Source: a virus (taxonomy: Duplodnaviria > Caudoviricetes). From it: a stretch of 64,000 nucleotides of DNA. The stretch is taken from the IMG/VR virus record IMGVR_UViG_3300022555_000031, positions 1-64,000 of that record; one strand, written 5' to 3'. The translations under genes and the position numbers were made by a program. Numbering within the stretch: the stretch's first letter is position 1; every line of letters begins with the position of its first letter. This document shows, in pieces, positions 1-64,000 of the stretch. Below the pieces are notes generated by a model. The model was given only the letters and a program-made list of their open reading frames with translations. It was not told the origin of the DNA and did no database searches.

Positions 1-354
1 GTGAGCGACAAGACGGAGTATAAGACTGCGAGGGATATGCTTGTTGATTGTGCTAACAACACATATTGTTTAACAGAAAAACTTGCTGAAGAATATTGTG
101 ATGTAATTCTTGCCGAAGGGGAGCGGAGGCAACAGGAAAAGGATAAAAGTTGGTTTGCTGGCTTTGGAAATGTAGGGATAGCGGAATATGAAAAGAGGGT
201 TAAAGCACAGGCAAAGAAAGAAGAGCGAGAGAGGATAGGGGGGATAATTGCGGAAATGGGGAACAGGTTCTCCCGTTCAAATGATTACCTTGAAGTAGTA
301 AATATACAACAAAGGGTATTGTTGGCAATTAAATCAGAGATAGCGAAGGAATAG
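1..354 (+). CDS. hypothetical phage protein (may extend upstream of window)
   Basis: 117-aa ORF at window edge; helical, resembles small ORFs at 26.9-28.7 kb (EGER/ERERI motifs). Confidence 0.65.
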   Translation: MSDKTEYKTARDMLVDCANNTYCLTEKLAEEYCDVILAEGERRQQEKDKSWFAGFGNVGIAEYEKRVKAQAKKEERERIGGIIAEMGNRFSRSNDYLEVVNIQQRVLLAIKSEIAKE

Positions 355-364
355 GGGAGGGGTT

Positions 365-508
365 ATGTCTGCGTTGTGGCAAATTATTTTATGTTTATTT
401 GGTAAACATGAGTCTATGTCTACGGTTTCATATGATTCCTGGAACCAAGTTGACGAGTATCGCTGTAAGCATTGTGGCAGATTTTATTATAAACGGCACA
501 AGTATTAA
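365..508 (+). CDS. small Zn-ribbon phage protein (47 aa)
   Basis: Manually translated MSALWQIILCLFGKH...YRCKHCGRFYYKRHKY; SD GGGAGGGG; below ORF-track cutoff. Confidence 0.6.
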   Translation: MSALWQIILCLFGKHESMSTVSYDSWNQVDEYRCKHCGRFYYKRHKY

Positions 509-518
509 GGGAGGGGTT

Positions 519-869
519 ATGGGAACGAGAAGAATAAGTGTTGCATATGAGGAAGTAGTTTCAACGGGCGAATACGCTACAGCAAGGTTCCGTATTGGCG
601 AGGAGTATGACATTGAGGTCCCCGATGATAACGGGGTCGCCGATATGCTTGTCTGCGGGGAGTTTGACAAAGCCAGCAAGGCGGTCAAACAGGCTGTTAA
701 GCATCAGCTCGGCAGGCTCCAGGACCCGATTACAGCTAAGATGGATACGGTTGAGGGGCAGATTGTCTACAAGAAGGCTGGCCTTGAGGCCCCTAAGCAT
801 AGGGCAGAGTTAAGCCCAGCGGTCCTCCAGGCTATGGAAGAGCTGGAGAAGGGGACGGTGCATGAATAA
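519..869 (+). CDS. hypothetical phage protein (116 aa; start revised from 399)
   Basis: ATG 519 preceded by GGGAGGGG SD; upstream part of the track ORF overlaps the 365-508 gene. Confidence 0.7.
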   Translation: MGTRRISVAYEEVVSTGEYATARFRIGEEYDIEVPDDNGVADMLVCGEFDKASKAVKQAVKHQLGRLQDPITAKMDTVEGQIVYKKAGLEAPKHRAELSPAVLQAMEELEKGTVHE

Positions 870-1461
870 ACTTACACTGGACAAGCCGATTCGCCAGGTG
901 ATGCAGGGGAGCAGAAAGGATTATATTATATTTGGGATTGATGCGAGTTCTCGGAGTACAGGGACCGCATGGATGGACCTGACTGGTAAGCTTTTAGGGT
1001 ATGATGCGATTATTCTCCCCAAAAAGTGGGCGTTCGGGAAGAAGTTATCCCAATATCGGTTCTCGCTTTTAAGGAGGCTCCAGGCGGTCCAGCCGATGTT
1101 TGTTGGGATGGAGGAGTTAAATTACTTTAGGAACGCTCAGACAGCCAGGGTCCTTGGTTCTATGCGTGGTGTGACGATGGAGATAGTCTACAGGTATAAC
1201 CAGTGCGACGTGTGGACATATTGCCAACCGACGCTCAAGAAGAATCTTGGTGTCCGTCATATAGGGACCCAGAAGTCGGAGGTGGCGAAGGCAGTGGAGC
1301 AGAGGTTCGGGATACAGGTTCCCAGGGACAAGGACCTGGTGTGGCAGGACATTTGCGACTCCATAGCGGTGGCGTGGACTTTATTCATTGAGATGAATGC
1401 GATGTTGGTATTCCAGGATGAGATACATGTTGTCAGTGGACCGACGGGAGTGCCAAGATGA
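862..1461 (+). CDS. ruvC: RuvC-like Holliday junction resolvase
   Basis: IFGIDASSRSTG, FVGMEE, P.TLKK..G....KSEV and DICDSIAVA acidic RNase H-fold motifs. Confidence 0.85.
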   Translation: MNKLTLDKPIRQVMQGSRKDYIIFGIDASSRSTGTAWMDLTGKLLGYDAIILPKKWAFGKKLSQYRFSLLRRLQAVQPMFVGMEELNYFRNAQTARVLGSMRGVTMEIVYRYNQCDVWTYCQPTLKKNLGVRHIGTQKSEVAKAVEQRFGIQVPRDKDLVWQDICDSIAVAWTLFIEMNAMLVFQDEIHVVSGPTGVPR

Positions 1462-1829
1462 CAGGCCGTTGTGCTAAATTAACCGTGGTGGCGATAATAG
1501 AAAAGGACGGCAAGTTCTTTGTTGGGTCAAATTACTGTTACAACCCGCAGAAGAAGTGTCCTCGGAGGAGTTTAACGACAGGGTCTGGGTATCTCCTGTG
1601 TAGGAAGATTTGCATGCAGAGGCATCACGCTGAGGTGGATTGTTGCAGGAAGGCTGGCCGAAAGAACACGGAAGGTAATACGATGTATCTGATAGGCCAC
1701 CATTACTGCTGTGATAAGTGCAAGGAAGTTATTAAGAGATATGGAATTAAGAAAGTGATTATAAATAAGTTGCCACCGACATGGAATTTGAATCCGTCGA
1801 TGGATTTAATTAAGGGGAGGAAAAAATGA
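1458..1829 (+). CDS. dCMP deaminase-like Zn-dependent deaminase
   Basis: CPRR, HHAEVDC (HAE) and HYCCDKC (CxxC) motifs. Confidence 0.8.
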   Translation: MTGRCAKLTVVAIIEKDGKFFVGSNYCYNPQKKCPRRSLTTGSGYLLCRKICMQRHHAEVDCCRKAGRKNTEGNTMYLIGHHYCCDKCKEVIKRYGIKKVIINKLPPTWNLNPSMDLIKGRKK

Positions 1830-1993
1830 GCAAGAAGCCGTGCTACATAAAAAGATTGGAACGCAGGAGAATCAAGAGGGAAGAGGTAGCGAAACAGCAA
1901 CAGCAAGAAGCCGAGGCTGTAAAGTCCCAGGCCGAGCTACGGTCCCCAGAAGTACCGAAGGTTGCCGAGTCTGATAATGGGGAGGCAAACTAA
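1826..1993 (+). CDS. hypothetical protein (55 aa)
   Basis: ATGA overlap with upstream stop, TAATG overlap with next start; SD GGGGAGG. Confidence 0.5.
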   Translation: MSKKPCYIKRLERRRIKREEVAKQQQQEAEAVKSQAELRSPEVPKVAESDNGEAN

Positions 1994-2196
1994 TGGATAA
2001 CAATACCCTTGCGGTTATTATCCCCGTAGCCATGTTCTTTTCGTGGGTGCTTGGAGTCGGCCACGGAAGGGCAAGCATGATGGATGAGAAGTCTAAGGTG
2101 GAGGGAGAAAATCGGGCCCTCAGGAGTCTATTGAGCCAGGATGAAGATATGCGACGCAAGGCCTGGCGTTTAGTGGACAAGAAAAAAAAGACTTGA
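1993..2196 (+). CDS. small membrane-anchored protein
   Basis: N-terminal hydrophobic segment followed by coiled coil; translationally coupled. Confidence 0.6.
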   Translation: MDNNTLAVIIPVAMFFSWVLGVGHGRASMMDEKSKVEGENRALRSLLSQDEDMRRKAWRLVDKKKKT

Positions 2197-2221
2197 CAAT
2201 AAGTCTTATACCTTGTATAGT
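2193..2221 (+). promoter_or_regulatory. sigma70-type promoter
   Basis: TTGACA-N17-TATAGT upstream of the 2256 ORF and the sbcD-Ubl-sbcC block. Confidence 0.75.
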
Positions 2222-2255
2222 ATGGGTAGGTTAGATTAGTTGGACGGGAGGCGAT

Positions 2256-2462
2256 ATGAAGATTTCCAGGTTTCTGAGAATAACGGCGACGGGCAGTGAG
2301 TTGACGGACCACAGGTGGGATGTCTCGAGATGGCACGACAACATGGGGATGGGTATCGACAAGTTCCACACGTACAAAGAGGCTCTTGCGTTTGCCAGGG
2401 CCTTGCAGTTGGCCTACAGGAATGTCGGTAGAGAGTATATAGTGCGGAGAGAGGCGATATGA
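2256..2462 (+). CDS. hypothetical protein
   Basis: SD GGGAGG, first ORF after promoter. Confidence 0.65.
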   Translation: MKISRFLRITATGSELTDHRWDVSRWHDNMGMGIDKFHTYKEALAFARALQLAYRNVGREYIVRREAI

Positions 2463-2698
2463 ATGATTTAATTGTGGAGATATTCAATGCCAACGAAGAG
2501 TTCTACCGTACTCTTGCCTCAAAATATAGGGATGGAAAAGTCCCCCCGTTAAAATTGAAACTCAACGTATCACGGATTAGTTTTCAGGGTGCCACAGAAT
2601 CGTTTCCGCTCCGCAACAGGTTAACTCTTGAGGGCACTGTGTGTGACGCAGAGTTTATGGGTAGGAAAAAAATCAAAATTACAAACAAGGGGAAGTAA
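2459..2698 (+). CDS. hypothetical protein
   Basis: ATGA/TAATG coupling to both neighbours. Confidence 0.65.
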   Translation: MNDLIVEIFNANEEFYRTLASKYRDGKVPPLKLKLNVSRISFQGATESFPLRNRLTLEGTVCDAEFMGRKKIKITNKGK

Positions 2699-3885
2699 TG
2701 AAAAAAGGAATAATCTCCGCAGACTGGCACATCGATTACAATAACAGGATGGATGACACCAGGGCACGCATTGACGAATTGGTCGACCATGCTATCGGGC
2801 ATAAGGTCGACTTTTTTGCGTTCAATGGTGACGCATACAAGAACTGCAGGCCCATGCCAGTAGAACAGGAGATATTTCAGTCGGCACAAATCAGGCTCGT
2901 AAATGCTGGCATCCAGGTTATAGACATTGTCGGCAATCACGACTATCCGAATAGCGAGAACCAGATACATTGTTTATCGGAGTGGAAGACGCTCGGCATA
3001 AAGGGTGTCACGGTTGTTGATGAGCCCTCGGTAATCTCCCTCGGTTCAGATGATGAAGGGCATTACGTGGCTCTTTGTATGCCACATATACCGAAATCTG
3101 TTACTGGTAAGAGAAGGTATGCCGAAGTTTATAAAGAGGAGTTTGAAAAACTCTGGGAAAATTACCAGGAGCATGTGAGGCATGTTTCCACGGGCCGTCC
3201 GTTTTACGTAATGTTCCTTTCACACGTCCTTGCTACTGGTGCCGTGCTTGGTGCTACTGATTGGGCTGTTGCCCAGGGCGACGGTGTAGATATTGCCGAG
3301 GTTCTGCGTGGCAAGTATATTGACCTTGGATTTTTAGGTGATGTTCATAAGGAGCAAAGCGTGTTGGTTCAGGGGCCTACGGTAGTAGCTTATAGCGGAA
3401 GCCTTGAGAGGATAGATTTCGGTGAAACAATGGATAGGAAGGGCTTCTACTCTGTTGAATTAGGACACCCGAGCAAGATGGAGTTTGTGGTCAATAACGC
3501 CGTTCCGTTTGTCGAGGTGGTTTGCAACATAACTACCTCATCTCCCATGAACGAACTCTCAGCCTTTCTGGAGCAAGAATTTCATAATCCAGGGAGGTAT
3601 GAGGGGGCTATCGTCAAAGTGGTGATAGAGGCGACCGAGGAGCAGGCCAGGTTGATAGACGAGACCAAGTTTAGGGAGCTGTTTGCCGAGCTCAGGCCAC
3701 GGGAGATAGCATCATTCCAGGTGAATGTAACTGGAGCCGAGCGGGTCCGTAACGAGAATGTAAACGAGAACGCCAGCCCAGTTGATACGCTGAAGGAATG
3801 GGTCGGGATGCAGGTTGATATATCGGAAGACAAAAAGGAACGTATTATCAAAACTGGGGAAAAAATCCTCAAGGGATTAAATTGA
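2698..3885 (+). CDS. sbcD: SbcD/Mre11-family nuclease subunit
   Basis: SADWH, NGDAY, VGNHD, SHV, GDVH (variant of GHxH) and YSGSLERIDFGE motifs; partner SbcC downstream. Confidence 0.92.
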   Translation: MKKGIISADWHIDYNNRMDDTRARIDELVDHAIGHKVDFFAFNGDAYKNCRPMPVEQEIFQSAQIRLVNAGIQVIDIVGNHDYPNSENQIHCLSEWKTLGIKGVTVVDEPSVISLGSDDEGHYVALCMPHIPKSVTGKRRYAEVYKEEFEKLWENYQEHVRHVSTGRPFYVMFLSHVLATGAVLGATDWAVAQGDGVDIAEVLRGKYIDLGFLGDVHKEQSVLVQGPTVVAYSGSLERIDFGETMDRKGFYSVELGHPSKMEFVVNNAVPFVEVVCNITTSSPMNELSAFLEQEFHNPGRYEGAIVKVVIEATEEQARLIDETKFRELFAELRPREIASFQVNVTGAERVRNENVNENASPVDTLKEWVGMQVDISEDKKERIIKTGEKILKGLN

Positions 3886-3902
3886 GACCAAGGAGGTCGA
3901 CA

Positions 3903-4178
3903 ATGGCACTGTTTGCAAAGAAAGCGAAGGGCAAGGTAGAGAAGGTCAGGGTAACTATCGTGAAGCTCAGCGACAAGCTGAAAGAGATTGTTGTCCCAGT
4001 CGGGACTACAATTGAGGCCTGTTTCAAGCAGGCGGGGATTGAAGTTGCCTCGCAGTTTGAACTCCGCAAGGTAATCAATCTTGGGGCGAAACCCAAGACC
4101 TACAAGGCAAAGTTCACGGATGCAATCAAGGAACCAACCAACGTGTTCTATTCACCAAATGTCAAGGGTGGAAGGTAA
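3903..4178 (+). CDS. ubiquitin-like beta-grasp protein (91 aa, C-terminus KGG-R)
   Basis: SD AGGAGGT at 3891; strand-strand-helix pattern (VRVTIVK/EIVVP/TIEACFKQAG), ends NVFYSPNVKGGR; adjacent to E2, JAB and E1. Confidence 0.8.
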   Translation: MALFAKKAKGKVEKVRVTIVKLSDKLKEIVVPVGTTIEACFKQAGIEVASQFELRKVINLGAKPKTYKAKFTDAIKEPTNVFYSPNVKGGR

Positions 4179-4185
4179 ACTAAAC

Positions 4186-4224
4186 GGGGCCGTCACCCAG
4201 GCTGTGGCTTGGGTGATGGCGTCC
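4186..4224 (+). promoter_or_regulatory. strong intergenic RNA hairpin after Ubl gene
   Basis: GCCGTCACCCAGGC-TGTG-GCTTGGGTGATGGC, 14-bp core with two G-U pairs plus 3 outer pairs; no U tract. Confidence 0.65.
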
Positions 4225-4238
4225 CACAGGAGAGGTAA

Positions 4239-6047
4239 ATGTCAATGGTAACTCCACGTGATGCAAGCACTTCATTCCCAGCTCCTGAGCCCATACGTGT
4301 AGGCGTAGATGGGCAGGATTATGAGATACGTGGGCCAAGCGAACCAGGCCTGTGGCGTGACGAGGGGATGACAATCGAGACAACTATTCCAAGCTCTTAT
4401 AGCATGGGCGTAAAAGAATCTCGTTCACAGGATATGACCGAGTATAAGCCAGAAGACATCAAGACGGTGGAGTATGGCGGGTATAAGATTACATACGAAG
4501 ATAGCAACGGGAAAGTTGCAGATTATCTTGATGCGTTCAAGGTGGTGGTTGACAAATACAAGATAAATGTTACAGTTTACAATGTGCACGACCGCAATAA
4601 TTTGCCCTACGTGGACACCTTGAAGTCTCCGTCCAGGGATACTTTGTTTATTACAAACTTCGCTGTGCCGATTGTGGCAAAGAGGAAGAAGGACAGATTT
4701 AAGTCTGTAAAAAAGTTCAAGGAGATGTCCGTTGTGCAGGGTGGGGAGAATATAATCCTCAAGTTGAACGATTGGGAAGTAAAGTTGGAGAAGGGCCAGT
4801 CAGATTCCTACGCTTATGATAGTGGCATTGCCGAGGAGTTTTGTATCCGTGACGATACAAACATAAACATCCTGGGCACGGTTGATGCGAACAAGATTTT
4901 CATATCGTTTGACCTGATGCACTCTTCGAGCGACGATTCCAAGAGAATATTCTTATACATCGTGGATAAAGCCATGCAAGTTATGACCGACCTACACGAT
5001 GAATTGTTTGGTGCTTTTGACCAAGACACCTACCTCCAGTTTTGCAACAAGGCCTTCTTGAAGATGGTGCAAGAAAAACGCAGGTCTATTTTGGCAATTA
5101 ACAGACAAACCCTTGATTTTGAGCACACTATATTTTGCCTTCAGCGTGACAAGTGGAAACTTGTTAACGAACTCAGGCATATGGACGAGAACGAGATTAT
5201 CCAGGAGAAGAAAGAGGAATACAGTGAGCTGGTTAAACTGGCAAGCCTCGGAGGCTACAAGGAGTTCAAGATAATAGATGGTTACCTTTATGCCTATACC
5301 AATGAAATAACGGTTGAATACAAGGAGAAAAATTATCTCTTAGGCGAGTTTGAGGTAAAAGTCGGTGGAGAGCGAGGCGAGTTGCATATCAGGAACTTGA
5401 CCAATCAAAGGAAGGGATACAACCACCCGCACGTCAATAGAGAGGGCCATTGTTGCCTGGGGAATATCAGTTCCGATGTCCAGAAGATGCTGGGTGCCGA
5501 GCAGTATCTAATGGCGTTCCAGATGCTTTATAACTTCCTGGCGTCTTATGACGACAAAAATCCGTACACCAAGATAGATTTGTGGGATACGGAGTGGGAC
5601 GGTAAGACGGTGGTGAGCACGGAATTATCTCTTGCCGACATAGACGAGCAACTCGAACGTGATGAGAACGATGTGGAGCCCAGCTTGGATGGTTCTGTCA
5701 GGAGCCCAAGGGTGAGCCCTGATGTTGCCGACAACCTAAGGAGTTTGCCTAACGACGTAGATAGGGAAATGGAGCAGGTTATGGCCAGACACGCAGACGG
5801 GCAGATGCTTGGGTCCCGTCCACAGACCAGTGAGGAACGGGCCAGAGCGATAGTACGGGAGGAGATTCTTGGGGTTGATTCGGATTTACCAGCGACCCAT
5901 GGAAATGGTATGGAGATTGTGAGGGTAGATATGTCGCAACCAGGGAGCGAGTCTTTGTCGCCCGAAACGCTTCGCAGTGCATTAACGGTGCACGGTATGG
6001 GCGAAGCACAGGAAAGAGAGCCAGCAACACCAGAGCTACAATTTTAG
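4239..6047 (+). CDS. coiled-coil + prokaryotic E2 (UBC-like) domain protein
   Basis: NHPHVNREGHCCLGN (HPHV..G..CLG E2 signature, codons from 5424) after a coiled coil; acidic disordered tail. Confidence 0.75.
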   Translation: MSMVTPRDASTSFPAPEPIRVGVDGQDYEIRGPSEPGLWRDEGMTIETTIPSSYSMGVKESRSQDMTEYKPEDIKTVEYGGYKITYEDSNGKVADYLDAFKVVVDKYKINVTVYNVHDRNNLPYVDTLKSPSRDTLFITNFAVPIVAKRKKDRFKSVKKFKEMSVVQGGENIILKLNDWEVKLEKGQSDSYAYDSGIAEEFCIRDDTNINILGTVDANKIFISFDLMHSSSDDSKRIFLYIVDKAMQVMTDLHDELFGAFDQDTYLQFCNKAFLKMVQEKRRSILAINRQTLDFEHTIFCLQRDKWKLVNELRHMDENEIIQEKKEEYSELVKLASLGGYKEFKIIDGYLYAYTNEITVEYKEKNYLLGEFEVKVGGERGELHIRNLTNQRKGYNHPHVNREGHCCLGNISSDVQKMLGAEQYLMAFQMLYNFLASYDDKNPYTKIDLWDTEWDGKTVVSTELSLADIDEQLERDENDVEPSLDGSVRSPRVSPDVADNLRSLPNDVDREMEQVMARHADGQMLGSRPQTSEERARAIVREEILGVDSDLPATHGNGMEIVRVDMSQPGSESLSPETLRSALTVHGMGEAQEREPATPELQF

Positions 6048-6059
6048 GGAGGAGCAAGA

Positions 6060-6683
6060 ATGCGAGTATTTTTTCCATATTTCAAGGTGTCGATAGAAGA
6101 AGCAACGTATAAAAGAATCATGGATATTACTATGGCCACCAAGGGTGAGTGGAGTTGTTTTGGTGTGGTGAAAAAAGACGGTAATAATTTCCTGATATCA
6201 GACATAGTCATCCCTAAGCAGGATAACAGTGCTGGGCAAACGACTATGGATATCGACGACCTTTGCGACATGGCGAGTGATATGGCTCTCCGTGGACAGG
6301 ATACTTCCGAGTGGCATTGCTGGATTCATTCGCACGGGGATTTCAATGTGTTCTATTCATCTACTGACAACAAAACCATAGACGGGTTTATGAAGTTCTT
6401 CTCGCAGGAGAATTCATACCTGATTTCGATAGTCGTGAATCACGCAGGGGAGTTGATATGCAGGGTTGATATCAACTATCCTGTTCGGGTTACGCTCGGC
6501 GAGGTTGTAGTGGAGATTAAGAAGGCGACGGTCCCGTTGTTAGCTCCTCCGCCGATAATAGACAAAGAGAGAGTGTTGACGCTTGTTAAAAATAGCAGGG
6601 GATTTTATAGTATTAGAGGGGCCAGGTTATACAGGACTCCGATAGAGGAAAGTATAGACGTTATAACCAAGGAGGATAAATAG
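6060..6683 (+). CDS. JAB/MPN+ metallopeptidase (deubiquitinase-like)
   Basis: N-terminal Glu (GEWSCFG) and WIHSHGDFNVFYSSTD = HxH-x7-S-x2-D JAMM motif. Confidence 0.88.
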   Translation: MRVFFPYFKVSIEEATYKRIMDITMATKGEWSCFGVVKKDGNNFLISDIVIPKQDNSAGQTTMDIDDLCDMASDMALRGQDTSEWHCWIHSHGDFNVFYSSTDNKTIDGFMKFFSQENSYLISIVVNHAGELICRVDINYPVRVTLGEVVVEIKKATVPLLAPPPIIDKERVLTLVKNSRGFYSIRGARLYRTPIEESIDVITKEDK

Positions 6684-7820
6684 ATGGATGCTGATATCAG
6701 GCAGATGCAAGAGTTTGTTCTAAACACCATAAGGACAACCTTTGTATCGGATTTGGTGGCAGGAGACCCCACGCCACTATTACCGCCACCAGCCCCGCCA
6801 GAGAGCAATGCAATGTTCTGGAGGCAGTTGGATATTGTAAACGTGGATAACCTAAGGACCCTCCCAATAGTAATCATTGGTGCTGGGGCTGTTGGAAGTT
6901 TTACCGCTTTAAGTTTGGCCAAGATGGGAGCGGAAGATATCACTGTTTACGATGACGATAAAGTTGAGATGCACAACCTACCCAACCAGTTCTATCGGTT
7001 GGCGGATATTGATAGGTTCAAGGTGCGGGCGTTAAGGGGTATCATCCAAGATTTCACTGGCATCAAGATAAAGATTTTCAACAAGAGATACAAGGCACAA
7101 CCGCTATCTGGGGTTGTTATTGTGACGGTAGATTCTATGGCCTCCAGGAAAATTATCTGGGAGAGGGCCAAGATGAACCCGCTGGTCCCGTTATATGTCG
7201 ATTCCAGGATGGGGGCACAGGTTTACGACATCCAATCCTTCCGTCCTACAGACATGGATGCGATAAAGTATTATGAAGAATCCTTACATGACGACAAGAA
7301 TACGCTCACTGAAAGATGCACGGAGAAGGCTATTATTTATACAGTGATGTCTATGGCTAATCTTTTGTGCAACATGGTGAAGAGGTTTATCCAGGGAGAT
7401 AAGGTTCCAATGCGTATCAATGGAGACGGCGTGACACTCATGCAGAACGTGGAAGAGGACCCGCTTGAGACCGAACCATTGCCATCCCTGGAAAAGGAAG
7501 AGGGTGTTGAGCCAGACTTATTCTCTGTCCGCAATAACATCGGCGACTTGGTTGGTCAGCCACTTACTGCAGGGAATCTACAGCGGGCAATGGAAGGTCT
7601 GCGGGTAACAAGACCTGATTCGTCAATAGACGTGGGGGAATATGAGCGGGCTTTGAGGTCTGCTGGAGTGGCGGTAGCTGAAAGGAGTGACGCCAGTAAT
7701 GTCGTTGAGGGCACCGCAAGGGAGAGTGTTATAACGGAGATTCCACTAAGGGCAACCACCAACAGGGTAGTGTTGAATGATGGAATATACCTCGGAGCAA
7801 GAGGGTCACGCTCCAGTTAG
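6684..7820 (+). CDS. E1/ThiF-family adenylyltransferase (Ubl-activating enzyme)
   Basis: IIGAGAVGS, YDDDKVEMHNLPNQF, VDSMASRK, YVDSRMG; candidate catalytic Cys in ERCTEK; no CxxC Zn sites. Confidence 0.9.
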   Translation: MDADIRQMQEFVLNTIRTTFVSDLVAGDPTPLLPPPAPPESNAMFWRQLDIVNVDNLRTLPIVIIGAGAVGSFTALSLAKMGAEDITVYDDDKVEMHNLPNQFYRLADIDRFKVRALRGIIQDFTGIKIKIFNKRYKAQPLSGVVIVTVDSMASRKIIWERAKMNPLVPLYVDSRMGAQVYDIQSFRPTDMDAIKYYEESLHDDKNTLTERCTEKAIIYTVMSMANLLCNMVKRFIQGDKVPMRINGDGVTLMQNVEEDPLETEPLPSLEKEEGVEPDLFSVRNNIGDLVGQPLTAGNLQRAMEGLRVTRPDSSIDVGEYERALRSAGVAVAERSDASNVVEGTARESVITEIPLRATTNRVVLNDGIYLGARGSRSS

Positions 7821-7844
7821 AACCTTGTAACAACGGAGGAATAC

Positions 7845-10046
7845 ATGGATGTTAGAAAGGTAGTGTATAGTAATTTCAAGTCGCTTCGTAATGAGACGTT
7901 GGATTTGGCTGGTATCAACGGGGCCTTTTTGGTCCTGGGTATGATAAACGGGGACCCAGGGTTGTCTAACGGGGCGGGTAAATCCTCAATGGTTGAGGGC
8001 TATGTCTGGTGTGTTTTTGGCGAATCACCATTGAAGAGTGATGATGAGCTTATAACTACTGGCGAAGACACGATGTCCGTCCAGACTGAATATGTTTCCA
8101 ATGGCAACAATTATGTAATCTACAGGAAAAGAATACGTGGCAAGAAGACCGAGTTGCTCTTTACGGAGAACGGCAGGTCTTTGACCGAGAACAGTGTGAA
8201 GGCGACGCAGGCGGTTATCCATGAGAAACTTTTGTCATACAATCTCTACCTTAACACTGGGTATTTCAAACAGCAGGAGTTTGACGTTCTTGCCAGACAG
8301 ACCCCAGCGAACCGCAAAGCGATACTTATGGAGCTACTACCTCTCCTGATTTATTCTAAGGGACTGGAAGCGGTTAAAGCTTACATCTCTTCCCTCGAGA
8401 AAGACATCTATGCTAAGGAGCAAAGCCTGTCTGATATAGACTTGAAGGTTATCGAGACCCAACTGGAGACCTGCGGGTTGCTTATTGCAACGCTCAGGGG
8501 CCGTGTGGAGCAGGATACCGCCACCATCAAGGGGTTGACTGCGGAGTTGGACGGTTATCAGCAGGAGTATGGCAAGTTCCAGGGTAAATTGCAGATGCTT
8601 GAAAGCATGACTGATGAGTTAAAGAAGGCGACTCGTGAAGTTGAGATGATAGAGACGCAGATTGGGAATAACAGGCGGGCCAAGGAGAACGAAATCTCTA
8701 ACACGAAATCAGAGATAGGTAAATGCCAGGACCAGATAGGGGGCAAGGTTCGGATAGACAGTATCCTGGCCGAGATAGAAGCAGAGGTTAAGAAGATTGC
8801 CACGGTGAAGATTGAGGTGGCACAGTTAACCGAAGAGCGTAGGGGTTTAACCGAACAGGGTATTGTCATCCAAAGGAATATCCCTGCATTAAAGGCCGAG
8901 GTTGATAAACTTAGGAACAAATATAAAGCACTGGCCGAGGTGGAGACGCCAGATTGCCCATTGTGCGGGTCGCTGTTGGACACGGAGAAGGTAGGCAAGG
9001 TCCTCAAGGACATAGAGGAAGAGGGTAAGGCAAAGAAAGCACAGATGGAGGGCCTGGAAGAAGACCTGAAGGCCATTGGGGAGAAGGTCCGTGCTGTTGA
9101 TGAGAACATTAAAAGACATGAGTCTTCTTTACAGAGAGAGCGGGAGATAGAGAAGGATAAAAAGAAATATGAGGCCATGCTTGTTGATATACAGATTGCC
9201 GAGAACAGGCTCCAGTATATGAAGGACCAGCAACAACAGATAGAAGCTAAATACGCCTCAGACGATACGATGATTACCAGTATGCGAGATGAGAAGATAA
9301 AGCACAAAGCGGACCTGGAGAAGAAGGTTAAGGCGATAGACATAGACAAGACCGCAGTTAATAAGGTGGCCTTTGCTATAGAAGAGAAGCAGGCCCAGAT
9401 TAAGATGAAGCAAAGGGGCATTGAAGATACCATGCAGGAAATCGGGAAGTCGGAACAGTTTATCAAGCAACACGAGGAGACCAAGAAGAAGTTTGCGGTA
9501 GACTCTCAGCGGTTGGTCGAGATGAAGGACGAAATGTTCATCTATGAGCAACTGGCCAGGGCATTTGGCAAAGACGGAATACCAGCGTTGATACTCGAGA
9601 ACGTTATCCCTGAGATAGAGATTGAAGCTAATGCTATCATGGCCAGGTTGAGCAGTGGCAAGATGAGGATAAGTTTACTTACACAGCGAGAGAAGAAAGC
9701 TGGCGGGCTCACAGAGACCCTGGACATAGTTATCAGCGACGACAAGGGGTCGAGGGCGTATGAGTCGTATTCTGGCGGAGAGAGAATGAGAATCAATATG
9801 GCAATCCGCCTTGCCTTGTCCAAGATACTCTGCAGACGCTCGGGGACGAAGATAGAGACGGTTATCATCGACGAGGTGGACGCCCTGGACGACGCTGGTG
9901 TCAGGGGTTTCGTATCAGTGATAAACGACATGCAAAACATGTTCAAGAAGATTATAATTATTTCGCATATCAGCGAGCTGAAAGAATACTTCAAACAGAC
10001 CATCACGGTCAATAAGACTTTAGAGGGCAGTAAGATAATTGTCTGA
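7845..10046 (+). CDS. sbcC: SbcC/Rad50-family SMC-like ATPase
   Basis: Walker A NGAGKSS, long coiled coil with CPLC Zn hook, signature YSGGE, Walker B IIDEVDALD, H-loop ISH. Confidence 0.95.
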   Translation: MDVRKVVYSNFKSLRNETLDLAGINGAFLVLGMINGDPGLSNGAGKSSMVEGYVWCVFGESPLKSDDELITTGEDTMSVQTEYVSNGNNYVIYRKRIRGKKTELLFTENGRSLTENSVKATQAVIHEKLLSYNLYLNTGYFKQQEFDVLARQTPANRKAILMELLPLLIYSKGLEAVKAYISSLEKDIYAKEQSLSDIDLKVIETQLETCGLLIATLRGRVEQDTATIKGLTAELDGYQQEYGKFQGKLQMLESMTDELKKATREVEMIETQIGNNRRAKENEISNTKSEIGKCQDQIGGKVRIDSILAEIEAEVKKIATVKIEVAQLTEERRGLTEQGIVIQRNIPALKAEVDKLRNKYKALAEVETPDCPLCGSLLDTEKVGKVLKDIEEEGKAKKAQMEGLEEDLKAIGEKVRAVDENIKRHESSLQREREIEKDKKKYEAMLVDIQIAENRLQYMKDQQQQIEAKYASDDTMITSMRDEKIKHKADLEKKVKAIDIDKTAVNKVAFAIEEKQAQIKMKQRGIEDTMQEIGKSEQFIKQHEETKKKFAVDSQRLVEMKDEMFIYEQLARAFGKDGIPALILENVIPEIEIEANAIMARLSSGKMRISLLTQREKKAGGLTETLDIVISDDKGSRAYESYSGGERMRINMAIRLALSKILCRRSGTKIETVIIDEVDALDDAGVRGFVSVINDMQNMFKKIIIISHISELKEYFKQTITVNKTLEGSKIIV

Positions 10047-10053
10047 GGTGGCT

Positions 10054-10434
10054 ATGGTTGAGACAGCGATAAAGATGGCGGGTCAGTGCCAGATGTGTAA
10101 GGAGGCCACTGAAGAGCGGTGGCGGATGTTATTCGAGGTCCATCAGATTGGGGCAAAGGTCCAGGACTCTTTAATCAAGGCGTACATAGACGACATGAAG
10201 GCTGGAGAAAGAGTTTTTTCTATGGACAATATAGATTATATGCAGACCAAGCTGGAGGACATGGAGTGTTTTAATGTGCGGGTGAACACGATAGTATTCT
10301 TCTTGTGTGACGACTGCAAGGATATTGTGATTCAAAGGATGACTGAAGGGGGTATCGCTCATTTAGCGGACCATGTGGTGAAATCTTTAGGGGAGGGCAA
10401 GGGTGGACAAAATAAAACTGACGGAGCCGTTTAG
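10054..10434 (+). CDS. hypothetical Zn-binding protein
   Basis: CQMC...CDDC; SD GAGGTG before ATG 10054. Confidence 0.7.
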   Translation: MVETAIKMAGQCQMCKEATEERWRMLFEVHQIGAKVQDSLIKAYIDDMKAGERVFSMDNIDYMQTKLEDMECFNVRVNTIVFFLCDDCKDIVIQRMTEGGIAHLADHVVKSLGEGKGGQNKTDGAV

Positions 10435-10588
10435 GTGCCTGTTGAGCCATGCGAACTGGAATGCGAAGGACGAAAAGATTTACAAGAGCCTGCTGGATTG
10501 GCACGATAAACACGGTGGGCTTACTGTAAAGCAGACGCAATTACTCGGCAGTTTATATAGCCGATACGGGGAGGGTAAGACAAGATGA
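10403..10588 (+). CDS. hypothetical protein
   Basis: 61-aa ORF with SD GGAGGG. Confidence 0.55.
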   Translation: MDKIKLTEPFRCLLSHANWNAKDEKIYKSLLDWHDKHGGLTVKQTQLLGSLYSRYGEGKTR

Positions 10589-10737
10589 TAAAGGGTCAAA
10601 GGATAGCGTGGTGTGTAATACTGGAGCGTAAGACAGATAAATCTCAGTGTAAGCGTTGCGAGAGGGGCGGTGAGACTCCAGAACAGAGAAAGGATTGTGC
10701 GAAGATGAGTATAAAATTCCGTAACAAGGAGGAGTAA
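10585..10737 (+). CDS. hypothetical Cys-containing protein (50 aa)
   Basis: Manual translation MIKGQRIAWC...CKRC...; ATGA coupled; fills gap. Confidence 0.5.
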   Translation: MIKGQRIAWCVILERKTDKSQCKRCERGGETPEQRKDCAKMSIKFRNKEE

Positions 10738-10738
10738 G

Positions 10739-11050
10739 ATGTGGATAATAGTGGTAGTGGTTTTGCTTACGATTGCCGTAGGATTACTTGCTTGCGTGGT
10801 GGGGGACTTAGACAAAAAGATTGCCAAACTGACCAACAAGATGGATTGTGTTGACAGCAAGTTTCAGGGCATATACGGATACGGAGACTTCTGGGACATG
10901 AAGATGGTGTGCGAGCAGTTTAACACAATCCATAGGAGGTTTCGCCTACTTGAAGAACACTTCGGGATTAAACGGGAAATCACTCCAATAATCACCAAGT
11001 ATGTCCCTGTGAAAAAACAAAAGGGAGGGAAATATGGAAGCAAACAATAA
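10739..11050 (+). CDS. membrane-anchored hypothetical protein
   Basis: N-terminal TM helix then coiled coil; SD GGAGG. Confidence 0.7.
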   Translation: MWIIVVVVLLTIAVGLLACVVGDLDKKIAKLTNKMDCVDSKFQGIYGYGDFWDMKMVCEQFNTIHRRFRLLEEHFGIKREITPIITKYVPVKKQKGGKYGSKQ

Positions 11051-11444
11051 GGCTTGGGCAAGGTTTACGCTCTCAGGTGTGGAGTATTACGGCAGGATAA
11101 CTATTGTTCCTGTCACCGACGACATACCCCTTATAGAGCGGGTTAAGGATGTGGTGTTTGGCAATGCAAAGGTCATCCTGGAGTATCCGCACATCTTGAC
11201 CAGGATACAGGGCCCAGATGGCAGGATACACATGAACCCTATTCCGTTATATCCAGCGGAGACAGAGATGTCATTCAAGTCTATGATTATCGACGCTGGT
11301 AAAATAGACACGGTGGTTCCAATGAAAGAGACCGAGGGGATTATCAAGGCCATCAGGGATGCCGAGGGGATAGGCGAGAAGATTATTGCGGTTACCCCAG
11401 TGGCCCCGATACCAAAGAACGTCATCCAGTTTGACGGCAGGTAA
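11034..11444 (+). CDS. hypothetical protein
   Basis: 136-aa ORF, SD GGGAGGG. Confidence 0.75.
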   Translation: MEANNKAWARFTLSGVEYYGRITIVPVTDDIPLIERVKDVVFGNAKVILEYPHILTRIQGPDGRIHMNPIPLYPAETEMSFKSMIIDAGKIDTVVPMKETEGIIKAIRDAEGIGEKIIAVTPVAPIPKNVIQFDGR

Positions 11445-11459
11445 TAAAAGGAGAAAACA

Positions 11460-11759
11460 ATGAAGAAGTTAAAGTTCACGGGTGTCGTACCGACTACAAC
11501 GAAAGAGGTTAGAAAGTGGTGTCTACATTTCTTCCGCAACGACCCGCAGGTGGCCATGTCTCTTTCTGCTGGCAGTATCGGATATGGGGAGACTTTTGAC
11601 GACATAGTCCGCATTGTCACACCATTCCTCAAGCTATTAGCCTATAAAGAGCAGTTGCGGTTTGAGTATTATAATCTGCATGATGAGTTCGAAAAGATTG
11701 ATGCTAAGCTTGCCAAGGGACTTGCTGTCGGGGTAAAAAAATGCCGAAATTCAAAATAG
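11460..11759 (+). CDS. hypothetical protein
   Basis: 99-aa ORF, SD AGGAG. Confidence 0.7.
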   Translation: MKKLKFTGVVPTTTKEVRKWCLHFFRNDPQVAMSLSAGSIGYGETFDDIVRIVTPFLKLLAYKEQLRFEYYNLHDEFEKIDAKLAKGLAVGVKKCRNSK

Positions 11760-11962
11760 AATTCTGCAAAGTCTACCTGGAGCCCTTCGAGGAACAGGTA
11801 GTTGAGGCTGAGACCGAACTCAGTGCCAAGATTATCGCCAGGGGGCTGGTGACTCAAAGGCAAAGGGAAATAGAGACCCAGATAACGGCGTCTGTTTCCC
11901 TGGTGAAGGAAGAGCCATCAGCCCCGCCGACGACCAATGCGGGTGCGGGCTGTCCATTTTAA
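11741..11962 (+). CDS. hypothetical protein
   Basis: 73-aa ORF ending in CPF. Confidence 0.6.
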   Translation: MPKFKIEFCKVYLEPFEEQVVEAETELSAKIIARGLVTQRQREIETQITASVSLVKEEPSAPPTTNAGAGCPF

Positions 11963-11970
11963 TATTATCC

Positions 11971-11999
11971 TTGACAATCTATTGGACAACCGTTATAAT
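11971..11999 (+). promoter_or_regulatory. consensus sigma70 promoter
   Basis: TTGACA-N17-TATAAT directly upstream of the clamp gene. Confidence 0.85.
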
Positions 12000-12043
12000 G
12001 AGTATATTAGGTTACGCAGGATAGTGAGCAGGCTGGAGGAAAA

Positions 12044-13153
12044 GTGGAAGTTAAACTGAACCGCAGTGACATAAAAAACAAACTGGATGCTGTGTGCCAG
12101 GTTACTGGCTCCAAGATGAAGTTCATCCTGTCATCTGTAAAAATTATTAAGGTGGCCGATAAATTAGAGCTCCATGCTTCTAATGGCACGATATCAATAA
12201 TCACATCTATTAAACTCACAGACAACGACAACTCGGAAGGCGGTATGGTTGTTAACGCAAAAGAATTGGCCTCCCTGGTTGACAGTGCTCCCGAGAAAGA
12301 AATCAAGCTTATAGAACGTGCGAACACTATTGATTTTGTTTCTGGGGATTTTGTGGCCAAGTTATCTAAGTTGCCTCTTACGGATTACCCCGAGTTCAAA
12401 CTGAACCCACCAGAAGATAGTGTTGCGATAGGCTTCAGTGTGTTCAGGGAAGCGATAACAAAGGTGTTGGCCGTTGTGGATGAGAATAGTAGTTCTCTTC
12501 CGTTGTGTGGAGTATATTTCAAGGGCATGTATGTGATTGCGAGCGACGGCAAGATGTCGACTTTTGCCACCCTGCCCGTTGGGCCAATCCTGGAGGTTAT
12601 TGTTCCAGTGAAACTCTTAAACATTGTGAAGGGGTTTGAGCGGGCCGAGGAAAATATCCTCATATCCGTGCAAGGGCCTTCAATTACATTTAAGTATGGG
12701 GATACCCTTTTGGCTGGACAAGTCGTGGATGCAAAGTATCCCGACATAGTTAAGGCTATATCTGCATTTAAGGTGGACCTTTCCCTGAAAGTAGATAAGA
12801 CGGCCCTCCTTGATGTCCTTGATAGGGCGACATTGTTCACTTCTTTATCGGTGAATAAGGCGGTGCCAGCGATTAAGTTCGAGATAATACCAGGCAAGGA
12901 TAAGTCGACGTATCGGATTACGTCTGTGGTTGACGGTAGGCAGACTGTGGAGTCTCACCCGTGCGTATCCTGGACTGGCGACAAATTCGAGTCCACCTTT
13001 AACGTGTTGTACTTGAAGCGGGCTGTATCTTTTGTTCAAGGGGAAGTGGTGTCTATTCGCCTGGGTATGCCGAGTGCCGAGGGGAGGAGGATGCCAATAT
13101 TTGTTGACGAAGACGATAAGGGCTACCACTCAGTTATAATGGCAATGAAGTAA
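12044..13153 (+). CDS. dnaN: DNA polymerase III beta sliding clamp
   Basis: 369 aa three-domain size; ILSSVKI, VNAKEL, DYPEF, IASDGK, AKYPD, FNVLYL match beta-clamp positions. Confidence 0.88.
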   Translation: MEVKLNRSDIKNKLDAVCQVTGSKMKFILSSVKIIKVADKLELHASNGTISIITSIKLTDNDNSEGGMVVNAKELASLVDSAPEKEIKLIERANTIDFVSGDFVAKLSKLPLTDYPEFKLNPPEDSVAIGFSVFREAITKVLAVVDENSSSLPLCGVYFKGMYVIASDGKMSTFATLPVGPILEVIVPVKLLNIVKGFERAEENILISVQGPSITFKYGDTLLAGQVVDAKYPDIVKAISAFKVDLSLKVDKTALLDVLDRATLFTSLSVNKAVPAIKFEIIPGKDKSTYRITSVVDGRQTVESHPCVSWTGDKFESTFNVLYLKRAVSFVQGEVVSIRLGMPSAEGRRMPIFVDEDDKGYHSVIMAMK

Positions 13154-13191
13154 TACAAATTTAGGGGAGAACCCCCAAAGGAGGAAGGGAT

Positions 13192-13623
13192 ATGAAAAAG
13201 TTTCTGGTAATTGCAATGGTGTTGTTTGTGGGGCTGTTGGCATTTGGTGCCGACAAAGTTGTGCAGGTGAAGGGTGATGTGACTACGGCTACGGCGGGCC
13301 AGGTTACGGTTGACCCCATTAAAGCCTACACTGCGAAGATAGAGGCGGACAGGAAGAGGACCGATGATTTCGGTGTTATGAACCTTGCCTGGAGCCTGAA
13401 CAACTGTGCCTATGAGATTATTAAGGCATATAAAGTTGATAAGACTGGCGACCTGAATAAAGCGAAAGCCTATTTACTTGAGGCCCAGACTCTATCTGAC
13501 CCGAAGATTGACGACGAATGCAAGCGTTGCATACAGTCCAATCTTGATTTCTGTAATAACTATTTGCCGAAGGAAACGGTAACCGTAACCACTACGACCG
13601 TCACCAAGACGACTAAGAAATAA
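13192..13623 (+). CDS. secreted helical protein with signal peptide
   Basis: MKK + hydrophobic core + AFG/A cleavage-like site; helical Cys-containing body; Thr/Lys tail. Confidence 0.75.
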   Translation: MKKFLVIAMVLFVGLLAFGADKVVQVKGDVTTATAGQVTVDPIKAYTAKIEADRKRTDDFGVMNLAWSLNNCAYEIIKAYKVDKTGDLNKAKAYLLEAQTLSDPKIDDECKRCIQSNLDFCNNYLPKETVTVTTTTVTKTTKK

Positions 13624-13631
13624 TGTGAACA

Positions 13632-13653
13632 GGGGCGGGCTTCGGCCCGCCCC
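13632..13653 (+). terminator. GC-rich hairpin with cUUCGg tetraloop (possible terminator or stabiliser)
   Basis: GGGGCGGGC-TTCG-GCCCGCCCC perfect 9-bp stem; no U tract. Confidence 0.55.
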
Positions 13654-13670
13654 AAACTCATGGAGGAACT

Positions 13671-13931
13671 ATGATAATCATTGGGATGGTGAACGAAGGA
13701 AAGAGTGAGCAGGATAATATAGCCCTCGAGGTCAGAAAGTTCCTTGATTCCAAAGGATATACTTCTGGCGTAGAGGTTCAGGTTTCTGTTGGCGAAGATG
13801 TCCAAGTGCAAGACAGGATTGCCGAGATGCCTGTAGTTAACAGGGGTGTTCGGGATGACATCGAGGATAGGCTCGATGAGATAAACGACAATGTTCGCTG
13901 TATCAAAGAGATAGTTCAAGATATCAAATAG
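13671..13931 (+). CDS. hypothetical acidic protein
   Basis: 86 aa, SD GGAGG. Confidence 0.7.
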   Translation: MIIIGMVNEGKSEQDNIALEVRKFLDSKGYTSGVEVQVSVGEDVQVQDRIAEMPVVNRGVRDDIEDRLDEINDNVRCIKEIVQDIK

Positions 13932-13934
13932 GAG

Positions 13935-14150
13935 GTGAGTTTAATGAACGAGCTAAAGCAGGTAGAGATACCGAACGATTTGCCGTCGGACGAGAAGAAC
14001 CTTGCGTTTAATCATATGATACAGAACGGCGAGGTCATTCAGACGTGTTCCATGTATATCCAAAACGTCAGGGACCAGATAGGCAAGAAAGTTATTTGCC
14101 CGAAGTGCGGAAGACAGTTTGACGTCGTCAAGGAGGGCACAAAGACATGA
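13935..14150 (+). CDS. hypothetical Zn-ribbon protein (start may be 13944)
   Basis: CPKCG motif; SD GGAGGTG. Confidence 0.7.
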   Translation: MSLMNELKQVEIPNDLPSDEKNLAFNHMIQNGEVIQTCSMYIQNVRDQIGKKVICPKCGRQFDVVKEGTKT

Positions 14151-14548
14151 GGGACAGCGAGATAATCAGGGGATTCGAGAAAGTGGAGAAGCGGATGAAC
14201 AGTTTGATTAACGAGATGTGGCTTGTGTCTTACCATTTCTCCGCCTTGCAACGTGTCCTTCGGGACAAGGGGCTTGTGACTTCTGAGCAACATAACGCCG
14301 AACTGCTCAAGATGCAGGCCGAGATAAAGGCGGGGCAAGTAAAGGAAGAGCCAGTAAAGGAAGAGCCGAAACCAGGAGACACTCCAGATGATAAGCAGGC
14401 AAAAGAAGGAGTCCAGGAAGCAGTTCCAAATGCAGGTGATACAGCGGGACAGGTATTGCCGAATAAGGAACTGCCAGACACCAAAGCTGGGGCTGTCAGC
14501 ACATCACCTGCTCGGAAAAGGTGGTGGTGGTTCGGACGTAACAGATAA
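14147..14548 (+). CDS. hypothetical protein with low-complexity tail overlapping the HNH gene
   Basis: 133 aa; ATGA coupling; last ~53 codons overlap HNH in another frame. Confidence 0.65.
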   Translation: MRDSEIIRGFEKVEKRMNSLINEMWLVSYHFSALQRVLRDKGLVTSEQHNAELLKMQAEIKAGQVKEEPVKEEPKPGDTPDDKQAKEGVQEAVPNAGDTAGQVLPNKELPDTKAGAVSTSPARKRWWWFGRNR

Positions 14549-14726
14549 CGGTATCACGTTGTGTTGTAACCATCACGTGCCTGGCGTTCATACAAAGGGC
14601 GTTGGGTGGCTTGTAGCGAATGTTAGGCAACAGCCTGGGCATGACGTTACGGCAGACGCTGATGGGGAGTTGTATGTTAACGGTGTATTGTTAAAGTCTT
14701 TTGCGATGAGAGGGAGGGAATTGTGA
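14388..14726 (+). CDS. HNH endonuclease
   Basis: RDRYCRIRNC...SAHHLLG...DVTDNGITLCCNHH..GVH = classic small HNH; SD AGGAG at 14374. Confidence 0.8.
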   Translation: MISRQKKESRKQFQMQVIQRDRYCRIRNCQTPKLGLSAHHLLGKGGGGSDVTDNGITLCCNHHVPGVHTKGVGWLVANVRQQPGHDVTADADGELYVNGVLLKSFAMRGREL

Positions 14727-15076
14727 AGATAGTAACCGTGTCGAAGAAGTTTGACTTTTCGCTGTATGTCTTGGATTTGAGGCGGGTGGCGGAAGGTAAA
14801 ACAGAGTTCACCTTTTTGTATCTTGCCGTGAGAATCGACAACCTCTTCATATACCTCCCGCACATTGCTTATCTGTCGGGGCTGAAAAGGGTAGCACACG
14901 CTTATCTTGATGTGTGTAAATACGTCAGGATGAATGCGACAGGAGAGAAGGACCCGAGCTTAAAGTTTACGCTTATCAATTACACGGTCGTAGACTGCTT
15001 CGTTTCCATCCTGGGTCTGTGTATAAGGCCCATTTGTATTTCCGTGCAGTGCTTAAAGCCAGTCGCAAAGGTTTAA
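14723..15076 (+). CDS. hypothetical protein
   Basis: GTGA coupling to HNH stop; SD GGGAGGG. Confidence 0.65.
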   Translation: MKIVTVSKKFDFSLYVLDLRRVAEGKTEFTFLYLAVRIDNLFIYLPHIAYLSGLKRVAHAYLDVCKYVRMNATGEKDPSLKFTLINYTVVDCFVSILGLCIRPICISVQCLKPVAKV

Positions 15077-15085
15077 GGAGGCTCA

Positions 15086-16171
15086 GTGGCACAAGACAAT
15101 GACATGGATGTGACCATAAGTATCCACGCCAGGAAGAGATACCTTATATCGATTGGGCTGTCTGGGGTAGTGGTTGCGTTGCTGGTTACCTTGGCGTTCA
15201 GTTGGTTCCAGTACAACAGTTATAAAAATAAATCAGAGGCCCTGGATATGCAATACAAGGGTAAACTTGTAGACTTATATAAGATGAGCAAAGACCTCAG
15301 CGAGTCCAAGGCCACGTTCGTCAACCTACAGAATACTATCTTGGCCGATGAACAGGATAAACGCAGGCGGGCCTATTGGGAGAAGTTGGCCTACTATATC
15401 GCTGGGCGTTACAATTCGTATGGGATGAAAAGACAGAAGGCGGATATGGATTTCATGCGGTATGCCGTGGCGAGTAGTTTTGAGTGTGCCGAGAAGCTGT
15501 ATGCGAAACATTTAATAGGGAATTATTCTACAGGGGTCAGGGATTGTGCCCTGAAAAGTCTTGGACATAAGCGGAAGGAAAGTGATTTCACCCTTGAGTG
15601 CGTGGGGTATAATTACGAGAAAGACTACACTGGTAAGTATTATATTATAGACCGTGATAGCGGGCGAGACGGGAGCGTAAGGTTTAACCTTGAGAAGAAG
15701 TTTGGCAGGGTTGTCGAGTGCGGTTACGACTATAAGAGAGACAGGGATAGGAGGTTTGTTGTTAAATCTGAATACGCAAAGAAATACGGTAAGACGATTA
15801 GTAGTTCAGATGTGAACCCATATAAGTCTTATCCCCACCTAATCTCCAATGGCAAGTTGTATGGGGTGCCAGTAGGGAAAATCAATAGAGACAAGGTTTA
15901 CCTGTTCTTAAATATTTTAAGTAAGGATTTTGGTTGGGAGCAGGTAAACTCGATTAACCTGGATGATTGCTATGCTATCTTGAGGAAGGCTGGGTTGTGG
16001 AGCCCGAGCATGGATAAAGATGTGATGGACCCAGAGATGAACACAATGTTGAGGATGGTGGAAGAAGAGATGCTCTGGAAGATGGGGTGCAGGAAAGAGG
16101 TCCCGTATGTAGGCGATGTATCTTTTTACGAAGACCTTAAAAAAATAGATGGATGGAGTGGGCTATATTAG
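15086..16171 (+). CDS. membrane-anchored protein, probable lytic transglycosylase-like domain
   Basis: N-terminal TM + coiled coil; RKESDF...N, SKDFGWEQVNS and DPEMN resemble lysozyme-fold LT motifs with a large insertion. Confidence 0.5.
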   Translation: MAQDNDMDVTISIHARKRYLISIGLSGVVVALLVTLAFSWFQYNSYKNKSEALDMQYKGKLVDLYKMSKDLSESKATFVNLQNTILADEQDKRRRAYWEKLAYYIAGRYNSYGMKRQKADMDFMRYAVASSFECAEKLYAKHLIGNYSTGVRDCALKSLGHKRKESDFTLECVGYNYEKDYTGKYYIIDRDSGRDGSVRFNLEKKFGRVVECGYDYKRDRDRRFVVKSEYAKKYGKTISSSDVNPYKSYPHLISNGKLYGVPVGKINRDKVYLFLNILSKDFGWEQVNSINLDDCYAILRKAGLWSPSMDKDVMDPEMNTMLRMVEEEMLWKMGCRKEVPYVGDVSFYEDLKKIDGWSGLY

Positions 16172-16186
16172 CCCAAGGAGGCAGTT

Positions 16187-16435
16187 ATGTCACAGACAGT
16201 GAAGTGCGATAAATGCGGTGCAGAGAAAGCGGGTAACAACGAATACAAGCGGGCGGGTGTGGAAAGGCTCAAGAAGGTGGAGCTGACTGGTGAAGTTGCC
16301 CAGGCGGAGGGGGTATCTCCTCTTGTGATGGAGACAATACATCTCGACATTTGTCCGACGTGCATGGTGGATTGCGAAGAGCGGATGAGGAAGAGCCTGC
16401 TTGCGTTCTTTGGCATGGAAGACGATAAAGCCTAA
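16187..16435 (+). CDS. hypothetical Zn-binding protein
   Basis: CDKCG...DICPTC. Confidence 0.7.
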   Translation: MSQTVKCDKCGAEKAGNNEYKRAGVERLKKVELTGEVAQAEGVSPLVMETIHLDICPTCMVDCEERMRKSLLAFFGMEDDKA

Positions 16436-17175
16436 TGCCATTGGTCAACGTAAACCATATGTCGCTTGGGATTAAGACTGTCATGGGCATAGGCGTGTTC
16501 GTTAGGACGGCGTTGATGCACTGTGATAGTGGGGACACGATATCCTTTTTTAGTCACAACGGTTACATCGGGTTCTTAACTACAAGTGCAAGCGACCTGC
16601 TTGGTTCGGATAATTTTATGACCAATACAAGGGTTTACGTTTGCAGTAATCGTTGGGAGAGGCCCGATGACAGGGGGAGCGATACTCTCAGGACCATGTA
16701 TGGCATGCTCAAGGGGCACATAGCCGACCAGGTGGCGTACATACAGGCGTTGTTAGATATCCCGTCAGATAGACCTAATCGGACCGTGGACAGGGACTAC
16801 ACGATACGGAACATGCTGTTTGCCGAGCCTGGATTTTTGCATTATCGCATTAACCCTGATATCTGTGAGTATGGGTTCGAGGAGGTCTTTGACGGCGTTA
16901 CGGTGGGTGCAGAACATTTGGGTATCCCCACCAACATGATTGACCATGTGGCTCGGCAAATCTCTGGGATGATTATGACAAGTTTACTCACTATCTCGTT
17001 TGAACGGTTTGAGCATATGCGACAGGGCCAAAGGTTTATTGGGACCATGAATATGGCACTTAATGAGCTCGGCAGGGGAACGTTGCGACATGCACCATTT
17101 AGGGTACTTAGACGGCATTTCTTGTTAAGGGAGGGGCAAAATGTTCAGCAACAGAATATTGGTAGTCCTGCGTAG
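16435..17175 (+). CDS. hypothetical protein
   Basis: 246-aa ORF, TAATG coupling. Confidence 0.7.
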   Translation: MPLVNVNHMSLGIKTVMGIGVFVRTALMHCDSGDTISFFSHNGYIGFLTTSASDLLGSDNFMTNTRVYVCSNRWERPDDRGSDTLRTMYGMLKGHIADQVAYIQALLDIPSDRPNRTVDRDYTIRNMLFAEPGFLHYRINPDICEYGFEEVFDGVTVGAEHLGIPTNMIDHVARQISGMIMTSLLTISFERFEHMRQGQRFIGTMNMALNELGRGTLRHAPFRVLRRHFLLREGQNVQQQNIGSPA

Positions 17176-17470
17176 CGGGTTCTCTCACACGATAAAGATT
17201 CCAGATGAAAGGAAAGTGGATATAATTTTCGACCAGCTATTCCAGGCCAATGGAACCTATACGGAAAGAGACGATAGGAATAAGGTAACCTTACGGCTTG
17301 ACGTCGCAGAGGTGGTGTTTGCGAGAAGGCTGATAGAAGGTGAATCATTTGGTCCCTATAAGGCACGTCCACAAAACAGTGCAGGGCCGATGCCAACACC
17401 AGCACCAGTGCCAGTAATGGACGACAAGGTGAAGGCACTCGAGGAGAGTCTCGCTCAAAAAACTTCTTGA
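17141..17470 (+). CDS. hypothetical protein
   Basis: 109 aa, SD GGGAGGGG. Confidence 0.7.
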   Translation: MFSNRILVVLRSGFSHTIKIPDERKVDIIFDQLFQANGTYTERDDRNKVTLRLDVAEVVFARRLIEGESFGPYKARPQNSAGPMPTPAPVPVMDDKVKALEESLAQKTS

Positions 17471-17495
17471 CAAGAATCTAAGAAGCGTGTATAAT
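17467..17495 (+). promoter_or_regulatory. consensus sigma70 promoter
   Basis: TTGACA-N17-TATAAT; -35 lies inside palindrome TTCTTG-A-CAAGAA. Confidence 0.85.
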
Positions 17496-17520
17496 ACAGG
17501 TAGGTAAGGCAGGAGGGTTT

Positions 17521-17901
17521 ATGTCAAAGAAAGGGGTAGAGATAGTTCAGCGAGTTGAAGATAACCCCACGAAGAAATTACGTGAGGCTGAGAAGGTCCA
17601 GGCTGAAGCGAGGAAGGCCGAGAAACCTATTGAGCCAGAGTTCTTGGACATCTTGACGGTTTTCATAGCCTTCGTGCCGTCCATGAACCAACAGGGTGCG
17701 ATATATGAGAATGTTGTTAACCTGGACCTGGGTGATGCCACTAAAGAGGTGATGGACAAAATCGTAGATTTCAATACGGGATGGGTGACGTTGTGGCAGA
17801 TATGCGGGAGAAAGATTATGTTGAAGCAAAGTGCTATCTCCACTATTACTGTAGATGTGAAGGGTAAGATAGAAAAGGAAAAGGTGAAAGCCTCATGGTA
17901 A
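17521..17901 (+). CDS. hypothetical protein
   Basis: 126 aa, SD GGAGGG after promoter. Confidence 0.75.
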   Translation: MSKKGVEIVQRVEDNPTKKLREAEKVQAEARKAEKPIEPEFLDILTVFIAFVPSMNQQGAIYENVVNLDLGDATKEVMDKIVDFNTGWVTLWQICGRKIMLKQSAISTITVDVKGKIEKEKVKASW

Positions 17902-18248
17902 GACGCAGGCTCCGCAAAATAGTCAAGAACACTGCAGTCTCTATCCTTGTAGTCGCATGTATCGTGGCGATGCTCAACTACTTTTTTTACAAAGAGGGAT
18001 ACAGGGAGGGGTTTTATAAGGGGGCCCAGGAGCTGGCTGAGTTTCGCAGTCAATATACTTCTGTCGTGATAAACGGCAAGAAGTTTTTTTATGTTATAAA
18101 CTTCGAGAGGATTGCCCAGGGCGACAGGGGTGTTATAGTTGTCCCGTTCAAATGCACAACCCTCACATTGACTGACCAGGAGGCAAAGACTCTTGCTGTT
18201 ATCCTGCAGAAGGCGGTTGACCAGGTTAAGAAAGGAGACGCTAAATGA
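17895..18248 (+). CDS. membrane-anchored hypothetical protein
   Basis: Basic N-terminus + TM helix. Confidence 0.7.
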   Translation: MVRRRLRKIVKNTAVSILVVACIVAMLNYFFYKEGYREGFYKGAQELAEFRSQYTSVVINGKKFFYVINFERIAQGDRGVIVVPFKCTTLTLTDQEAKTLAVILQKAVDQVKKGDAK

Positions 18249-19114
18249 CACGTAGAATCTTTTATCATACGGACCATGATGGAGAGGCGAGCGGTGCTAT
18301 CGCTTATAACTGGGCGAACACAGTTGCAACTCCGTATCAAGCATGTGTGCTGTACCCAATCACTTATGGCAAGCCGTTCCCGTTCGACCAGATACATGAA
18401 GGGGACTCCGTTTACATTCTGGATTATTCTATCCCGCCAGCCGATATGAAGAAGCTCTTGGCGATTACGCCGAATGTTGTATGGATAGACCATCACAAGA
18501 CGGCGATAGAAGAGTATTCTTATCACCCAGAGATTGGGGAGATAGCGGGCATCAGGGACACGGACGAGGCTGGATGCGTTCTCACCTGGGCGTTCTTTAA
18601 CGGGAGGGGGGTAATACCCCTACCAATCGTTTTAATCGGCGACAGGGACGTGTGGAGATTCGCATACGGAGACGATACCAGGAACTTTTGTATGGGGCTT
18701 CATATGTATAACACCGAGCCAAGCGATAAGATGTGGCCCAGGTTGTTTAGTGAAGCTGGCAAGTCGATGGTCTATGAGATGCAGAAAGAGGGTAAGATAG
18801 CGACACAATACAGGGATTCGTGGGCGAAGTCTTATTCGAAGTCGTGGGGATATGATGCCACGATTGATGGGTTTGGGGACGTGAAGTGCTTCGTGATGAA
18901 CCTTGGAAGATGCGGGAGTGAGTTCTTTGGTGACCGTATCAAGGAATATGACGTGTGTGCGTCGGTTGGATTTAACGGCAGTATGTGGGAAGTCTCTTTC
19001 TACTCAGAGAAGATAGATGTCTCCGTTATCGCTAAGAAGTTTGGGGGCGGGGGACACACGGGAGCGTCGGGGGCAGTTGTTGCGGGCTTACCATTTAAGA
19101 AGATTACCGAGTAG
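18245..19114 (+). CDS. DHH/DHHA1-family phosphoesterase
   Basis: YHTDHDG, ILDYS, IDHHKT, GDRDVW and GGGGHTGASG motifs. Confidence 0.9.
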   Translation: MTRRIFYHTDHDGEASGAIAYNWANTVATPYQACVLYPITYGKPFPFDQIHEGDSVYILDYSIPPADMKKLLAITPNVVWIDHHKTAIEEYSYHPEIGEIAGIRDTDEAGCVLTWAFFNGRGVIPLPIVLIGDRDVWRFAYGDDTRNFCMGLHMYNTEPSDKMWPRLFSEAGKSMVYEMQKEGKIATQYRDSWAKSYSKSWGYDATIDGFGDVKCFVMNLGRCGSEFFGDRIKEYDVCASVGFNGSMWEVSFYSEKIDVSVIAKKFGGGGHTGASGAVVAGLPFKKITE

Positions 19115-19179
19115 ACAAGCGGTAAGTCAGCAGGCTTTGAACCTGCCAATCGCTGGTTCGAATCCAGCCTCGGTAGCCA
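19105..19179 (+). tRNA. trnQ: tRNA-Gln (anticodon TTG) with encoded CCA
   Basis: Acceptor TACCGAG/CTCGGTA (U1-A72), G73, CCA; D arm GAC/GTC; anticodon stem GCAGG-CTTTGAA-CCTGC; T arm GCTGG-TTCGAAT-CCAGC. Confidence 0.95.
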
Positions 19180-19195
19180 GAACAGGGAGGGAATT

Positions 19196-19429
19196 GTGAG
19201 AATTAAGATGCTTTCAGAGAAACAGGCCACGAAGATGGAAGGCGAGTTGATGGACTTCCTGGACAAGAAAAGAAATGTTGACATGATAAGTCTCGCTCGC
19301 TTCGTAAAGGGCATACAGTTTTATATGGGTGACTTGTATCCGAAATATTACATGAAAATTGACGGCCACGAGAGATGGTATATTGTTGAAAAGGCAACAG
19401 GCAAAGCTTTGCCGTTCGATGGGATTTAG
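19196..19429 (+). CDS. hypothetical protein
   Basis: 77 aa, SD GGGAGGG. Confidence 0.7.
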   Translation: MRIKMLSEKQATKMEGELMDFLDKKRNVDMISLARFVKGIQFYMGDLYPKYYMKIDGHERWYIVEKATGKALPFDGI

Positions 19430-19437
19430 GGGGTAGT

Positions 19438-19698
19438 ATGAAGAAGGTAAATTGTCCACATTGTGAGCATAGGTTCAGGCCAACGATAGTGATGTGCTCG
19501 AACCCGTTTTAGGTTCACTGCCCTAAGTGTCGCAAGATATTCTTCCTTGATACCCACGGGCACAGTGGAGTAGAGCCTACCGATATCCCAGATTGTGGTG
19601 GCAGGGGGAAGTTGGACAAGGTGTTTGAAGAAGTTGGCCCGTGTATCATAAATGTTAAGGGTCTTAATCAGAAGGGGAAGGTGCAGTTTTTGAAATAG
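19438..19698 (+). pseudogene. Zn-ribbon gene interrupted by in-frame TAG (19510)
   Basis: MKKVNCPHC...NPF*VHCPKC...QFLK: the two CxxC halves lie on either side of a single stop. Confidence 0.65.
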
Positions 19699-19707
19699 GA
19701 GGGAATT

Positions 19708-19968
19708 ATGGCAATGTTTGAGATGGACAAAATAACACTGGAGTTCCTGATGGGTGCGTATAATTTATTGGGAGCAACCAGGGAGGAGGGGGTTGAATTT
19801 ATAGAGACGACAGCGACCCTTATTAAGCCACATATACGGATTGAATACAAGGCTGTCATCAGTGAAGACAAGAAGCTGTTGGCATTGTATATTAACAACA
19901 AGAAGCAGTGCAGTTTCAAGACTGAATACCTGCAGAAGAAATGGGAACAGTGGAGTGCGAATGCTTAA
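19708..19968 (+). CDS. hypothetical protein
   Basis: 86 aa, SD GGAGGG. Confidence 0.7.
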   Translation: MAMFEMDKITLEFLMGAYNLLGATREEGVEFIETTATLIKPHIRIEYKAVISEDKKLLALYINNKKQCSFKTEYLQKKWEQWSANA

Positions 19969-20146
19969 ATACTTAAAGGGTAAGCTCATAGTGACGGACC
20001 TGTGCCCAGCGAATACCATGTTCATGTTCTCAACAGAGAAGGTCGCTGGCGGGAGCGAGATACTCAAGGATGTCGCTAAGGCCACCAATATTGATATAAC
20101 GATAGACGAGAAGAATAGAACGATTTCATATACTAAGGAGAAATAA
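19961..20146 (+). CDS. hypothetical protein (61 aa; start revised)
   Basis: ATG 19961 with GGAG SD, overlapping upstream stop. Confidence 0.6.
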   Translation: MLKYLKGKLIVTDLCPANTMFMFSTEKVAGGSEILKDVAKATNIDITIDEKNRTISYTKEK

Positions 20147-20148
20147 TC

Positions 20149-20370
20149 ATGGCAGACGCTGTTGTAATACGAGAGAAATATTGCGAGAGGTTCAACCATA
20201 AGGGCGAGAAGTGCGAGTTCCTGGTCATAGAGCCAGGTAAAGGGTCTCGCTGTACAGCTCAGGGGAAGAATGTAAAGCTCAAGAGGGACAGGGTAGGACT
20301 TATAAAGGTCACCACGGGTTGTGTGTTCTTTAACGAGAAGCGGACCCTGGCGGGGAAGGTTGGAAAATGA
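20149..20370 (+). CDS. hypothetical Cys-rich protein
   Basis: 73 aa, four spaced Cys. Confidence 0.65.
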   Translation: MADAVVIREKYCERFNHKGEKCEFLVIEPGKGSRCTAQGKNVKLKRDRVGLIKVTTGCVFFNEKRTLAGKVGK

Positions 20371-20636
20371 ACGAGGATGTTCTCGATATTCTCACCATTG
20401 TCGCCCTACTCTGCCTCATCCTTTGGTGGATGTCGTTTAGGATATGGGCAGGGCGTAGTTGTGAGAATTGTTATTATCGCCATCAACCCAAGCTGGGTAA
20501 CGGTGTTATGCGTTCCGATTCTTCTGGCGTTGGGCAACTTTATATGACAAGTCATTGCAAGGCCCCAGCCCATGAGGCGATTTTCTTCGCAGAGGACACT
20601 ACGTGTTCCAATTGGAAGAAGAAGGAGGAGAAATGA
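20367..20636 (+). CDS. membrane-anchored Cys-rich protein
   Basis: TM helix then CENC...C...C..W. Confidence 0.65.
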   Translation: MNEDVLDILTIVALLCLILWWMSFRIWAGRSCENCYYRHQPKLGNGVMRSDSSGVGQLYMTSHCKAPAHEAIFFAEDTTCSNWKKKEEK

Positions 20637-20866
20637 AAACGGTTGGGATAGGTTTAATAGCATTGGCCATTGTGTTCTTCTTTGTGTTTTATTTTATAAT
20701 GGCACCGATGCTATCGTCTATGATACCCGATGGTGAAAGTCATTACTACTTGGTGTTGCTTGTAAACTTACTTGTCGGGTGGGGGCTCGGGGTCGTTGTC
20801 CCAGTGGCCATGGGTGTGATAGGTGTTATGTTTATCAGGGAGGGTAGGGAAGATGCTTTGGAATAA
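20633..20866 (+). CDS. small two-TM membrane protein
   Basis: Two hydrophobic helices; SD GGAGGAG; ATGA coupling. Confidence 0.7.
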   Translation: MKTVGIGLIALAIVFFFVFYFIMAPMLSSMIPDGESHYYLVLLVNLLVGWGLGVVVPVAMGVIGVMFIREGREDALE

Positions 20867-20952
20867 TGCTATGATGTGTTTGGTGTGTGCGGGAGGGCTG
20901 ATACTGGTCCTTACGTTGTTTCGTGTCTTAAATAAGATGGGAGGAGAATAAA

Positions 20953-21312
20953 ATGGCAAACGATAAAGCAGTATTCACAACTGCGGTAGTAGACCCGAGC
21001 GAGGCACCTTGCATGTGCGGGAACTGCGGAGAAAGCGATGCGATTGTTGGGCACGAGTGCCCGTTCTGCGGAGACCCTGTGCTTGAGGATGAAGGTGTGG
21101 ACATCGTGTGCGTTCCCACTGGAAAGAGCCATGAGCACTACCACAAGAAGTGCTGGATGCTCCGTGACGCAGAGGTGGTCACGGCGAAGGTATACTTCCC
21201 CCCGCAGGGCAAGTTTGTCTTTGTTAAAGTGGGGGAATCGGACGAAACCTTAGAGGTTGCTTACAAGGAGTTGGCGAAGTTCTTGGATGGTGTAGCCAAG
21301 AAGGAGGGGTAA
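20953..21312 (+). CDS. Zn-finger protein
   Basis: CGNCG, CPFCG, C..., HKKC motifs. Confidence 0.7.
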   Translation: MANDKAVFTTAVVDPSEAPCMCGNCGESDAIVGHECPFCGDPVLEDEGVDIVCVPTGKSHEHYHKKCWMLRDAEVVTAKVYFPPQGKFVFVKVGESDETLEVAYKELAKFLDGVAKKEG

Positions 21313-21497
21313 TGTTTAAGCGTCTGTCACGGTGGTGGGCCGAACGCAAGGTGAAGAAACTGGTCAGGTCCCTCAAGCATGACTTTGCGGAGCTGGACAA
21401 CAAGATGACCAAGGCTGGTTTCAACCGTCACGACAAGAAACATATCCGCAGGGATATCGTGAAAGGAGACTATACCTTATTCGAGGAGGGCGATTAG
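21312..21497 (+). CDS. hypothetical basic protein
   Basis: 61 aa, SD GGAGGGG. Confidence 0.65.
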   Translation: MFKRLSRWWAERKVKKLVRSLKHDFAELDNKMTKAGFNRHDKKHIRRDIVKGDYTLFEEGD

Positions 21498-21498
21498 G

Positions 21499-21615
21499 GT
21501 GGGCCATCTTACAGAAGAAGACAAGAAGGATATTCTCTATATAGTGGTTGCGTATGTGGTTATGATAGTTGTTCTGTTGGTGGCGTTCAGGTTTTCAAGT
21601 TGTGCAAAGTGGTAA
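21499..21615 (+). CDS. small membrane peptide (38 aa)
   Basis: GTG start after GAGGAGGG; single TM helix; manual translation. Confidence 0.5.
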   Translation: MGHLTEEDKKDILYIVVAYVVMIVVLLVAFRFSSCAKW

Positions 21616-21625
21616 AGGAGGAATA

Positions 21626-21904
21626 ATGGACACGGTCGTGACAGATACGGTTTTGCCAGGCAACGGAGACTGTAAGTATTGCGGAGAGACGGGCATTATC
21701 ATTAGAAACGAGAGGACTGACAAGAGAATCGTTATAACGCACATATGTTCACAATGTGGGGCTAAGCAGGCTGTGAGTGTCTACAAGTTCTCCCAGCCTG
21801 GGGAAAAGAATTCCGTCTACAGGGTTCCGACCAAAGAGTTGATAGACGAGGACAAGCTACTGGCAGAGTTTCATATCAACCCAAGGGATATTTTCGGAGT
21901 ATAA
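21626..21904 (+). CDS. Zn-ribbon protein (start revised)
   Basis: CKYCG...CSQCG; SD AGGAGG before ATG 21626. Confidence 0.7.
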   Translation: MDTVVTDTVLPGNGDCKYCGETGIIIRNERTDKRIVITHICSQCGAKQAVSVYKFSQPGEKNSVYRVPTKELIDEDKLLAEFHINPRDIFGV

Positions 21905-21905
21905 A

Positions 21906-22169
21906 ATGGCTGAGTATATAGATTTCATAGAACTACCACGCAACCCAGGGGCCGTAACATGGCAGTGGAAGGTTGTGAATAAGCAAAATGGCAGTGTAGT
22001 TGGCGGAATTAAGTGGGAGAATGGGTGGAGGTGTTATTGTTTCCACCCGTCATTCCCAACGATATTTGAGCACGTATGCCTGGAAGATATCGCTTCGTTC
22101 TTAAAGAAGAACACCCAGGAGCAGAAGGATATGGCAACGTTGAGAAGGAAGACAGGATTGGCGGGATAA
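21906..22169 (+). CDS. hypothetical phage protein
   Basis: IKW..GWRCYCF.P...TIF...CL.DI pattern common in phage ORFs. Confidence 0.7.
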   Translation: MAEYIDFIELPRNPGAVTWQWKVVNKQNGSVVGGIKWENGWRCYCFHPSFPTIFEHVCLEDIASFLKKNTQEQKDMATLRRKTGLAG

Positions 22170-22402
22170 TGACTGAAGTCTTGAATGACAACATAGGTAC
22201 CCCCCAAGCCACCCCCCAAGTCATGTGTCAGGGGGTGGGTAGATGTAAGAACCCGATTTGTCGGCATGCGACAGAGCATACCCATTATGACGGGTGCAAG
22301 ATAAAATGTTTCGTCGGTGACGAGTGTGTGACTTGCGTTCCAGTGAATAATAATATAGTTATTAGACCTAAAAATCTGAAACGAGGGAGGAAAAATGCCT
22401 GA
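22169..22402 (+). CDS. hypothetical Cys/His-rich protein (start revised)
   Basis: TAATG coupling; multiple Cys/His. Confidence 0.55.
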   Translation: MTEVLNDNIGTPQATPQVMCQGVGRCKNPICRHATEHTHYDGCKIKCFVGDECVTCVPVNNNIVIRPKNLKRGRKNA

Positions 22403-23405
22403 TTCTGGCCTTACGTTGGTGACGGAAGAATTTCTCCGAAAGGGGAATAACAAAGATTTACCGAACAGAACAGTTGCAAGGATGTTGTTTGAAAAGTATC
22501 CAAATTTATTTAAGGGTATTGAGCAGGCGAGGAATGTGATTAGGTATGCCAGGGGAGCTTATGGTCAAGGGAAGGCAAAGCGTGAGGAAAGGAAGGATTT
22601 AATTCGTACACCAGAACAGATTGAATCCTGGAAGAAAAGGTTTCCTAAGCCCGATGACGAGGGTTTTAAGTGGCATGACCTGCCGAGTAATATTAGCAAG
22701 TGGTTATTTCTTTATGATGTTCACGTCCCATTCTTTGACCGTGACGCCTTGATGGGAGCGATTAAAGAGGGTAAGCGTAGGGGTGTTGATGGTGTTTTCC
22801 TGGGTGGAGATTTCTCAGACTGCTACCAGGGTTCGGATTTCGTCAAAGACCCACGCATAAGGTCTTACCCGTCCGAGGTCGAGATGGTGAAGGATATTCA
22901 TAGCATGATAAACGAGATACTACGGCCCAAGGCTTTCTTTTGGAAGCTCGGGAACCATGAGGCGAGGATAGAGCGGTTGGTTATGAGTAAGGCTCCTGCA
23001 CTTGTTGGGTTGAAGGGGTTGAGTTACGAGGAGATATATCAGGTTAAGGAGAGCGGTATCACTCTAATACCTCCTACGCATCCAGCAAGATACAAAGCAT
23101 TAACGATTTTACACGGGGACGAATATGGCGGGATATTGTCACCAGTAAATCCTGCGAGGGGGCTCTACTTAAAGGCGGGGGCCTGTACCGTTGGTGGTCA
23201 TCTTCATGCGACCTCAGAACATACCGCTTCAACGGTTCAAGGAAAGATAGTCACGTGCTGGAGTGTCGGGTGTCTTTCCAATCTTCACCCAAAGTATGCT
23301 CCACTGAATAAATGGAATCATGGGTTCGGAATGCTCGAGGTGAGCCAAACTGGCGGGATGTGGAAATTCCAGAACAAGCGGATAGTGGAGGGCGAGGTGG
23401 TATAA
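22395..23405 (+). CDS. calcineurin-like metallophosphoesterase
   Basis: DVHVP, GGDFSD, LGNHE, LHGD and GGHLH motifs. Confidence 0.9.
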   Translation: MPDSGLTLVTEEFLRKGNNKDLPNRTVARMLFEKYPNLFKGIEQARNVIRYARGAYGQGKAKREERKDLIRTPEQIESWKKRFPKPDDEGFKWHDLPSNISKWLFLYDVHVPFFDRDALMGAIKEGKRRGVDGVFLGGDFSDCYQGSDFVKDPRIRSYPSEVEMVKDIHSMINEILRPKAFFWKLGNHEARIERLVMSKAPALVGLKGLSYEEIYQVKESGITLIPPTHPARYKALTILHGDEYGGILSPVNPARGLYLKAGACTVGGHLHATSEHTASTVQGKIVTCWSVGCLSNLHPKYAPLNKWNHGFGMLEVSQTGGMWKFQNKRIVEGEVV

Positions 23406-23540
23406 AAGTTACACTGTGCGTAACGTTGACGGGTTGGGCGAACCATACGGAAAAACCAGATAGTTCAAAGTTTAGCACTGTGTTTTAGTTAACATCTATT
23501 GTGTTAATTTAGGTACAAATATAAACACAGCACGAGGAGG

Positions 23541-23789
23541 ATGGGCATGGCACATTGGAACAATTGGAGTATAAAGGTTTCAAGGGTTGAGAATGGGTAT
23601 GTGTTGACTGTGCCCAAGTTAATAGGGGATATAGTTGATGGGGAGCAGGTTGATGTTGAAAGGGAAAGCGAGAGTGTGATTGAGGGGGAAGATACTGACA
23701 CGCTTGTGCGAGTTTTGCAAGAGGTGAGAGATTATTTTGACAGCAATGCTAAGGTGATTATAAAGGAAAACATGTCGAAAAGGGGGTAA
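23541..23789 (+). CDS. hypothetical acidic protein
   Basis: 82 aa, SD GAGGAGG. Confidence 0.7.
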   Translation: MGMAHWNNWSIKVSRVENGYVLTVPKLIGDIVDGEQVDVERESESVIEGEDTDTLVRVLQEVRDYFDSNAKVIIKENMSKRG

Positions 23790-23791
23790 CA

Positions 23792-24358
23792 ATGGGAAGG
23801 TTCTATGTGTCATACGAGTTGTATGGGGACGGTTTTTTGACTGGTAAAAAGCATCCAGAGGAAGGGTACTATAAAACCCGTAGGACGGCCTGGAAGGCGT
23901 GCAAGTCTTTGGCTAAAAGGTTGAAGGGGAAGGGGTGCCACTTTGCGGTTGTCAACCACGACAATGTATCTGGTGACAACGACGGTTATTATATCGTCGG
24001 AAGGAAAGAGCCTCCCCCAGAGAAGCCAGCTAAGATGATAGCATACGTGGCTCATCCGTATAGGGCTAAGACCATTGATGAGATAGCCGAGAACATTTGG
24101 GATTCACGTAGGGTTGCGAAGAAATACTGGAAACAAGGATACGCCGTTATATGTCCATGTTTGAATTCTGCGTTCATGGATGGAGAAATAAAGGACAAGG
24201 ATTTTATTGAAGGGGACCTGGTTCTGTTGAGCTATGCCGACCTCCTGGTGCTCTCGGGGGATTGGAAGAAGTCTACGGGGTGCATGGCCGAGCGGGAGTT
24301 TGCCAAGGTGCACGGGATGCCAATCCTGGATGACAATTTAAGCAAGGAGGAAAAATGA
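23792..24358 (+). CDS. two-domain protein with C-terminal nucleoside-2-deoxyribosyltransferase-like (DUF4406-like) domain
   Basis: YVAHPY...ICP.LN...DL.LL..AD.LVL.GDWKKSTGC.AER pattern. Confidence 0.7.
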   Translation: MGRFYVSYELYGDGFLTGKKHPEEGYYKTRRTAWKACKSLAKRLKGKGCHFAVVNHDNVSGDNDGYYIVGRKEPPPEKPAKMIAYVAHPYRAKTIDEIAENIWDSRRVAKKYWKQGYAVICPCLNSAFMDGEIKDKDFIEGDLVLLSYADLLVLSGDWKKSTGCMAEREFAKVHGMPILDDNLSKEEK

Positions 24359-24774
24359 GTCTAACGGCTGACTGCGGAGATTGTATACATGAGTATACGA
24401 AAACGTGTGTGAGTTGCTCGAACAGGGAGAAGCACGAGATGTCGATATTGCAGGGCATCGTTACACCACAGGTTCCACCTAAGCCAAAGAGTATTTTGGC
24501 AGAGGCCGAATATCTTGTGAACGGTCCCCGCCAGGCGAATTACGGAGACCCGACGGAGTGCATGCAGAGGACGGTGGACATTTTCTATGCCATCACGGGT
24601 ATCAGGCTTGAGGCCCAACATGCCCCCCTATTTAACCTGGCACAGAAGCTGGCCAGGGAAAGGGTAGTTTACAAGAGAGACAATCCACGGGACATGGCTG
24701 GGTATTTGTTAATCTACAACGGTATCATGGAGAGGAAGGCTGGCATAAATACAAACGAAATAGTGCCAGAGTAA
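24355..24774 (+). CDS. DUF6378-like (dNTP diphosphohydrolase-like) phage protein
   Basis: ILAEA..LVNGPRQANYGDP...KLAR...KRDN..DMAGY. Confidence 0.75.
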   Translation: MSLTADCGDCIHEYTKTCVSCSNREKHEMSILQGIVTPQVPPKPKSILAEAEYLVNGPRQANYGDPTECMQRTVDIFYAITGIRLEAQHAPLFNLAQKLARERVVYKRDNPRDMAGYLLIYNGIMERKAGINTNEIVPE

Positions 24775-24807
24775 ACACTTATTCGAGGGAATAAATGTGG
24801 AGAGGCA

Positions 24808-25242
24808 ATGGCGATAGTAATAAGGGATGATAGGGGTGTTTGCGAACGTGTTATCAGGGCGACACTCAACTATATCGGTGCGGGATTGGGTGTTCCGTTG
24901 CCACAGGGTTGCAGGATTGTTTATGAGTATCTAATGCGAGTGGACCCGCTTTGCCGTTGTTCCCAGGTATTGACGTGGAATGGTAACGAGAACGATATAG
25001 TGTTGTTTCTCCGCTGGTTGCAGAGAGTTACAATGCCCCCGAGCAATGATGATAGGTTGGAGAGAATGACTGAGGATAGGGAGAGGGTGGTGGAGCGTAT
25101 GTTGAGGGAGCATCAATACAGCCAGGAGCAAATTGAGAGAGCATGGTTAAGTAACAGGCTGAGGGAAGGGGGATATACGGAGGCCCAAATTGCAATAGCA
25201 ACCAGCCCAATCACTACTATGGTTTCAACTGTTACAGCTTAA
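24808..25242 (+). CDS. hypothetical protein
   Basis: 144 aa, SD GGAGAGG. Confidence 0.65.
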   Translation: MAIVIRDDRGVCERVIRATLNYIGAGLGVPLPQGCRIVYEYLMRVDPLCRCSQVLTWNGNENDIVLFLRWLQRVTMPPSNDDRLERMTEDRERVVERMLREHQYSQEQIERAWLSNRLREGGYTEAQIAIATSPITTMVSTVTA

Positions 25243-25253
25243 AGGAGGCTATA

Positions 25254-26108
25254 ATGATACCAGAAGTTAATCCAGTTAAAAGATATTACGGCTTAAAAAA
25301 GCAAAAGGTAGATGCACGGGATTACATATACAAAGCACCGATGGCGGTCGTAGTTGCACTGCCGAAGAAAGTCAGCCTGACGCTCTACGATTCCCCTATA
25401 GAGAACCAGGGTGGGCTTGGAGCTTGCACAGCCTTTGCAACCTGCGGGGCCATGCAGTTGCTCGAGATTAAACAAGGGGCTCCAGGGTTCAAACTACTCG
25501 CCTTCATTGAACTCGGTTTTATGAAAGTCGCACGGGCCGTCCTGAACTTCTTCCGCATAATCAATTGGTATGCGGGTAACCTGAGCAAGTTATTCGTTTA
25601 CTACAATGCACGGGCGATAGAAGGCACAGCGGACTCAGACAGCGGGGCAGAGCTCCGTGACGTCATTAAAGGGGTAGTAACCTACGGAGCGTGTAATGAA
25701 CAGGACTGGTGGTATAACGAACCTGCTGTCACGCTTCAGCCATCACTGGTGGCCTATTCTGATGCCAAGAAAAATATCCTAAAGGAATACAGGGCACTTG
25801 AGACTCTTGACGATATGAGGGGTTGCTTGGCCGACGGTTCACCCTTCGTGTTTGGTTTCATCGTCTACAACTCGTTTGAGTTTGGCTCAATCAACCAGAC
25901 TGGTATAGTTGAGATGCCGAAGGACGGTGAGGCAATAATAGCCTCGCATGGTGTATGCTGTGTGGGTTATGACGATAACAAGAAACTATTTAAGTGCAGG
26001 AACTCGTGGGGAAATAAGTGGGGCAAGGGCGGTTATTTTTATATGCCTTACGACTATATTACAAAATACGGCTTCGATTTCTGGATGCTGAAAATGGAGG
26101 GAAAATGA
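25254..26108 (+). CDS. papain-family (C1A) cysteine peptidase
   Basis: NQGGLGACTAF (Gln/Cys), SKLFVYYNAR, HGVCCVGYDD (His), RNSWG..WG..GYF (Asn). Confidence 0.92.
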   Translation: MIPEVNPVKRYYGLKKQKVDARDYIYKAPMAVVVALPKKVSLTLYDSPIENQGGLGACTAFATCGAMQLLEIKQGAPGFKLLAFIELGFMKVARAVLNFFRIINWYAGNLSKLFVYYNARAIEGTADSDSGAELRDVIKGVVTYGACNEQDWWYNEPAVTLQPSLVAYSDAKKNILKEYRALETLDDMRGCLADGSPFVFGFIVYNSFEFGSINQTGIVEMPKDGEAIIASHGVCCVGYDDNKKLFKCRNSWGNKWGKGGYFYMPYDYITKYGFDFWMLKMEGK

Positions 26109-26389
26109 GTAACGATAATTTGGGTTCGGGATTGGAATGGTTGGAGGAGCACGCAGAGCTCAAGGTGGCGGATTTATTGCCCTGTCCTTTTTGCGGGGAG
26201 GACACCTATAAGAGCATAGAACATACGCACAACGCTTATTGGTGGGCGAAGTGTGAGCAGTGCGGTGCCCAGGTGGATTCGGATTACAATCCAAGGTACA
26301 GCAATTCTCGCAGTGCGAACGTGAAGTCGATAGACAGGGCGATTGAGATGTGGAATACAAGGAACGGAGTTAAATCCAAACGCAAATAA
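26105..26389 (+). CDS. Lar-family (restriction alleviation-like) Zn-ribbon protein
   Basis: LLPCPFCGE...KCEQCGA...AIEMWNTR; ATGA coupling (start revised from 26018). Confidence 0.75.
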   Translation: MSNDNLGSGLEWLEEHAELKVADLLPCPFCGEDTYKSIEHTHNAYWWAKCEQCGAQVDSDYNPRYSNSRSANVKSIDRAIEMWNTRNGVKSKRK

Positions 26390-26402
26390 CAAAGGAGGCC
26401 AT

Positions 26403-26732
26403 ATGGCTTACAAGGGAGTTCTACAGTTTCAGAATCCAGTATTCAACAAAGGTGTCAACACGACCGTCAGGAACGGACTAAAGTGGTCTGGCCTGAGACC
26501 AGGGGATACGGTTGAGGTCAGGAGGCCCCCGACACCAGTAGACGACGCATGGTTTACGGGAACGATATCCAAGGTGACGATACTGAAGTTTAAGGATATC
26601 GACAACAGCCTACTGAAGAAGGAGCACGACCCAGCCTGCAGGAACACAAAGGGCCTGCTCAAGGTGATGAAGCAGGTCTACGCTGGCTTCACGAAGGATA
26701 ACGTGGTAGTGGTTATAGACTTCACGGTTTAA
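26403..26732 (+). CDS. ASCH/PUA-like domain protein
   Basis: NTTVRNG.KW..L.PGD.V, F.DI....L..EHDP, L...YAGF pattern; SD AGGAGG. Confidence 0.6.
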   Translation: MAYKGVLQFQNPVFNKGVNTTVRNGLKWSGLRPGDTVEVRRPPTPVDDAWFTGTISKVTILKFKDIDNSLLKKEHDPACRNTKGLLKVMKQVYAGFTKDNVVVVIDFTV

Positions 26733-26741
26733 GGGGTAAGG

Positions 26742-26951
26742 ATGTTCTGTAAATGTGGCAGACAATATGAGACCTCGGCTATAACCTCAGCCCAACTCAC
26801 CTATGATGGCAATGGGGAGTTGATATACGAGGTCTGCCAACACGGCCAGGTTGTCGTAGATAAAAGGCCGTGGACGAAAGAGATGTCGGAAGAGAAATCG
26901 AGACAGGCGGATAAGTGGGAGCGTAGGGGTAGAAAGGAGGGGTGGATATGA
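26742..26951 (+). CDS. hypothetical Zn-binding protein
   Basis: CKCG...CQHG. Confidence 0.65.
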   Translation: MFCKCGRQYETSAITSAQLTYDGNGELIYEVCQHGQVVVDKRPWTKEMSEEKSRQADKWERRGRKEGWI

Positions 26952-27421
26952 GCGAGAAAACTTGTGAGAATTGTGGGGCAGATAAGAGCAAGGAAGTCTG
27001 CACTGATTGTGGCATGGATGTATCGAACGGCCCAGAGCCGATGTATATTCTTACCCGATGGGAACCAAAGGGAGATTACCACGCAAAGCAGATGGCCACG
27101 ATAGAAATGTTCATGGATGATTTAACCACGGTGAACAGGATGGAACTTTTGTCTTTGATAAATAGGGCAGAGGTTGAGGGTGAGCGGAAGGCCAAGGAGA
27201 AGGCGTCTGTGGATTATATGGCCAAGAGCGAGCAATGGCACGCCGACGGTTGGGCTGATTATAGGGAGATGGTTAGGGGTGTAATTGAATTGATGAAGGA
27301 AGAGACCGTGTCATATGGAAGCATGGAACATCCACCACATGGTGTGTTGGGTGAACATAAATTGGCACACTGGAATAATAGTGTGTTGGATGAATTATTA
27401 CGCAGGCTGGAGGGGAAATGA
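26948..27421 (+). CDS. hypothetical protein
   Basis: N-terminal CENC...CTDC; ATGA coupling. Confidence 0.7.
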   Translation: MSEKTCENCGADKSKEVCTDCGMDVSNGPEPMYILTRWEPKGDYHAKQMATIEMFMDDLTTVNRMELLSLINRAEVEGERKAKEKASVDYMAKSEQWHADGWADYREMVRGVIELMKEETVSYGSMEHPPHGVLGEHKLAHWNNSVLDELLRRLEGK

Positions 27422-27717
27422 CCGACGAAGAGTTCAGTAAGAAGCGAGCGGAACTGATAGACTGGATAATGCAGAGGATAGATGACTCAGCATTCTGGTA
27501 TGGCGGAGCTGTTAACAAGGCGAACGAGTTGGTGGACCTGGCATATAGGCAGGGTTGGGAGAAGATGAAAGCAAAGGTAATTGAGGCGATAGACTTGTGC
27601 CCACTGGACCTGGTGGAAGAAGGGATGACAACGGAAGGTGACAGTAAAAAAATCGTTCATGCGGTAAGGGTGGATGATTTGAAATCGGCGATAGGGAAAA
27701 TACAGGAGGGGCTATGA
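27418..27717 (+). CDS. hypothetical protein
   Basis: 99 aa; ATGA coupling. Confidence 0.7.
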   Translation: MTDEEFSKKRAELIDWIMQRIDDSAFWYGGAVNKANELVDLAYRQGWEKMKAKVIEAIDLCPLDLVEEGMTTEGDSKKIVHAVRVDDLKSAIGKIQEGL

Positions 27718-27908
27718 AGCTAACGATATACCAGGACGATGATGAGTGTAAGGATTTGATTGAGGAGTATGGTATAAGGAAAGTGAAGCGAGCAATCGAG
27801 AACAAGATATACGATGTCATAGGGAGAACAAAGTACGAGTGGGACATGGATGCTTATATTAAGAATGCAATAAAACGAGACGCAACAAAAGGAGGAACAA
27901 ATGAGTGA
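27714..27908 (+). CDS. hypothetical protein
   Basis: 64 aa; ATGA coupling. Confidence 0.65.
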   Translation: MKLTIYQDDDECKDLIEEYGIRKVKRAIENKIYDVIGRTKYEWDMDAYIKNAIKRDATKGGTNE

Positions 27909-28671
27909 ATGTATGGGAACAGACGATTGCACGTGTCTAAAGTGTGCTACGTACAAGCAAGGTTATGAAGCGGGGTATGTGAAGGGTAAGATTGATGGGC
28001 AGAAAGGGGTTGAGCGTAATTTCACGGTAAGTGCGAAGGCGGTGCCCAATGTGGGGATGGATGGCCAGGTGTATGATTATCCGTTTTCGTGCAACGTTTG
28101 TATTAACGGTGTAACCAGCGGGGCGATTGGTTGCCGAACCGAAGCCCAGGCCCAATTCATTGCCGACAAAATCAATGCCGATACAGACAAGTTAAAGGCG
28201 GAGATTGACCAACTGAGGGTCCAGCTTGCTGGCTGTGGCGTAGCGTCATTGGGATATGCGACAGGGAACAACGACTGCAAGAAAGGCGACTACGGGTGGT
28301 CGGCGTCGTTTCGGGACTGCAAGGGCCTATGGGAGAAGTACACGGCGTTAAAAGCAGACATGGATACATTGATAGACATTACGGTAAGAACGTTGACCAA
28401 TGTAGTGAAGGGACTTGAGGCAAATGAAGGGAGAGTGGCAGAGTCCTACCAGGAGGGGTTGAAGGATGGCAAAGAACTACTCTCTGGTCCAACACGTGTC
28501 AAAGCGTTTAACACTGGAAGGGAGAAGGGGGTAATGGATGAGCGTGACAGGATATGGGGTGCGATTGACAAGCACGAAGGGTTGGCAAACTCCCTGGACC
28601 GTCTGGGTAGGGAGTGGTTGAAGGAGATAATTTTGGTAAGCAATGAGCCAGGGGTTAAGCGTGGAGCATAG
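27901..28671 (+). CDS. hypothetical phage protein
   Basis: 256 aa; contains LRVQLAGCGVAS.G segment typical of phage ORFans. Confidence 0.75.
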   Translation: MSECMGTDDCTCLKCATYKQGYEAGYVKGKIDGQKGVERNFTVSAKAVPNVGMDGQVYDYPFSCNVCINGVTSGAIGCRTEAQAQFIADKINADTDKLKAEIDQLRVQLAGCGVASLGYATGNNDCKKGDYGWSASFRDCKGLWEKYTALKADMDTLIDITVRTLTNVVKGLEANEGRVAESYQEGLKDGKELLSGPTRVKAFNTGREKGVMDERDRIWGAIDKHEGLANSLDRLGREWLKEIILVSNEPGVKRGA

Positions 28672-28860
28672 GGGGTTTATGTGTACCAAGACGCCCTTGA
28701 TGATACCGACCCACAGCAAGAGTTGGACGAGGCGTGGGGCACGGAGTTCGTGTAGCACGTTTCACATTTGATACAAGTTTGTATGGTATGTGAAAAGCCA
28801 ACTTGTAAGGAAAGTAGATAAGTTGCCTATACGATGGAAGTATGGGATTATAGCAGATTA

Positions 28861-28879
28861 TATACGATAGTATCGTATA
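28861..28879. repeat. perfect 9-1-9 palindrome
   Basis: TATACGATA-G-TATCGTATA; extra half-site TATACGAT at 28828. Confidence 0.8.
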
Positions 28880-28930
28880 GGGTGAAATCTGATAATAATC
28901 AAAAATGATTACTTAGAGGAATGGGAGGAG

Positions 28931-29752
28931 TTGATGGCTGTGGCGAAGGGAGAGGTATATTTTGATTTGATAGGAAAGGTTGGGTATGCGAGCCACATGA
29001 AGAGGCTTAATTTATCGTTCCTGGAAACTGTTATTTTGGTTGGGATGTTGGAGCAATATGGGTTTCATGCGGACTGGTTGGCGATTGATGCTATACGCAA
29101 CAAGATTAAGCAATTGGCTGGCCAAAAGAATGGCAAGAGCGTGAACAGGGTGGCGATTAGAAGTTTAAGGCAAAGTGTCAGGGTCTATGAGGTGGGATTG
29201 AGGTATTTTTTCAGTCCCATTTGTTCGGATGCGTTAAACCTGAGTTACTATATCGACAGTGAGTCTACGGATTTTTGGGGTTTTAATTTGCAAGAAATAG
29301 TTAATGGTCTGGTTAGAAAGGGAATGTGTAGGATTAACAATGATGGTTGTATCAAAATACCAAAATCTGTTTGCCGTAAATATTTAGAAGCATATGGGTG
29401 TGCATCTGATGAAGACACGGATTTATCTGCGAGCGAGAAGATGGAGAAGGATTCAAGGCAGTTTGTTTATGTTGTTGAAAAATCTGGTATGCACAAGATT
29501 GGCAGGTCCCGTAACGTAAGGGATAGGGTAATGGCTCTTCAGATTGGTATGCCTGGGGAAATTAAAATAATAAAATCTTTTCGAGTCAGGGATGCGGTTG
29601 GCGTTGAGGGCCATTTACATCGGGTATACAAACATAAGTGTGTGACTGGCGAGTGGTTTAACCTGGATAGTAAGGATGTGTCGGAGATTGACCAACACGT
29701 TGAGAGTGTTGATGCTGAGGCGGTGTGTGTGCCTTTTGGTGGTGAGGAGTAA
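28931..29752 (+). CDS. GIY-YIG-like T5orf172/MUG113-domain protein
   Basis: FVYVVE...HKIGRS.NV..R...LQ.G.P...E..LH......GEWF. Confidence 0.85.
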   Translation: MMAVAKGEVYFDLIGKVGYASHMKRLNLSFLETVILVGMLEQYGFHADWLAIDAIRNKIKQLAGQKNGKSVNRVAIRSLRQSVRVYEVGLRYFFSPICSDALNLSYYIDSESTDFWGFNLQEIVNGLVRKGMCRINNDGCIKIPKSVCRKYLEAYGCASDEDTDLSASEKMEKDSRQFVYVVEKSGMHKIGRSRNVRDRVMALQIGMPGEIKIIKSFRVRDAVGVEGHLHRVYKHKCVTGEWFNLDSKDVSEIDQHVESVDAEAVCVPFGGEE

Positions 29753-29817
29753 GGCTACTGTATTTACGCAGAATGTGACATAAGAGGTTACATTCTACAT
29801 AATGGAGGGAGGGAAAA

Positions 29818-30018
29818 ATGGGAAGCAAACTTGGACCAAGACCGTTGGAAGATATAATGCTGGAGGCAGAAGCAAATGAGTGCTTAAAGGCCGATGGGTT
29901 TGATGACCGCGTCCTGGGGATATGCTATTAATTCGGAGAACAACCGAAGCTGGCGTATAACTACAGGAAGGTTCTAACTGCTTATGAAAATCCAACAAAA
30001 TCAAAAGAAATCGGTTAA
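29818..30018 (+). pseudogene. conserved small phage gene with premature TAA (29929), truncated at the methylase cassette
   Basis: ...LKADGFDDRVLGICY*FGEQPKLAYNYRKVL: ADGFD..I.G...Y...K family pattern continues through the stop; SD GGAGGG. Confidence 0.6.
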
Positions 30019-30065
30019 AATCACTTGCTTTTTAACTAGAATGTAGTATATTTAAGGAGTGAAAT

Positions 30066-30245
30066 ATGAAAGTCATAAAGGTAACGAAAGAGTATTTCGA
30101 AACAGAGGACGAGAAGGTTTATTTCTTCGAGCCTTTGGAAAAAGAAATATCCGTTGAGGATATGCAGAAGATTGTGGACGCAAACGAGAAATTAGTTAAG
30201 GAGTTGAAATTATGTGGGGATACTACGGAAGCAAGTCAAAAATAG
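30066..30245 (+). CDS. small acidic ORF (59 aa) leading the methylase cassette
   Basis: MKVIKVTKEYFETEDEKVYFFEPLEKEISVEDMQKIV...; SD AAGGAG; overlaps MTase start. Confidence 0.6.
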   Translation: MKVIKVTKEYFETEDEKVYFFEPLEKEISVEDMQKIVDANEKLVKELKLCGDTTEASQK

Positions 30246-30892
30246 TCAAGTATTACCCTGCTCCCAAGTATGGCACTATTATTGAGCCATTTGCAGGAAC
30301 AGCACAATACGCTTTAATGTATTGGGACAGGGATGTAATCCTAATAGAAAAGTATGATGTTATATGCAACTTGTGGAAATGGCTTCAAAAATGCTCTAAA
30401 GCCGACATTCTATCTATTCGTCAGTTGAAATGTGGGGAAAACACAGATGACTTTAAGTGGGATTGCCAAGAGCAGAAAGATTTGGTGGGATTTATCATTA
30501 CTGGTGCTCCATCCACGCCAAAAAAGACAGCCTCTCGATGGAAAACAGTTGTTAGACCGAATACTCAACAATTTAGATTAGAGTCAATCGCAAACAACTT
30601 GGAGAAAATACGACATTGGAAAGTCATTTGTGGTGACTACGAGAAAGAATCCCCCAGTATTGAAGCAACTTGGTTTGTTGACCCACCTTATGTTGTCGGT
30701 GGCAAGTATTACAAATACGGGTGCAATGCCATTGATTATCAACATCTCGGAGATTGGTGCAAACAACTAAGAGGACAAGTAATAGTATGCGAAGCGGAAG
30801 GACAAAAGTGGCTTCCGTTTGAGCCTCTTGTTTCATCCAGAGGGAACAAATACCAACATAAAGAGGCTATTTGGACAAATGAAAATCTATAA
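30212..30892 (+). CDS. Dam/D12-class DNA adenine methyltransferase
   Basis: YYGSK, IEPFAGTA (motif I) and FVDPPY (motif IV). Confidence 0.88.
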   Translation: MWGYYGSKSKIVKYYPAPKYGTIIEPFAGTAQYALMYWDRDVILIEKYDVICNLWKWLQKCSKADILSIRQLKCGENTDDFKWDCQEQKDLVGFIITGAPSTPKKTASRWKTVVRPNTQQFRLESIANNLEKIRHWKVICGDYEKESPSIEATWFVDPPYVVGGKYYKYGCNAIDYQHLGDWCKQLRGQVIVCEAEGQKWLPFEPLVSSRGNKYQHKEAIWTNENL

Positions 30893-30957
30893 AATCACAG
30901 CTGTCGGAGAGGGGACGCCAGTGTTTGTGGAAGTCGGAACTCCCGAGAGGAGGAAGG

Positions 30958-31167
30958 GTGGCAAGAAAAGAAACAGTTAAGTTAATTGTTGTGGTGTGGA
31001 AGATAGGTGACAGCCTGGCAATGCTGGAGACATTTGCGGACCCATGCAAGGCGAACAGCAGGAAGGAAGAGTTGATAGCGAGGGCAGTGATGATGGGGGA
31101 GTGCCATGATGTAAGGCTCTCAAGCCTGGAGTATGAGCTGGATACAACCCCGAGGTCGCAGTGGTAG
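30958..31167 (+). CDS. hypothetical protein (start revised)
   Basis: GTG 30958 after GAGGAGG. Confidence 0.55.
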   Translation: MARKETVKLIVVVWKIGDSLAMLETFADPCKANSRKEELIARAVMMGECHDVRLSSLEYELDTTPRSQW

Positions 31168-31205
31168 GTGGATACTTTTTATGTCTAAATAGTTCTTGTT
31201 GAATA

Positions 31206-31234
31206 TTGACAAGAAGGAGCGATAGTAATATAAT
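31206..31234 (+). promoter_or_regulatory. consensus sigma70 promoter of packaging/late block
   Basis: TTGACA-N17-TATAAT. Confidence 0.85.
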
Positions 31235-31290
31235 ATAGGCGGGTTCACGGGAGAATCACTGGAATGAGAGCCAGCCGAGTAGTATACTTT

Positions 31291-31337
31291 GGAACTGATT
31301 CGTGACATAACAGTCACGAGTCGGTTCCTTTTTGTTT
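31291..31337 (+). terminator. intrinsic terminator/attenuator in leader of the terminase operon
   Basis: 16-bp stem GGAACTGATTCGTGAC-ATAACA-GTCACGAGTCGGTTCC (2 G-U) followed by TTTTTGTTT. Confidence 0.85.
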
Positions 31338-31349
31338 ATAAGGAGTGGG

Positions 31350-33125
31350 ATGAACTGGACGCCAAGAGACATAGAGAGATTGAAGCAGGTTTACCCAACG
31401 TCCCAGCCAGAGACGTTGGTTAAGTATTTCAAGACTACCCCAAAGGAGATAGTGGAAGAAGCTATCTCGCTGGGATTGGAAAGGAGCATGGAGAAAGCTA
31501 TAAAGTATTGCCAGGTAGCGGTAACAAGTAAGAGATGGTTGAATCAGTACAGAGGGTTTCCCGTCAGAGCGATACCGTCGATATCAGGGATAGCAGTAGG
31601 TTACGACCTGATAGTAAACGGAAGTATAGTAGCGTATAACCTGCCCATAGAAGAGATAGTTCCCCCTGAACAGGCTGTCGTCATTCCCGTGAACCAGCCT
31701 AACCTCACGCCAGAACAACGGTCCGAAATAATGGAGAACGCCGTGAGGCCACCAGTAGGGTTCAATGGGGAACATCTCTGGGCAGATAAACCAAAAGAAA
31801 TCCCCACGAGGGAAGCCATAACCCCTCCTATTAGGGTTGACCGCCAGGGGCCGTCTACCACGAACGGAGGGGATGTGACTTCTAAATGGGGTAATGAACC
31901 ATTGGAAGGGGGTAATAGCCAAGCCGTTACCCCATTAGATACCAATACAAGTATCCCAGTAGTTGACACCCAGGAAACACCCAGAAAACACCCAGAAAAC
32001 TACCCAGAAAACTACCCAGAAAACTACCCAGAAAACTACCCAGAAGGGAATGCTGATATTAAGCAGGTTCCAGATGCTGGGAACGGCATACCAAAGGGTG
32101 TTCAGTATGCCGATAAGAAGGTCAGTATACCAATCGTAGAAGACCCTACGATGCTCAAGGAACCGCCCAAGGGACCGCAAGCAGAACAGGTGATAGAGAC
32201 CCTATCCCCTGCTGTAAAAGCGGTCCTAAAGGCAAAGGAAGAGGGTAAAACAGCCAAGGGGAAGGCCCCTGCAAAGAAGCAAATACCAGCCGAATCAACC
32301 CCCACCCCCACAGAAGCCCCAAAAGCTCAGGGGGATGACAAGGGGAAACCCGAGCCTGTAGTGAACAATCCAGAACCCAAGTCAGTGGCCCCTGAAAAAG
32401 AACAGTCGGAAAAACCGACTGTTAATTCGCAAGCAGATACAAAGGTGGTTGGGGGTAAGGTTGAGGCTGGGGGGAAAAAGCCCCAACGTGGTGAATGGAC
32501 GCCCATGGAGATAGATTACATCACAAGGGCTTATCCGCTCAATCCAGTGAAGGAGATTGCAAAGAAGTTGAAAAGGAGCGAGAAGGCGGTGAAGAGGAAA
32601 TCAGAGATGCTTGGGTTAAAGAAAGCAGAGAACCCAATGATTAACCTGGCACAGAATCCTGAGGTAGCGGATACTGTAGCGGAGTTGCAGAAGACTTTGG
32701 AGAAGCATTTGAAGGGAGAGGCCAGGGAAGAGTTGATGGCGGTCCTTGGGAGTTCATTGGACAAGCCGAAGGTGGCGGAGTTTATGTATAAGACTGGCCT
32801 GAAGAGGTGGGTGGCTTTGATAACTTATGAGGCCGAGCACGGAAGGTTTATCACGGAGAGTATGGTAACGTTCAATGCGATAATGAATTCGCTGAATAAG
32901 ACATTGGCCCTGGAAGCTGGATTACCAGAGGGCTCGGTTGTTAATATGGTTCAGTTTAAGACTATGCAGGCTGACGCTATGAGAGGCGTAATGAAGTGGA
33001 TGACGAAGGAAGAAAGGGAACAGCATATCAAGAATCTGAAGTCGGCTGATTCCAGGAGAAGGGTGTCGTTAAGGGAAGGGGTGATTGATATTCCGAGCCA
33101 GGGAGCCATAGATGATGGAGAATGA
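31350..33125 (+). CDS. probable terminase small subunit / DNA-binding protein with two Myb-like HTH repeats and long Pro/Glu-rich linker
   Basis: Immediately upstream of and overlapping terL; WTPRDIERLKQVYP and WTPMEIDYITRAYP repeats; ATG 31350 after AGGAG. Confidence 0.55.
   Translation: MNWTPRDIERLKQVYPTSQPETLVKYFKTTPKEIVEEAISLGLERSMEKAIKYCQVAVTSKRWLNQYRGFPVRAIPSISGIAVGYDLIVNGSIVAYNLPIEEIVPPEQAVVIPVNQPNLTPEQRSEIMENAVRPPVGFNGEHLWADKPKEIPTREAITPPIRVDRQGPSTTNGGDVTSKWGNEPLEGGNSQAVTPLDTNTSIPVVDTQETPRKHPENYPENYPENYPENYPEGNADIKQVPDAGNGIPKGVQYADKKVSIPIVEDPTMLKEPPKGPQAEQVIETLSPAVKAVLKAKEEGKTAKGKAPAKKQIPAESTPTPTEAPKAQGDDKGKPEPVVNNPEPKSVAPEKEQSEKPTVNSQADTKVVGGKVEAGGKKPQRGEWTPMEIDYITRAYPLNPVKEIAKKLKRSEKAVKRKSEMLGLKKAENPMINLAQNPEVADTVAELQKTLEKHLKGEAREELMAVLGSSLDKPKVAEFMYKTGLKRWVALITYEAEHGRFITESMVTFNAIMNSLNKTLALEAGLPEGSVVNMVQFKTMQADAMRGVMKWMTKEEREQHIKNLKSADSRRRVSLREGVIDIPSQGAIDDGE
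31979..32045 (+). repeat. in-frame 12-bp tandem repeat encoding (YPEN)n
   Basis: Four perfect ACCCAGAAAACT units 31990-32037 plus partial flanking units. Confidence 0.9.
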
Positions 33126-34833
33126 GCAACTCCCACCTTTAACCGAGGAAGAGATTAAGGGGGCCAAGGAGATGGCTGAGGCCATCTTTACGCCGTCTGA
33201 CGGGAGGACTCCAGAGGAGTGGATGGAGGACCTGTTCACTCCAGTTAAGGAGCAGAAGATAGAGGCGACGCCAGATGAACTTGGGGCTGAAGTATTGGCC
33301 ACAGTCAGCCCAGAGACATTCTCCAAGTATTACTTTAATCAGACATTGTTTGGCAACCAGGTGGATATGGTGAAGGCCATTCTGGACCCAGTTATAAGGA
33401 AAGTCGAGATAGTGGAGCCGAGGCAGGTGGGAAAAACGTCGGCGATTGCCACGGCATCTGGCATAGCGTTGGAGCAGTTGGGCACAGAGTATAATGAGGT
33501 CAGTCCGAACGAACCATATAGAGTTGGTATCTTCTCTCCTAAGTTGGGGCAGGCTCAGATAGATGTTAATAGGTTGAAGAGATATTGCGAGCGGAATAAG
33601 AAGGCGTATCGCTTTGTCAATTGGAACGAAAGTAATTCCACCAAGTTGGTGTGGCATAATGGCTCAGAGCTTCATGCGGTATCGGCGAGTGAGCAGGCGG
33701 AAACAGAAGGTCAAACGTTCAATCTAATCATAATGGAAGAAGCCCAGAGGATATCCGATTACTCTGTCTCGGAAAAGATACTCCCTATGGGTGGAGCGAC
33801 TGGTTCAAAGATAGTCAAAGTCGGGACCGTGCGTGCGGTGCGTAATCATTTCTGGAAGTCATGGCACGACCCGCAACAAGGATATCATAAAGTTTCACAT
33901 ACCTGGATGACCTGTCCCAATCTCCTACGTGGAGGATGGTTAACAGCCAATATAAATGGGGACCAATTGAAGTTGTCCAGGTATGTGATGGATAGGATGC
34001 CGTTGTCAATCAAACAGCAACTCTATCCATCCAACCCAGAGTTATGGACGCATGGGGATATGGATGAAGCCGACTTCAGGACGCAGTATTTATTGGAGTG
34101 GCTGGAGACGCATGGCCTATATCTTACGGAGCGAGAGAGAGAGCTACTGATAGGGACCCATGAATTACAGACTGGGCACGTGGGCCAGGAGTATCTTGTG
34201 GCGGGGATAGACTTCGCTGGTTCGGATAGCGATAACGCCGATGAGACTTCTATATCAGTATTGAGGGTCACCAACGCAAAAGTTAAAGAGAAGATATGGG
34301 GGTGCACGTTTAGGGGTGACCCGATGTCCCAGTTGCAGGAGATAGTAAACATCCTGCATCCTTATGTGGGGAAGTTCAGGCCGAGGAAGATTCTTGCCGA
34401 CGCCACTGGGATTGGATTATATCCCGTAGCCCAACTGAGGGCATCTGGCCTGCCAGTAGATGGGATTAACTTTGGGGCCACGGAGCCCGACAGTGCGTTA
34501 TCTGGATTAAGCATGAACTATAAGAATGCCATGTGTTCGTATACGAAGTCCGAGATAGATAATGGGAGATTTAAGTATGCAAAGAAACAGCAGTATATTA
34601 TCCCAGAGATGAATGTCAACTACCACAAAGGATTGGACCAGTGGTTCGACCTGGAAGTAGAGAACACGGATAGAATCAACAAGCAGATAGGGCATGCCGA
34701 CGGAGCCTATGACGACGTAGTGATGTCGGATGTGCTGGCAGTATTCGCAAGCAAGACCGAGAGGACCATCCTCCCGCAGAGGAATCAAATGAATTCAATC
34801 AGGGTGGCATTTGCACACCCAGGGATACGATAA
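33112..34833 (+). CDS. terL: terminase large subunit
   Basis: Walker A PRQVGKTS, Walker B LIIMEEAQ, nuclease acidic motifs AGIDFAG, DATGIG and DDVVMSD. Confidence 0.92.
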   Translation: MMENEQLPPLTEEEIKGAKEMAEAIFTPSDGRTPEEWMEDLFTPVKEQKIEATPDELGAEVLATVSPETFSKYYFNQTLFGNQVDMVKAILDPVIRKVEIVEPRQVGKTSAIATASGIALEQLGTEYNEVSPNEPYRVGIFSPKLGQAQIDVNRLKRYCERNKKAYRFVNWNESNSTKLVWHNGSELHAVSASEQAETEGQTFNLIIMEEAQRISDYSVSEKILPMGGATGSKIVKVGTVRAVRNHFWKSWHDPQQGYHKVSHTWMTCPNLLRGGWLTANINGDQLKLSRYVMDRMPLSIKQQLYPSNPELWTHGDMDEADFRTQYLLEWLETHGLYLTERERELLIGTHELQTGHVGQEYLVAGIDFAGSDSDNADETSISVLRVTNAKVKEKIWGCTFRGDPMSQLQEIVNILHPYVGKFRPRKILADATGIGLYPVAQLRASGLPVDGINFGATEPDSALSGLSMNYKNAMCSYTKSEIDNGRFKYAKKQQYIIPEMNVNYHKGLDQWFDLEVENTDRINKQIGHADGAYDDVVMSDVLAVFASKTERTILPQRNQMNSIRVAFAHPGIR

Positions 34834-37800
34834 TGAATAACGTTATGACAACAGCTAAGCTATATAAGTTCTTCGCCAACAACGATGACCTCAGTGTTTT
34901 CACTAACACTGCACTGTGGGGTGGCCCAAAATTTGTTAAAATGGGTAAGTTGCCAGAAGATGATTTACACCCAGGCAGGCCCCTGTATATAATGGCTAAC
35001 TACAATGTAAGCTTTGAGCATGAAGGTTTCGAATTGCTTCCAGAAGAAGAGCGGGAGAACATTCTTGACAACGCCGTGATAGAGAAGGTGCTATCGTTGC
35101 CGAGTAAATGGGATGCTATCTGGGTGTATCATCATGATACGTTTGAGTGTATTTATAAGGAGCCACAGAACATCTTGTTAAGGGAAGGTATGAATAAAAG
35201 GGCAGATGGCGAGCCAGCTATCTTGCGTGGCGGTATGCTGTCAGTAGAAACTTTAGCCTATAAATTCTTCGATAGTGAGGAAGAGGCAAAGGAGTGGGCA
35301 TGGGGAGGTCGGGCAAATGTTCGTCCAAATAATACATATGAGGGTGTTGGTACGGGATGGACAGCGGTTCGGGGTTATGACTGGAGGGTCTTTGTTCCCG
35401 AGGGATGGGTTACCCCAGGGATAGTGGGCGATGAGCTACATCCGACCAACGTGCAATTACTGTGCGAAGAAGTGCGTAAGGGATTCAGTGATGCTCCCGA
35501 GGAAGCGTTGTGGGACGAGGTGAGCGTTAGGTCAGGCGTTCCATCTGGCAATGGTAAGTCTTGGATAACGGTTCCAATGGAACCACGGAACATATTACTC
35601 CGAGAGGGCTCATTTGAAACAGACGCAGTAGTAGAGATAAGGGAGATAGAGAAGGAAGGGGCACGGGGTATATCAGTGGAAGGCGAAGAGAGTAATGAGA
35701 ATGGAAGCTACCGCCTCATCAAGATGATTTATCCGACGTCTATCCAGAGGTATACGAAGGGTCAGTTCAGGTGGTGTGTCTGTAGTCCAGAAACGGCAGA
35801 GAGAATGGGGATATCCAAGGAGAAGCCGTTCTATGTGATAGAGAAGAACGGTCAACCATATGTTGCGTGGATAGATGGGGATGAGTATGTGTTTTCTGGA
35901 TATAGTGGTCGCATCCCCATGACCCTAAGACAGTATAATGAGCTGAGGGAGCTGAAGACCTTTACCGTCCCAGAGATTGTTTTTACTGAAGAAGAGAAGG
36001 CTCGGGGGGCTATATCTTGCCACGATTTTACACAGAAGGACTACACTTGGGAGGAAGAACGTGATGAGAACAATGCCAAGGTTGACGCCAAGTGGGATGA
36101 TGCCGATAGGGAGTTTATGACCCGTCAATGGAACCGCTACTGGGAGAGGCCCAAGGAGAATTACGCTCAAGCACAAGGTATAGAGAAGGAAGCCCTGGGC
36201 GGAGTAGAAATGCACCCCTACTGGATAAGCAAGAACAACGAGTTGATTGATGTGAAGGAGTGTGGCGGGCATGGGTTCGTGTGGGAGGTTTCGGAAGAGG
36301 CTAAGGAAACCACAAGGGAACATGTCGGCCCCCTTGGGGACGGTGTCGACATAGATGCAATCAGGGATACACTATTGATGCGGGGATGGGTTAGGATGGA
36401 GACGGTGTGGAAGTCTCTTATGTTGCAGGCAGAAACTGTCGAGAGCTTATACGATACCTACCCAGTGTGGAGGGAGTTTATTAAAGGTGACACAAGGTTC
36501 TTAATAGAGATTAACGAGCCCCATAAGAGCTACGACCCCGTGAACCAGTATGAGTTAGAGGGGCACGGTATGAACATTTTTGACTATATAGGGAATGGTG
36601 GCGAGTTGGTGGATAACGAGACCAAGACGGCGAGTGGCGGTTACTCAGTAAAAGATATAGTGAAGGTGATGAAGGCAAGAGGAGAGAATTGTAGGGACCA
36701 GTGGGAAGAGTGGTATGGGTCAAGGGACGGCGGGAGCTGGATAATCGCTCCCAACGGAGATTGGTTCCCAGTGTCTCAGCATCAGGATTTCGAGGATGAG
36801 ATGCGTGAGGAGTTTGGTATTAAGTGGACCGACGAAGATGAGGAGTGGATACGTGTAGCAGGTGGCCCGAAGGTAATAGCCTTCGGAGTACCGTTTGGGC
36901 CAAACAACCTGGAGAGGATAGAGAGGTTTATATCAGAGGTTTCACTCAGTGGGAATACTTTAGTTACAGACGGCAAGAGAGAGACGACAATAGAAGATGT
37001 CATAGAAGATGGCTTAGTGAGTGCGTTGATGGGAAGAAGGTCAGCGAGCATAGGGAAGAAGGCCAGAGGAGAGGACGAGAAACTTGAGAGATACGTAGAG
37101 ATGCTTGGCAAGTTCCTGGTGGAGGATTTGGATATCCGCAGGCTGGAAGATTGGGAAGATAGCGTGCGTAGTTGGTGTCAAGGCAGATATCTGCAGAACG
37201 CAGATTTTGATGTAGAAGAGTATCTGCCACAGGAAGACTTAATATTGTGGCGGATATATTATTATCTCGTAAATGGCGACACGGTTATCGCTGACTGGCA
37301 TGACGTTTATACCAAGAGAGCTATCACAGAGGCCCTTTGGCCGTATCTTGTGCCTGGAGTGCCAGACAGGAAAAACATATTCTTTGACAGTGATGGGAAT
37401 TTGTCTACTGAGAATATTCAGATGTCGAAGCTTGAAGCCTACACGGATGAGCTTCAAATGGATGCCGAGCAATCAGCGTTGGACTACGGGTTCAATATCA
37501 ACGACTACCTGGACCAATTTTTCAGTGTCAGTGAAGACGAGGGTGCGTTAGAGAAGCATGAGTTCGCCAGATATCTTCTTGGCAAAGACAGTTACAATCC
37601 CTATGAGGATTTACCTGAAGAGAAGGAGCTGACCAAGAAGTTCTTCCAGGAGTTCAGTCGTGGTGGGATGAATATACTGGAGAGGGAAGGTAGGGTTAAG
37701 ACTGCGATGAAATGGAACGGAGAATGGGAGCCTGTGGAGTGGGAACCCTTGGACGGGATGAATGAAGCTGTTAGGTTCCGTATTGCCGAGTCGGTGAGAG

Positions 37801-38564
37801 CAGGAGAGCTTGCTGGCCATATAAAGTATTACCGTGATGAAAACACCTTGGAGTATGTTGAATGGTCGCTCAATCGGGCCCTCAATAATAGATACCAAGC
37901 CTTTACGGAAATCAGGGATGGTAAGAATAGTGGCGAGGGTTGGGAATTGGAGTGGATAGCCTCTTTGGGAAGAAGGGAGTCAACAAATATCCTCCTGAGA
38001 GAAGGAAGTATTAACAAGGTTGCAGGGATGGAGCAGGCTGATGCACTCGTGAAAGGTGTGACACGGGGTGGACATCGTATGCTGATTCGCAAGGATGATG
38101 ATGATGATAACATAGAGATAGGCATTAGCTATGACCTGTGGGAAGAGGTTAAGAGGGATTACCTTGACGACAATATTAACATGACACAGATGTTTAACAA
38201 GTGGGTTCCTCGGCTTTGCGGTGTCGGGTTAACAATCCCAAGGGAAGATTTATATGGTGTCCGTATCATGACAACATACTTTGTTGATTTTTCCAATGAC
38301 CATATCATGGAAATTAACATGTCGGTGGATGGGGCTAATGTACCCAGGGCCTGTTACGATGTGCCAAGCTTCAGGGAGGGCCTCGACTTCACTGACATAT
38401 TAGACGCCACGGGCTCAGAGAGTATCGAGGCTTGGTTGAAGGGTAAAGTAGAGCCGTTGAACATATTGTTAAGAGAGGGTTCTTTTGAACGAGATGCCAT
38501 AGTAGAGATTAGGGAGGTGTCGGATGAGAGTGGAACGAACGGTTTGGCAGTGGTTAATCAGTAA
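34833..38564 (+). CDS. large acidic modular protein with 5 NILLREG-type tags (probable virion cargo/polyvalent protein)
   Basis: Tags at codons starting 35169, 35589, 37671, 37986, 38460; two P.G..H..GWVR modules; one KW/DY module. Confidence 0.85.
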   Translation: MNNVMTTAKLYKFFANNDDLSVFTNTALWGGPKFVKMGKLPEDDLHPGRPLYIMANYNVSFEHEGFELLPEEERENILDNAVIEKVLSLPSKWDAIWVYHHDTFECIYKEPQNILLREGMNKRADGEPAILRGGMLSVETLAYKFFDSEEEAKEWAWGGRANVRPNNTYEGVGTGWTAVRGYDWRVFVPEGWVTPGIVGDELHPTNVQLLCEEVRKGFSDAPEEALWDEVSVRSGVPSGNGKSWITVPMEPRNILLREGSFETDAVVEIREIEKEGARGISVEGEESNENGSYRLIKMIYPTSIQRYTKGQFRWCVCSPETAERMGISKEKPFYVIEKNGQPYVAWIDGDEYVFSGYSGRIPMTLRQYNELRELKTFTVPEIVFTEEEKARGAISCHDFTQKDYTWEEERDENNAKVDAKWDDADREFMTRQWNRYWERPKENYAQAQGIEKEALGGVEMHPYWISKNNELIDVKECGGHGFVWEVSEEAKETTREHVGPLGDGVDIDAIRDTLLMRGWVRMETVWKSLMLQAETVESLYDTYPVWREFIKGDTRFLIEINEPHKSYDPVNQYELEGHGMNIFDYIGNGGELVDNETKTASGGYSVKDIVKVMKARGENCRDQWEEWYGSRDGGSWIIAPNGDWFPVSQHQDFEDEMREEFGIKWTDEDEEWIRVAGGPKVIAFGVPFGPNNLERIERFISEVSLSGNTLVTDGKRETTIEDVIEDGLVSALMGRRSASIGKKARGEDEKLERYVEMLGKFLVEDLDIRRLEDWEDSVRSWCQGRYLQNADFDVEEYLPQEDLILWRIYYYLVNGDTVIADWHDVYTKRAITEALWPYLVPGVPDRKNIFFDSDGNLSTENIQMSKLEAYTDELQMDAEQSALDYGFNINDYLDQFFSVSEDEGALEKHEFARYLLGKDSYNPYEDLPEEKELTKKFFQEFSRGGMNILEREGRVKTAMKWNGEWEPVEWEPLDGMNEAVRFRIAESVRAGELAGHIKYYRDENTLEYVEWSLNRALNNRYQAFTEIRDGKNSGEGWELEWIASLGRRESTNILLREGSINKVAGMEQADALVKGVTRGGHRMLIRKDDDDDNIEIGISYDLWEEVKRDYLDDNINMTQMFNKWVPRLCGVGLTIPREDLYGVRIMTTYFVDFSNDHIMEINMSVDGANVPRACYDVPSFREGLDFTDILDATGSESIEAWLKGKVEPLNILLREGSFERDAIVEIREVSDESGTNGLAVVNQ

Positions 38565-38580
38565 GCCAACTTTAATAACA

Positions 38581-38691
38581 ATGGGCCAGGTACTGATAGC
38601 GGTCCTTGCGGTGGCGTTACTGTTGTTCTTTGGTGGGAAGACGATAGACTTCAAGATGTCGAATATACTCGGGCCAGGAGGATTGAAATGA
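38581..38691 (+). CDS. small membrane peptide (36 aa)
   Basis: MGQVLIAVLAVALLLFFGG...; ATGA coupling to next gene. Confidence 0.5.
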   Translation: MGQVLIAVLAVALLLFFGGKTIDFKMSNILGPGGLK

Positions 38692-38984
38692 TAATCAGGA
38701 AATTAGATAACGAGAGCGAGAAGATAGTCAGGGCATTATCCCTTGAGCCAGACAAGGATGCGGTAGTGAAAGGCATCAACGCCATACTTGAATCGCTGGA
38801 TGAGGGGAAGGTTAATACGGCCTATGCACTTGTGCTGTCTGGTAGGGCAAAGCAGTATGGTATATCCGATGATGAGGCGGATATGTTGAGATGGGTGACT
38901 GGCGACAAGATGCACGTTATTATCAATGTTAACTTCTCGACAGTGTCTCAGCTCGAGGCCCTGGCGAAGAAATACAAGAGGTAG
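38688..38984 (+). CDS. hypothetical protein
   Basis: 98 aa, SD GGAGG. Confidence 0.7.
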   Translation: MIIRKLDNESEKIVRALSLEPDKDAVVKGINAILESLDEGKVNTAYALVLSGRAKQYGISDDEADMLRWVTGDKMHVIINVNFSTVSQLEALAKKYKR

Positions 38985-38988
38985 CCCG

Positions 38989-39123
38989 ATGCTTAAAATA
39001 CTCGAATTCATATCTCGCCATTTCATATTTTGTATCAAGACCTGGACTATAGCGGTCTGGGGGCTTGCGATTCTTTTGCTCCTTATAATTATTATCGGCC
39101 AAAACAACTCCAGGAAGCCATGA
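38989..39123 (+). CDS. small membrane peptide (44 aa)
   Basis: TM helix IAVWGLAILLLLIIII; ATGA coupling downstream. Confidence 0.5.
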   Translation: MLKILEFISRHFIFCIKTWTIAVWGLAILLLLIIIIGQNNSRKP

Positions 39124-39368
39124 GGATGAGGCCGTCTATGGATAGTGGGTCAGTAGAGACCCGCAAGGCAGAAGCCCGTAAGATGATTTACGATGTCCTC
39201 GACCAGGATAGACAGGTATTTATTGGCGAGGTATTCGTTAACACAGGCATCACACCGCAGGAAATCAGCGAGAAGTTCATTATCAACGAGACAAGAATGA
39301 TAACGGATGCCGACAAAGACGGGTACGGTTACAACGTAGAAGCCCGTGTCAGGCTGGTGAGGAAATGA
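39120..39368 (+). CDS. hypothetical protein (start revised)
   Basis: ATGA coupling at both ends. Confidence 0.6.
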   Translation: MRMRPSMDSGSVETRKAEARKMIYDVLDQDRQVFIGEVFVNTGITPQEISEKFIINETRMITDADKDGYGYNVEARVRLVRK

Positions 39369-42300
39369 CGGAACAAGAGATAAATAAAATATGGGAGTTG
39401 GCCAGGAGCGTTAATCACAGCTTCCAGGTGAACCTGAGCTTTGAACGTGATGGTTCAGATGAAAAACAAATCAACATCTCTGCTGATATGGCGGAAGAAC
39501 TGCGTAAAGACCTTCTATCTGGGGATTCCAAGGAAGAGGTCTACGGGAGATGGTATAACAGAATTCCCACCAGCAGGGCTCTCCCGAGTAGCGGAGTTGT
39601 CTTTTTCAGTCTGCACGAATACTACCACATCAATCCGTCTGCTGGCATATACGAGAACGTGAACTACTGCCTATGCACGGGATATACACGGGAAATCCCA
39701 GGGCGTCTTGTGGATGTTGGCCCATGGATGTTCAGCACGTCACCCAGCAGATTCAGAAACTTACTTACGCAGTATGAAAGAGAGTATGGGAGGGATAAGT
39801 TGATAGATTTGTTAAACAGGCTCGCCTCGCAGAACATTCTGTTGCGTGAAGGTAGTCGAAAGGGTGCGGAGAAGCTTATTGAGAAGGTAAAGTGCGAGCA
39901 CCAGTTGACAGTCACAGACGCCACCAATGATGATTCATGGGCCTGCGTGATTGATAGTAGCCTGTTCAAGTTAAAGGAAATTGAGGCCGACTTTGCGAAT
40001 GGTGACCTCGGTGCCGACGGGATGGTGCAGAAGTGGTGGGATTTGCTTGGGGGAAGTGACGAGCCTACAGACGTTGAGAGTATTGAAATTATCAAGGTAT
40101 ACGATGTGACGCTTAAAGACGGAGACCTGATTCAGATGTTTTTTAGTTTCAATGGGGAATATTATGAGTGGGTGGATATGGATACGTCGGGTTGTGGTGA
40201 AGACAGCGATGGAGAAATATTTCAAGACGAAATAGATAGGATGAGCGATATGGCAAGGATACAGATGCTGGACAGTTTCCTTGAAGGAGAGAACATCTTG
40301 CTACGGGAAGGTAGCCGAAAGGGTGCGGAGAAATTGATAGCATGTGCAGAGCGTAGCCACCAACTCTTCATGGAGAGTGAGGAGTATGGTAAAGAGTGTT
40401 GGGAGGTGGGCAACGACTTAATAGGCGACGTAGAGGCCGATTTTAATAATTTAGATATAGACGGTGATACGTTTGTGTTGAAATGGCGTGGCCAGCTTGG
40501 CGGGGATGGGGTGAGGCTTAATACCGACACGGTTAAACTGTTCAGGAAATATAACGTGACATTCCAGGATGGGGGCTCGTGTTGGATTACTTTCGTACGT
40601 AAGCTAAACAGGCCTGAATACGGGGGACCCATTACAGACGCAGTTTACGGTGGTGGCGATGTGGCAAAATTTGAGAGGCACATACAGAGCATGTCGGACT
40701 CTGAGATAATAAATATGTTGGATGATTTCCTTGAAGGCGAGAACATCTTATTAAGAGAGGGAAGTCTCAAGGGTGCTGATAAGTTGATTGACCGTGTAAC
40801 CCGCAAGCACTACTTGGACCTGGAGGGCGGTTTTGGTGCAGATTCTTATGACATAGAGATTGGTAGCGGGTCGTATCTTGAGGTTGTTGCTGATTATCTC
40901 AATGACAACGTTACCGTGGGAGACCTGATAGGTAAGTGGTGGGGCCCGTTGACTGATAAACCAAAGCCCGAAACACTTCACCTGGTCGGCAGTATCGGCG
41001 TGCAGAAGGTGTTGGATATCCGTGTCAAGGATGGGGGGTTGGTAAGGGTTACCTTGGAGTTAAACAAAGTAAGTCAATGCTATGAGCTTCTCCGTGTAGA
41101 CGAGATGGTGCAGAGTTTGGACTCGAATAGTTTGCTGGACGAGATGGAGGAGGTACCCAATAGTGAGTGGCTTTTCTTGTTGGTCCCAAAGATTGAAGGA
41201 GAGAATATCTTGCTCCGTGAGGGCATGAACAAGAGAGCACAACTGGATAGTTCCCATATTATGGACGTTAAGCGGAATAATCGGATAGAGGTTATGGTGG
41301 GCGACGGCGAAGATAGGGGCGATTACACTGAGTGTAGCGATGATGAGTTCAAGGAGTTGCTTGCTGACGTTTCTAATAATTCTATAACCAACGAGGACTT
41401 TTTGCGGAAATGGTGCCCGAGTGTCCCAGGGGAAGAGGCGTATGATTTGAATATGGCTATCTACTCGGAGTATTGCATCACATTTGCAGATGGCGGAGAG
41501 ATAGAGTTCTCGCTGAGGTATATGGGGCTACAGGACACGAATCTGTGGAGACTACATAACCCAGAGGTCCATGTTGCGTCGGACCAGTCCAGTGCGTTCA
41601 TGGATTACCTGACGAGGCCAGATATGGGGGCGGTAACTTATTCGAGGATGATACCAAATGAAGATGTGGAACAGTTGAACAACCTTTGCGGTGGGACGAA
41701 CATATTACTGAGGGAGGGCACTCTGAAGAAGGCCGATAGCGTGGCGTCAATGAAACGGATGGACGAGTTGACCAGGTCTGTGACTTGCGAGAGAACGTTT
41801 GAGGTGTTGGCCCTGAACGCTGATAATCCCTCTCGTGAAGGTAGCTTGGACAAAAAGGCCATGAACACACTCCAGGATATGGAAGGGGTTGTGGCGTGGG
41901 TATCGCACAAGAATATCCTTTACTTACTTCCTCTGAACGGGGACTTTGGCATAGAAGTTGAGATACCAGACAGCCTGATACCAGACATTCTGATAGATTT
42001 TTCGAATGGCAACCTCAGTCAACAAGGGATAGCAAGGACATGGTGGCCCGACTTATCTGGTGGGGAGCAGGTGCCAGAGAATGAAGGTTGCAGACTCATC
42101 TCTCAGTATGCAGTGGAGATGAGCGATGGTGGTGCGTGCACGGTGGAGTATGTATCCGCCCCAGGCTTGGATGGGCATAGTGTGCATAGGATTACAAAAG
42201 AATCTAATGACGCTAATGTGTTCTATGATTTAATTTTTAATTATAAAGACAGAGAAGTTTACGAGTGGCTGATTGATAGGGTAAGTGGGAAGAACATTTT

Positions 42301-45300
42301 GCTAAGAGAGGGGGCCTTGGGTAAGGAGGCGAGGGTGAGATTAGAGGATATGAGCGACCAGGTAGAAGAGATAACACACGAGAACATCTTCTACGTGGTG
42401 CGGTGTGCGACTTCTGAAAACACAGACTTCGAGATACCAGATGATATCCTTGCAGAGGTTTGCCATGATTACATGAGTCTAAGAAGTGCCCAAGAGGTGA
42501 TAGACAAGTGGTGGGGTAAGATATCTACACAGCCAAAGCCAGAAGACTACGAGGGAGTGAGGATTGTTTCCCAGTATTATGTAGGCATGAATGATGGTGG
42601 TATTGGCCGACTGGAGTTTATATTGGACACCGTTCATGGGTGGTCCTGGTTATTTCACGAAGAGTATCAACCCTCTTCGGCTATACGCAATCTCGAGCGG
42701 TTACTAAGTGGTGTGACGGCCAGCAAGGCAATTGATTGGTTAAACACCAGGATGGAGGGGGTTAACATCCTGCTCAGAGAAGGAACCGTTAAGACGGCTC
42801 TTGAGGAATACCCATTGAATAGGGTGAACGATAAAGTGACATGTGTGAAGAGTCAGCTTGCGTTGGTGTTTCATATGTATACTTATAATGAAAGAGCCGA
42901 AGAGATTGTGGTAATCCCCCGTGAATACGAAAAAGGTGTTATTACTGATTACGTAGACCAAGCTATAGACATATCGGGAATGGTGGAGAAGTGGTGCCCG
43001 AAACTGTTCGAAGATGGGCATCGGATGCGGGACGGCAGTGCACTTGAGCTGTGCACGGGGATTGACCTGCTTCGTCAGTATATAGTTGCAACAGATGATG
43101 GCGGGGAGATGGGGTTTGATTATAAATGTAACACCGACCCGCAGGATTTTATCTATTACGAGCGGGGTATAATGACAGAGACTCCGCATGCCAAATTGGT
43201 CTTTGACGAGATAGCGGACGACGAAGATAGGCTTGGTTGGTTGAATATGTGGGCAAACGGGATAAACATACTCGAGAGAGAGGGGAGCGTAAAGACTGCC
43301 GAGTCGGATGTGGAGTGGGATAAGATAAGCGATATGATAGAGAAGGTGGATTATCAGTTGTGGATTGATTATACGGGGGATAGTGTCTACTTTGACCCGC
43401 TTGAAGTCCCCCGTGAGCTCGAGCAAGAGATAATCAAGGAATACCATGACCTTGAAGGTGTAGGGGTGGAGATTGGGACTATACATGCCGTGCAGGCGTT
43501 CTTTGATAAATGGTTCCCCCGCTTAGGAGTGGAAGAGGATATCCCGACATACAATCCCAATAGGGATAGTTGGGGATTCACAACCGAATACATTGTTGCG
43601 GTGAAAGGTGGTGGAACTGTAACTGTTTCAGCGTATGGAGAGCCAGCGGAAGTGACTGAAGACATTCGGGAGATAGACGGTTATGGTGAGGGTCAGCCCT
43701 ACTTTGAATTTTACGATGCGATTGGATATGCCTGGGAAGTAGACCCAGAGCGTCTGCGTGAGCTTTTGTGGAACAGGTATCAGGGTGGGCAGAACATATT
43801 ATTAAGGGAAGGTCGGGGTAGCCTATTCCGAGGGATAGATTTTTCCGTTGTATCAGGTGTAGATATTCATGTCTATATTGAATGGGAAGACCAATATGAC
43901 GGTCGAAAGAGGGGCCATGTTGAGTTGCAGGGTGACGACCTGCGGGATGCGTCAAATATTTACCGTAGCTGGGGTGAGGCTCCTGAATACTTCAAGGAAC
44001 ATTATCTGCCAAAATTCATTCCAGAGGGGATGGACATTTATCCACTTTACCCGAAAGTTACAGTGGAGGGGACGATTACAACGGCAGATGGCGGGAAGTT
44101 ACGCTTTGATAACAGCTATTTATGGCAATTAGGAGAGCCTACTCCTCAATCTAAAAAACTATGCAGAAAGATTTACAGTCGTCGGGAGGCACATTGCACG
44201 GCAGATTTCGTTGCGTGGGCCGTTGAGTTCCAGGAGGGCTCCACGAACATATTGTTACGTGAAGGGTCTCAAAGGGAAGTAGTACCGTTCTACTATCCCA
44301 ACGTGCAGGTGTTGTTGGAAAACTTCCCACAGTATGAGGGCAGGCTTCAGACAGTTAATCCAGACGAGGTTAGGGAATGGATAAGCGAGGTAGAGGGTAG
44401 GGCCGAGACAAAGTTTAATGAGAGCATAAGCCCAGAGGATTATTTATCCAAGGACGATAGCTGGGCCTACAACGTATTGGGAAACGCACTTGGGGTATGC
44501 CCAATAGACTATGATGACCGTGAAGAGGTATTTGATTACCTCAAGCAGTTCTTGATTAACCCATTGACTACAATCGATGAATTATTCCCAAGGTCAGACG
44601 TGGTCCCGCCGTTTGAAAGGTACCTGGACGAGGGAAAGATGCGGTATGCCTATGAGTATTTATGGGATGCGGGATATGAGAGGGCCCTTTCAATTGATTT
44701 CTGTGCACAGGATTATCTTGACGAAGCAGAGGGGCAGATGTTGATTTGTGCCCTATTCCTGGTTGGTGATGCGGAGGCGTTGGCTCCTGCAAGCATATGG
44801 GATAAGTTCTTTATCAAGTTCTCACCCAAGACCACGTTAGAGCGTGAAGGTGTAAGGGTTGAAGGCATGATGAGGAAGGCGTCGATAGAGTTCACGCCGA
44901 TAGATTTGGGCGGGATAGTGAACGCTTATGACTTTATGTCAGTCCATCCAGAATACGACCCCAGGAAGGGTGGTGAGGTTGTTGACAGTGGTCCCATTGA
45001 TAGAAGGAGAACAGTGGCGAAGCTTGTCACGATACTCGGGACAAACGGCAAACACGCAGTATTATTGATGGACGACGGTTCCAGATACCTGGTTGGCAAG
45101 AAGCCGTTCCAGTTGCTACATGGGGCCTGGGAGGCCAATCTCTCTGGCAAGGGTGTCACTGAAAAGATGGAGAAGCTACGTGATAATCTTAACGAAGAGC
45201 AAGGTGAGGCTGAAATAGATTTTGTGGGAGAAGTAGACCAGCACAGGGCGGATGATTTGTTCAAGACCTGGGAGGAGTTAACTCCCAATGAGCAAGTAAT

Positions 45301-47416
45301 GGTAGCGAAGAAGATACCAACTACAAAAACCAAGACACCGATAAAACTCTACTACAACGACCACGTGAAAGAGTTCGCCATCTTCAGGAAGCCAGTAAAG
45401 AAGAAAGCGGATGCCGTGGATGCACCGAAGGGGCAGTGGCAGGATAGTAGCCTGTTGTCTCATGAATACGGAATTACATTAGGCCCGTCGATGGCGAGCA
45501 TTGGATGTTATTATCCAGATGAATCCGAGAAGAGCCTAAGGCTTCTCTATATAATATCTCGTAGACACGTTAGCACTTGTTATTTGCAAGGTAAAGATGA
45601 TGGATACGTTGAGGAGCTGGTTGATACTCTCGCACGTTATCTTATGCGACAAGTGGCAGACGAAGGGATTACTATAGAAGATTTAATGAGAGAGTATGCC
45701 AACCACACACGGGACTTTAATGAGACAGTTGAGCGGGTGCAAAATTCAATTGGCAATATCCTGTTACGAGAGGGGAGCCTGGAGAAGAAGTCTGAGTATG
45801 ATTTTAACCATGGACAGTGGCCGATGGCGGGGATGATTGGTGGAGTTGGGGAATTTGCCCGAGAAGACGGTCAAGGCCTCGGGCACCATTACAAATTAGA
45901 CCTGGACGGTTACACCCGTGTCGGCTGTTTCGATGGAGGGGTAGATAATAAAGACCATCAGTGGAAGGTATACTTCTTAGGTAGGGCAGTAGTAATTATT
46001 ACGGATTTTAATTATAGCTGGGAATACGCTGAGGGAGCTGTTAACGCTATCGGCAGGCATTTAGTTGAACAGACCAAGACCGATGGAGTTACCTTTGAGA
46101 CAATCACCAACGGGTTTGAATGGGATAGACGCAAGTTCAGGGAGATGGTCCAGTCGGTTGGCAGTTCAGTCCTACCGCCCCTGTTAAGGGAGGGGAGTGC
46201 GGTCGGGACCCGTGAGGATGCCAGCAAACTGAGTCTGGGTGGAGATTATTGGTGGAGGGGAATAACGGAAGACGAGGCGAAGTACATAATAGAGAACAAC
46301 AAGTTTAAGTATCATTCCGATGTGCCGATATACTGTGACCCCGAGGTTATGGAGTTCTTGGGAATGACCGATGAAGAAGGCGAGGAGATAGAGAGATATA
46401 TCGGCAAGCGGAAGGTGGTTAACGTTACCAAGGACCTTGAGAACGCCAGGGGTTATGGGCCGTATGTTGTAGCGGTGCCACGGGATGCAGTTGAAGAGTA
46501 TGACCAGTATGGGTTTGTGTTATTCGAGACCCCAGTGAGCAAGGTGTTTGATTCAGGGGACGCCCTTGCCGTCCGAGAGGCCAAGTTGAATGTTGGTGAA
46601 CTTGTGTGGGGTTCACACGATAACGGTGACGAGTATTGCGAGATGCAACTGCTCCCAGATAACTCACGTGGAACGGGCGGTGTCTCGCTTGTTGCTCAGA
46701 GGAACTGGATGAAAGAGTGGAACCTATTCCTGAATCAAAGGGATGGTAGAATTATATCACTGCAAATGCCAGGTGACCCCAGTAGTGAGATGATAGAAAA
46801 TCTTGTTAGGGGAGTTGCGAGGCGACTGATACCGCTCGGCATTGATATGTTTGGCGGGAGTAATTTCATCCACGCCTTAGAGGAGACCCAAGGAGATATC
46901 CCGACGATACTGAGGGAAGGTAAAAAGAAATCACTCATTGACGACGTGAAGCAGGTTGAGCACACGTGGTCGCTCACACCGAGCGACGGGGATTCATGGG
47001 AGATACCGAAACCGATACTCAATGAAGTGAAGGGTGACTACGAGAATATGAGTACCAAGAAGTTCCTGGAGAAGTGGTGGGAGGTTATTACTGAGCTTCC
47101 GTGGAGACCCGAGGATTACGAAGGACTGTTTAACGAGGGAGGGAATGTAGATGATTACAATGGGTTTGGCATAGACATAGACCATTCTTACTGGATTCAG
47201 ATGAAAGACGGCGGGGAGCTCTTTATAGATTACTATGGATTTTATGAGGGTGGTGAGCCACAGATGAACGTTTCGACTCCGCAGGCGGATGCACTCTTCC
47301 GTATGTTAAAGTATGGCGGTGACGGTAACGACGAGTCGGAGGAAATCATGGACCAGTTGGAGCAGATGGTGGAACCGTTGAACATCTTACTGAGAGAGGG
47401 TAAAAAGATTGACTAA
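39365..47416 (+). CDS. giant (2683 aa) modular protein: 12 NILLREG tags + 4 degenerate, tandem paralogous ~150-aa domains, ART-like domain
   Basis: Uninterrupted ORF; tags every ~150-176 aa through the first two-thirds; ends NILLREGKKID*. Confidence 0.9.
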   Translation: MTEQEINKIWELARSVNHSFQVNLSFERDGSDEKQINISADMAEELRKDLLSGDSKEEVYGRWYNRIPTSRALPSSGVVFFSLHEYYHINPSAGIYENVNYCLCTGYTREIPGRLVDVGPWMFSTSPSRFRNLLTQYEREYGRDKLIDLLNRLASQNILLREGSRKGAEKLIEKVKCEHQLTVTDATNDDSWACVIDSSLFKLKEIEADFANGDLGADGMVQKWWDLLGGSDEPTDVESIEIIKVYDVTLKDGDLIQMFFSFNGEYYEWVDMDTSGCGEDSDGEIFQDEIDRMSDMARIQMLDSFLEGENILLREGSRKGAEKLIACAERSHQLFMESEEYGKECWEVGNDLIGDVEADFNNLDIDGDTFVLKWRGQLGGDGVRLNTDTVKLFRKYNVTFQDGGSCWITFVRKLNRPEYGGPITDAVYGGGDVAKFERHIQSMSDSEIINMLDDFLEGENILLREGSLKGADKLIDRVTRKHYLDLEGGFGADSYDIEIGSGSYLEVVADYLNDNVTVGDLIGKWWGPLTDKPKPETLHLVGSIGVQKVLDIRVKDGGLVRVTLELNKVSQCYELLRVDEMVQSLDSNSLLDEMEEVPNSEWLFLLVPKIEGENILLREGMNKRAQLDSSHIMDVKRNNRIEVMVGDGEDRGDYTECSDDEFKELLADVSNNSITNEDFLRKWCPSVPGEEAYDLNMAIYSEYCITFADGGEIEFSLRYMGLQDTNLWRLHNPEVHVASDQSSAFMDYLTRPDMGAVTYSRMIPNEDVEQLNNLCGGTNILLREGTLKKADSVASMKRMDELTRSVTCERTFEVLALNADNPSREGSLDKKAMNTLQDMEGVVAWVSHKNILYLLPLNGDFGIEVEIPDSLIPDILIDFSNGNLSQQGIARTWWPDLSGGEQVPENEGCRLISQYAVEMSDGGACTVEYVSAPGLDGHSVHRITKESNDANVFYDLIFNYKDREVYEWLIDRVSGKNILLREGALGKEARVRLEDMSDQVEEITHENIFYVVRCATSENTDFEIPDDILAEVCHDYMSLRSAQEVIDKWWGKISTQPKPEDYEGVRIVSQYYVGMNDGGIGRLEFILDTVHGWSWLFHEEYQPSSAIRNLERLLSGVTASKAIDWLNTRMEGVNILLREGTVKTALEEYPLNRVNDKVTCVKSQLALVFHMYTYNERAEEIVVIPREYEKGVITDYVDQAIDISGMVEKWCPKLFEDGHRMRDGSALELCTGIDLLRQYIVATDDGGEMGFDYKCNTDPQDFIYYERGIMTETPHAKLVFDEIADDEDRLGWLNMWANGINILEREGSVKTAESDVEWDKISDMIEKVDYQLWIDYTGDSVYFDPLEVPRELEQEIIKEYHDLEGVGVEIGTIHAVQAFFDKWFPRLGVEEDIPTYNPNRDSWGFTTEYIVAVKGGGTVTVSAYGEPAEVTEDIREIDGYGEGQPYFEFYDAIGYAWEVDPERLRELLWNRYQGGQNILLREGRGSLFRGIDFSVVSGVDIHVYIEWEDQYDGRKRGHVELQGDDLRDASNIYRSWGEAPEYFKEHYLPKFIPEGMDIYPLYPKVTVEGTITTADGGKLRFDNSYLWQLGEPTPQSKKLCRKIYSRREAHCTADFVAWAVEFQEGSTNILLREGSQREVVPFYYPNVQVLLENFPQYEGRLQTVNPDEVREWISEVEGRAETKFNESISPEDYLSKDDSWAYNVLGNALGVCPIDYDDREEVFDYLKQFLINPLTTIDELFPRSDVVPPFERYLDEGKMRYAYEYLWDAGYERALSIDFCAQDYLDEAEGQMLICALFLVGDAEALAPASIWDKFFIKFSPKTTLEREGVRVEGMMRKASIEFTPIDLGGIVNAYDFMSVHPEYDPRKGGEVVDSGPIDRRRTVAKLVTILGTNGKHAVLLMDDGSRYLVGKKPFQLLHGAWEANLSGKGVTEKMEKLRDNLNEEQGEAEIDFVGEVDQHRADDLFKTWEELTPNEQVMVAKKIPTTKTKTPIKLYYNDHVKEFAIFRKPVKKKADAVDAPKGQWQDSSLLSHEYGITLGPSMASIGCYYPDESEKSLRLLYIISRRHVSTCYLQGKDDGYVEELVDTLARYLMRQVADEGITIEDLMREYANHTRDFNETVERVQNSIGNILLREGSLEKKSEYDFNHGQWPMAGMIGGVGEFAREDGQGLGHHYKLDLDGYTRVGCFDGGVDNKDHQWKVYFLGRAVVIITDFNYSWEYAEGAVNAIGRHLVEQTKTDGVTFETITNGFEWDRRKFREMVQSVGSSVLPPLLREGSAVGTREDASKLSLGGDYWWRGITEDEAKYIIENNKFKYHSDVPIYCDPEVMEFLGMTDEEGEEIERYIGKRKVVNVTKDLENARGYGPYVVAVPRDAVEEYDQYGFVLFETPVSKVFDSGDALAVREAKLNVGELVWGSHDNGDEYCEMQLLPDNSRGTGGVSLVAQRNWMKEWNLFLNQRDGRIISLQMPGDPSSEMIENLVRGVARRLIPLGIDMFGGSNFIHALEETQGDIPTILREGKKKSLIDDVKQVEHTWSLTPSDGDSWEIPKPILNEVKGDYENMSTKKFLEKWWEVITELPWRPEDYEGLFNEGGNVDDYNGFGIDIDHSYWIQMKDGGELFIDYYGFYEGGEPQMNVSTPQADALFRMLKYGGDGNDESEEIMDQLEQMVEPLNILLREGKKID

Positions 47417-47440
47417 GATATTTTGTTTATTTGCCAAATA

Positions 47441-47449
47441 TGCTATAAT
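47441..47449 (+). promoter_or_regulatory. extended -10 promoter
   Basis: TGcTATAAT preceded by palindrome TATTTG-C-CAAATA (47428-47440). Confidence 0.6.
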
Positions 47450-47481
47450 ACACACAAAGGGAATATATCTGGAGGACTCCT

Positions 47482-47766
47482 GTGGCCATATGTGAACACT
47501 GCGGGAAAGACATCTCCACTTTGAACAATGTTCAGAGTGGCTATGTGATATACGAGATGGATGCCAACGGCTCATATTCTCAAGTTGACGGCTTCGAACC
47601 AGACGGTAACATGAATGAGTGGCACTGTCCTAACTGTAGCTCCAACATTGCGTTGTGCGAAGAAGATGCGATGGAATTTTTAAGTAGAGGAGTCCCAGGG
47701 GACAACATTCTCACCCGAGAAGGTAAAACCAGGCGAGTAGCCTTCAAACGCAATCATACGTCTTAA
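47482..47766 (+). CDS. small Zn-ribbon protein with C-terminal NILTREG tag
   Basis: CEHCG...CPNC; tag at 47704; GTG start after GGAGG. Confidence 0.75.
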   Translation: MAICEHCGKDISTLNNVQSGYVIYEMDANGSYSQVDGFEPDGNMNEWHCPNCSSNIALCEEDAMEFLSRGVPGDNILTREGKTRRVAFKRNHTS

Positions 47767-47778
47767 TAGGAGGAAGTT

Positions 47779-48759
47779 ATGGCATTCACTCAAGACACTA
47801 CGAAATTAGGTGACAGGCCAGTTACGCTTGTCGCACAGCTTTATGACTCCGTTACACAAACCCACAAAGTAGTCCCGCTCAGATGCAAAGACAATGGAGA
47901 CGGGTCATGGTCGATGGATATTCAGGCGACCATAGAGACTGGCGATATAGAAATCGGAGCGGTTGAATTAAAGGACGCAGGCTCAGATACGAGAGTGAAA
48001 GTAAAAACCGATGGGACAGATAACGCCCTCGTGGTGATGCAGAATAACGGAGCAAAAGAAACTGGCGGTAACCTCGCAAGTATAAAAACAGATGTAGACA
48101 AAATCCCATCAAAGGGCACAGCGACGATGGTCGGCTCGATGCCCGTTACGATAGCTACTGATGACACACTCATGTCGGCAATGAAGGCCGACTTAGATAA
48201 GATACCTTCCTCGCCCGCAACTGAAGGCGGCAACCTGGCGACCATAGCAGGAAAAGATTTTGCAACACAAACGACCCTGTCTGCGTTGAACGCAAAAATC
48301 CCAGCGAGCCCAGCAACTGAAGGCGGTAATCTCGCAACGATTAAATCCAACACAGACAAACTTGACACGACTTTGTCAGCATTGGCAACGGCTATAGCAG
48401 GAGCGACTCCGAAGACACTTGCAGATGTAGTATCGGCAATCTCGGGGATTAGTGTTGGAGGAAATAAGATTACTCCAATAATTTCTGTAGTGGATATGAC
48501 GACACTTGGAACAGAATATTCACAAGCACTACCTGAAGGATGTAGTGGATTTACAGTTCAGTTGAGGGAAGATAGTGGTATTCTTAAGATAGCTTTTAAT
48601 ACAGGAGATATAGCGGCGGGCACTTATATTACTGTTAAGGCTGGAGGCTCTTGGTCAGAAGATGGAGTGAATTTGACGGGAAAGACTTTGTATCTTGTCA
48701 GTGATACAAATGCTGTCAATGCAGAAATTATTGCGTGGGCACCAGGAGGGTTAGCATAA
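47779..48759 (+). CDS. probable virion structural protein with internal GGNLA repeats
   Basis: [12 protein letters not shown] x2 and ETGGNLASI; Ala/Thr-rich; beta-rich C-terminal domain. Confidence 0.65.
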
Positions 48760-50246
48760 TGTTAAAATCTAATCCATTATGGAAGCCGAGTAATGGGAAA
48801 ATAAGCCCAATAGGGGATAAGGTTGCTCAGGCGAATGTGCAAGATGTGGAAACTTTTACCGTTGCAGAAGATTTCGTATACGGTCAGGTTGGATATTTGA
48901 ATTCAGATGGCAAAATGACTTTAACGGATGGTTGGTTTGCTGGAACAAGTGATACGGTAGGAATTTGTATAGAACAGTCAATTTCCAGATTATCGTCTGG
49001 AAGATTTGTAAAAAAGGGCAGTGTTGTCAACAGTAGTTGGACTTGGTCTGTTCCAGGAAATCGTTTGTATTTAGCCTCGTCTGGAGGAACGCCAGCTAAT
49101 ATAGTTCCAGATATGGAAAGCAATGTGTCTCCTTATGGCGTCGTTTCGTCCTCATCGTCTGGAGATGGTGCGTTTATTGCGTTCGCCTATGATGGTTGGG
49201 GTGCGTATGGGCTGGGGTTGGCGGATGCGAATTGGATTCAGTATGATTATCCGTTTACTTCGTTTAGTCCAAGAGTGCAGAGGGTTCAGTTTGAGGCAAT
49301 GAGTGATGGGAGGGGGGTGAAAAGTCAACAGACCTTGGTAACAGTTCAAGCCAAGAGGAGAGATGATGGTTCATGGACAGAGATAATAAGTCAGAATATT
49401 TGGGTGTCATTGTATCCCAATAAGAAGCTGTATGACTTGCCGATTCCTTCAGAATATTGGGACGATGCTACAGTTTTTAATGCTTGGAGAATATCTTTGT
49501 CATCGTCACCTGGGTTGATTACATTTATTTCCAAATGTAGTTTTTGCTCGAAGAGTATTAGTGTCGGTTATATGCAAGAAAGTAAACCAGAACCATTAGC
49601 AACTATTGTTGCTACTATTAAATCGGCTACTGAAATTATGTTTGGTATAAGAGGACCCCAAGGAGACCAAGGTTGGCAAGGAGACCCAGGTCCTCAAGGA
49701 GACCCAGGACCCCAAGGAGACCAAGGATACCGAGGAGACCCAGGACCCCAAGGAGACCAAGGTTGGCAAGGAGACCCAGGTCCTCAAGGAGACCCAGGAC
49801 CCCAAGGAGACCCAGGTCCTCAAGGAGACCTAGGACCCCAAGGATACCCAGGAGACCCAGGATACCCAGGAGAACCAGGATACCCAGGTCCTCAAGGAGA
49901 CCCAGGACCCCAAGGAGACCAAGGTAATCCAGCTATTCCTTATTTTGTAGTTCCAGTTTCTTATACAGATACCCCAGTAGCAGTAGCAATTACGAATCCT
50001 GCTACGCTTTATACTGTTGATGCAAGTTCTGGGCAGGTTGATATGAATCTCCCACAGTCGAATACTTGTTTATCAGGTATGATGGTTATAGTTAAGAGGG
50101 TAGATAATATTGTAGCAAATGTGGTGAATATAAATCCGTTTTCTGGAGATGTGATAGATGGAGGAGGAAGGAAAGTTCTTGTTGCTCAAAATGATAAGAT
50201 AATTTTAGTAACAGATGCTTCAGGCAGATGGTTTATAATCGGTTAA
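48759..50246 (+). CDS. collagen-like fibre / decoration protein
   Basis: TAATG coupling (start revised from 48735); cement-like N-domain with nested discoidin-like insert, 32 Gly-X-Y triplets, beta-rich C-domain. Confidence 0.8.
49644..49931 (+). repeat. collagen Gly-X-Y repeat region (9-nt period)
   Basis: 32 triplets, mostly GPQ/GDP/GDQ; DNA units GGAGACCCA/GGACCCCAA. Confidence 0.95.
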
Positions 50247-50258
50247 AGGAGGAATACA

Positions 50259-50471
50259 ATGGCAGATTTACAGGTAGTTCAAACTCAAGTATCACAAGTA
50301 AAGGTTGGAGCTGTTCAGGTAGGATTGAAGTCTGGAGATAGGATTGTAACAGTAATAAATCCGACTACTCTCGAAGGTGGAACTATTGTGACAGAGGGTA
50401 CTGTTCCAGCCGGAAAAACAATGAAGGGTTGGGCGGGTGCTGTTTCTGGACAATTAACAGATGCAAAGTGA
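50259..50471 (+). CDS. small beta-rich probable structural protein
   Basis: 70 aa, SD AAAGGAGG. Confidence 0.7.
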   Translation: MADLQVVQTQVSQVKVGAVQVGLKSGDRIVTVINPTTLEGGTIVTEGTVPAGKTMKGWAGAVSGQLTDAK

Positions 50472-50650
50472 GCAATGTCAGATAGCTTGAAATAGCTGAG
50501 TTAAAGATAGAACACTTAAAAGAAATTGTTGATTCTTTAGCTATTATGTTTGAGTTTAAGAAAAGATAGGAGGAAGGATGACAGTAGGTGCAGGCTTATA
50601 TAAACAAGTGCAAAGCGGTGAAGGCGAAATTTCCGAAGACGAGTAAATAA
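50468..50650 (+). pseudogene. decayed fibre-associated small gene (4 in-frame stops)
   Basis: One frame reads MSNVR*LEIAEL...DSLAIMFEFKKR*EEG*Q*VQAYINKCKAVKAKFPK; the YI..C.AVKAK.PK end is typical of genes following phage fibres. Confidence 0.5.
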
Positions 50651-50654
50651 TGAC

Positions 50655-50855
50655 ATGGATGCCCGTGGACATGAAATATTGCAAAGCATCAGCAGGAGGT
50701 ATCACGACCTCTTGAAGGTTGGGGTGGTGCCACTGACTATGAGTTTCAGGGAGTTCATAGTAGAGGACTTGAAGATAGATAATATCCCTGAAGAGGTGAA
50801 TGTCGAAAGGGAATACTTGCAACAGACGGAAGAGTTTACCGACCTGTGTAAGTAA
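50655..50855 (+). CDS. hypothetical protein
   Basis: 66-aa ORF filling gap. Confidence 0.55.
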   Translation: MDARGHEILQSISRRYHDLLKVGVVPLTMSFREFIVEDLKIDNIPEEVNVEREYLQQTEEFTDLCK

Positions 50856-50866
50856 AGGGGACGGCC

Positions 50867-51448
50867 ATGACGGAGATGAATGGACAGAAGTTCTACACAG
50901 AGGATGAAGTCGAGGGGTTAGTCGACCAGCGGGTGAAGTATAAGCGTCGGGAATCCGACAGGATTATCGGGGACACACTTCTCTCTCTCAATGGCACGCT
51001 CGAGACGTTCGGTAAGCAGATGCAAGGATACAGTAATCAGATGGTAGAGCTCACGGTTAACTTGAGGGATGTAACTCTTCACCTAAATAAGCATGATGCT
51101 ATTATTCACGGCAATGGCAGAGAGGGCATGATAACCTGCTTGTCGAAGACGGTAAGTTCGGTTGAGGCAGTCTGCAGGGATGTGTGGGATAAGGATAAGG
51201 GCCTGCCAGCCATCAATGCCAAGCTGGATGTCATTATGGAGAGGAAGAAGGATTACGATAAGAACCTGGTCGATGTGGAGAAGTTGAGAATCGAGGACTT
51301 GCACGCTATTAGGGCAGACATAGGAAGGGTGAAGGGACGAATTAACACTATCACCGCAGTATGGGGTGCGGTAGCAGGTATATGCGGATTCATTGTCGGG
51401 AAAGTTGCCGATGGGTTCATAGCCAATATGTTTAAGGGTAAGGGATGA
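50867..51448 (+). CDS. coiled-coil protein with C-terminal TM helix (holin-like)
   Basis: KRRESD motif, long heptad region, C-terminal AVWGAVAGICGFIVG TM. Confidence 0.55.
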   Translation: MTEMNGQKFYTEDEVEGLVDQRVKYKRRESDRIIGDTLLSLNGTLETFGKQMQGYSNQMVELTVNLRDVTLHLNKHDAIIHGNGREGMITCLSKTVSSVEAVCRDVWDKDKGLPAINAKLDVIMERKKDYDKNLVDVEKLRIEDLHAIRADIGRVKGRINTITAVWGAVAGICGFIVGKVADGFIANMFKGKG

Positions 51449-51500
51449 AAAAGTCAAAGTAAAGCATAAAAAGAAAACTAAGAATCAAGGGAGGAGTAAT

Positions 51501-51830
51501 ATGGGTGGAATATTATTCAAGATGCCCGATGTGGCACAGAAGTCAACCAAGTTGGACCCGAAGGCCTTGAAGGCCGACCTCTATTATCAAATGGAGGAGA
51601 ACAAACGGGAAGGCAGAATCCGCCAGGATATGGGGTTCTGCGAATACCTATCTAAATGCTACGATACGCTTGAGGGCAGGAAGGATGAGATTAAGGTCCT
51701 TCTGGGGGCGGGTAACCTGAATGTCAGCGGTTACAACGCCATGCTTGAAGAGATAAAACAAGTGCAGGACGTATTAAAAAATATTGACCGTGATTCGCCC
51801 ATCTCTGTTTTGTCGTCAAAGGTGCCATAA
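51501..51830 (+). CDS. hypothetical protein
   Basis: 109 aa, SD GGAGGAG. Confidence 0.7.
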   Translation: MGGILFKMPDVAQKSTKLDPKALKADLYYQMEENKREGRIRQDMGFCEYLSKCYDTLEGRKDEIKVLLGAGNLNVSGYNAMLEEIKQVQDVLKNIDRDSPISVLSSKVP

Positions 51831-51947
51831 ATGATTAAAGGCGGAAAGCATAGCGAGGAGACTAAGAGGAAAATGAGTGAGGCTCGCTCTGGTGAGCGTA
51901 ATGCTTTTTATGGAAAACGACATACAAGTGTCTTGGTCGGGAAGTGA
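51831..51947 (+). CDS. stand-alone NUMOD3 mini-protein (38 aa), homing-endonuclease remnant
   Basis: KHSEETKRKMSEARSGERNAFYGKRH = NUMOD3 consensus; TAAATG junction. Confidence 0.7.
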   Translation: MIKGGKHSEETKRKMSEARSGERNAFYGKRHTSVLVGK

Positions 51948-51948
51948 G

Positions 51949-54900
51949 ATGCCCACTAAAACGATACAGATAACACTGCTTGACAGTCTTGGGCCCACGA
52001 GGCAATCATCTTTTTGGTACGACGGGATAGTGGCGATTAGCACCAATTGCAAGGTGGTGGCTGAAGGGGAGCTGAGGGTGGTCTTTAAACCAGACAAGGC
52101 CTACATTGGTGTGTCTGCGGTGGAAAAGGCAATGGACTTGGGGTTGGACGACGACACTCTGCCGAATGCAATTGGGGCATTTGTATACAGCAATTGGTAC
52201 GAGGTTCAACCTGTCACAAATATAGCGAGAGATATTGTGCCCACGGAGTTGGACAATATTGTTGAGGGTGACGACATTGAGAGCATAAAGGAAGCGTTGA
52301 TTTTTTGGGAGAACGAGATTGCGGACCAAGAGGGGTATACTCCCGAGTTTGTTTTCAGGGGGTTTCAGGATGACAGAAATATTCTTTTAAGAGAAGGGGG
52401 AGCGACAATGCCCAGAATAGCCAAAGAGGGAATGGTTAGCCGAGTTGACCAGCGGTTCGACCGTGAGGCCGAGCTTATTGCACAAGGGACCACTATCACT
52501 ATCCAGGCTGATGGTGAACCAAAGATGCTCTCCGTCTCTCAGCGTAAAACCGACAATGGGTTTGAATATGAGGCTCATGACGTTTTAACCAACGAAAAGA
52601 TTAAGGTGGCGAGTGTAGAGCAGGTTAAGACGCTTTACGCTTTGCAATCTTTAATCGAGCAGTGTTTTGGTTTAGGGAAAGAAAGTGCTAAGGTAGCGGA
52701 CCTTGCACAGCAGGCCCTTCTCAACCTATACGGCCTGCCTGAGTTCAAGGAAAAGTATAAACCCCTGCAGGCTGATAAGGTTGCCGAGACTGGATACGCC
52801 CACAACATCCTCTCACAGGTTTATTCCGATGCAGAGCTGGAGAAGATAATTGCATTAAGACACAACGTGGACAAGGACCTGGCACTGCTTAAAGAGATAG
52901 CGTTGTACCTGAGGAAAGAGGTTTACGCCCAGGTCGCTTATATGGCCACGAAGATGACCCAGCAACTTCACGACAGTGGTGTTGATGTGGATGAGGCCTG
53001 TAAGACGGTGATGGATGTGTATGGGGCCTTTGATAAGATGCTGGATGGCGATAACCCTATCGGGAATAAGCGGGTTGGTATCATAGAGTTTGGGGTCAGA
53101 CATTATTACGTTTCAGTGGATAGGAAAGCTGAATACGACGGCATCATAAAAAACCTGGAAGACAGTGCTCAGTTGGTAATACGGCTTGTTGAATCTGGCC
53201 TGGCGTATGATGAGATAGTCACTGAGCTGGAGAAGGCGAATGACGGGAAACCGCTACCGTCAAGTTCCCGTGCGATAGCGTTGCTGAACAACATTTTCCC
53301 TGAGAAAAAGTGGAGTCAGATGTTCAGGGGTGGTTTAGCGAACTACCAGTTTATTCGGACTGGGGAATCCATCGGGAGCATTTCCGAGGGAGACAAGATA
53401 GTTATCAAACATAAAGACCTTGACGTAATGAAAGGGGTCGTTAAGTGGATAGACGAAGAAGCAAATGTCGTCCGAGTTGAGACGGAATTCGTAGGAGCGG
53501 AAGACCGTGGCACCATGATGCACGACTTCAATTACTACGAGTTTATGAAGAAGGTAGACGAGAAAGAGATAGTGAAGACTGCCTGGGGCGAGGGGAAGCA
53601 TTATAAACTAACTTTGTCCCCAGTTGTTCCTGAAGGTTACGGTGATTTATTTGCCACCCAGGAGCAGAACGAAGAGCATTTTAGGTATACCACGATGCGG
53701 AGATACCTGGACGTAAATGACCTTGGGAGTGGCCCGAACTATGTTTATTTCTCAGAGAAGATACTCCCGAAGATAATGAGGGTACTTGAAAGGGATGTGG
53801 CAAAGGGCAATGTCGATTCAGACTCAGTCCTGCTTGAGCAAGTGGTTGGTGGTGGCAGTGAAGTCGCCGAGTCGTGGCATGGATGGGATGAAATCAAAGG
53901 CATGGGGAAGATTGCGATGATGAAAGAAGCAGACCTCCGCATGGCGTATTTTGTAAACCATATACCAGTTGGGGGGAAGTATCCCATCTGTGCGTGCATG
54001 GAGAACAGGCGTGGATACACTCAGCACATGACGAATTCTTACGATACACTTGAAGAGGCAGAAGCGGAAGCCGATAGGCTTAATGAGGAGATGGGGATAT
54101 CCAAGAAGGACTCCATGACAATCGTGTTGCGTTCGATGGGGGCTGGGAATAGGCCCATTATAGATAAACCCGAAGCGAAATATACTGTAATAATCGATGA
54201 CACTGGTTTAAGGGATTCCGAGATGGAGATGCTTCACGAGTTCATAGGCGGACAATTCGGTGAAACTCCATACGGGACTATCGAGGGGCAGGTGTTTGAG
54301 GGTAAACTTGAGAGCTTAATTATGGCCCTTGAGAAGCTCGTGAAGGCCAAGAAGATTGGCAAGGATGTTATTCTTAATAGCGAGGAAGGCGAGTGGAAGG
54401 GTTTGCGTGAGATAAAGAAACGGTTCAAGGTCCAGACTACTCTCGAAAGAGAGGGGGCAGTGGGGTTGGGTAATGTGAGATTTATTATTGATTGGTGGGG
54501 CGACGACGAGGATAATGATATTGATTTAGCGGACTTGATAGACATGCTTGACAATGCCGAGGTTGAATATCCAGATGAAGAAGATATTGGGGAGTGTATG
54601 GTTGTTAGAGGTGAAATCATACCAGACGGGTCCAAGATTGGCGAGTTGCTCCACAAATTAGGTCTGTATGAGGTAAGCGGGAAGGTCCAAAACGATGGCG
54701 TGACTGCAAAGTATAATGGAATGGGATACAATGGCCTGAGGACCATCAGGGAAGCTTACAAGAGTGGCAACCTTGAACCTCAGAACATTTTGGAGCGGGA
54801 AGGCAAGGTGGTAAGAACTGCATCCAGGCCAATTAAAAGGGACTGGGCGGTTAGCATGGTAAGGGGCAGGGACCTTGTGGGTGTATATTTCGCCGATACT

Positions 54901-57108
54901 GATGGGTGTGATACGTTGGTTGAATGCCACCCTAATCTGGCGGACAAGATAATTGAAAGATGGAATAACGGGGATTATGATGAGGCGGACGCCAAGACCA
55001 TATTGCAACAGTGGGTGTCCAAGAAAGTTGTCAATCCGCTTAATAGGATTGGTGGCAAGATTCAAGTAATGGTAAGGAAGGCTGGCTGGGTAACTGGCGA
55101 GCCTGCAGAGGTTGTCGTAGAGACTGCCTTCGCACTCTGGCTTGAGTCAGACGAAATCCGAGACATCGTTGCCGATATCGTTAAGATTAACCCTGGATTA
55201 AAAGAACAAGAGAGCAGGGATGACCTTGAACGCCAGGTGTTCGACCGCATAGAAAATATGCTCCACGAGGAAGCCAGTAAGAAGCTGAGTGGAGTAAGGG
55301 AGATAGGGACCGACTACGATTTCGATATCAACAAACAGGAAGTAGGATACATTATAAACGAGGTAGTTAACACTCCGCCAGAAGGTGAAGAGCCGAAGAC
55401 AGTAGTTGAAGCCAGTGGCAAGAGGTCGTGTAAGTATTACGAGACCTGCGGTAGCCCAGCGAACTGCCAGGCGTGTAAGGGTGGGTATGTGAAGAAAGAA
55501 AAGAGGGCGGAGTTTGGTGCTTATTATTCCGTTTGGGATAACCAATGTAACACTTGGCTGGCAACTGGCAGTAATAGTGATACTCGTGAAGAGGCGATAC
55601 GTGATGCTTTTGAGTATATAGTCAGTGGCAGTGATGACTATAATGAGGCTGATTATGCGGGTTTTACATTGGAGGACATGGAAAACGAATTGAGTGCCTA
55701 TGAATACGAGGTAAAACGGCACGTCGGACGGATAAAGGATAATGCGTTGGGGCTTGCGGGAGAGGAGGAGTTTGGTGGTAGGGCGACAAAAGAAGTCCAA
55801 TTGGATGCCGAGAATATTCTGCTGAGGGAATCATCTTTAAGCAAAGAATCCAGGAGCAATTACGATGTTATAGAGGCGTTCATTGCCAACAACTTTCCAG
55901 AAAAAGACGGGTGGGGAACGAGACATTTGTATGTTATGCAAGAGAGGGGTGGTTGGGCGTTGGTCAACAACTATTCAACCCCGATAGTTTTTAGGAGGGA
56001 TTCTGACGGTAGGATGTTTTTTAATACTGATAAATATTCTGTAACTACGAGCAAAATACAAACTTTTATCCGCAGGGAGTTGGAGCAGGCAGGGGCTACT
56101 GCGGATTTGGTTGACGAGGAAGGCATTAAGATGGCAATAAGTGGTGAGATAGACCCCGCCAATATTCTACTGAGGGAAGGCGGGGGGAATAGGCATATTG
56201 GCTGTGACTGTATAGCGTGCAGGCTTGGGTTGAATGCTAAAGCTAAAACGGCTGGAGAGAAAGAGGAAGCGATTACAACTACACTTGACCAGCTTGGCCC
56301 TGGTGATAAGTTTGCGTTTGTAACGGAGCCAGAGAAAGTATTTGTCTTGATAAGCAAGGACGACACGGTTGGATATTTGGTGCAAAGAGAAGGTGGCACC
56401 AAGAGAATACCGCTTGACCCTGGGGTTGGGAAGAAGCAGGTATTTTGGTGGGGTGGGAAGGATGAAAGTGCTTCCCCAATGGCCGAGGGTGGAATGGGCG
56501 AAGGCGAAGCCCAGCAGGCGGAGAATGTCCAGGAGTCTGCTCCTGAGCCAGAGAAGGAAGAGGCCAAGAAGCCAGAGGCAGTTACAACCATACTAAAGAA
56601 ACTTAATAACGGCGACAGATTTGCGTTCGTCAAAGACCCTAAAAAGATTTTTGTCTTTATGTCTGGCGAGGAAGGTGTTGGATGGATAGTGAATAGTGGT
56701 GGGCCCAACACCCTTCTTAAATCTGAAGTCGGAGATGAGCAGGTGTTTTTGTGGACTGGCGAGGAAACAGCTCCCAGTGGTGGGGCCAAGCAAGAACAGC
56801 CAACCCAAAAGAAAGAAGAGCCAGTTGAAGAAGAGGGATGGCAGACCGTTGGAGACATGGAGATAGGGGATAGTTTTATTGAACAGGGTGGTAAAACCAG
56901 GATGACGATGATAGGTATTTACCCCCAGTATGATTTTTATTTCTGGGTAGATGCAGATAACCAACCGCATGTGAGCGAGATTCCAAGGGTGAAAGACATA
57001 AAAGTTAAAAAGATAGGGGCTTATAAGGTTGAGCGGGCGAAGGAGCTCGCTAAGATTCACAAGGACTATTTACAGGCATTGGTCCAAGAGAAGTTGGGCA
57101 GACAATAA
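51949..57108 (+). CDS. large modular protein with 4 NILLRE(G/S) tags + 1 degenerate (start revised from 51877)
   Basis: Tags at 52378, 54784, 55813, 56161 (TTLEREG at 54436); three C-terminal GD.F beta-barrel-like repeats. Confidence 0.85.
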   Translation: MPTKTIQITLLDSLGPTRQSSFWYDGIVAISTNCKVVAEGELRVVFKPDKAYIGVSAVEKAMDLGLDDDTLPNAIGAFVYSNWYEVQPVTNIARDIVPTELDNIVEGDDIESIKEALIFWENEIADQEGYTPEFVFRGFQDDRNILLREGGATMPRIAKEGMVSRVDQRFDREAELIAQGTTITIQADGEPKMLSVSQRKTDNGFEYEAHDVLTNEKIKVASVEQVKTLYALQSLIEQCFGLGKESAKVADLAQQALLNLYGLPEFKEKYKPLQADKVAETGYAHNILSQVYSDAELEKIIALRHNVDKDLALLKEIALYLRKEVYAQVAYMATKMTQQLHDSGVDVDEACKTVMDVYGAFDKMLDGDNPIGNKRVGIIEFGVRHYYVSVDRKAEYDGIIKNLEDSAQLVIRLVESGLAYDEIVTELEKANDGKPLPSSSRAIALLNNIFPEKKWSQMFRGGLANYQFIRTGESIGSISEGDKIVIKHKDLDVMKGVVKWIDEEANVVRVETEFVGAEDRGTMMHDFNYYEFMKKVDEKEIVKTAWGEGKHYKLTLSPVVPEGYGDLFATQEQNEEHFRYTTMRRYLDVNDLGSGPNYVYFSEKILPKIMRVLERDVAKGNVDSDSVLLEQVVGGGSEVAESWHGWDEIKGMGKIAMMKEADLRMAYFVNHIPVGGKYPICACMENRRGYTQHMTNSYDTLEEAEAEADRLNEEMGISKKDSMTIVLRSMGAGNRPIIDKPEAKYTVIIDDTGLRDSEMEMLHEFIGGQFGETPYGTIEGQVFEGKLESLIMALEKLVKAKKIGKDVILNSEEGEWKGLREIKKRFKVQTTLEREGAVGLGNVRFIIDWWGDDEDNDIDLADLIDMLDNAEVEYPDEEDIGECMVVRGEIIPDGSKIGELLHKLGLYEVSGKVQNDGVTAKYNGMGYNGLRTIREAYKSGNLEPQNILEREGKVVRTASRPIKRDWAVSMVRGRDLVGVYFADTDGCDTLVECHPNLADKIIERWNNGDYDEADAKTILQQWVSKKVVNPLNRIGGKIQVMVRKAGWVTGEPAEVVVETAFALWLESDEIRDIVADIVKINPGLKEQESRDDLERQVFDRIENMLHEEASKKLSGVREIGTDYDFDINKQEVGYIINEVVNTPPEGEEPKTVVEASGKRSCKYYETCGSPANCQACKGGYVKKEKRAEFGAYYSVWDNQCNTWLATGSNSDTREEAIRDAFEYIVSGSDDYNEADYAGFTLEDMENELSAYEYEVKRHVGRIKDNALGLAGEEEFGGRATKEVQLDAENILLRESSLSKESRSNYDVIEAFIANNFPEKDGWGTRHLYVMQERGGWALVNNYSTPIVFRRDSDGRMFFNTDKYSVTTSKIQTFIRRELEQAGATADLVDEEGIKMAISGEIDPANILLREGGGNRHIGCDCIACRLGLNAKAKTAGEKEEAITTTLDQLGPGDKFAFVTEPEKVFVLISKDDTVGYLVQREGGTKRIPLDPGVGKKQVFWWGGKDESASPMAEGGMGEGEAQQAENVQESAPEPEKEEAKKPEAVTTILKKLNNGDRFAFVKDPKKIFVFMSGEEGVGWIVNSGGPNTLLKSEVGDEQVFLWTGEETAPSGGAKQEQPTQKKEEPVEEEGWQTVGDMEIGDSFIEQGGKTRMTMIGIYPQYDFYFWVDADNQPHVSEIPRVKDIKVKKIGAYKVERAKELAKIHKDYLQALVQEKLGRQ

Positions 57109-57141
57109 GATTATTTCCCTAACGGGAAGGAGGATTTCAAA

Positions 57142-57888
57142 ATGCTTATAAAGAATAATACGACAGACCAGATTCTCGTAATAAGGGATATGACCTCAAA
57201 CAGCCAATCCCAACTTGGCCTTACGCTTGCACCGCAGGCCCAGGTTGCTGTGAGTGACGTAGAGGCGGGGGAATCGAAAGACCTTAAAGTCTATGTTGAC
57301 GCAGGTCTTGTGGTAATACTCAGCCAATCCGAGACTGATGTGCTTGGAATAGCGACTGATGCCCAGGCGGTAATTGATGTGACGGCGGGAGTATCTGCTC
57401 ATGCGACACTTGCGACAGGGATACACGGTGTCGGTGCTTCTACGGTTGAGTCGGTGTCAGGTTCGGCGGGCAAGGTTTCAACGCATGCGGGGCTTACGAC
57501 TGGCGTTCACGGGGTAGGTGCTGGGACGATAGCGAAGGTTGCGGACATAGCGTCCGACACTAACCTCTCGGCCAACGCACAAGATGCGGTAAGCAAGAGG
57601 CATGACGGCACACTTCAGGTTGCCAAGGCTGACCTTGCGAGCGGGCGGGCCACGGTAACGGCAGTTGGCGGAGTAAGTTCCGCAATCGCTCTGACTGGCT
57701 GGGGAACGACCTATAAAGTCGTTGCGAGCATCGTAAGCGGGCCAGCGACGGCGGTAGTTGCTATCGTTACACAGTCTTCGGCTTCGTTCACGATAACCAT
57801 CGCAACTGATGCGACTGGTGCGACACCAGTTGACTGCTCTTCGGTCAACGCTATCGTTAACTGGATAGCAATCAAGGACACACTATAA
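57142..57888 (+). CDS. probable virion structural protein
   Basis: Ala/Thr/Val-rich; repeated HA.L.TG.HGVGA.T; SD GGAGG. Confidence 0.7.
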   Translation: MLIKNNTTDQILVIRDMTSNSQSQLGLTLAPQAQVAVSDVEAGESKDLKVYVDAGLVVILSQSETDVLGIATDAQAVIDVTAGVSAHATLATGIHGVGASTVESVSGSAGKVSTHAGLTTGVHGVGAGTIAKVADIASDTNLSANAQDAVSKRHDGTLQVAKADLASGRATVTAVGGVSSAIALTGWGTTYKVVASIVSGPATAVVAIVTQSSASFTITIATDATGATPVDCSSVNAIVNWIAIKDTL

Positions 57889-57923
57889 TTCATTAACAAA
57901 TTCCATATAAGGAGGGTAAAAAT

Positions 57924-58148
57924 ATGGCAATAGTAAAGGAACAACTGCAACCTGCATATATTGAGGTTCAGAGGAAACTTGACGATGCGGGCACTTTCAA
58001 CCACGCTTCTTTCCTGGTGAAAGACCAGCAATCAGCCACGTTTCTCGTTCCGCCTGTCGTAAGATTTATACCGAGTGCTCCGAGCAATTTCGGGTATAAA
58101 TATGCGGGCGTGAACGTAGTCTCTGCACCGCTTTGCAACGTCCAGTAA
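57924..58148 (+). CDS. small probable structural protein
   Basis: 74 aa, SD AAGGAGG. Confidence 0.7.
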   Translation: MAIVKEQLQPAYIEVQRKLDDAGTFNHASFLVKDQQSATFLVPPVVRFIPSAPSNFGYKYAGVNVVSAPLCNVQ

Positions 58149-58158
58149 TCATTTGATA

Positions 58159-58184
58159 TCTGGGGGAGGACACCCTCCCCCAGA
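58159..58184 (+). terminator. perfect 11-bp hairpin (possible terminator or processing site)
   Basis: TCTGGGGGAGG-ACAC-CCTCCCCCAGA; no U tract. Confidence 0.6.
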
Positions 58185-58201
58185 CATACTACAGGAGACG
58201 A

Positions 58202-61200
58202 ATGTCTATACTGCTGAACTTACATACAGCCGAGGAGCAACTTAAACTTTTTGACGACTCACCTGGTAAAGGGGAAGTTAAAAAGGAAGAGAAGCCCCAG
58301 GGTCGAGTAGGCTTTAGAGCAGACTGGCAGAGTATTTGGGACGAGCAGGACGACGCAATGTATTCCGAATACTTCGACTGGCATTCAACCTTACCAGCTT
58401 GGCTCTCCAAGCAGTGGATAAGGCGTTTTGTTATTAAGGAAGACGGAGAGCAGTATCCTATACAGATGCTTGAACGTATGAGCGATAAACAGTTGAGCGG
58501 TATGTTCAAACGTTACTATGGGGATGCGTTGAAGGGTCAGGTCCATACGGCAAAGAGAGAAGACAGTCTCGAGCCGACTCTTGGCGGGGACCTGGGGTCT
58601 GAGCAGGGTATTCCGCTTGTTAATTTTCATTCAGAGGAGGATGCGGAGAGGTTCTTAAATGCGACCAAGGGGCTCAAGTTAAACTTTCATTGGGAAAGAC
58701 AGGGCCAGGTTGTTGTATTAAACGACCCAAGGTTTGGAAGCACAGAGGTTAAGTCTTATGTAAAAGGATTCATAGACCCCAACGAAGAAACTTCATACCT
58801 TGCTGGCCAGGATATGCAGATGATGGCTGAAGCTGTGGGGAAAGTAGAGAAGACGGCCAATCAAAAAATGACCAGTAGCAGTGCCTTTATTATGCCCAAT
58901 GGAAGATTACAGCCAGTGTGGTCGCATGAAGGTTGGCTTGCTGAGCAACACAGAGAGTTAACCGAGATGCTGGACGCTGGATGGATACGGATATCCACGA
59001 TGTCTCCACAGGAAGTTGGCTTGGAGTTCAGCGTATTAGATGATGATTCTGCTGAAAGAATAGAGAAGTTCTTGAAGGTAAATTCATTCACTGTCGTAAC
59101 AGTAGATTGCATGGACGGTGTCAAGCAGTTAAAGATAAAAGATATTCTTCGGGACGGGTTCTGGACTGCCTTCAGGAAGGCTGAAGAGGGCTTTTCGTAT
59201 ACAGACGAGTCCCTTCGCTATAAGCCTTACCAGCCCCAAGAGGGTGTCGGCACGGACAGAATCCTTCCCCCGTTTGCCAGTAGACATACAAATATGACCA
59301 AGACTGCCCTGTTTGCGGGGAGTGGAGTAATCGACCCCAAGGGAAATTTCAAGACCGTTTTCACTCATGACAACTTCGCAGAAGAAATGGGCATGACTCC
59401 GCAGGAAGTTCTGAAGGCGGGATACGTTAGAATATCTGTTTACTCACTGAGACTTGTGGGCGTACAGTTCTGGGAAGAGACGCCAGAGATTTTGATGCGG
59501 ATAGACAACTTCCTTGTGGAGAATCCGTATCGGAAGGTGAGGGTGGAGGTCGCAAGTAAGGAAAATACTTACAAGGAACTTTCTATTGAAGACATCCTGG
59601 ACTTTGGCTTCGAAGGGGCCCTGCACGGGAAGGCTAAGGACAGGGAGTGGCTACCAGGTGCACGGAAAGAAACATTAACGAAGAAAGCTGACGGTATATT
59701 TGAATATGACCAGAACGCTATGGATGCGATGTCGGACGGCTCAAGGGGTCAGCAGACAAGAAGCATAGAGTATCTGCCACAGGACCAGAAGCAGTGGTGG
59801 CTGGAATACCTGGAGAAGGGCAAGAAGAACTTCCCAGGGAAAAAAGATACGGTCCCGCCAGAGAGTGAAGAGGGTGGCGTATCGGTGGCGGGTAAGAACG
59901 CCAAAGTAAAGACCGCAGGGATAAACTTCGTGGGCAACTATGTGTTTTATCCTGACGGCAGGTTTGAGTTTTATAAGGCACAAATAGATGAGCATGTAAC
60001 CTATCCAGAGAACTGGCTCGAGTGGGACGATAGAACGTTTGGCCAAATGATGAGGGATGGTGCAACTATAGGGACCTTGTGGGCCCGTATCGATTACGGG
60101 TGGGATAAAGAAAAGGACATCGACCTTGGTATCATCACCTATGACCTTGAGGTGAGGAACCATCGTGGAGATTTATCCGATGAGCAGGTTAAGAAAATCA
60201 TGGACGCCTTTGGTATAACGGCCAGACCAAGGACAAGAGACAGGGGTGGCGAAGAGATAGTAATGCCCAAGGACGAAGCAATAAACTTTATCAACGGCAG
60301 AATCAACATCCTTCTGCGTGAGGGAGCAAAGAAACCTAAAGGCCAGAGGGATGATGTTGGGGCGGAAGAGCAAATATTAGAATACATAGAAAACGCATCC
60401 CGCTTTGCGGACCAGGGTAATGCTGGTATGTTTGCGGGAGCACTCTATCAATTGATGGGTGGTGGCAAAATTTATGTCATTATGGATGAAGCTGGTGACG
60501 TTTATAATGTGGCATTCTTCTATGAGGATAAGTTTTACGACATGATGGGTATTGTGACCAAGGAAGAGCTACTGGACTCGTTCCAATATAATGGAGATGT
60601 TGATGAGAACGGCGTGGGCGTTAAGATGGATTTGGTGGAATGTAATTGGATGGATGCGGAATACGCCATGCCGTATGCTTCAGCGTATATGGACGAGATA
60701 ATCTCGGCCATGATGGGGCAGGAGAGTGTCGCAGAAGAGGACGACTGGCGGAAGTCTTATAATAAATACATGGGGGAATACAATAAGTGGCAAGGCGAGT
60801 ATCCCGAATACTCGTCAAAAGATTGGGCGAATTATAAGTATGAACCGCCTAAAGACGAGGAGATTACCCTGGAGTCTTTGTATCCAGATATCATGCAAGA
60901 CCTGGCTCCGATATTCCAGCAATACGGAGTTGGCCAGGATATTTTGAACGGGTTAAAAGTCATCAAGACCCATGTATATGCTCCGTTCTACGCTATCATG
61001 GAGAAGCAGACGATAACTTTGTATTCGCTGTTTTTCGGGCTCCAGGAGCCAATCCGTAAGGCGAAACTGCTTCACGAGATTGCCCATTATATCCAGGAGA
61101 AGACTGGGACTGATTGGGGCACAGAGGAAGAGATTAAACAGGCGATTCAATTGGAGACCGACTACAAGGAACGCAAGATAACACCCAAGGAATTCTTTGA

Positions 61201-62275
61201 GATATACCTTGCGTATCCGCATGAGCTGAAGGCCTATAAAGTCGAAGTTGACTATCTACGCAGTCAGGGCATGGCTGATGCACAAATAAAGGAACAGCTG
61301 ATGGCTGACCTTACGGCGGACAGTGAAGCTGTTATCGACAGGATTCTCCAGCAGGCCAGCATGTTTGGGTTCACCAAGAAAGCCAAGAGGCAGATATACA
61401 ATGGGATAACGTGGGAAGAAGAGTATACCCCGCTGTTGCCGAAGAAGAGAAACTTCTATAGATGGGTTGGACATATGGGGGATGGGTTTACTCATAGATA
61501 TGTGATTCTGAGGGCGGATGTTCCGACCCTGGAGAATGTGGCCAGGGTGGTTGCTCAAAAGGTGGATTCGGATTCTTGTCCGTCTGCGAAATATTTCCAG
61601 GACCTCCAAGAGGCCATTGATTTTGTTGGTGATAATTTTGGTATAGATGTAAGCAACGTAAGACTGACCCCCGTGTCTGCGGGGATATCTCGTAGGGACA
61701 GGGATATTATCGGGTATAAGTTGGTCAACGATATCTCAAAAGCCCTGGAGGATACGACATCTATTCTCTCCCGTGTGGACATGTTTATCGGTGGCAAGTT
61801 TAACGAAGGAGAGAAAACTCCGACAATCTTCGCCCGCTTCATAGAAAATAGTTGGTCAGAGGATATAGCGTTCCTTAAAGGGTCTCTGGGCGGGGCAGAA
61901 GACATGCACACTTTTATTAAGAATATGTGGCAAAGGTTTATACCTCAGAGTTGGAAGCGTGATAACTATATAGTGAAGAATAAAGTTATCCCGATGGCGA
62001 ATAGATTGCTCGATAGCGGATTGACGGCGAATGAGATTCGTGCCGAGTTGCAACGCATTGCCCCAAACAACTATTTTGTGCGGGCCATGATTGAGCATAT
62101 TATTTACACCGAGATAGACCCAACATTAGAGGGCGACAAAGAGAATAAAGATGTTGATATAGACGCTGAATTATCGGAAGCATTAGAGTATAATACGAAT
62201 GACACGGCCCATTTAATGCCGTTACACGATATGCACATCCCAGGGCACCGTGAAGGAATAATAGGGGAAGATTAA
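58202..62275 (+). CDS. large modular protein: one NILLREG tag, HEXXH metallopeptidase-like domain, inactive papain-like domain, P.G..H..GWIR modules, N-terminal QLKLF
   Basis: Tag at 60305; LLHEIAH at 61073; GNAGMFAGAL at 60416; QLKLF at 58238. Confidence 0.85.
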   Translation: MSILLNLHTAEEQLKLFDDSPGKGEVKKEEKPQGRVGFRADWQSIWDEQDDAMYSEYFDWHSTLPAWLSKQWIRRFVIKEDGEQYPIQMLERMSDKQLSGMFKRYYGDALKGQVHTAKREDSLEPTLGGDLGSEQGIPLVNFHSEEDAERFLNATKGLKLNFHWERQGQVVVLNDPRFGSTEVKSYVKGFIDPNEETSYLAGQDMQMMAEAVGKVEKTANQKMTSSSAFIMPNGRLQPVWSHEGWLAEQHRELTEMLDAGWIRISTMSPQEVGLEFSVLDDDSAERIEKFLKVNSFTVVTVDCMDGVKQLKIKDILRDGFWTAFRKAEEGFSYTDESLRYKPYQPQEGVGTDRILPPFASRHTNMTKTALFAGSGVIDPKGNFKTVFTHDNFAEEMGMTPQEVLKAGYVRISVYSLRLVGVQFWEETPEILMRIDNFLVENPYRKVRVEVASKENTYKELSIEDILDFGFEGALHGKAKDREWLPGARKETLTKKADGIFEYDQNAMDAMSDGSRGQQTRSIEYLPQDQKQWWLEYLEKGKKNFPGKKDTVPPESEEGGVSVAGKNAKVKTAGINFVGNYVFYPDGRFEFYKAQIDEHVTYPENWLEWDDRTFGQMMRDGATIGTLWARIDYGWDKEKDIDLGIITYDLEVRNHRGDLSDEQVKKIMDAFGITARPRTRDRGGEEIVMPKDEAINFINGRINILLREGAKKPKGQRDDVGAEEQILEYIENASRFADQGNAGMFAGALYQLMGGGKIYVIMDEAGDVYNVAFFYEDKFYDMMGIVTKEELLDSFQYNGDVDENGVGVKMDLVECNWMDAEYAMPYASAYMDEIISAMMGQESVAEEDDWRKSYNKYMGEYNKWQGEYPEYSSKDWANYKYEPPKDEEITLESLYPDIMQDLAPIFQQYGVGQDILNGLKVIKTHVYAPFYAIMEKQTITLYSLFFGLQEPIRKAKLLHEIAHYIQEKTGTDWGTEEEIKQAIQLETDYKERKITPKEFFEIYLAYPHELKAYKVEVDYLRSQGMADAQIKEQLMADLTADSEAVIDRILQQASMFGFTKKAKRQIYNGITWEEEYTPLLPKKRNFYRWVGHMGDGFTHRYVILRADVPTLENVARVVAQKVDSDSCPSAKYFQDLQEAIDFVGDNFGIDVSNVRLTPVSAGISRRDRDIIGYKLVNDISKALEDTTSILSRVDMFIGGKFNEGEKTPTIFARFIENSWSEDIAFLKGSLGGAEDMHTFIKNMWQRFIPQSWKRDNYIVKNKVIPMANRLLDSGLTANEIRAELQRIAPNNYFVRAMIEHIIYTEIDPTLEGDKENKDVDIDAELSEALEYNTNDTAHLMPLHDMHIPGHREGIIGED

Positions 62276-62299
62276 AGATTCTACAAGGGAGAGCGAACT

Positions 62300-64000
62300 A
62301 TGAGTGACGTCATAAAAAAACTAACTGATTTATTCGGGAGAACACGGCCTTCGGCGATGGCTAAGATGTCATTGGGCCTGGACAAGAGTCCAGAAGTCCA
62401 GCAGATTCTTAACGATATGCCGAAGTCCAATCGCCAAACAGGCTTGGAAGAGAAATACCGTGGCGACTGGAACAATCAGACCAATAAAGAGCAACCTGTC
62501 GAACAGTTACCTAAGCATCCAGGGGAAGAGAAGAAGCAGGACAATGTGGAAGATGATGTTGAGTTGGACGAGCAGGGTAACTCGATACCGAAGAAGCCGA
62601 ATATGTTCGAAAAGATACAAGAGCTTGTGTCCCCGCCTACAATATTTGTAAGCCAAGTCGTGAAGAGACATATGGAGCGGAAGGCCTTTGACAATCCCGA
62701 CCCAGATGCGGACCCGCAGGAAGGGAGAGACACCAGGTTGCTTGACCCAGAGAACCCCGAGTATAAACGTAGGAAGGGGTTTGGTAAACCGTTTGGTGAT
62801 GCCTATGAGGGTGGAGAGTTGAAGTGCAATGTCCCTGCGGTCATGTCTTATGGGGTAGATAAATATGCCAGAGACAAAAACGAAATGACCCCAGCGGAAT
62901 TGGAAAAAATCAAGAAAGAATTCTCTAAAGTAAAATGGGCCCCCAAGAAGGACGCTCTTGTCTCTGAGAAATACAAGAAGAACTTCCATAGCTTCACTGG
63001 CACCATCGCTACAACGAAACAAACGACAACCTATCAGGTGGTAGCAAGGTCGCAAGATACATTCCACGAAGACGTAATATCTTACCCGTTCCAACTGATG
63101 TTAATTCGGACCGTGATAGAGAACAACGCATCCAAGCCAAAAGAGAAGACCCTATTAAACCCTGCACTTACGGGTAACCTTGCGAAGCGTATTACGCTCG
63201 GGTTTACGGAAGCAGAAGCGATGACCTCGTATATGGCCGAAATAAATATCCCAATGAAGGGTGTGGCGTTCACAAGCCTCTCACCAGCAGAGTTGGTTGA
63301 GCAAAAACTGCAATCATGCAGTGACAGCTCGGCTCCAGAAAAGAAAATGATTCATCTGCAAAACGCCATCAATTATGCTGGGCAAGACAATGCACTGAGG
63401 CAGATTGTCTCTAATTTTATCATGTCGGAGTTTAAGGATGGCGAGGATAACCCCTGGTTACAGGAGTTGTTTAGATTCGTGTCATCTGCGAAGATACTCC
63501 GCCCAGAGCAACTGGAGAGCATAGTTTTTAGTTTTTACAAGAAAGTGGGGTTGGCCGAGACCGATGTTCTCAAGATGGACTTCCCGCAAGAAATACTCCG
63601 CAAATGGTTGGATGATGTTATCAAGAATAGGAGCGGTAACGTTAACGTTGAGGCCTTGGTAGTGCAATTAGACGACCTGTCTCTTTGGAAGAAGGTTTAT
63701 AGTGGAACGGAATGGATGAAGATAGTGAAGAAATATGCACCCGAAAGGTATGAGTTGGCTCAGATTGGTGCGACATTTGCCGAGAAGATGCGGAGGATGC
63801 CACGCATACAACAATCGAAAGAGCTTGTTGATGCCGTTAAGCAGATTACGCAACACTATAAAAACAAAACCCCCGAGTGGCAGGCGTTCCAGGATAAGAT
63901 ATCTAAAGGGCGTGTGAGCAGGAAAGACTTGAGTGAGTTCCTTGAGTCTATTGGCGTTAAGGCTGAGGCCTGGACTGACATCTTCCCAGCGAAGACTGTC
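62300..64000 (+). CDS. large hypothetical protein, truncated by window end (>567 aa)
   Basis: Manually translated open frame from ATG 62300 (SD GGGAGAG) to 64000 with no stop; absent from the ORF track. Confidence 0.8.
   Translation, partial: MSDVIKKLTDLFGRTRPSAMAKMSLGLDKSPEVQQILNDMPKSNRQTGLEEKYRGDWNNQTNKEQPVEQLPKHPGEEKKQDNVEDDVELDEQGNSIPKKPNMFEKIQELVSPPTIFVSQVVKRHMERKAFDNPDPDADPQEGRDTRLLDPENPEYKRRKGFGKPFGDAYEGGELKCNVPAVMSYGVDKYARDKNEMTPAELEKIKKEFSKVKWAPKKDALVSEKYKKNFHSFTGTIATTKQTTTYQVVARSQDTFHEDVISYPFQLMLIRTVIENNASKPKEKTLLNPALTGNLAKRITLGFTEAEAMTSYMAEINIPMKGVAFTSLSPAELVEQKLQSCSDSSAPEKKMIHLQNAINYAGQDNALRQIVSNFIMSEFKDGEDNPWLQELFRFVSSAKILRPEQLESIVFSFYKKVGLAETDVLKMDFPQEILRKWLDDVIKNRSGNVNVEALVVQLDDLSLWKKVYSGTEWMKIVKKYAPERYELAQIGATFAEKMRRMPRIQQSKELVDAVKQITQHYKNKTPEWQAFQDKISKGRVSRKDLSEFLESIGVKAEAWTDIFPAKTV

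Follow-up and report, generated by a model that had tools for sequence, protein, structure and literature searches.

The locus at the start of IMGVR_UViG_3300022555_000031, an uncultured lake phage, raises the question of why a full four-gene ubiquitin-like (Ubl) kit lies inside the sbcD-sbcC gene pair, and whether that position reflects a partnership with the encoded nuclease or shared timing of expression. The window, by which we mean the whole 64,000-nt stretch analyzed, contains the following features in this region.

2193..2221, + strand: sigma-70-type promoter, TTGACA-17-TATAGT (11/12 matches)
2256..2698, + strand: two small overlapping ORFs of 68 and 79 aa, opening the presumed operon (ORF list)
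2698..3885, + strand: sbcD, Mre11-like nuclease subunit, 395 aa (Metallophos, phrog_100, TIGR00619)
3903..4178, + strand: predicted Ubl precursor, 91 aa, ending ...NVKGG-R (translation, alignment, fold match)
4186..4225, + strand: 17-bp GC-rich hairpin directly 3' of the Ubl stop (-32 kcal/mol)
4239..6047, + strand: E2-like putative conjugating enzyme, 602 aa (motif, AF2 model, Foldseek, VIA)
6060..6683, + strand: JAB/JAMM metallopeptidase, 207 aa (zinc-site residues, profile vs PDB)
6684..7820, + strand: E1, ThiF-type adenylating enzyme, 378 aa (ThiF match)
7845..10046, + strand: sbcC, Rad50-like ATPase, 733 aa (phrog_77, zinc hook, TIGR00618)
10039..11962, + strand: seven more small ORFs, presumably in the same transcription unit (ORF list)
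11971..11999, + strand: promoter, TTGACA-17-TATAAT, at the start of a sliding-clamp unit (12/12 matches)

The six genes from sbcD to sbcC run head to tail with successive gaps of 17, 60, 12, 0, and 24 nt, and the stop of the second opening ORF overlaps the sbcD start; neither of the two opening ORFs matches a family above threshold. Between sbcD and sbcC lie 3,959 nt with four genes, so the pair is not adjacent but still belongs to one presumed operon. The Ubl gene starts with ATG, 7 nt downstream of an AAGGAGG site. Contigs from four lake runs (two studies) span the region at near identity and without joints, the X4 contigs bridging both cassette/sbc junctions and X5 the sbcD-Ubl junction only. 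The cassette shows no compositional anomaly relative to the rest of the phage, its codon usage matches, and it is not flanked by repeats. No match to positions 2100-10100 was found among GenBank phages by megablast, and scanning viral contigs with one protein at a time, the E2-like protein or SbcC, gave none either; a locus scan with alignment A1 returned one locus.

The original prediction had described junctions of 17 nt (sbcD-Ubl) and 24 nt (E1-sbcC), a promoter at 2193 with none between the genes, and, in the absence of an internal terminator, a single transcript of six genes. Both junctions proved exact on re-reading. Scanned over its whole 64 kb, the window has six + strand sites that reach 11 or more of 12 promoter matches, four of them intergenic (2193, 11971, 17467, and 31206), and none between 2221 and 11971. 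The site at 2193 is near-consensus, and the next comparable one opens the unit whose clamp gene matches phrog_947 (2.9e-37). From this arrangement we infer co-transcription of sbcD, the cassette, and sbcC, but the transcription unit probably extends from 2256 to 11962 and would comprise about 15 ORFs rather than six. As for terminators, the statement that there is none calls for a caveat: of all 46-nt stretches in the 64 kb, the one with the hairpin at 4186-4225 is the most stable (z -3.65, with 0 of 200 shuffles as stable). The hairpin lacks a U tract. The hairpin may raise the level of Ubl mRNA relative to that of the enzyme genes. It is not conserved in L063, a distant relative discussed below, where the Ubl and E2 genes are 3 nt apart.

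Both nuclease subunits carry the sequence signatures expected of the Mre11-Rad50 type. SbcD matches Metallophos (1.1e-7), phrog_100 (5.5e-24), and TIGR00619 (3.8e-21, at 76 bits just below the cut-off of 77.65), and its phosphoesterase motifs DWH, GD, and GNHD are readable. Motif V of Mre11-type proteins usually reads GHxH, whereas here it reads GDVH. SbcC matches phrog_77 (3e-86), the Rad50 zinc hook (2.8e-6), and TIGR00618 (1.3e-38), with Walker A, a CPLC hook, an SGG signature, Walker B, and an H-loop all readable.

For three of the cassette proteins, the Ubl, the E2-like protein, and the JAB, searches of Pfam, PHROG, NCBIfam, and PADLOC gave no family match, and their identities rest on motifs, profiles, and folds. 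The Ubl, for which there is no Pfam ThiS match, aligns with six small ORFs adjoining other cassettes; all seven aligned sequences end in G[GA] followed by a tail of 1-3 residues, with GG in six of the seven. The Atlas's own Ubl model (pLDDT 0.64) matches ThiS/MoaD/SAMP2/RnfH clusters with TM 0.62-0.71, and the protein is accordingly modeled as a beta-grasp domain with the C-terminal Gly-Gly of ThiS/MoaD-type proteins. The JAB single sequence has no Pfam match, but E30, H90-S-H92, S100, and D103 are invariant in nine sequences and read as the E...HxH...S..D zinc site of JAMM/MPN+ enzymes; its profile matches Rpn11-like 6fjv (1.5e-8) and Rpn11 (6.4e-7) in the PDB.

The E1 has a ThiF match of 8.7e-20 (cut-off 28.1 bits), and structural matches to its model include UBA5 (4.5e-15) and ThiF (TM 0.72). 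Residues G66, G68, S72, D90, D92, D150, R155, and C212 are invariant in 13 sequences and include the glycine motif, Mg-binding Asp, and conserved Cys of the ThiF-MoeB family, in which C212 would be the catalytic residue. A C-terminal extension of 122 aa, modeled with low confidence, is absent from the 12 other E1 sequences. This tail shows no significant similarity to the Ubl profile (E 0.12 over 14 columns), to the Ubl itself, to orfB of L063, or to the tail of the E2-like protein.

The E2-like protein is modeled by AF2 as a variable N-terminal domain, a long helical hairpin, a UBC-like core (317-455), and a disordered acidic tail (460-602). The core contains HPH396-398 followed by Cys406, which reads as an HPN-type motif with a putative catalytic Cys. 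Across 50 sequences, G369, H396, P397, C406, G408, and L434 are invariant, and conservation is 90% or higher at H398 and N409. A Foldseek search with the model placed only E2s in the top ranks (E 1.3e-2, probability 0.99), and residues 317-455 align with UbcH10 (1i7k) at a VIA Z of 7.1 over 120 residues (rmsd 3.8). These scores are middling, and the prediction of a UBC fold is carried by the uniform list of E2s and by coverage of the whole domain. Against PDB sequences, the family profile finds UbcH7 only at E about 0.9, among what is mostly coiled-coil noise. No Pfam family occurs in any of the 50 members beyond single chance matches, and the family, with 2,986 cluster representatives, is uncatalogued and has no Pfam model. 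Three of the four distinct members of the phage lineage end in an acidic stretch and a Phe, as do the tails of SSB and T7 gp2.5. The N-terminal domain does not align significantly with its L063 counterpart; only the core aligns (hhalign 9.8e-26).

Among the closest known systems, BilABCD has its genes in the order Ubl, E2, JAB deubiquitinase, E1 (Hor et al., bioRxiv 10.1101/2023.09.04.556158). It is a host-encoded anti-phage defense that attaches its Ubl to a tail protein of the phage. The phage cassette shares these four genes in the same order, cysteine-based E1 and E2 enzymes, and a glycine C-terminus on the Ubl. It differs in being encoded by a lytic-type phage rather than a bacterium, and in its E2-like protein, which at 602 aa has extra domains. 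In BilA two ubiquitin-like domains are fused and the last residue is Gly, whereas the phage Ubl is a single 91-aa beta-grasp domain that ends in GG and then Arg; because 12 BilA homologues carry overhangs of 2-9 aa (10.1101/2023.09.04.556158), the extra Arg alone would not disqualify the phage protein as a Bil relative. PADLOC gave no match for the Ubl or the E2-like protein and noise for the JAB, though the release may not include Bil models. For the E1, Cap2-type 'E1-E2' models account for 25 of 31 among the matches listed, down to 9.1e-12.

The E1 model likewise matches the Cap2 structures 7to3 and 7tsx of type II CBASS at about 1e-10. However, type II CBASS combines a Cap2 E1-E2 fusion with the Cap3 JAB, while in the phage E1 and E2 are separate and there is a dedicated Ubl; moreover, no CD-NTase or effector gene lies near the cassette. 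Operon type 6d of Iyer, Burroughs, and Aravind (2006), as far as the available text describes it, is a conserved prokaryotic neighborhood of Ub-like, JAB, E1-like, and E2-like genes (PMC1779556) and thus has the same four components. In that account its E2-like protein does not have the histidine that is conserved in classical E2s, whereas the phage protein has HPH before its Cys, and the phage cassette is without the alpha-helical fifth gene. The phage examples in the same portion of PMC1779556 are tail-assembly TAPI/TAPK proteins, not full cascades. The Bub operons of bacteria resemble the cassette in encoding E1, E2, and Ubl proteins but, in the accessible part of their description, use oxyester intermediates and a serine protease (10.1101/2024.11.21.623953), in contrast to the invariant cysteines and JAMM metalloenzyme found here. 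The 'exonuclease 1 and 2' genes of Herelleviridae are the same two SbcCD proteins in the order sbcD then sbcC. In the SbcCD pairs of other phages and bacteria the genes abut, while here four genes lie between them. In searches of the open literature, we found no phage-encoded full Ubl cascade and no sbcCD-internal cassette.

The same sbcD-Ubl-E2-JAB-E1-sbcC order is found in L063 and in L097, a 100%-identical copy of it. L063 is distant: identity to the window is 42% for TerL, 29% for SbcC, and about 29% for SbcD, five proteins of the block are 26-37% identical, GC is 65% as against 47%, and the small flanking genes have turned over. It also has two extra ORFs, one at each cassette/sbc junction. 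A 102-aa ORF at its Ubl position, which ends in KAGAN and weakly matches the Ubl profile (E 4.7e-4 over 28 columns), is a probable Ubl. In a third phage fragment, L111, E1 adjoins sbcC. A sister phage known from its proteins alone has relatives of SbcD (58% identity), SbcC (66%), and the E2-like protein (about 49%), and the longest contig given for each of the three is 140,639 bp. The TerL relatives L086 and L087, fragments 38% and 30% complete, are without SbcC and E1 and say nothing about the arrangement.

Other relatives hold other genes in the sbcD-sbcC gap: 1.57-1.58 kb of them in L091 and L093 and 4.3 kb in L094, with no cassette match in these three gaps at E<=0.1, and one repeat-protein ORF in L064. 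The window SbcD is 32-34% identical to those of L091, L093, and L094, as against the lower value for L063. Given this other cargo and the extra ORFs in L063, the gap appears to be a cargo slot. The original prediction had treated sbcD and sbcC as normally adjacent. This applies to 10 of 22 viral loci, in which the genes overlap or lie at most 10 nt apart, and to both GenBank Herelleviridae records examined, with gaps of 108 and 113 nt, but not to the nearest SbcCD kin of the phage.

A maximum-likelihood tree (IQ-TREE) of the E1+JAB+E2 core, built from 24 of 45 loci (18 of the FastTree clade plus six outgroups), places the window and L063 as sisters with SH-aLRT 95.4, although constrained and free trees of this set are equal in likelihood. 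The E1-only tree is a polytomy around the two, and in a FastTree of all 45 loci they are not sisters. Left out of the trees were L039 (two cassettes), L005 (same contig as L012), L019 (a duplicate of L011), and the GenBank loci L002 and L003. The shared order in L063, the sister placement in the ML tree, and the E1-sbcC junction kept in L111 point to a single ancient insertion.

Outside this lineage the cassette occurs apart from the nuclease. Among loci found with the E2 motif, SbcC and SbcD are absent within 10 kb in all 15 other viral loci and within 8 kb in all 40 loci from metagenome-assembled genomes (MAGs). Of the 15 viral loci 9 retain the E2-JAB-E1 order, as do 32 of the 40 MAG loci, with the Ubl just before E2 or after E1, and the neighbors in ten MAG loci are unrelated to one another. 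The retained order and the absence of a nearby SbcCD in 55 loci suggest that the module moves on its own. Because the motif scan, with its requirement for HPHVxxxGxxCLGN, did not pick up L063, further sbcD-cassette-sbcC cases may exist.

Based on these observations, we consider it moderately probable that the arrangement stems from a single ancient insertion into a cargo-tolerant sbcD-sbcC gap, and that the position reflects shared timing with no dedicated SbcCD partnership. A self-contained Ubl-E2-JAB-E1 module would have been inserted once in the lineage ancestor and then inherited within a sigma-70-driven early/middle replication and recombination operon, thereby acquiring the timing of DNA-metabolism genes. 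The conserved catalytic residues and expected folds indicate that all four parts are intact. In the predicted cascade, the JAB would remove Arg91 to expose Gly-Gly, the E1 would adenylate Gly90 and take the Ubl onto Cys212, and the Ubl would then pass to Cys406 of the E2-like protein, which would conjugate it to targets. The choice of these would probably lie with the lineage-specific N-terminal domain or tails of the E2-like protein.

Of the two possibilities originally offered, insertion to share timing fits best, while a Ub-SbcCD partnership is possible but unsupported. In eukaryotes, ubiquitin and SUMO control Mre11-Rad50, and functional coupling would be the phage counterpart: the Ubl system would modify or dock on SbcCD or on partners of its DNA-end substrates. 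Such coupling is consistent with the location of the cassette exactly between the subunit genes, with short junctions and no strong internal promoter, with its retention in L063 and partly in L111 despite deep divergence, with the SbcD, SbcC, and E2-like relatives in the sister phage, and with the long extra tails on the E2-like protein and E1 of the lineage. Indeed, persistence of the block across ~30% identity and a GC range from 47% to 65% could reflect selection for SbcCD linkage. The wider synteny, which had been proposed as the check, is divided: the L063/L097 order and the L111 junction favor an arrangement that is not accidental, while the 55 other loci and the relatives with other cargo, as close in SbcCD as L063, speak against a specific Ub-SbcCD partnership. 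Furthermore, extra ORFs break both L063 junctions, and 14 of 15 cassette-carrying viral records (including six of the seven that are at least 90% complete) have no SbcC, the remaining record having one ~75 kb from the cassette. We therefore regard coupling as quite unlikely.

A broader role in DNA metabolism, in which proteins of the replisome or of recombination, or host proteins of repair or defense, are tagged by the module early in infection, is also unlikely. It would account for cassettes in the replication modules of many phages with no need for SbcCD, and a helicase, primase, SSB, or UvsX-type recombinase does lie within 7 kb in 7 of 12 distinct viral contigs, a count that has no control for the bias of annotatable phage genes toward DNA metabolism. 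These neighbors include UvsX, a Holliday-junction resolvase, and helicases in L006; DnaB, SSB, and a clamp-loader-like ATPase in L011, L014, and L016; DnaB and primase in L018; and UvsX and ParB in L015. Two further contigs have only endonuclease VII or a clamp-loader-like ATPase nearby. GenBank phages with a related E1 carry it beside toprim, UDG, ligase, and topoisomerase genes, and the acidic, Phe-terminated E2-like tails would fit the same role. However, the cassettes of L007 and L017 are near terminase genes and that of L008 is near methyltransferases, and MAG contexts are heterogeneous. That the cassette is a decaying or inactive remnant is very improbable: the missing family matches of three of its four proteins are all that favors this, whereas the frames are open, every family-invariant catalytic residue is present, codon usage is like that of the rest of the phage, and lake metagenomes from two studies show the same arrangement at near identity.

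Bacterial Ubl conjugation is currently described as host defense against phages (Bil, type II CBASS, and Bub). Here a phage carries a full Ubl cascade of its own, in a cassette that this lineage has kept locked within its DNA-end-processing operon despite deep divergence. Should the position reflect timing only, the system would still act with replication and recombination and not with virion assembly. It is improbable, in our estimate, that the sbcD-Ubl-E2-JAB-E1-sbcC block is a functional unit in which Ubl conjugation switches or targets the Mre11-Rad50-type nuclease or DNA-end proteins; if true, the control of double-strand-break processing by ubiquitin/SUMO would have a viral, prokaryote-level counterpart. 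The block is a compact, natural six-gene construct for a target search. Should the targets turn out to be SbcCD or replisome proteins, Ubl tagging would for the first time be tied to DNA repair outside eukaryotes and archaea.

The cassette, which encodes a ubiquitin-like protein (Ubl), an E2-like protein, a JAB, and an E1, lies between the genes for the nuclease (sbcD) and ATPase (sbcC) subunits of a Mre11-Rad50-type SbcCD complex.

Features of the sbcD-cassette-sbcC block (genes from the ORF list and sequence)
2193-2221, + strand, promoter matching 11 of 12 consensus positions
2698-3885, + strand, sbcD
3903-4178, + strand, Ubl
4239-6047, + strand, E2-like
6060-6683, + strand, JAB
6684-7820, + strand, E1
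7845-10046, + strand, sbcC

Spacings between successive genes are 17, 60, 12, 0, and 24 nt, and the two outer values are exactly those of the original prediction. Ribosome-binding sites are readable upstream of Ubl, E2-like, JAB, and sbcC, while E1 starts immediately at the JAB stop. The identities of SbcD and SbcC are well supported, with motifs readable in both translations. The window comprises the first 64 kb of an IMG/VR virus record of 85.6 kb, estimated to be 75% complete, and no GenBank phage is close at the DNA level, a megablast of 2100-10100 giving no match. All of its genes are on the + strand. A replication/recombination region encodes a RuvC-like resolvase, SbcD, SbcC, a sliding clamp (12044-13153), and a DHH phosphoesterase, and after it come a terminase and giant structural proteins. 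A pattern search also found an invariant heptapeptide, NILLREG, in 18 copies at 34833-62275, distributed as 4, 11, 2, and 1 among four giant proteins; the residue after each copy is small or charged. The tag has a terminal Gly, and no link to the JAB or E1 genes was found.

Six + strand sites in the window match at least 11 of 12 promoter positions; four of these sites are intergenic (2193, 11971, 17467, and 31206). Perfect TTGACA-17-TATAAT sequences occur in the intergenic gaps at 11971-11999, 17467-17495, and 31206-31234; these three and the site at 2193 appear to mark operon heads. Because the scan of the 64 kb found no + strand promoter of this quality between 2221 and 11971, the transcription unit is probably 2256-11962, about 15 ORFs. 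A common transcript from 2193 is consistent with the absence of an internal promoter of that strength, but the predicted unit of six genes is probably too short. Likewise, a scan of the + strand inside the block for canonical terminators, of which the original prediction saw none between the six genes, returned nothing convincing, with the caveat of a strong hairpin after the Ubl gene. This 17-bp hairpin (4186-4225; -32 kcal/mol, z -3.65) occupies the 60-nt Ubl/E2-like gap, surpasses all other local hairpins of the 64 kb in stability, and has no U tract; it is possibly an attenuator or a 3' stabiliser favouring Ubl mRNA. It is not conserved in L063, a 139-kb viral contig in which the Ubl/E2 spacing is 3 nt. 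Ranked by stability, the top five local hairpins (4186-4225, 13632-13653, 31291-31328, 58159-58184, and 22015-22057) are all intergenic and most lack a U tract, a T-rich run occurring only after the one at 31291. The phage or its host may use such U-less hairpins to terminate transcription or to stabilise RNA ends.

Ubl, E2-like, and JAB have no match in Pfam, PHROGs, PADLOC, or NCBIfam, and none of these includes a model for the E2-like family (window 4239-6047 and proteins P0009-P0155), although a profile of four homologues recovers 2,986 cluster representatives at E<=1e-3 (1,315 at E<=1e-10). The nearest Atlas clusters are 73-100% viral. Alignment of 50 members revealed no meaningful Pfam domain; G369, H396, P397, C406, G408, and L434 are invariant. 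In the AlphaFold model (mean pLDDT 69, confident over residues 70-455), the top-ranked structural matches to residues 317-455 are all E2 enzymes (Foldseek E 1.3e-2, probability 0.99; VIA Z 7.1, 120 residues at 3.8 A). We consider this protein a putative E2 based on the uniformity of these matches and an HPH...C motif, the scores being middling. E2-like proteins of this lineage also have disordered acidic tails of ~140 residues (window 5616-6047; L063 5740-6114; proteins P0006 and P0007), and the C-terminal residue is Phe in three of four distinct sequences (PELQF, EEGPF, and RMTEF; the fourth ends in EDPRL). These recall the acidic, Phe-tipped tails known from SSB and T7 gp2.5.

Nine JAB sequences have E30, H90-S-H92, S100, and D103 in common, and their profile matches an Rpn11-like protein at 1.5e-8. 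The E1 matches ThiF at 8.7e-20, its glycine motif, D150, and C212 are invariant among 13 sequences, and its model matches UBA5, ThiF, MoeB, Atg7, and Cap2 structures. Its 122-residue C-terminal extension (7452-7820) has a low-confidence fold and is absent from the other 12 viral E1s; at this position L063 has a separate ORF of 125 residues with no detectable similarity to it. Ubl ends in GG-R, and six small ORFs beside other cassettes align with it, five with GG and one with GA, each followed by 1-3 residues. Its Atlas model matches ThiS, MoaD, SAMP2, and RnfH clusters at TM 0.62-0.71. The gene order of the cassette is identical to that of bilABCD, as described by Hor et al. (10.1101/2023.09.04.556158).

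The closest relative is known from proteins alone, SbcC (P0157), SbcD (P0257), and E2-like (P0254) being 66%, 58%, and ~49% identical, with the same longest contig figure, 140,639 bp, listed for each. A scan of viral contigs by SbcC alignment yielded 22 loci, including L063 (GC 65%), which has the order sbcD, orfA, probable Ubl, E2-like, JAB, E1, orfB, sbcC. Identities to the window are 29% (SbcD), 26-28% (E2-like), 37% (JAB), 36-37% (E1), 29% (SbcC), and 42% (terminase), and one small ORF is the only flanking gene detectably conserved. L063 also contains a weak second E2-like ORF (3021-4001) ahead of Ubl. Two of the 80 loci from a metagenome scan were added to the comparison: L097, a 100% identical copy of L063 and hence not independent, and L111, a 3.2-kb fragment (GC 59%) carrying in turn E1, a single small ORF, and sbcC. 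As the L111 proteins are 44% (E1) and 38% (SbcC) identical to those of L063, it is a third member of the lineage. A maximum-likelihood tree built from 656 concatenated columns of E1, JAB, and E2 core at 24 loci pairs the window and L063 (SH-aLRT 95.4); because an E1-only tree does not settle their relation and a FastTree of 45 loci disagrees, sister status of these cassettes is favoured only. Lake metagenomes from two studies contain near-identical copies of the arrangement and no deletion variants of it.

The junction itself is variable. Ten of the 22 viral SbcC loci have sbcD and sbcC abutting or overlapping, and no SbcD was detected in eight; single loci have a 256-nt gap (L084), a repeat-protein ORF in the gap (L064), the Ub cassette (L063), or sbcD 3.5 kb downstream (L073). 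The expectation that the two genes are normally adjacent fits the ten abutting pairs and two Herelleviridae records (spacing 108 and 113 nt), but not the nearest SbcCD relatives of the window, L091, L093, and L094 (SbcC 30-31%, SbcD 32-34% identity), in which other genes separate them by 1.57, 1.58, and 4.3 kb. No cassette match occurs in these gaps even at E<=0.1. Synteny, the check proposed with the prediction, is thus preserved across the block in L063 and on the E1-sbcC side in L111, but the cassette is missing from the gap in these three relatives. Since that gap holds other genes, the junction is a variable cargo slot: inserts differ by branch in this phage group, and SbcCD also occurs without the cassette. 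Two ORFs of ~205-235 and ~117-126 residues recur just upstream of sbcC in the three low-GC relatives (L091 2056-3130; L093 3445-4376; L094 6627-7613) and may be genes associated with SbcCD in that branch.

Scanning DNA for the E2 motif identified 15 viral and 40 MAG loci. E2-JAB-E1 occur in order in 9 of the 15 (13 have E1 and E2) and in 32 of the 40, Ubl directly preceding E2 or directly following E1. None of the 55 has SbcC or SbcD within 8-10 kb of the cassette, so a general tie to SbcCD does not hold; an SbcC-family search of the 15 whole viral records found one, ~75 kb away. In ten MAG loci the neighbours vary, including Schlafen/AlbA, PD-(D/E)XK nucleases, RadC, a TrwB-type coupling protein, and plain housekeeping genes. 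Conserved among varying neighbours and away from SbcCD, the cassette is therefore a self-contained mobile module. One PD-(D/E)XK nuclease gene directly follows the E1 of a MAG cassette (L043 10011-10784), and in L061 another (15134-16042) is ~5 kb downstream of the E1 of that locus. The MAG locus L039 contains two complete cassettes in tandem (3238-9908), and several loci (L013, L008, L028, L036, and L037) contain two tandem E2-like paralogues. Short cassette-type E1s annotated as "thiamine biosynthesis protein" occur in the cultured Flavobacterium phage FpV4 (L002 3548-6618) and the likewise cultured Xanthomonas phage PhiXhv-12 (L003 5938-6621), where they adjoin toprim, UDG, ligase, and topoisomerase genes; FpV4 also has a JAB-like ORF just upstream (phmmer 6.5e-4).

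Eukaryotic MRN is linked to ubiquitin and SUMO, and the original prediction offered either a partnership between the Ub system and SbcCD or shared timing. Our literature search found no paper on a phage-encoded full Ubl cascade or on a cassette within sbcCD. The main argument for a direct functional tie is the retention of the sbcD-cassette-sbcC block over a long time, but cassette and SbcCD each freely occur without the other, and we regard such a tie as improbable. A viable alternative is a broader role for the cassette during the replication phase; on viral contigs it is often amid replication/recombination genes, an association that annotation bias may inflate. The cassette shows no insertion scars, its GC, GC3, and codon usage being inside the phage range, and no flanking repeats surround it. 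The simplest account is a single ancient insertion followed by vertical inheritance, in which a mobile Ubl module would have entered a tolerant slot of an early/middle DNA-metabolism operon once and would have been passed down in these phages since.

Follow-up and report, generated by a model that had tools for sequence, protein, structure and literature searches.

Several known systems combine some or all of a ubiquitin-like protein (Ubl), an activating enzyme (E1), a transfer enzyme (E2) and a JAB peptidase. The bacterial ISG15-like Bil operons (BilABCD, types I and II), which act in anti-phage defence, encode the four proteins as separate genes; the Ubl is often made with a short C-terminal extension that is removed by the JAB peptidase, there is no E3, and the E2 is thought to choose the target (10.1101/2023.09.26.559546; PMC11601596). 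Bil operons are the only Ubl-E1-E2-JAB operons with a demonstrated role, tagging a phage tail protein and blocking assembly (bioRxiv 10.1101/2023.09.04.556158; PMC11601596). The Bub pathways (bacterial ubiquitination-like, formerly 6E/DUF6527) include Ubl, E2, E1 and, in type I, JAB activities, but use fused proteins (Ubl-E2, JAB-E1 or E2-E1), serine oxyester intermediates and a DUF6527 serine protease (PMC11601596). Type II CBASS associates Cap2, an E2-E1 fusion, and Cap3, a JAB protein, with a CD-NTase substrate, while the PRTRC cassettes of plasmids and ICEs comprise a ThiF-like E1 with JAB and E2-like partners and a ParB homologue. Finally, ThiS/MoaD with ThiF/MoeB, archaeal SAMP-UbaA-JAMM1 and Thermus TtuB-TtuC provide small beta-grasp proteins ending in GG, minimal homodimer-type E1s and JAMM partners, but have no E2.

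The locus described here lies in an uncultured large phage, a distant relative of Bacillus phage G, and contains four intact genes for a ubiquitin-style tagging pathway, built around an unnamed E2 family that is common in phages. Like Bil, it has four separate genes and no E3; however, BilD is a large IAD-AAD-CYS enzyme, whereas the E1s of the phage family are 213-250 aa with a single adenylation domain, and type II BilB is a diverged "CEHH" E2, whereas the phage E2 keeps a classical HPN-type triad (as HPH) and aligns directly to eukaryotic E2s. In addition, the cassette is encoded in a phage contig, inside the replication block, and not in a bacterial defence operon. Unlike in Bub, the genes are not fused, Cys is invariant at both catalytic positions, and no DUF6527 hit was found. 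As for CBASS, the E1 core is related to Cap2, since PADLOC "E1-E2" profiles reach 9e-12 and the NCBIfam 6A-MBL cap2_3 model reaches 5e-12, over the nucleotide-binding part only, and a JAB partner is present; however, neither a fusion nor a CD-NTase is present among the ORFs around the cassette, while a dedicated beta-grasp Ubl is. The PRTRC models score far below their cut-offs (TIGR03736, 34.2 bits against 144.75; TIGR03735, 12.1 bits against 101.8), and there is no ParB or other PRTRC protein. The cassette differs from the sulfur-carrier systems by its tightly linked E2 with an invariant Cys, and by an E1 that lacks the Arg of the NLxRQ motif and has no visible CxxC zinc motifs. No paper describing such phage cassettes was found.

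Genomic setting and distribution of the cassette

The window analysed is a stretch of 64,000 nucleotides (positions 1 to 64,000) of the 85.6-kb IMG/VR contig IMGVR_UViG_3300022555_000031. The original prediction of four contiguous genes for a Ubl, an E2, a JAB peptidase and an E1 at 3903-7820 was confirmed. All of them lie on the plus strand, with intergenic gaps of 0-60 nt and no convincing internal terminator, and each is preceded by its own Shine-Dalgarno site (AAGGAGG, GGGAGGAG, AAGGAGG and ACGGAGG, respectively). The first of these sites, at 3890-3896, is placed 6 nt before the Ubl ATG at 3903; the database copy of the protein (P0005, 91 aa) also starts at this ATG, rather than at the upstream TTG at 3882. 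A 17-bp stem-loop without a U tract is found between the Ubl stop and the E2 start (4186-4225; RNA fold -32 kcal/mol, z -3.65, 0 of 200 shuffles as stable), which may be an mRNA stabiliser or attenuator that sets the Ubl to enzyme ratio.

The cassette belongs to the phage: its composition matches that of its neighbours, it lies among RuvC, dCMP deaminase, SbcD, SbcC and sliding-clamp genes, and the terminase of the same virus record is 37% identical to Bacillus phage G gp1. The immediate flanks are an SbcD/Mre11-type nuclease gene (2698-3885, plus strand; Pfam Metallophos 1.1e-7) and an SbcC/Rad50-type ATPase gene (7845-10046, plus strand; AAA_23, Rad50 zinc hook and SMC_N); they are not part of the cassette, and no SbcC or SbcD homologue lies next to it in any other locus.

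The E2 family has no match in Pfam, NCBIfam, PADLOC or PHROGs, and yet 924 representative clusters were retrieved at E<=1e-3 from a library of 1.84 billion proteins, matching residues ~200-455. About 40 IMG/VR contigs carry the family: of 43 stretches found by the motif, 40 loci encode the E2, 31-34 a JAB and 30 an E1, usually in the order E2-JAB-E1, with a small protein ending in G or GG just before or after.

Sequence and predicted structure of the four proteins

The Ubl (3903-4178) has 91 residues and ends in SPNVKGG-R before a TAA stop, thus with a single Arg after the Gly-Gly. The AlphaFold2 model, of only moderate confidence (mean pLDDT 76), shows a beta-grasp with beta-beta-alpha-beta-beta-beta order; Foldseek matches SUMO, ubiquitin and ISG15 at probability 1.00, while VIA-align gives MoaD as the closest fold (Z 8.9, rmsd 2.1, 70 aa), followed by BubA (8.5), SAMP1 (7.9) and BilA (7.4). 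The protein aligns with 20 cassette-linked small proteins in a ThiS/MoaD-like pattern, and 19 of these 21 sequences carry 1-4 residues after the G/GG, which gives the linked peptidase a job.

The E2-like protein (4239-6047, 602 aa) consists of a lineage-specific N-terminal region, a small beta domain, a long helix or coiled coil (residues 262-313, 5022-5177), a UBC domain (residues 317-455, 5187-5603) and an acidic, Ser/Pro-rich, low-complexity tail (residues 456-602, 5604-6044); the latter is present but not conserved in the two closest homologues and absent from most of the family. The model of residues 170-480 has a pLDDT of 89.2, falling below 70 after model residue ~280; the coiled coil corresponds to model helix 93-144, and coiled-coil hits were also obtained in the VIA and PDB profile searches. 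Residues 317-455 match E2 enzymes, with Foldseek giving UbcH7, UbcH8, UbcH10 and Ubc13 at probability 0.9-0.99 (TM by target 0.43-0.48), and VIA giving UbcH10 at Z 7.9 over 121 aa with rmsd 3.7, then Ube2K, Pex4 and UbcH5 at Z 7.2-7.3. The sequence HPHVNREGHCCLGNI occupies residues 396-410, with the HPH triad at 5424-5432 and Cys406 at 5454-5456; in 131 family members P397, C406 and G408 are invariant, and H396, H398 and N409 are at least 90% conserved. In a search of the PDB with a core-domain profile, every listed hit was an E2 (one row being a construct named L3A2-1); UBE2L3 scored E 2.9e-4, with the family consensus HPHvneeGtpCL aligned to UbcH7 HPNIDEKGQVCL, which places Cys406 on the catalytic Cys. 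The HPH variant of HPN is reported as a unique property of the Ube2W family (PMC4630614), and the Ube2W-family enzyme UbcA1 (3we5) is among the fold and profile hits; helix 1, the beta-meander, the triad and the Cys are in the same register as in eukaryotic E2s. However, identity to these is only 11-22%, the N-terminal extensions and the coiled coil are additional, and the Trp downstream of the Cys is not evident; HPH may reflect either shared descent or convergence. The two outcomes that had been named beforehand as refuting the fold assignments, a Ubl that does not model as a beta-grasp and an E2 region without a UBC fold, were therefore not observed.

The JAB/JAMM metallopeptidase (6060-6683, 207 aa) carries Glu30 at 6147-6149 and HSHx7Sx2D at 6327-6368. 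E30, H90, H92, S100 and D103 are invariant in 16 homologues; while the single sequence is only weak against Pfam Prok-JAB (E 0.012), the profile hits Rpn11 at 6e-8, together with CSN5, archaeal JAMM1 and AMSH.

The E1 (6684-7820, 378 aa) is a minimal ThiF/MoeB-type adenylating enzyme (Pfam ThiF 8.7e-20), with a single adenylation domain of roughly 220 aa (core residues ~45-245) and a 130-residue lineage-specific, unconserved tail; its nearest solved relatives are UBA5, ThiF and ATG7, and it is 42% identical to the 233-aa E1 of L002, another cassette locus. GxGxxG lies at 6879-6896, and across 25 homologues G66, G68, D90, N98, K113, D150, R155, R175 and C212 (7317-7319) are invariant, with R47 at least 90% conserved; the GxGxxG, the ATP-binding Asp and Lys, the Mg-binding Asp and the N-terminal Arg of a Rossmann-type adenylation domain are thus present. 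The original prediction had indicated a single candidate catalytic Cys; the protein has in fact two cysteines, C212 and C229, of which only C212 is invariant, and thus it has one conserved candidate. C212 lies in or near the crossover loop and, judging from known sequences, it appears to match the UBA5/ThiF Cys position. A deviation is found in the E1 family, which has NLPNQ where ThiF, MoeB and UBA5 have an Arg (NLxRQ / NMNRL); this, together with the lack of visible CxxC zinc motifs, means that its activity is assumed.

Proposed pathway and possible roles

The interpretation given in the original prediction is only partly supported: the gene set is apparently complete, intact and phage-owned, but a match to Bil, Bub or PRTRC as families is not supported; the roles that it proposes, tagging host or phage proteins or jamming Bil or CBASS, are speculative, and nothing found here favours counter-defence over other roles. 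The explanation considered likely is a working phage-borne conjugation pathway, in which the JAMM peptidase would remove the C-terminal Arg of the Ubl precursor and expose Gly-Gly; the presumably homodimeric E1 would adenylate this glycine with ATP and take the Ubl as a thioester on Cys212; the Ubl would then pass to Cys406 of the E2-like protein. Since the latter has a variable N-terminal region and a coiled coil, and no E3 is encoded, it would pick the target itself and transfer the Ubl to an amino group, as Bil E2s are likewise proposed to recognise targets without an E3 (PMC11601596); the JAMM enzyme could also reverse the mark. In favour of this pathway, all four components are intact and were identified independently. 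Given its position in the replication/recombination block, the cassette is probably expressed early or in mid-infection. The folds, the motifs, their invariance and the conserved gene linkage across phages come from the analysis itself, whereas every chemical step (cap removal, adenylation, the two thioesters and conjugation) is inferred from intact motifs, and the timing and the target are inferred too. Against this explanation, no target, E3 or reader, such as a proteasome-type ATPase, is encoded in the window, Bub pathways show that look-alike cassettes can use unexpected chemistry (oxyesters; PMC11601596), and the Ubl, in a model of only moderate confidence, has the sulfur carrier MoaD as its closest fold match.

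Other explanations are regarded as less likely. The cassette could be a Bil-like exclusion system, with the same chemistry, tagging structural proteins of competing phages that superinfect the same cell; the precedent of Bil and the variable N-terminal regions of the E2 (110 to more than 800 aa), which fit rapidly changing targets, speak for this view. However, the cassette lies in the core replication block rather than in an accessory island, in this phage and in others (with DnaB in the locus L032), it is kept in many unrelated large phages, no defence-type regulator (CapW, CapH/CapP) was seen, and PADLOC finds only the generic E1 part; thus this reading appears unlikely. A sulfur-carrier system like ThiS/MoaD/TtuB/CysO, where the E1 would make a Ubl thiocarboxylate for a thiolated cofactor or nucleoside and JAB would uncap the carrier, without protein conjugation, is suggested by public records, which annotate the phage homologues as "thiamine biosynthesis protein ThiF", by the best NCBIfam hits, which are ThiF models, by the MoaD fold match, and by the described JAB uncapping of sulfur carriers (Iyer et al. 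2006, PMC1779556). Nevertheless, it is very unlikely, as a UBC-fold protein with an invariant Cys and an HPH triad is tightly linked across phages and has no role in sulfur transfer; no rhodanese, cysteine desulfurase, ThiG/ThiH/MoaE or tRNA thiolase was seen in the ORFs within about 2.5 kb of the cassette in the loci scanned, and all ThiF/MoeB model scores are far below their cut-offs (59.9 vs 159). A decayed or decoy cassette, whose proteins would act only by binding, for example by soaking up host Ubl machinery, could account for the missing Arg of the E1 and for the long low-complexity tails of both window enzymes, which relatives lack; it is the least probable, because every catalytic residue tested is invariant across distant homologues at 20-45% identity, indicating selection on catalysis, and the missing Arg is a trait of the whole family, not a lesion of this copy.

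Regarding the role, only a rough ranking is possible: host-directed takeover or counter-defence comes first, although tentatively, followed by regulation or assembly of the phage's own proteins, then by exclusion of competing phages, with other roles least likely. A bolder view, possible but less likely than not, is that large tailed phages carry their own E1-E2-Ubl-JAB pathway as an offensive tool; during early or mid-infection the E2, through its fast-evolving N-terminal region, would tag host proteins (defence or proteostasis factors) or the phage's own replication and recombination proteins, and the HPH triad hints that it may act at N-terminal amino groups, as Ube2W does. If so, ubiquitin-type signalling would be a regular weapon on the virus side of the bacterium-phage conflict, using an E2 lineage closer in sequence to eukaryotic E2s than the Bil, Bub or Cap2 E2s are.

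Genomic setting and gene boundaries

The bases analysed, 1-64000, belong to an 85.6-kb linear IMG/VR virus record, which is estimated to be about 75% complete. Nearly all long ORFs are on the + strand, and both the GC content (0.44-0.49) and the GC skew are even throughout. The large terminase is 37% identical, over 82% of its length, to gp1 of Bacillus phage G; the genes surrounding the cassette encode RuvC, dCMP deaminase, an SbcD-type nuclease, an SbcC/Rad50-type ATPase and a sliding clamp. The cassette is therefore part of a phage replication/recombination block and not host DNA. It splits the SbcD-SbcC (Mre11-Rad50-type) gene pair (2698-10046); however, no SbcC or SbcD homologue lies next to the cassette in any of about 40 other loci, so this association is not conserved.

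Four + strand ORFs fill positions 3903-7820, and the observation made in the original prediction, i.e., a contiguous set of Ubl, E2, JAB and E1 genes, was confirmed. Each ORF has its own Shine-Dalgarno (SD) site; the gaps between them are 60, 12 and 0 nt, and 24 nt separate the last gene from sbcC. The E2, JAB and E1 genes end in TAG and share a frame with sbcC, which could suggest amber read-through and a fusion product. However, the window uses all three stop codons (TAA, TGA and TAG in 15, 8 and 7 long ORFs, respectively) and each gene restarts with an SD site and an ATG, so these are separate genes. A consensus scan revealed no convincing internal terminator. A 17-bp stem-loop without a U tract (4186-4225; -32 kcal/mol, z -3.65, none of 200 shuffles as stable) lies between the Ubl stop and the E2 SD site; it may be an mRNA stabiliser or attenuator that sets the ratio of tag to enzymes, possibly raising that of Ubl to enzyme.

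Sequence and structure prediction of the four proteins

The Ubl gene (3903-4178) codes for a protein of 91 aa that ends SPNVKGGR. Scans of Pfam, NCBIfam, PADLOC and PHROGs gave no hit for it, and a word-indexed protein search found only its own copy. Small ORFs next to homologous cassettes were collected from other phage contigs: twenty-one of them align in a ThiS/MoaD-like pattern that ends in G or GG, and 19 of the 21 carry 1-4 further residues (R, K, N, IA, NL, CL, GN, GA and others). With that alignment, AlphaFold2 predicts a beta-grasp at a mean pLDDT of 76. Foldseek matches the model to SUMO, ubiquitin and ISG15 at probability 1.00, with E-values from 4e-4, while VIA-align ranks MoaD first (Z 8.9, rmsd 2.1, 70 aa), followed by BubA (8.5), SAMP1 (7.9) and BilA (7.4).

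The E2-like protein (4239-6047) is likewise not recognised by Pfam, NCBIfam, PADLOC or PHROGs. Searches with the single sequence gave little: no hit was obtained in the PDB or in a first scan of viral contigs, the word-indexed protein search found only four relatives, and blastn of the cassette and tblastn of the E2-like protein against 50,697 phage records returned no match. An exhaustive HMMER search of 1.84 billion representatives was needed to reveal the family, with 924 clusters at E<=1e-3 and 176 at E<=1e-10, matching residues ~200-455. In 131 aligned members P397, C406 and G408 are invariant, whereas H396, H398 and N409 are at least 90% conserved. The model of residues 170-480 has a pLDDT of 89.2 and shows a small beta domain, a 52-residue helix and a helix/beta-meander/helix domain. 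This last domain (residues 317-455) matches E2 enzymes almost exclusively, both in Foldseek and in a Foldseek-independent VIA scan of 48,161 chains (UbcH10 Z 7.9 over 121 aa at rmsd 3.7; Ube2K, Pex4 and UbcH5 at Z 7.2-7.3), although the Z values are middling on their own.

A full-length family profile searched against the PDB was swamped by coiled-coil noise, a problem that was solved by trimming to the core domain. The decisive test was a profile of this core built from 28 phage and bacterial members, which hits only E2 enzymes in the PDB (UBE2L3 E 2.9e-4, UBE2A 9e-3, then UBE2N and UBE2D). The alignment runs from helix 1 through the meander and puts the family consensus HPHvneeGtpCL on UbcH7 HPNIDEKGQVCL, so that the invariant Cys falls on the catalytic Cys. 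HPH in place of HPN is reported as a unique property of the Ube2W family, where the second His takes the role of the Asn (PMC4630614). Ube2W-type enzymes attach ubiquitin to N-terminal amino groups, but this is only a lead for the phage protein.

The JAB sequence (6060-6683) taken alone is weak against Pfam (Prok-JAB E 0.012). In 16 cassette homologues, however, E30, H90, H92, S100 and D103, which represent the full JAMM set, are invariant, and the profile hits Rpn11 (6e-8), CSN5, archaeal JAMM1, AMSH and BRCC36. A role of this peptidase in cutting the 2,683-aa polyprotein encoded at 39365-47416 was also considered; its tag NILLREG, repeated twelve times, is unlike the KGG-R terminus of the Ubl, so the JAB peptidase is not an obvious candidate for this cleavage.

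The E1 (6684-7820) scores 8.7e-20 against Pfam ThiF, and its nearest solved relatives are UBA5, ThiF and ATG7. Across 25 cassette E1s, G66, G68, D90, N98, K113, D150, R155, R175 and C212 are invariant and R47 is at least 90% conserved. Family members are 213-250 aa long, and the window copy adds an unconserved tail of 130 residues. Two departures from ThiF, MoeB and UBA5 stand out, namely the replacement of NLxRQ by NLPNQ and the absence of visible CxxC zinc motifs. The original prediction had indicated a single candidate catalytic Cys; the protein has two cysteines, of which only C212 is conserved.

Distribution of the cassette

A back-translated HPHx4Gx2CLGN pattern found 43 stretches in IMG/VR. 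HMMs built for this analysis show the E2 family in 40 loci, a JAB in 31-34 and an E1 in 30, several loci being cut short by their ends. The order is almost always E2-JAB-E1, with a small ORF ending in G/GG just upstream or downstream. The host contigs range from 12 to 277 kb, most of them being 40-277 kb. ESM Atlas neighbours are unnamed clusters without Pfam families, mostly from Uroviricota and Candidatus Methylomirabilota, the latter with many family members. In a Methylomirabilales MAG (locus L003:3123-4858) a bacterial member of the E2 family, of 374 aa, is followed directly by a JAB gene, with no E1 or Ubl visible within the 10-kb locus.

Some variations were observed among the cassette loci. 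Locus L046 contains a tandem pair of E2-like genes (574-1011 and 4-408, both on the - strand), one of which reads HPN...VVVGN and lacks the catalytic Cys, thus resembling the UEV partners of E2s; tandem E2 paralogues also occur in loci L002, L019, L023 and L029. The Ubl of locus L018 (4204-4608, - strand) has two beta-grasp repeats, the first ending VPAIKGG internally and the second ending VPAIKGGF, giving a di-Ubl as in ISG15 and BilA. Some long E2-like proteins (L018:6358-8457, L012:4685-7081, L048:1247-3925) end in a Cys-rich, zinc-ribbon-like segment followed by an acidic tail (L018: Zn_ribbon_3 E 9e-6), which may be a built-in target-binding or E3-like element. An AAA+ ATPase lies beside the cassette in a few loci: in L002 (3130-4899, + strand), on a 178-kb phage contig, it is 589 aa long, about 0.6 kb upstream of the cassette, and has a weak match to the proteasomal-ATPase OB domain (E 0.083); relatives occur in 4 loci, two of them on this same 178-kb contig, and it is a possible reader or unfoldase for tagged proteins.

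Related genes are also present in cultured phages. Xanthomonas jumbo phage PhiXhv-12 (locus L048, 745-4621) has an 892-aa E2-like protein with an HPH...CLG motif (core HMM E 3e-6), then an E1, with a 140-aa ORF ending KASGG upstream. Flavobacterium phage FpV4 (gp51/gp50; locus L047, 2686-4618) and Bacteroides phage crAss001 (gp77/gp76; locus L049, 2774-5172) have JAB-E1 pairs of the same families in their replication modules; when an E2-like gene was looked for beside these pairs, the only signal was a weak partial hit to FpV4 gp49 (E 3.7e-4). Public records annotate the genes of these phages as ‘thiamine biosynthesis protein’ (the name given to the E1s), ‘metalloprotease domain containing protein’ or ‘hypothetical protein’; this analysis indicates that ‘thiamine biosynthesis protein’ and ‘hypothetical’ are probably wrong.

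Proposed pathway and relation to other systems

In the most likely mechanism, JAB would uncap the Ubl, which would then be adenylated by the E1, carried on C212 and transferred to C406 of the E2. The E2 has no E3 partner, so its variable N-terminal region and coiled coil would select the target, as has been proposed for Bil E2s; JAB could also reverse the mark. While the gene set, the conserved motifs and the linkage were observed directly, each of these steps is inferred, rather than demonstrated, from the intact, invariant catalytic residues and the conserved linkage. The position in the replication block suggests early or middle expression.

The cassette works like Bil in this view, but it fails the defining E1 architecture of that system. 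It also fails the features of Bub (fusions, Ser catalysts, DUF6527), of CBASS Cap2/Cap3 (fusion, CD-NTase) and of PRTRC (model cut-offs, ParB). A sulfur-carrier reading is unlikely, because the E2 is conserved and no sulfur-transfer genes were seen around the cassette in the loci scanned. The interpretation given in the original prediction was only partly supported: an apparently complete, phage-encoded gene set is present, but its match to Bil, Bub and PRTRC-type cassettes as families was not supported, and the suggested tagging of host or phage proteins, or interference with host Ubl-based defence, remains a hypothesis. Literature searches on phage-encoded cassettes found no description of a complete one or of this E2 family, although coverage of subscription journals was incomplete and the result is not conclusive.

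Prokaryotic ubiquitin-like conjugation has been studied only as a host defence, in CBASS Cap2/Cap3, Bil and Bub. The cassette shows the same toolkit on the virus side, built around an E2 family that no library names yet. This E2 aligns by sequence profile to eukaryotic E2s with the catalytic Cys in register, a finding that bears on where the classical E2 came from.

Follow-up and report, generated by a model that had tools for sequence, protein, structure and literature searches.

Six neighbouring genes on the + strand of an uncultivated lake phage encode proteins marked by a seven-residue tag, NILLREG, which is present in 29 copies, is under selection as a peptide, lies outside the protein fold and is shared by many unrelated segments encoded in a morphogenesis block. 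We tentatively read the tag as a signal for proteolytic processing, with the cut probably made after its invariant Glu by the phage's T4 gp21-like prohead protease, and give this interpretation somewhat less than an even chance. The window analysed covers the first 64 kb of the 85.6-kb contig that represents the phage, a distant relative of Bacillus phage G, and the tag-bearing genes are located between those of the large terminase and of the portal and prohead protease:

33112..34833, + strand: large terminase subunit, start of the morphogenesis block
34833..38564, + strand: gene A, 1243 aa, orphan; 5 tags
39365..47416, + strand: gene B, 2683 aa, orphan; 12 canonical and 4 degenerate tags
47482..47766, + strand: gene S, 94 aa, Cys-rich with CxxC pairs; one tag, NILTREG
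51877..57108, + strand: gene C, 1743 aa, orphan; 4 canonical tags (one NILLRES) and 1 degenerate (TTLEREG)
58202..62275, + strand: gene D, 1357 aa, orphan; one tag (residue 702) and a lone HEIAH (residue 958)
62300..64000 in the window, continuing to contig position 65980, + strand: gene E, 1226 aa
contig 77862-80048, beyond the window: portal
contig 82226-85609+, beyond the window: prohead protease ORF, running off the contig end

A recount returned exactly the 23 NIL[L/E/T]RE[G/S] tags that the initial annotation had reported, with the same distribution over the genes (five in A, twelve in B, one in S, four in C and one in D). The degenerate forms listed there (NPSREG, TTLEREG twice, PPLLREG and PTILREG) are likewise all present, and NLLPQEG, with which gene E ends (...FEPNLLPQEG-stop), brings their number to six:

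35169..35189, +: NILLREG, A residue 113
35589..35609, +: NILLREG, A residue 253
37671..37691, +: NILEREG, A residue 947
37986..38006, +: NILLREG, A residue 1052
38460..38480, +: NILLREG, A residue 1210; stop 27 residues on
39833..39853, +: NILLREG, B residue 157
40292..40312, +: NILLREG, B residue 310
40742..40762, +: NILLREG, B residue 460
41204..41224, +: NILLREG, B residue 614
41699..41719, +: NILLREG, B residue 779
41822..41842, +: degenerate DNPSREG, B residue 820; closes a 41-aa stub segment
42293..42313, +: NILLREG, B residue 977
42764..42784, +: NILLREG, B residue 1134
43265..43285, +: NILEREG, B residue 1301
43793..43813, +: NILLREG, B residue 1477
44246..44266, +: NILLREG, B residue 1628
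44831..44851, +: degenerate TTLEREG, B residue 1823
45755..45775, +: NILLREG, B residue 2131
46175..46195, +: degenerate PPLLREG, B residue 2271
46901..46921, +: degenerate PTILREG, B residue 2513
47381..47401, +: NILLREG, B residue 2673; stop 4 residues on
47704..47724, +: NILTREG, S residue 75; 13 residues before the end of S
52378..52398, +: NILLREG, C residue 168
54436..54456, +: degenerate TTLEREG, C residue 854
54784..54804, +: NILEREG, C residue 970
55813..55833, +: NILLRES, C residue 1313
56161..56181, +: NILLREG, C residue 1429
60305..60325, +: NILLREG, D residue 702
contig 65957-65977, +, outside the window: degenerate NLLPQEG, very end of E

Composition alone would yield 0.001 copies in the 8,346 residues of the tagged proteins. 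The back-translated NILLREG pattern has 18 matches on the + strand and none on the − strand or with a reversed control, and a six-frame scan confined NIL.RE to the + strand. All synonymous codons are in use within the tags, third-position identity between tags is 0.37, and DNA identity is 0.67 inside the tag as against an about random median of 0.28-0.32 in the flanks. As the initial annotation had argued from its freely varying codons, this scrambling places selection on the peptide. Assemblies made independently by two studies run across both of the largest genes with 0-2 differences, which shows that the repeat genes are not an assembly artefact.

The spacing of 150-176 aa noted earlier for the 2683-aa protein holds across its first eleven full modules, and the observation that three proteins end 4-27 residues after their last tag was borne out for B, S and A (4, 13 and 27 residues), with E, which ends at the tag itself, now joining them at a distance of 0. 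No full tag occurs in the left 34 kb of the window, also as first described, but LREG is found there within the last 26 residues of three proteins (Poisson P ~2e-5), which lie in a replication or early-looking region:

17125..17136, + strand: mini-tag (F)LLREG, 12 residues from the C-terminus of a 246-aa protein (16435-17175)
25159..25170, + strand: mini-tag (R)LREG, 23 residues from the C-terminus of a 144-aa protein (24808-25242)
33069..33080, + strand: mini-tag (S)LREG, 14 residues from the C-terminus of a 597-aa protein (31332-33125) directly upstream of the terminase

With the tag stripped, the segments fall into some 16 unrelated types. Twelve members of a diverged family of ~155 aa (type 1) end in the tag, and 11 type-1 segments are in gene B; a second family contributes two tag-ended modules, and the other ~14 tags close segments in which no sequence similarity to type 1, or to one another, could be detected. 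A type-1 module was modelled with AF2:

39854..40312, + strand: module B2, with a compact α/β domain at residues 1-145 and a disordered tag at residues 147-153

In this model (pLDDT 88.4, pTM 0.82) the tag is the only stretch with a pLDDT below 50. Matched against the PDB, this type-1 model retrieved no similar fold (best Foldseek TM 0.25, best VIA Z 4.6) and no ubiquitin-like protein (Ubl), and it is not a β-grasp. As the tag is the sole disordered part of B2 and also ends the dissimilar segments, it is portable and external to the fold. The description of the tag as a module-end signature whatever the fold thus stands as far as a portable add-on is concerned, but it was overstated in that 12 of the 29 tags sit on one family. 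The converse would make the motif a built-in element of a single repeated fold, the outcome that the initial annotation had named as a refutation, or else a tandem-duplication relic without a signalling role. It draws on those same 12 tags and on the neighbouring B1-B3 junctions, which share 58-65% DNA identity past the tag. We regard it as very remote, because the tag is disordered, because it has stayed near-invariant while type-1 paralogues drifted to 17-38% identity and third codon positions became random, because of the dissimilar tagged segments, and because two weak, distant homologues of the type-1 domain, P0135 and P0136, lack the tag.

The giant tag-bearing proteins are acidic and largely without relatives. 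Genes A-D gave no credible match in Pfam, PHROG, NCBIfam, PDB sequences or ESM-Atlas, the hits being one function-unassigned PHROG on C, sub-threshold Pfam/NCBIfam matches on D and one PDB-sequence match at E 0.46. A homologue of gene B of similar length was not found, and in the literature we found nothing on a NILLREG tag. Outside the lineage, the search for homologues returned a single clear relative, P0130, a one-module protein of another phage that is distantly homologous to the lake-phage modules. Its module follows a 25-aa leader with TLLERE-A at its end and precedes a trailer of TLLEQE-G plus 7 aa, a layout that, to judge by its sequence, matches a propeptide plus a trimmed tail.

In size, many-module build and proximity to morphogenesis genes the lake-phage proteins are like the polyvalent proteins of phages and conjugative elements, for which peptidase cutting into units has been predicted without a site motif (Iyer et al. 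2017, PMC5512222). Unlike these, they have no recognisable effector or enzymatic domains (the known polyvalent-protein domains, such as MuF, ART and zincin MPTase, are not detectable in the tagged proteins) and display an explicit, conserved boundary tag, of which we found no description in the literature on that class.

Under the processing interpretation, NILLREG would serve as a short linear signal, carried on the flexible tail that follows each folded module. Specific proteolysis at the tags would chop the polyproteins into units of ~12-20 kDa, with a few larger products of 27-81 kDa, and the same cutting would trim the short C-terminal extensions; the tag might in addition help to dock the substrate on its enzyme. 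The cut would most likely separate NILLRE from G, with Glu as P1, P1′ occupied by a small residue (G/S/A) and P4 by an invariant Leu. Glu is invariant in 29/29 tags, as it is in the two of P0130, and the residue that follows it is small (G 27 times, S once). In this register, P3 is the most variable position of the tag, being Leu in 20/29 copies and otherwise Glu, Thr, Pro or Ser. Gly or Pro occurs two residues upstream of the tag in 17/29 copies, which together with the low pLDDT suggests an exposed linker, as is found at protease sites.

The enzyme would most likely be the phage's own T4 gp21/assemblin-like prohead protease, which accounts for roughly two thirds of the cleavage hypothesis. 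The ORF on the contig shares 36-56% identity with phage G gp19 and matches phrog_18299 as well as jumbo-phage genes annotated as 'prohead core protein protease', and on this sequence evidence the phage encodes a protease of the T4 gp21-like (assemblin-fold) lineage. An alternative would be a peptidase embedded in the polyproteins, at which only the lone HEIAH of D hints; chance alone would put about one HExxH in this proteome, and Pfam and PDB sequence searches gave no support for a peptidase there.

T4 gp21 (L/I-x-E), phiKZ gp175 (S/A/G-x-E) and SPN3US gp245 (AXE) cut after Glu at several sites in each head or ejection protein, trimming both N- and C-termini (PMC5694885, PMC10052503). The lake phage resembles these systems in the putative P1 Glu followed by a small residue and in the lineage protease on its contig. 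Also counting for cleavage are (i) the exposure and flexibility of the tag, its invariance on drifted modules and its presence on unrelated segments, (ii) the N-I-L-x-R-E sequence before a small residue and the tags flanking P0130, (iii) the short distances from the last tags to the protein ends, along with the three terminal LREG sequences, and (iv) besides the encoded protease, the translational coupling of gene A to the terminase gene, whose stop codon overlaps the gene A ATG (TAATG). We infer, with due caution, the cleavage, its position, the enzyme and a virion location of the proteins. The modular cargo system proposed in the initial annotation is borne out in part, by the portable tag and its place in the morphogenesis block; loading into the virion and ejection would be conjectural.

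Several observations count against this. Characterised relatives of the prohead protease as a rule cleave themselves at the consensus, yet the tag is absent from the portal and from the 1128 visible protease residues, scaffold-like tail included (a capsid gene is absent from the 85.6-kb contig). The tag has seven near-invariant residues rather than the three of prohead-protease motifs, its key hydrophobic residues are at P4 and P5 and not at P3, the variable position here and the key Leu/Ile position for T4 gp21, and it marks every module boundary. Cleavage behind the Glu would take only one residue off the product of gene E, the LREG mini-tags are on replication or early-looking proteins, and phage-G-like relatives that share the terminase and protease lineage are without such giant genes. 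A similar residue pattern is that of RNA-virus 3C and 3C-like sites, in which Q/E is followed by G/S/A and P4 is hydrophobic. These viruses, too, make polyproteins with a specific site repeated between folded units; the lake phage is a dsDNA tailed phage in which a chymotrypsin-like protease was not detected, and the likeness is one of analogy only.

Large phages commonly encode giant proteins of many modules, which are believed to be cleaved into functional units, and to our knowledge no boundary signal has so far been defined for them. In the lake phage the module boundaries are legible in the sequence 29 times, and the tag offers a direct test of how giant phage proteins are processed. As a protease site, its seven residues would make it far more specific than any other known for a phage maturation protease. 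The mature products could then be read directly off the sequence, and a new tool pair of specific protease and site might also result.

The same features bear on two other interpretations. The tag could be an uncut docking or targeting peptide for one common receptor (the inner surface of the capsid, the scaffold, the portal or the protease), comparable to encapsulin cargo-loading peptides or the T4 CTS, with the many copies per giant protein conferring avidity; it would then offer a general means of packaging proteins into the capsid. A flexible, exposed tag outside the fold is expected of such a peptide, as is its presence on unrelated segments encoded within a morphogenesis block, and invariance over seven residues fits a single binding pocket. 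Its tendency towards C-termini, 0-27 residues from four of them and exactly terminal in one, is also that of a short terminal peptide common to unrelated cargo. The T4 CTS, which resembles the tag of the processing interpretation in being coupled to cleavage after Glu, is, however, N-terminal and single, and encapsulin loading peptides are at the extreme C-terminus and uncut, whereas the lake-phage tag is internal, has a different sequence and reaches 16 copies per protein. Docking would not need to mark every module boundary, or both sides of the one-module P0130, and the invariant Glu with its small neighbour looks like a scissile bond. We therefore consider docking without cutting unlikely.

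The other interpretation turns on a set of candidate tag readers in the same window that the initial annotation had left out:

3903..7820, + strand: Ubl/E2/JAB/E1 cassette
3903-4178, + strand: Ubl, ending ...NVKGG-R
4239-6047, + strand: E2-like, motif HPHV...G.CCL
6060-6683, + strand: JAMM-JAB, intact E...HxHx7SxxD motif
6684-7820, + strand: ThiF-E1, best solved relatives by sequence UBA5 and ATG7

If the tag were a ubiquitin-like tail, the head-to-tail arrays would be precursors of the polyubiquitin kind, the phage JAMM peptidase would cut after Gly, and E1/E2 would activate the C-terminal Gly and ligate it to lysines, a conjugation that CD-NTases undergo in type II CBASS by means of Cap2/Cap3, with E1, E2 and JAB enzymes likewise present in one genome. 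LLREG does resemble the LRLRGG of ubiquitin and the VKGG/VRGG ends of phage Ubls. UFM1 and ATG8/ATG12, the Ubls of UBA5 and ATG7, have one terminal Gly preceded by a bulky residue. Conservation of the cassette extends to other phage contigs, each unit ends in a hydrophobic-Leu-Arg-x-Gly sequence with at most short C-terminal extensions (0-27 residues, one protein ending at the Gly), and invariance over seven residues is typically seen where several enzymes recognise one tail. Against this, the cassette has its own adjacent, GG-ended Ubl, as does its homologue elsewhere, and lies 27 kb from the tagged genes, between sbcD and sbcC; the tag has a penultimate Glu where the cassette Ubls have Gly, has Ser as its final residue once and Ala in P0130; and the type-1 model is no β-grasp. 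A ubiquitin-like tail is accordingly quite improbable in our view, though its reading by Ubl machinery would amount to a new kind of virus assembly chemistry. The chance is slimmer still that the tag is a portable conjugation handle, with JAMM freeing ...NILLREG modules and E1/E2 ligating their Gly to virion or host lysines, which would be a phage ubiquitin-style 'cut-and-ligate' on non-ubiquitin folds, starting from precursors thousands of residues long.

The portal and prohead protease genes are both interrupted by inteins, that of the protease being inserted 2 residues past the likely catalytic Ser.

The heptapeptide tag NIL[L/E/T]RE[G/S] occurs 23 times in the window, distributed over five genes with 5, 12, 1, 4 and 1 copies, which reproduces the count in the initial annotation. 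Its five degenerate copies (NPSREG, TTLEREG twice, PPLLREG and PTILREG) are likewise all present, and a sixth terminates a further gene, E, which ends in ...FEPNLLPQEG with zero residues between the Gly and the stop codon. The genes concerned, all on the + strand, are:

34833-38564, +, gene A
39365-47416, +, gene B
47482-47766, +, gene for a 94-aa protein
51877-57108, +, gene C
58202-62275, +, gene D
62300-65980 (contig), +, gene E, an orphan of 1226 aa (window 62300-64000; 300-3980 of L010, a locus of this contig that runs past the window)

The analysis bears the observation out and makes it stronger than first stated. Composition predicts 0.001 canonical copies, compared to the 23 found, and the back-translated pattern matches 18 times on the + strand but neither on the − strand nor in a reversed control (0 in each). 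Every synonymous codon is used at every tag position, with a third-position identity between tags of 0.37. At the DNA level, the tags are 0.67 identical, which is about the expectation for one peptide with free codons, whereas their flanks show a random level of identity (0.28-0.32). The scrambled codons and random flanks show that selection acts on the peptide and not on DNA or RNA. Gene conversion was rejected as the source of tag identity on the same grounds, namely the random identity of the flanks and the differing tag codons. With its surroundings included, the consensus reads [E/G]-[G/P]-x-N-I-L-L-R-E-G-[S/T/A/K]-x-K-x-A, and the neighbouring junctions of B1-B3, the first tag-bounded segments of gene B, have 58-65% DNA identity in common. 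Segment B6 (window 41720-41842) is a 41-aa piece between a perfect tag and the decayed NPSREG, and has the look of a stub left by a deleted module.

We ran iterative profile searches with the tag stripped. Twelve tag-ended segments of about 155 aa (B1-5, B7-11, B16 and A5) form one family, which we call type 1, and B13 and B14 form a second, while some 14 segments (A1-A4, B6, B12, B15, C1-C5, D1 and the 94-aa protein) have no similarity to either family or to one another. In an alignment of 11 type-1 members (B11 was added to the family only by a later profile search), the members are 17-38% identical to the first one, and invariance is limited to one Trp column, one Leu column and N-I-L-(L)-R-E-G. 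A confident AlphaFold model of the type-1 module built from the paralogue alignment (pLDDT 88.4, pTM 0.82) is a compact α/β domain spanning residues 1-145, in which the sole stretch with a pLDDT under 50, residues 147-153, is exactly the tag. The flexible tail is demonstrated for the type-1 module only; AF2 on gene A residues 1-300 without an alignment gave a useless pLDDT of 36. The motif might have been an integral element of a single repeated fold, as the initial annotation had considered; instead, it is disordered in the type-1 model and is found on unrelated segments. A PDB fold search with the type-1 model gave no convincing match (Foldseek TM ≤ 0.25, best VIA Z 4.6).

The tagged proteins are orphans: Pfam, PHROG and NCBIfam give no credible assignment, and we found no family to which they belong. 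For gene B, a search of 5.8 billion proteins returned no homologue of comparable length, an ESM Atlas search gave no usable match to the tagged proteins, and PDB sequence searches with A-D returned nothing credible, the only row being a match on D with an E value of 0.46. Searching 1.84 billion representatives with the type-1 profile retrieved only fragments of the same phage, one protein designated P0130, and two weak, distant homologues of the type-1 domain (P0135 and P0136), which do not carry the tag. Giant repeat proteins in the range P0125-P0134 were rejected as module relatives, their scores being spurious sums of short matches. P0130, of 185 aa (E value of 4e-6) and encoded on a 1.1-kb metagenome contig, is the sole informative relative. 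It consists of a 25-residue leader ending in ...TLLERE-A, a single free-standing module, and then ...TLLEQE-G followed by seven residues; even where a protein has one module, the tag lies on either side of it. What stays constant across lineages is Leu-Leu or Leu-Glu followed by Arg or Gln, a Glu and finally a small residue. A metagenome scan with a two-tag pattern gave 0 matches, and one extended tag pattern matched 23 loci once each (L023-L045), 0 of them with a module. One of these strays is a protein-kinase-type catalytic loop, ...DIEPENILL... (L041 465-493; ...DIEPENILLREG...), and some stray matches are explained by xPENILL..G arising by chance in such loops. A literature search on the motif found nothing.

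The tag or a shortened form of it lies just ahead of the C-terminus in seven proteins. The final tag is followed by 4 residues in B, 13 in the 94-aa protein, 27 in A and 0 in E, and the remaining three proteins carry LREG:

17125-17136 (window), FLLREG, in the protein encoded at 16435-17175
25159-25170 (window), RLREG, in the protein encoded at 24808-25242
33069-33080 (window), SLREG, in the protein encoded at 31332-33125, the gene directly upstream of the terminase gene

These are the only three LREG copies in the 19,117 residues outside the six tagged genes, compared to 0.4 expected, and all three fall 12-23 residues ahead of a C-terminus (Poisson P about 2e-5). Whatever reads the tag may also act on these three left-hand proteins as substrates.

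An IMG/VR viral contig of 85.6 kb supplies the window, which covers its first 64 kb. Every long ORF runs on the + strand, and over window 1-64000 the GC skew is positive and uniformly strong (0.17-0.31). The left 34 kb carries replication and repair genes (SbcD, SbcC, a RuvC-like protein, a sliding clamp and phosphoesterases), and the morphogenesis genes are as follows:

33112-34833, +, large terminase, 37% identity to gp1 of the megaphage Bacillus phage G
77862-80048 of the contig (L010:15862-18048), portal, 41% identity to phage G gp14, interrupted by an intein
82226-85609 of the contig (L011:6226-9609), prohead protease, cut by the contig end, 36-56% identity to phage G gp19, interrupted by an intein

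Inteins are present in three consecutive large genes (contig 77862-85609), the middle one encoding a 555-aa protein of unknown function (L011:4377-6044) between the portal and the protease. The protease intein lies two residues past the likely catalytic Ser (..DVSMG|A...VHN|C) and contains a LAGLIDADG domain. A gene for a 472-aa protein (L010:11551-12969, contig 73551-74969) with an mCpol/Cas10 palm domain (minimal CRISPR polymerase; Pfam 2e-18) lies after the orphan giant genes and before the portal gene. Located among the tagged genes is a collagen-repeat, tail-fibre-like gene (window 48735-50246; PHROG tail fibre 1.5e-27, Pfam Collagen) that lacks the tag itself.

Two studies account for the five freshwater or lake runs that contain the phage. 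Contigs assembled independently cover genes A and B with 0-2 differences, which shows that the giant ORFs are not assembly artefacts. Gene A is translationally coupled to the terminase gene. An IMG/VR terminase search found no close relatives. Phage-G-like loci found with a two-sequence alignment had neither giant genes past the terminase nor a recurrent motif, and contigs of the same terminase lineage carry ordinary genes there; the giant tagged genes are thus special to this lineage. The initial annotation proposed a cargo system, and this interpretation is partly supported: the tag is a portable signal located outside the fold, at module ends and within the morphogenesis block, and packaging, ejection and a role as cargo are putative. 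We class the tag with the signals for maturation or targeting of virion proteins in large phages, among which its length, its invariance and the presence of one tag per module are unusual.

We give slightly less than even credence to the tag being a specific processing signal that would turn giant polyproteins into small acidic units (pI 4.1-5.6, a 41-aa stub excepted), and about two thirds of that weight goes to the prohead protease cutting after Glu. This protease falls in the T4-gp21/assemblin-like lineage of jumbo phages, whose characterised members cleave after Glu at several sites per substrate and at both N- and C-termini, and also act proteolytically on packaged ejection proteins (PMC5694885, PMC10052503). 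The invariant Glu of the tag, followed by Gly, Ser or Ala, suits this lineage, as do the leader and trailer of P0130, the exposed linker, and the gene position with the coupling of A to the terminase gene. Counting against the prohead protease are (i) the absence of the tag from the portal and from the 1128 visible residues of the protease, whose ORF is cut by the contig end, (ii) the length of the tag, which far exceeds the three residues of known prohead protease motifs, (iii) the variability of P3, counted back from the presumed cut, which is the most variable tag position, and (iv) the product of gene E, from which a cut after Glu would take just one residue. An embedded peptidase that cuts polyvalent proteins has been predicted (PMC5512222), and the sole hint of one here is HEIAH (LLHEIAHYI; D residue 958, segment D2, window 61073-61087). 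This zincin-like motif makes segment D2 a possible embedded metallopeptidase, but chance alone would give about one HExxH, and neither Pfam nor PDB searches lent it support. A zinc peptidase of the phage G gp2 type hidden in gene A was rejected for lack of similarity.

An uncut docking tag bound by a non-catalytic receptor is a less probable reading, and a passive repeat relic is very improbable; what credence is left belongs to something not yet thought of. Genes for the capsid and scaffold, where such a receptor might be sought, are missing from the available sequence. A Ubl-type tail read by the ubiquitin-like system of the phage itself is improbable but would have a high payoff. LLREG looks like LRGG-type tails, and the head-to-tail arrays, with their short extensions at the end, are reminiscent of polyubiquitin. 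However, the tag has Glu where Ubl tails should have Gly, the type-1 module is not a β-grasp according to its model and the fold search, and the phage already owns a GG-ended Ubl. A complex prediction that paired the JAB peptidase, Zn included, with a junction between modules scored 0.00 and gave no verdict, which counts neither way. The system in question comprises four genes in a row at window 3903-7820, between sbcD and sbcC:

first gene, Ubl, 91 aa, unannotated, with a strong ribosome-binding site, ending ...SPNVKGG-R
second gene, E2-like protein, 602 aa, E2 signature NHPHVNREGHCCLGN (HPHV..G.CCL)
third gene, JAMM/JAB peptidase, 207 aa, intact motif E30, H90-x-H92-x7-S100-x-x-D103
fourth gene, E1, ThiF-type

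We found no paper that describes such phage cassettes. The same four genes occur in another phage contig, where the Ubl ends in VRGG and identity is 30% for the E2-like protein, 38% for JAB and about 52% for E1. The cassette is kept in other phage contigs (L012 8509-10666; L015/L016) and in a syntenic relative represented by 130-kb contigs, which is not present in IMG/VR and retains the order SbcD-Ubl-E2-JAB-E1-...-SbcC.
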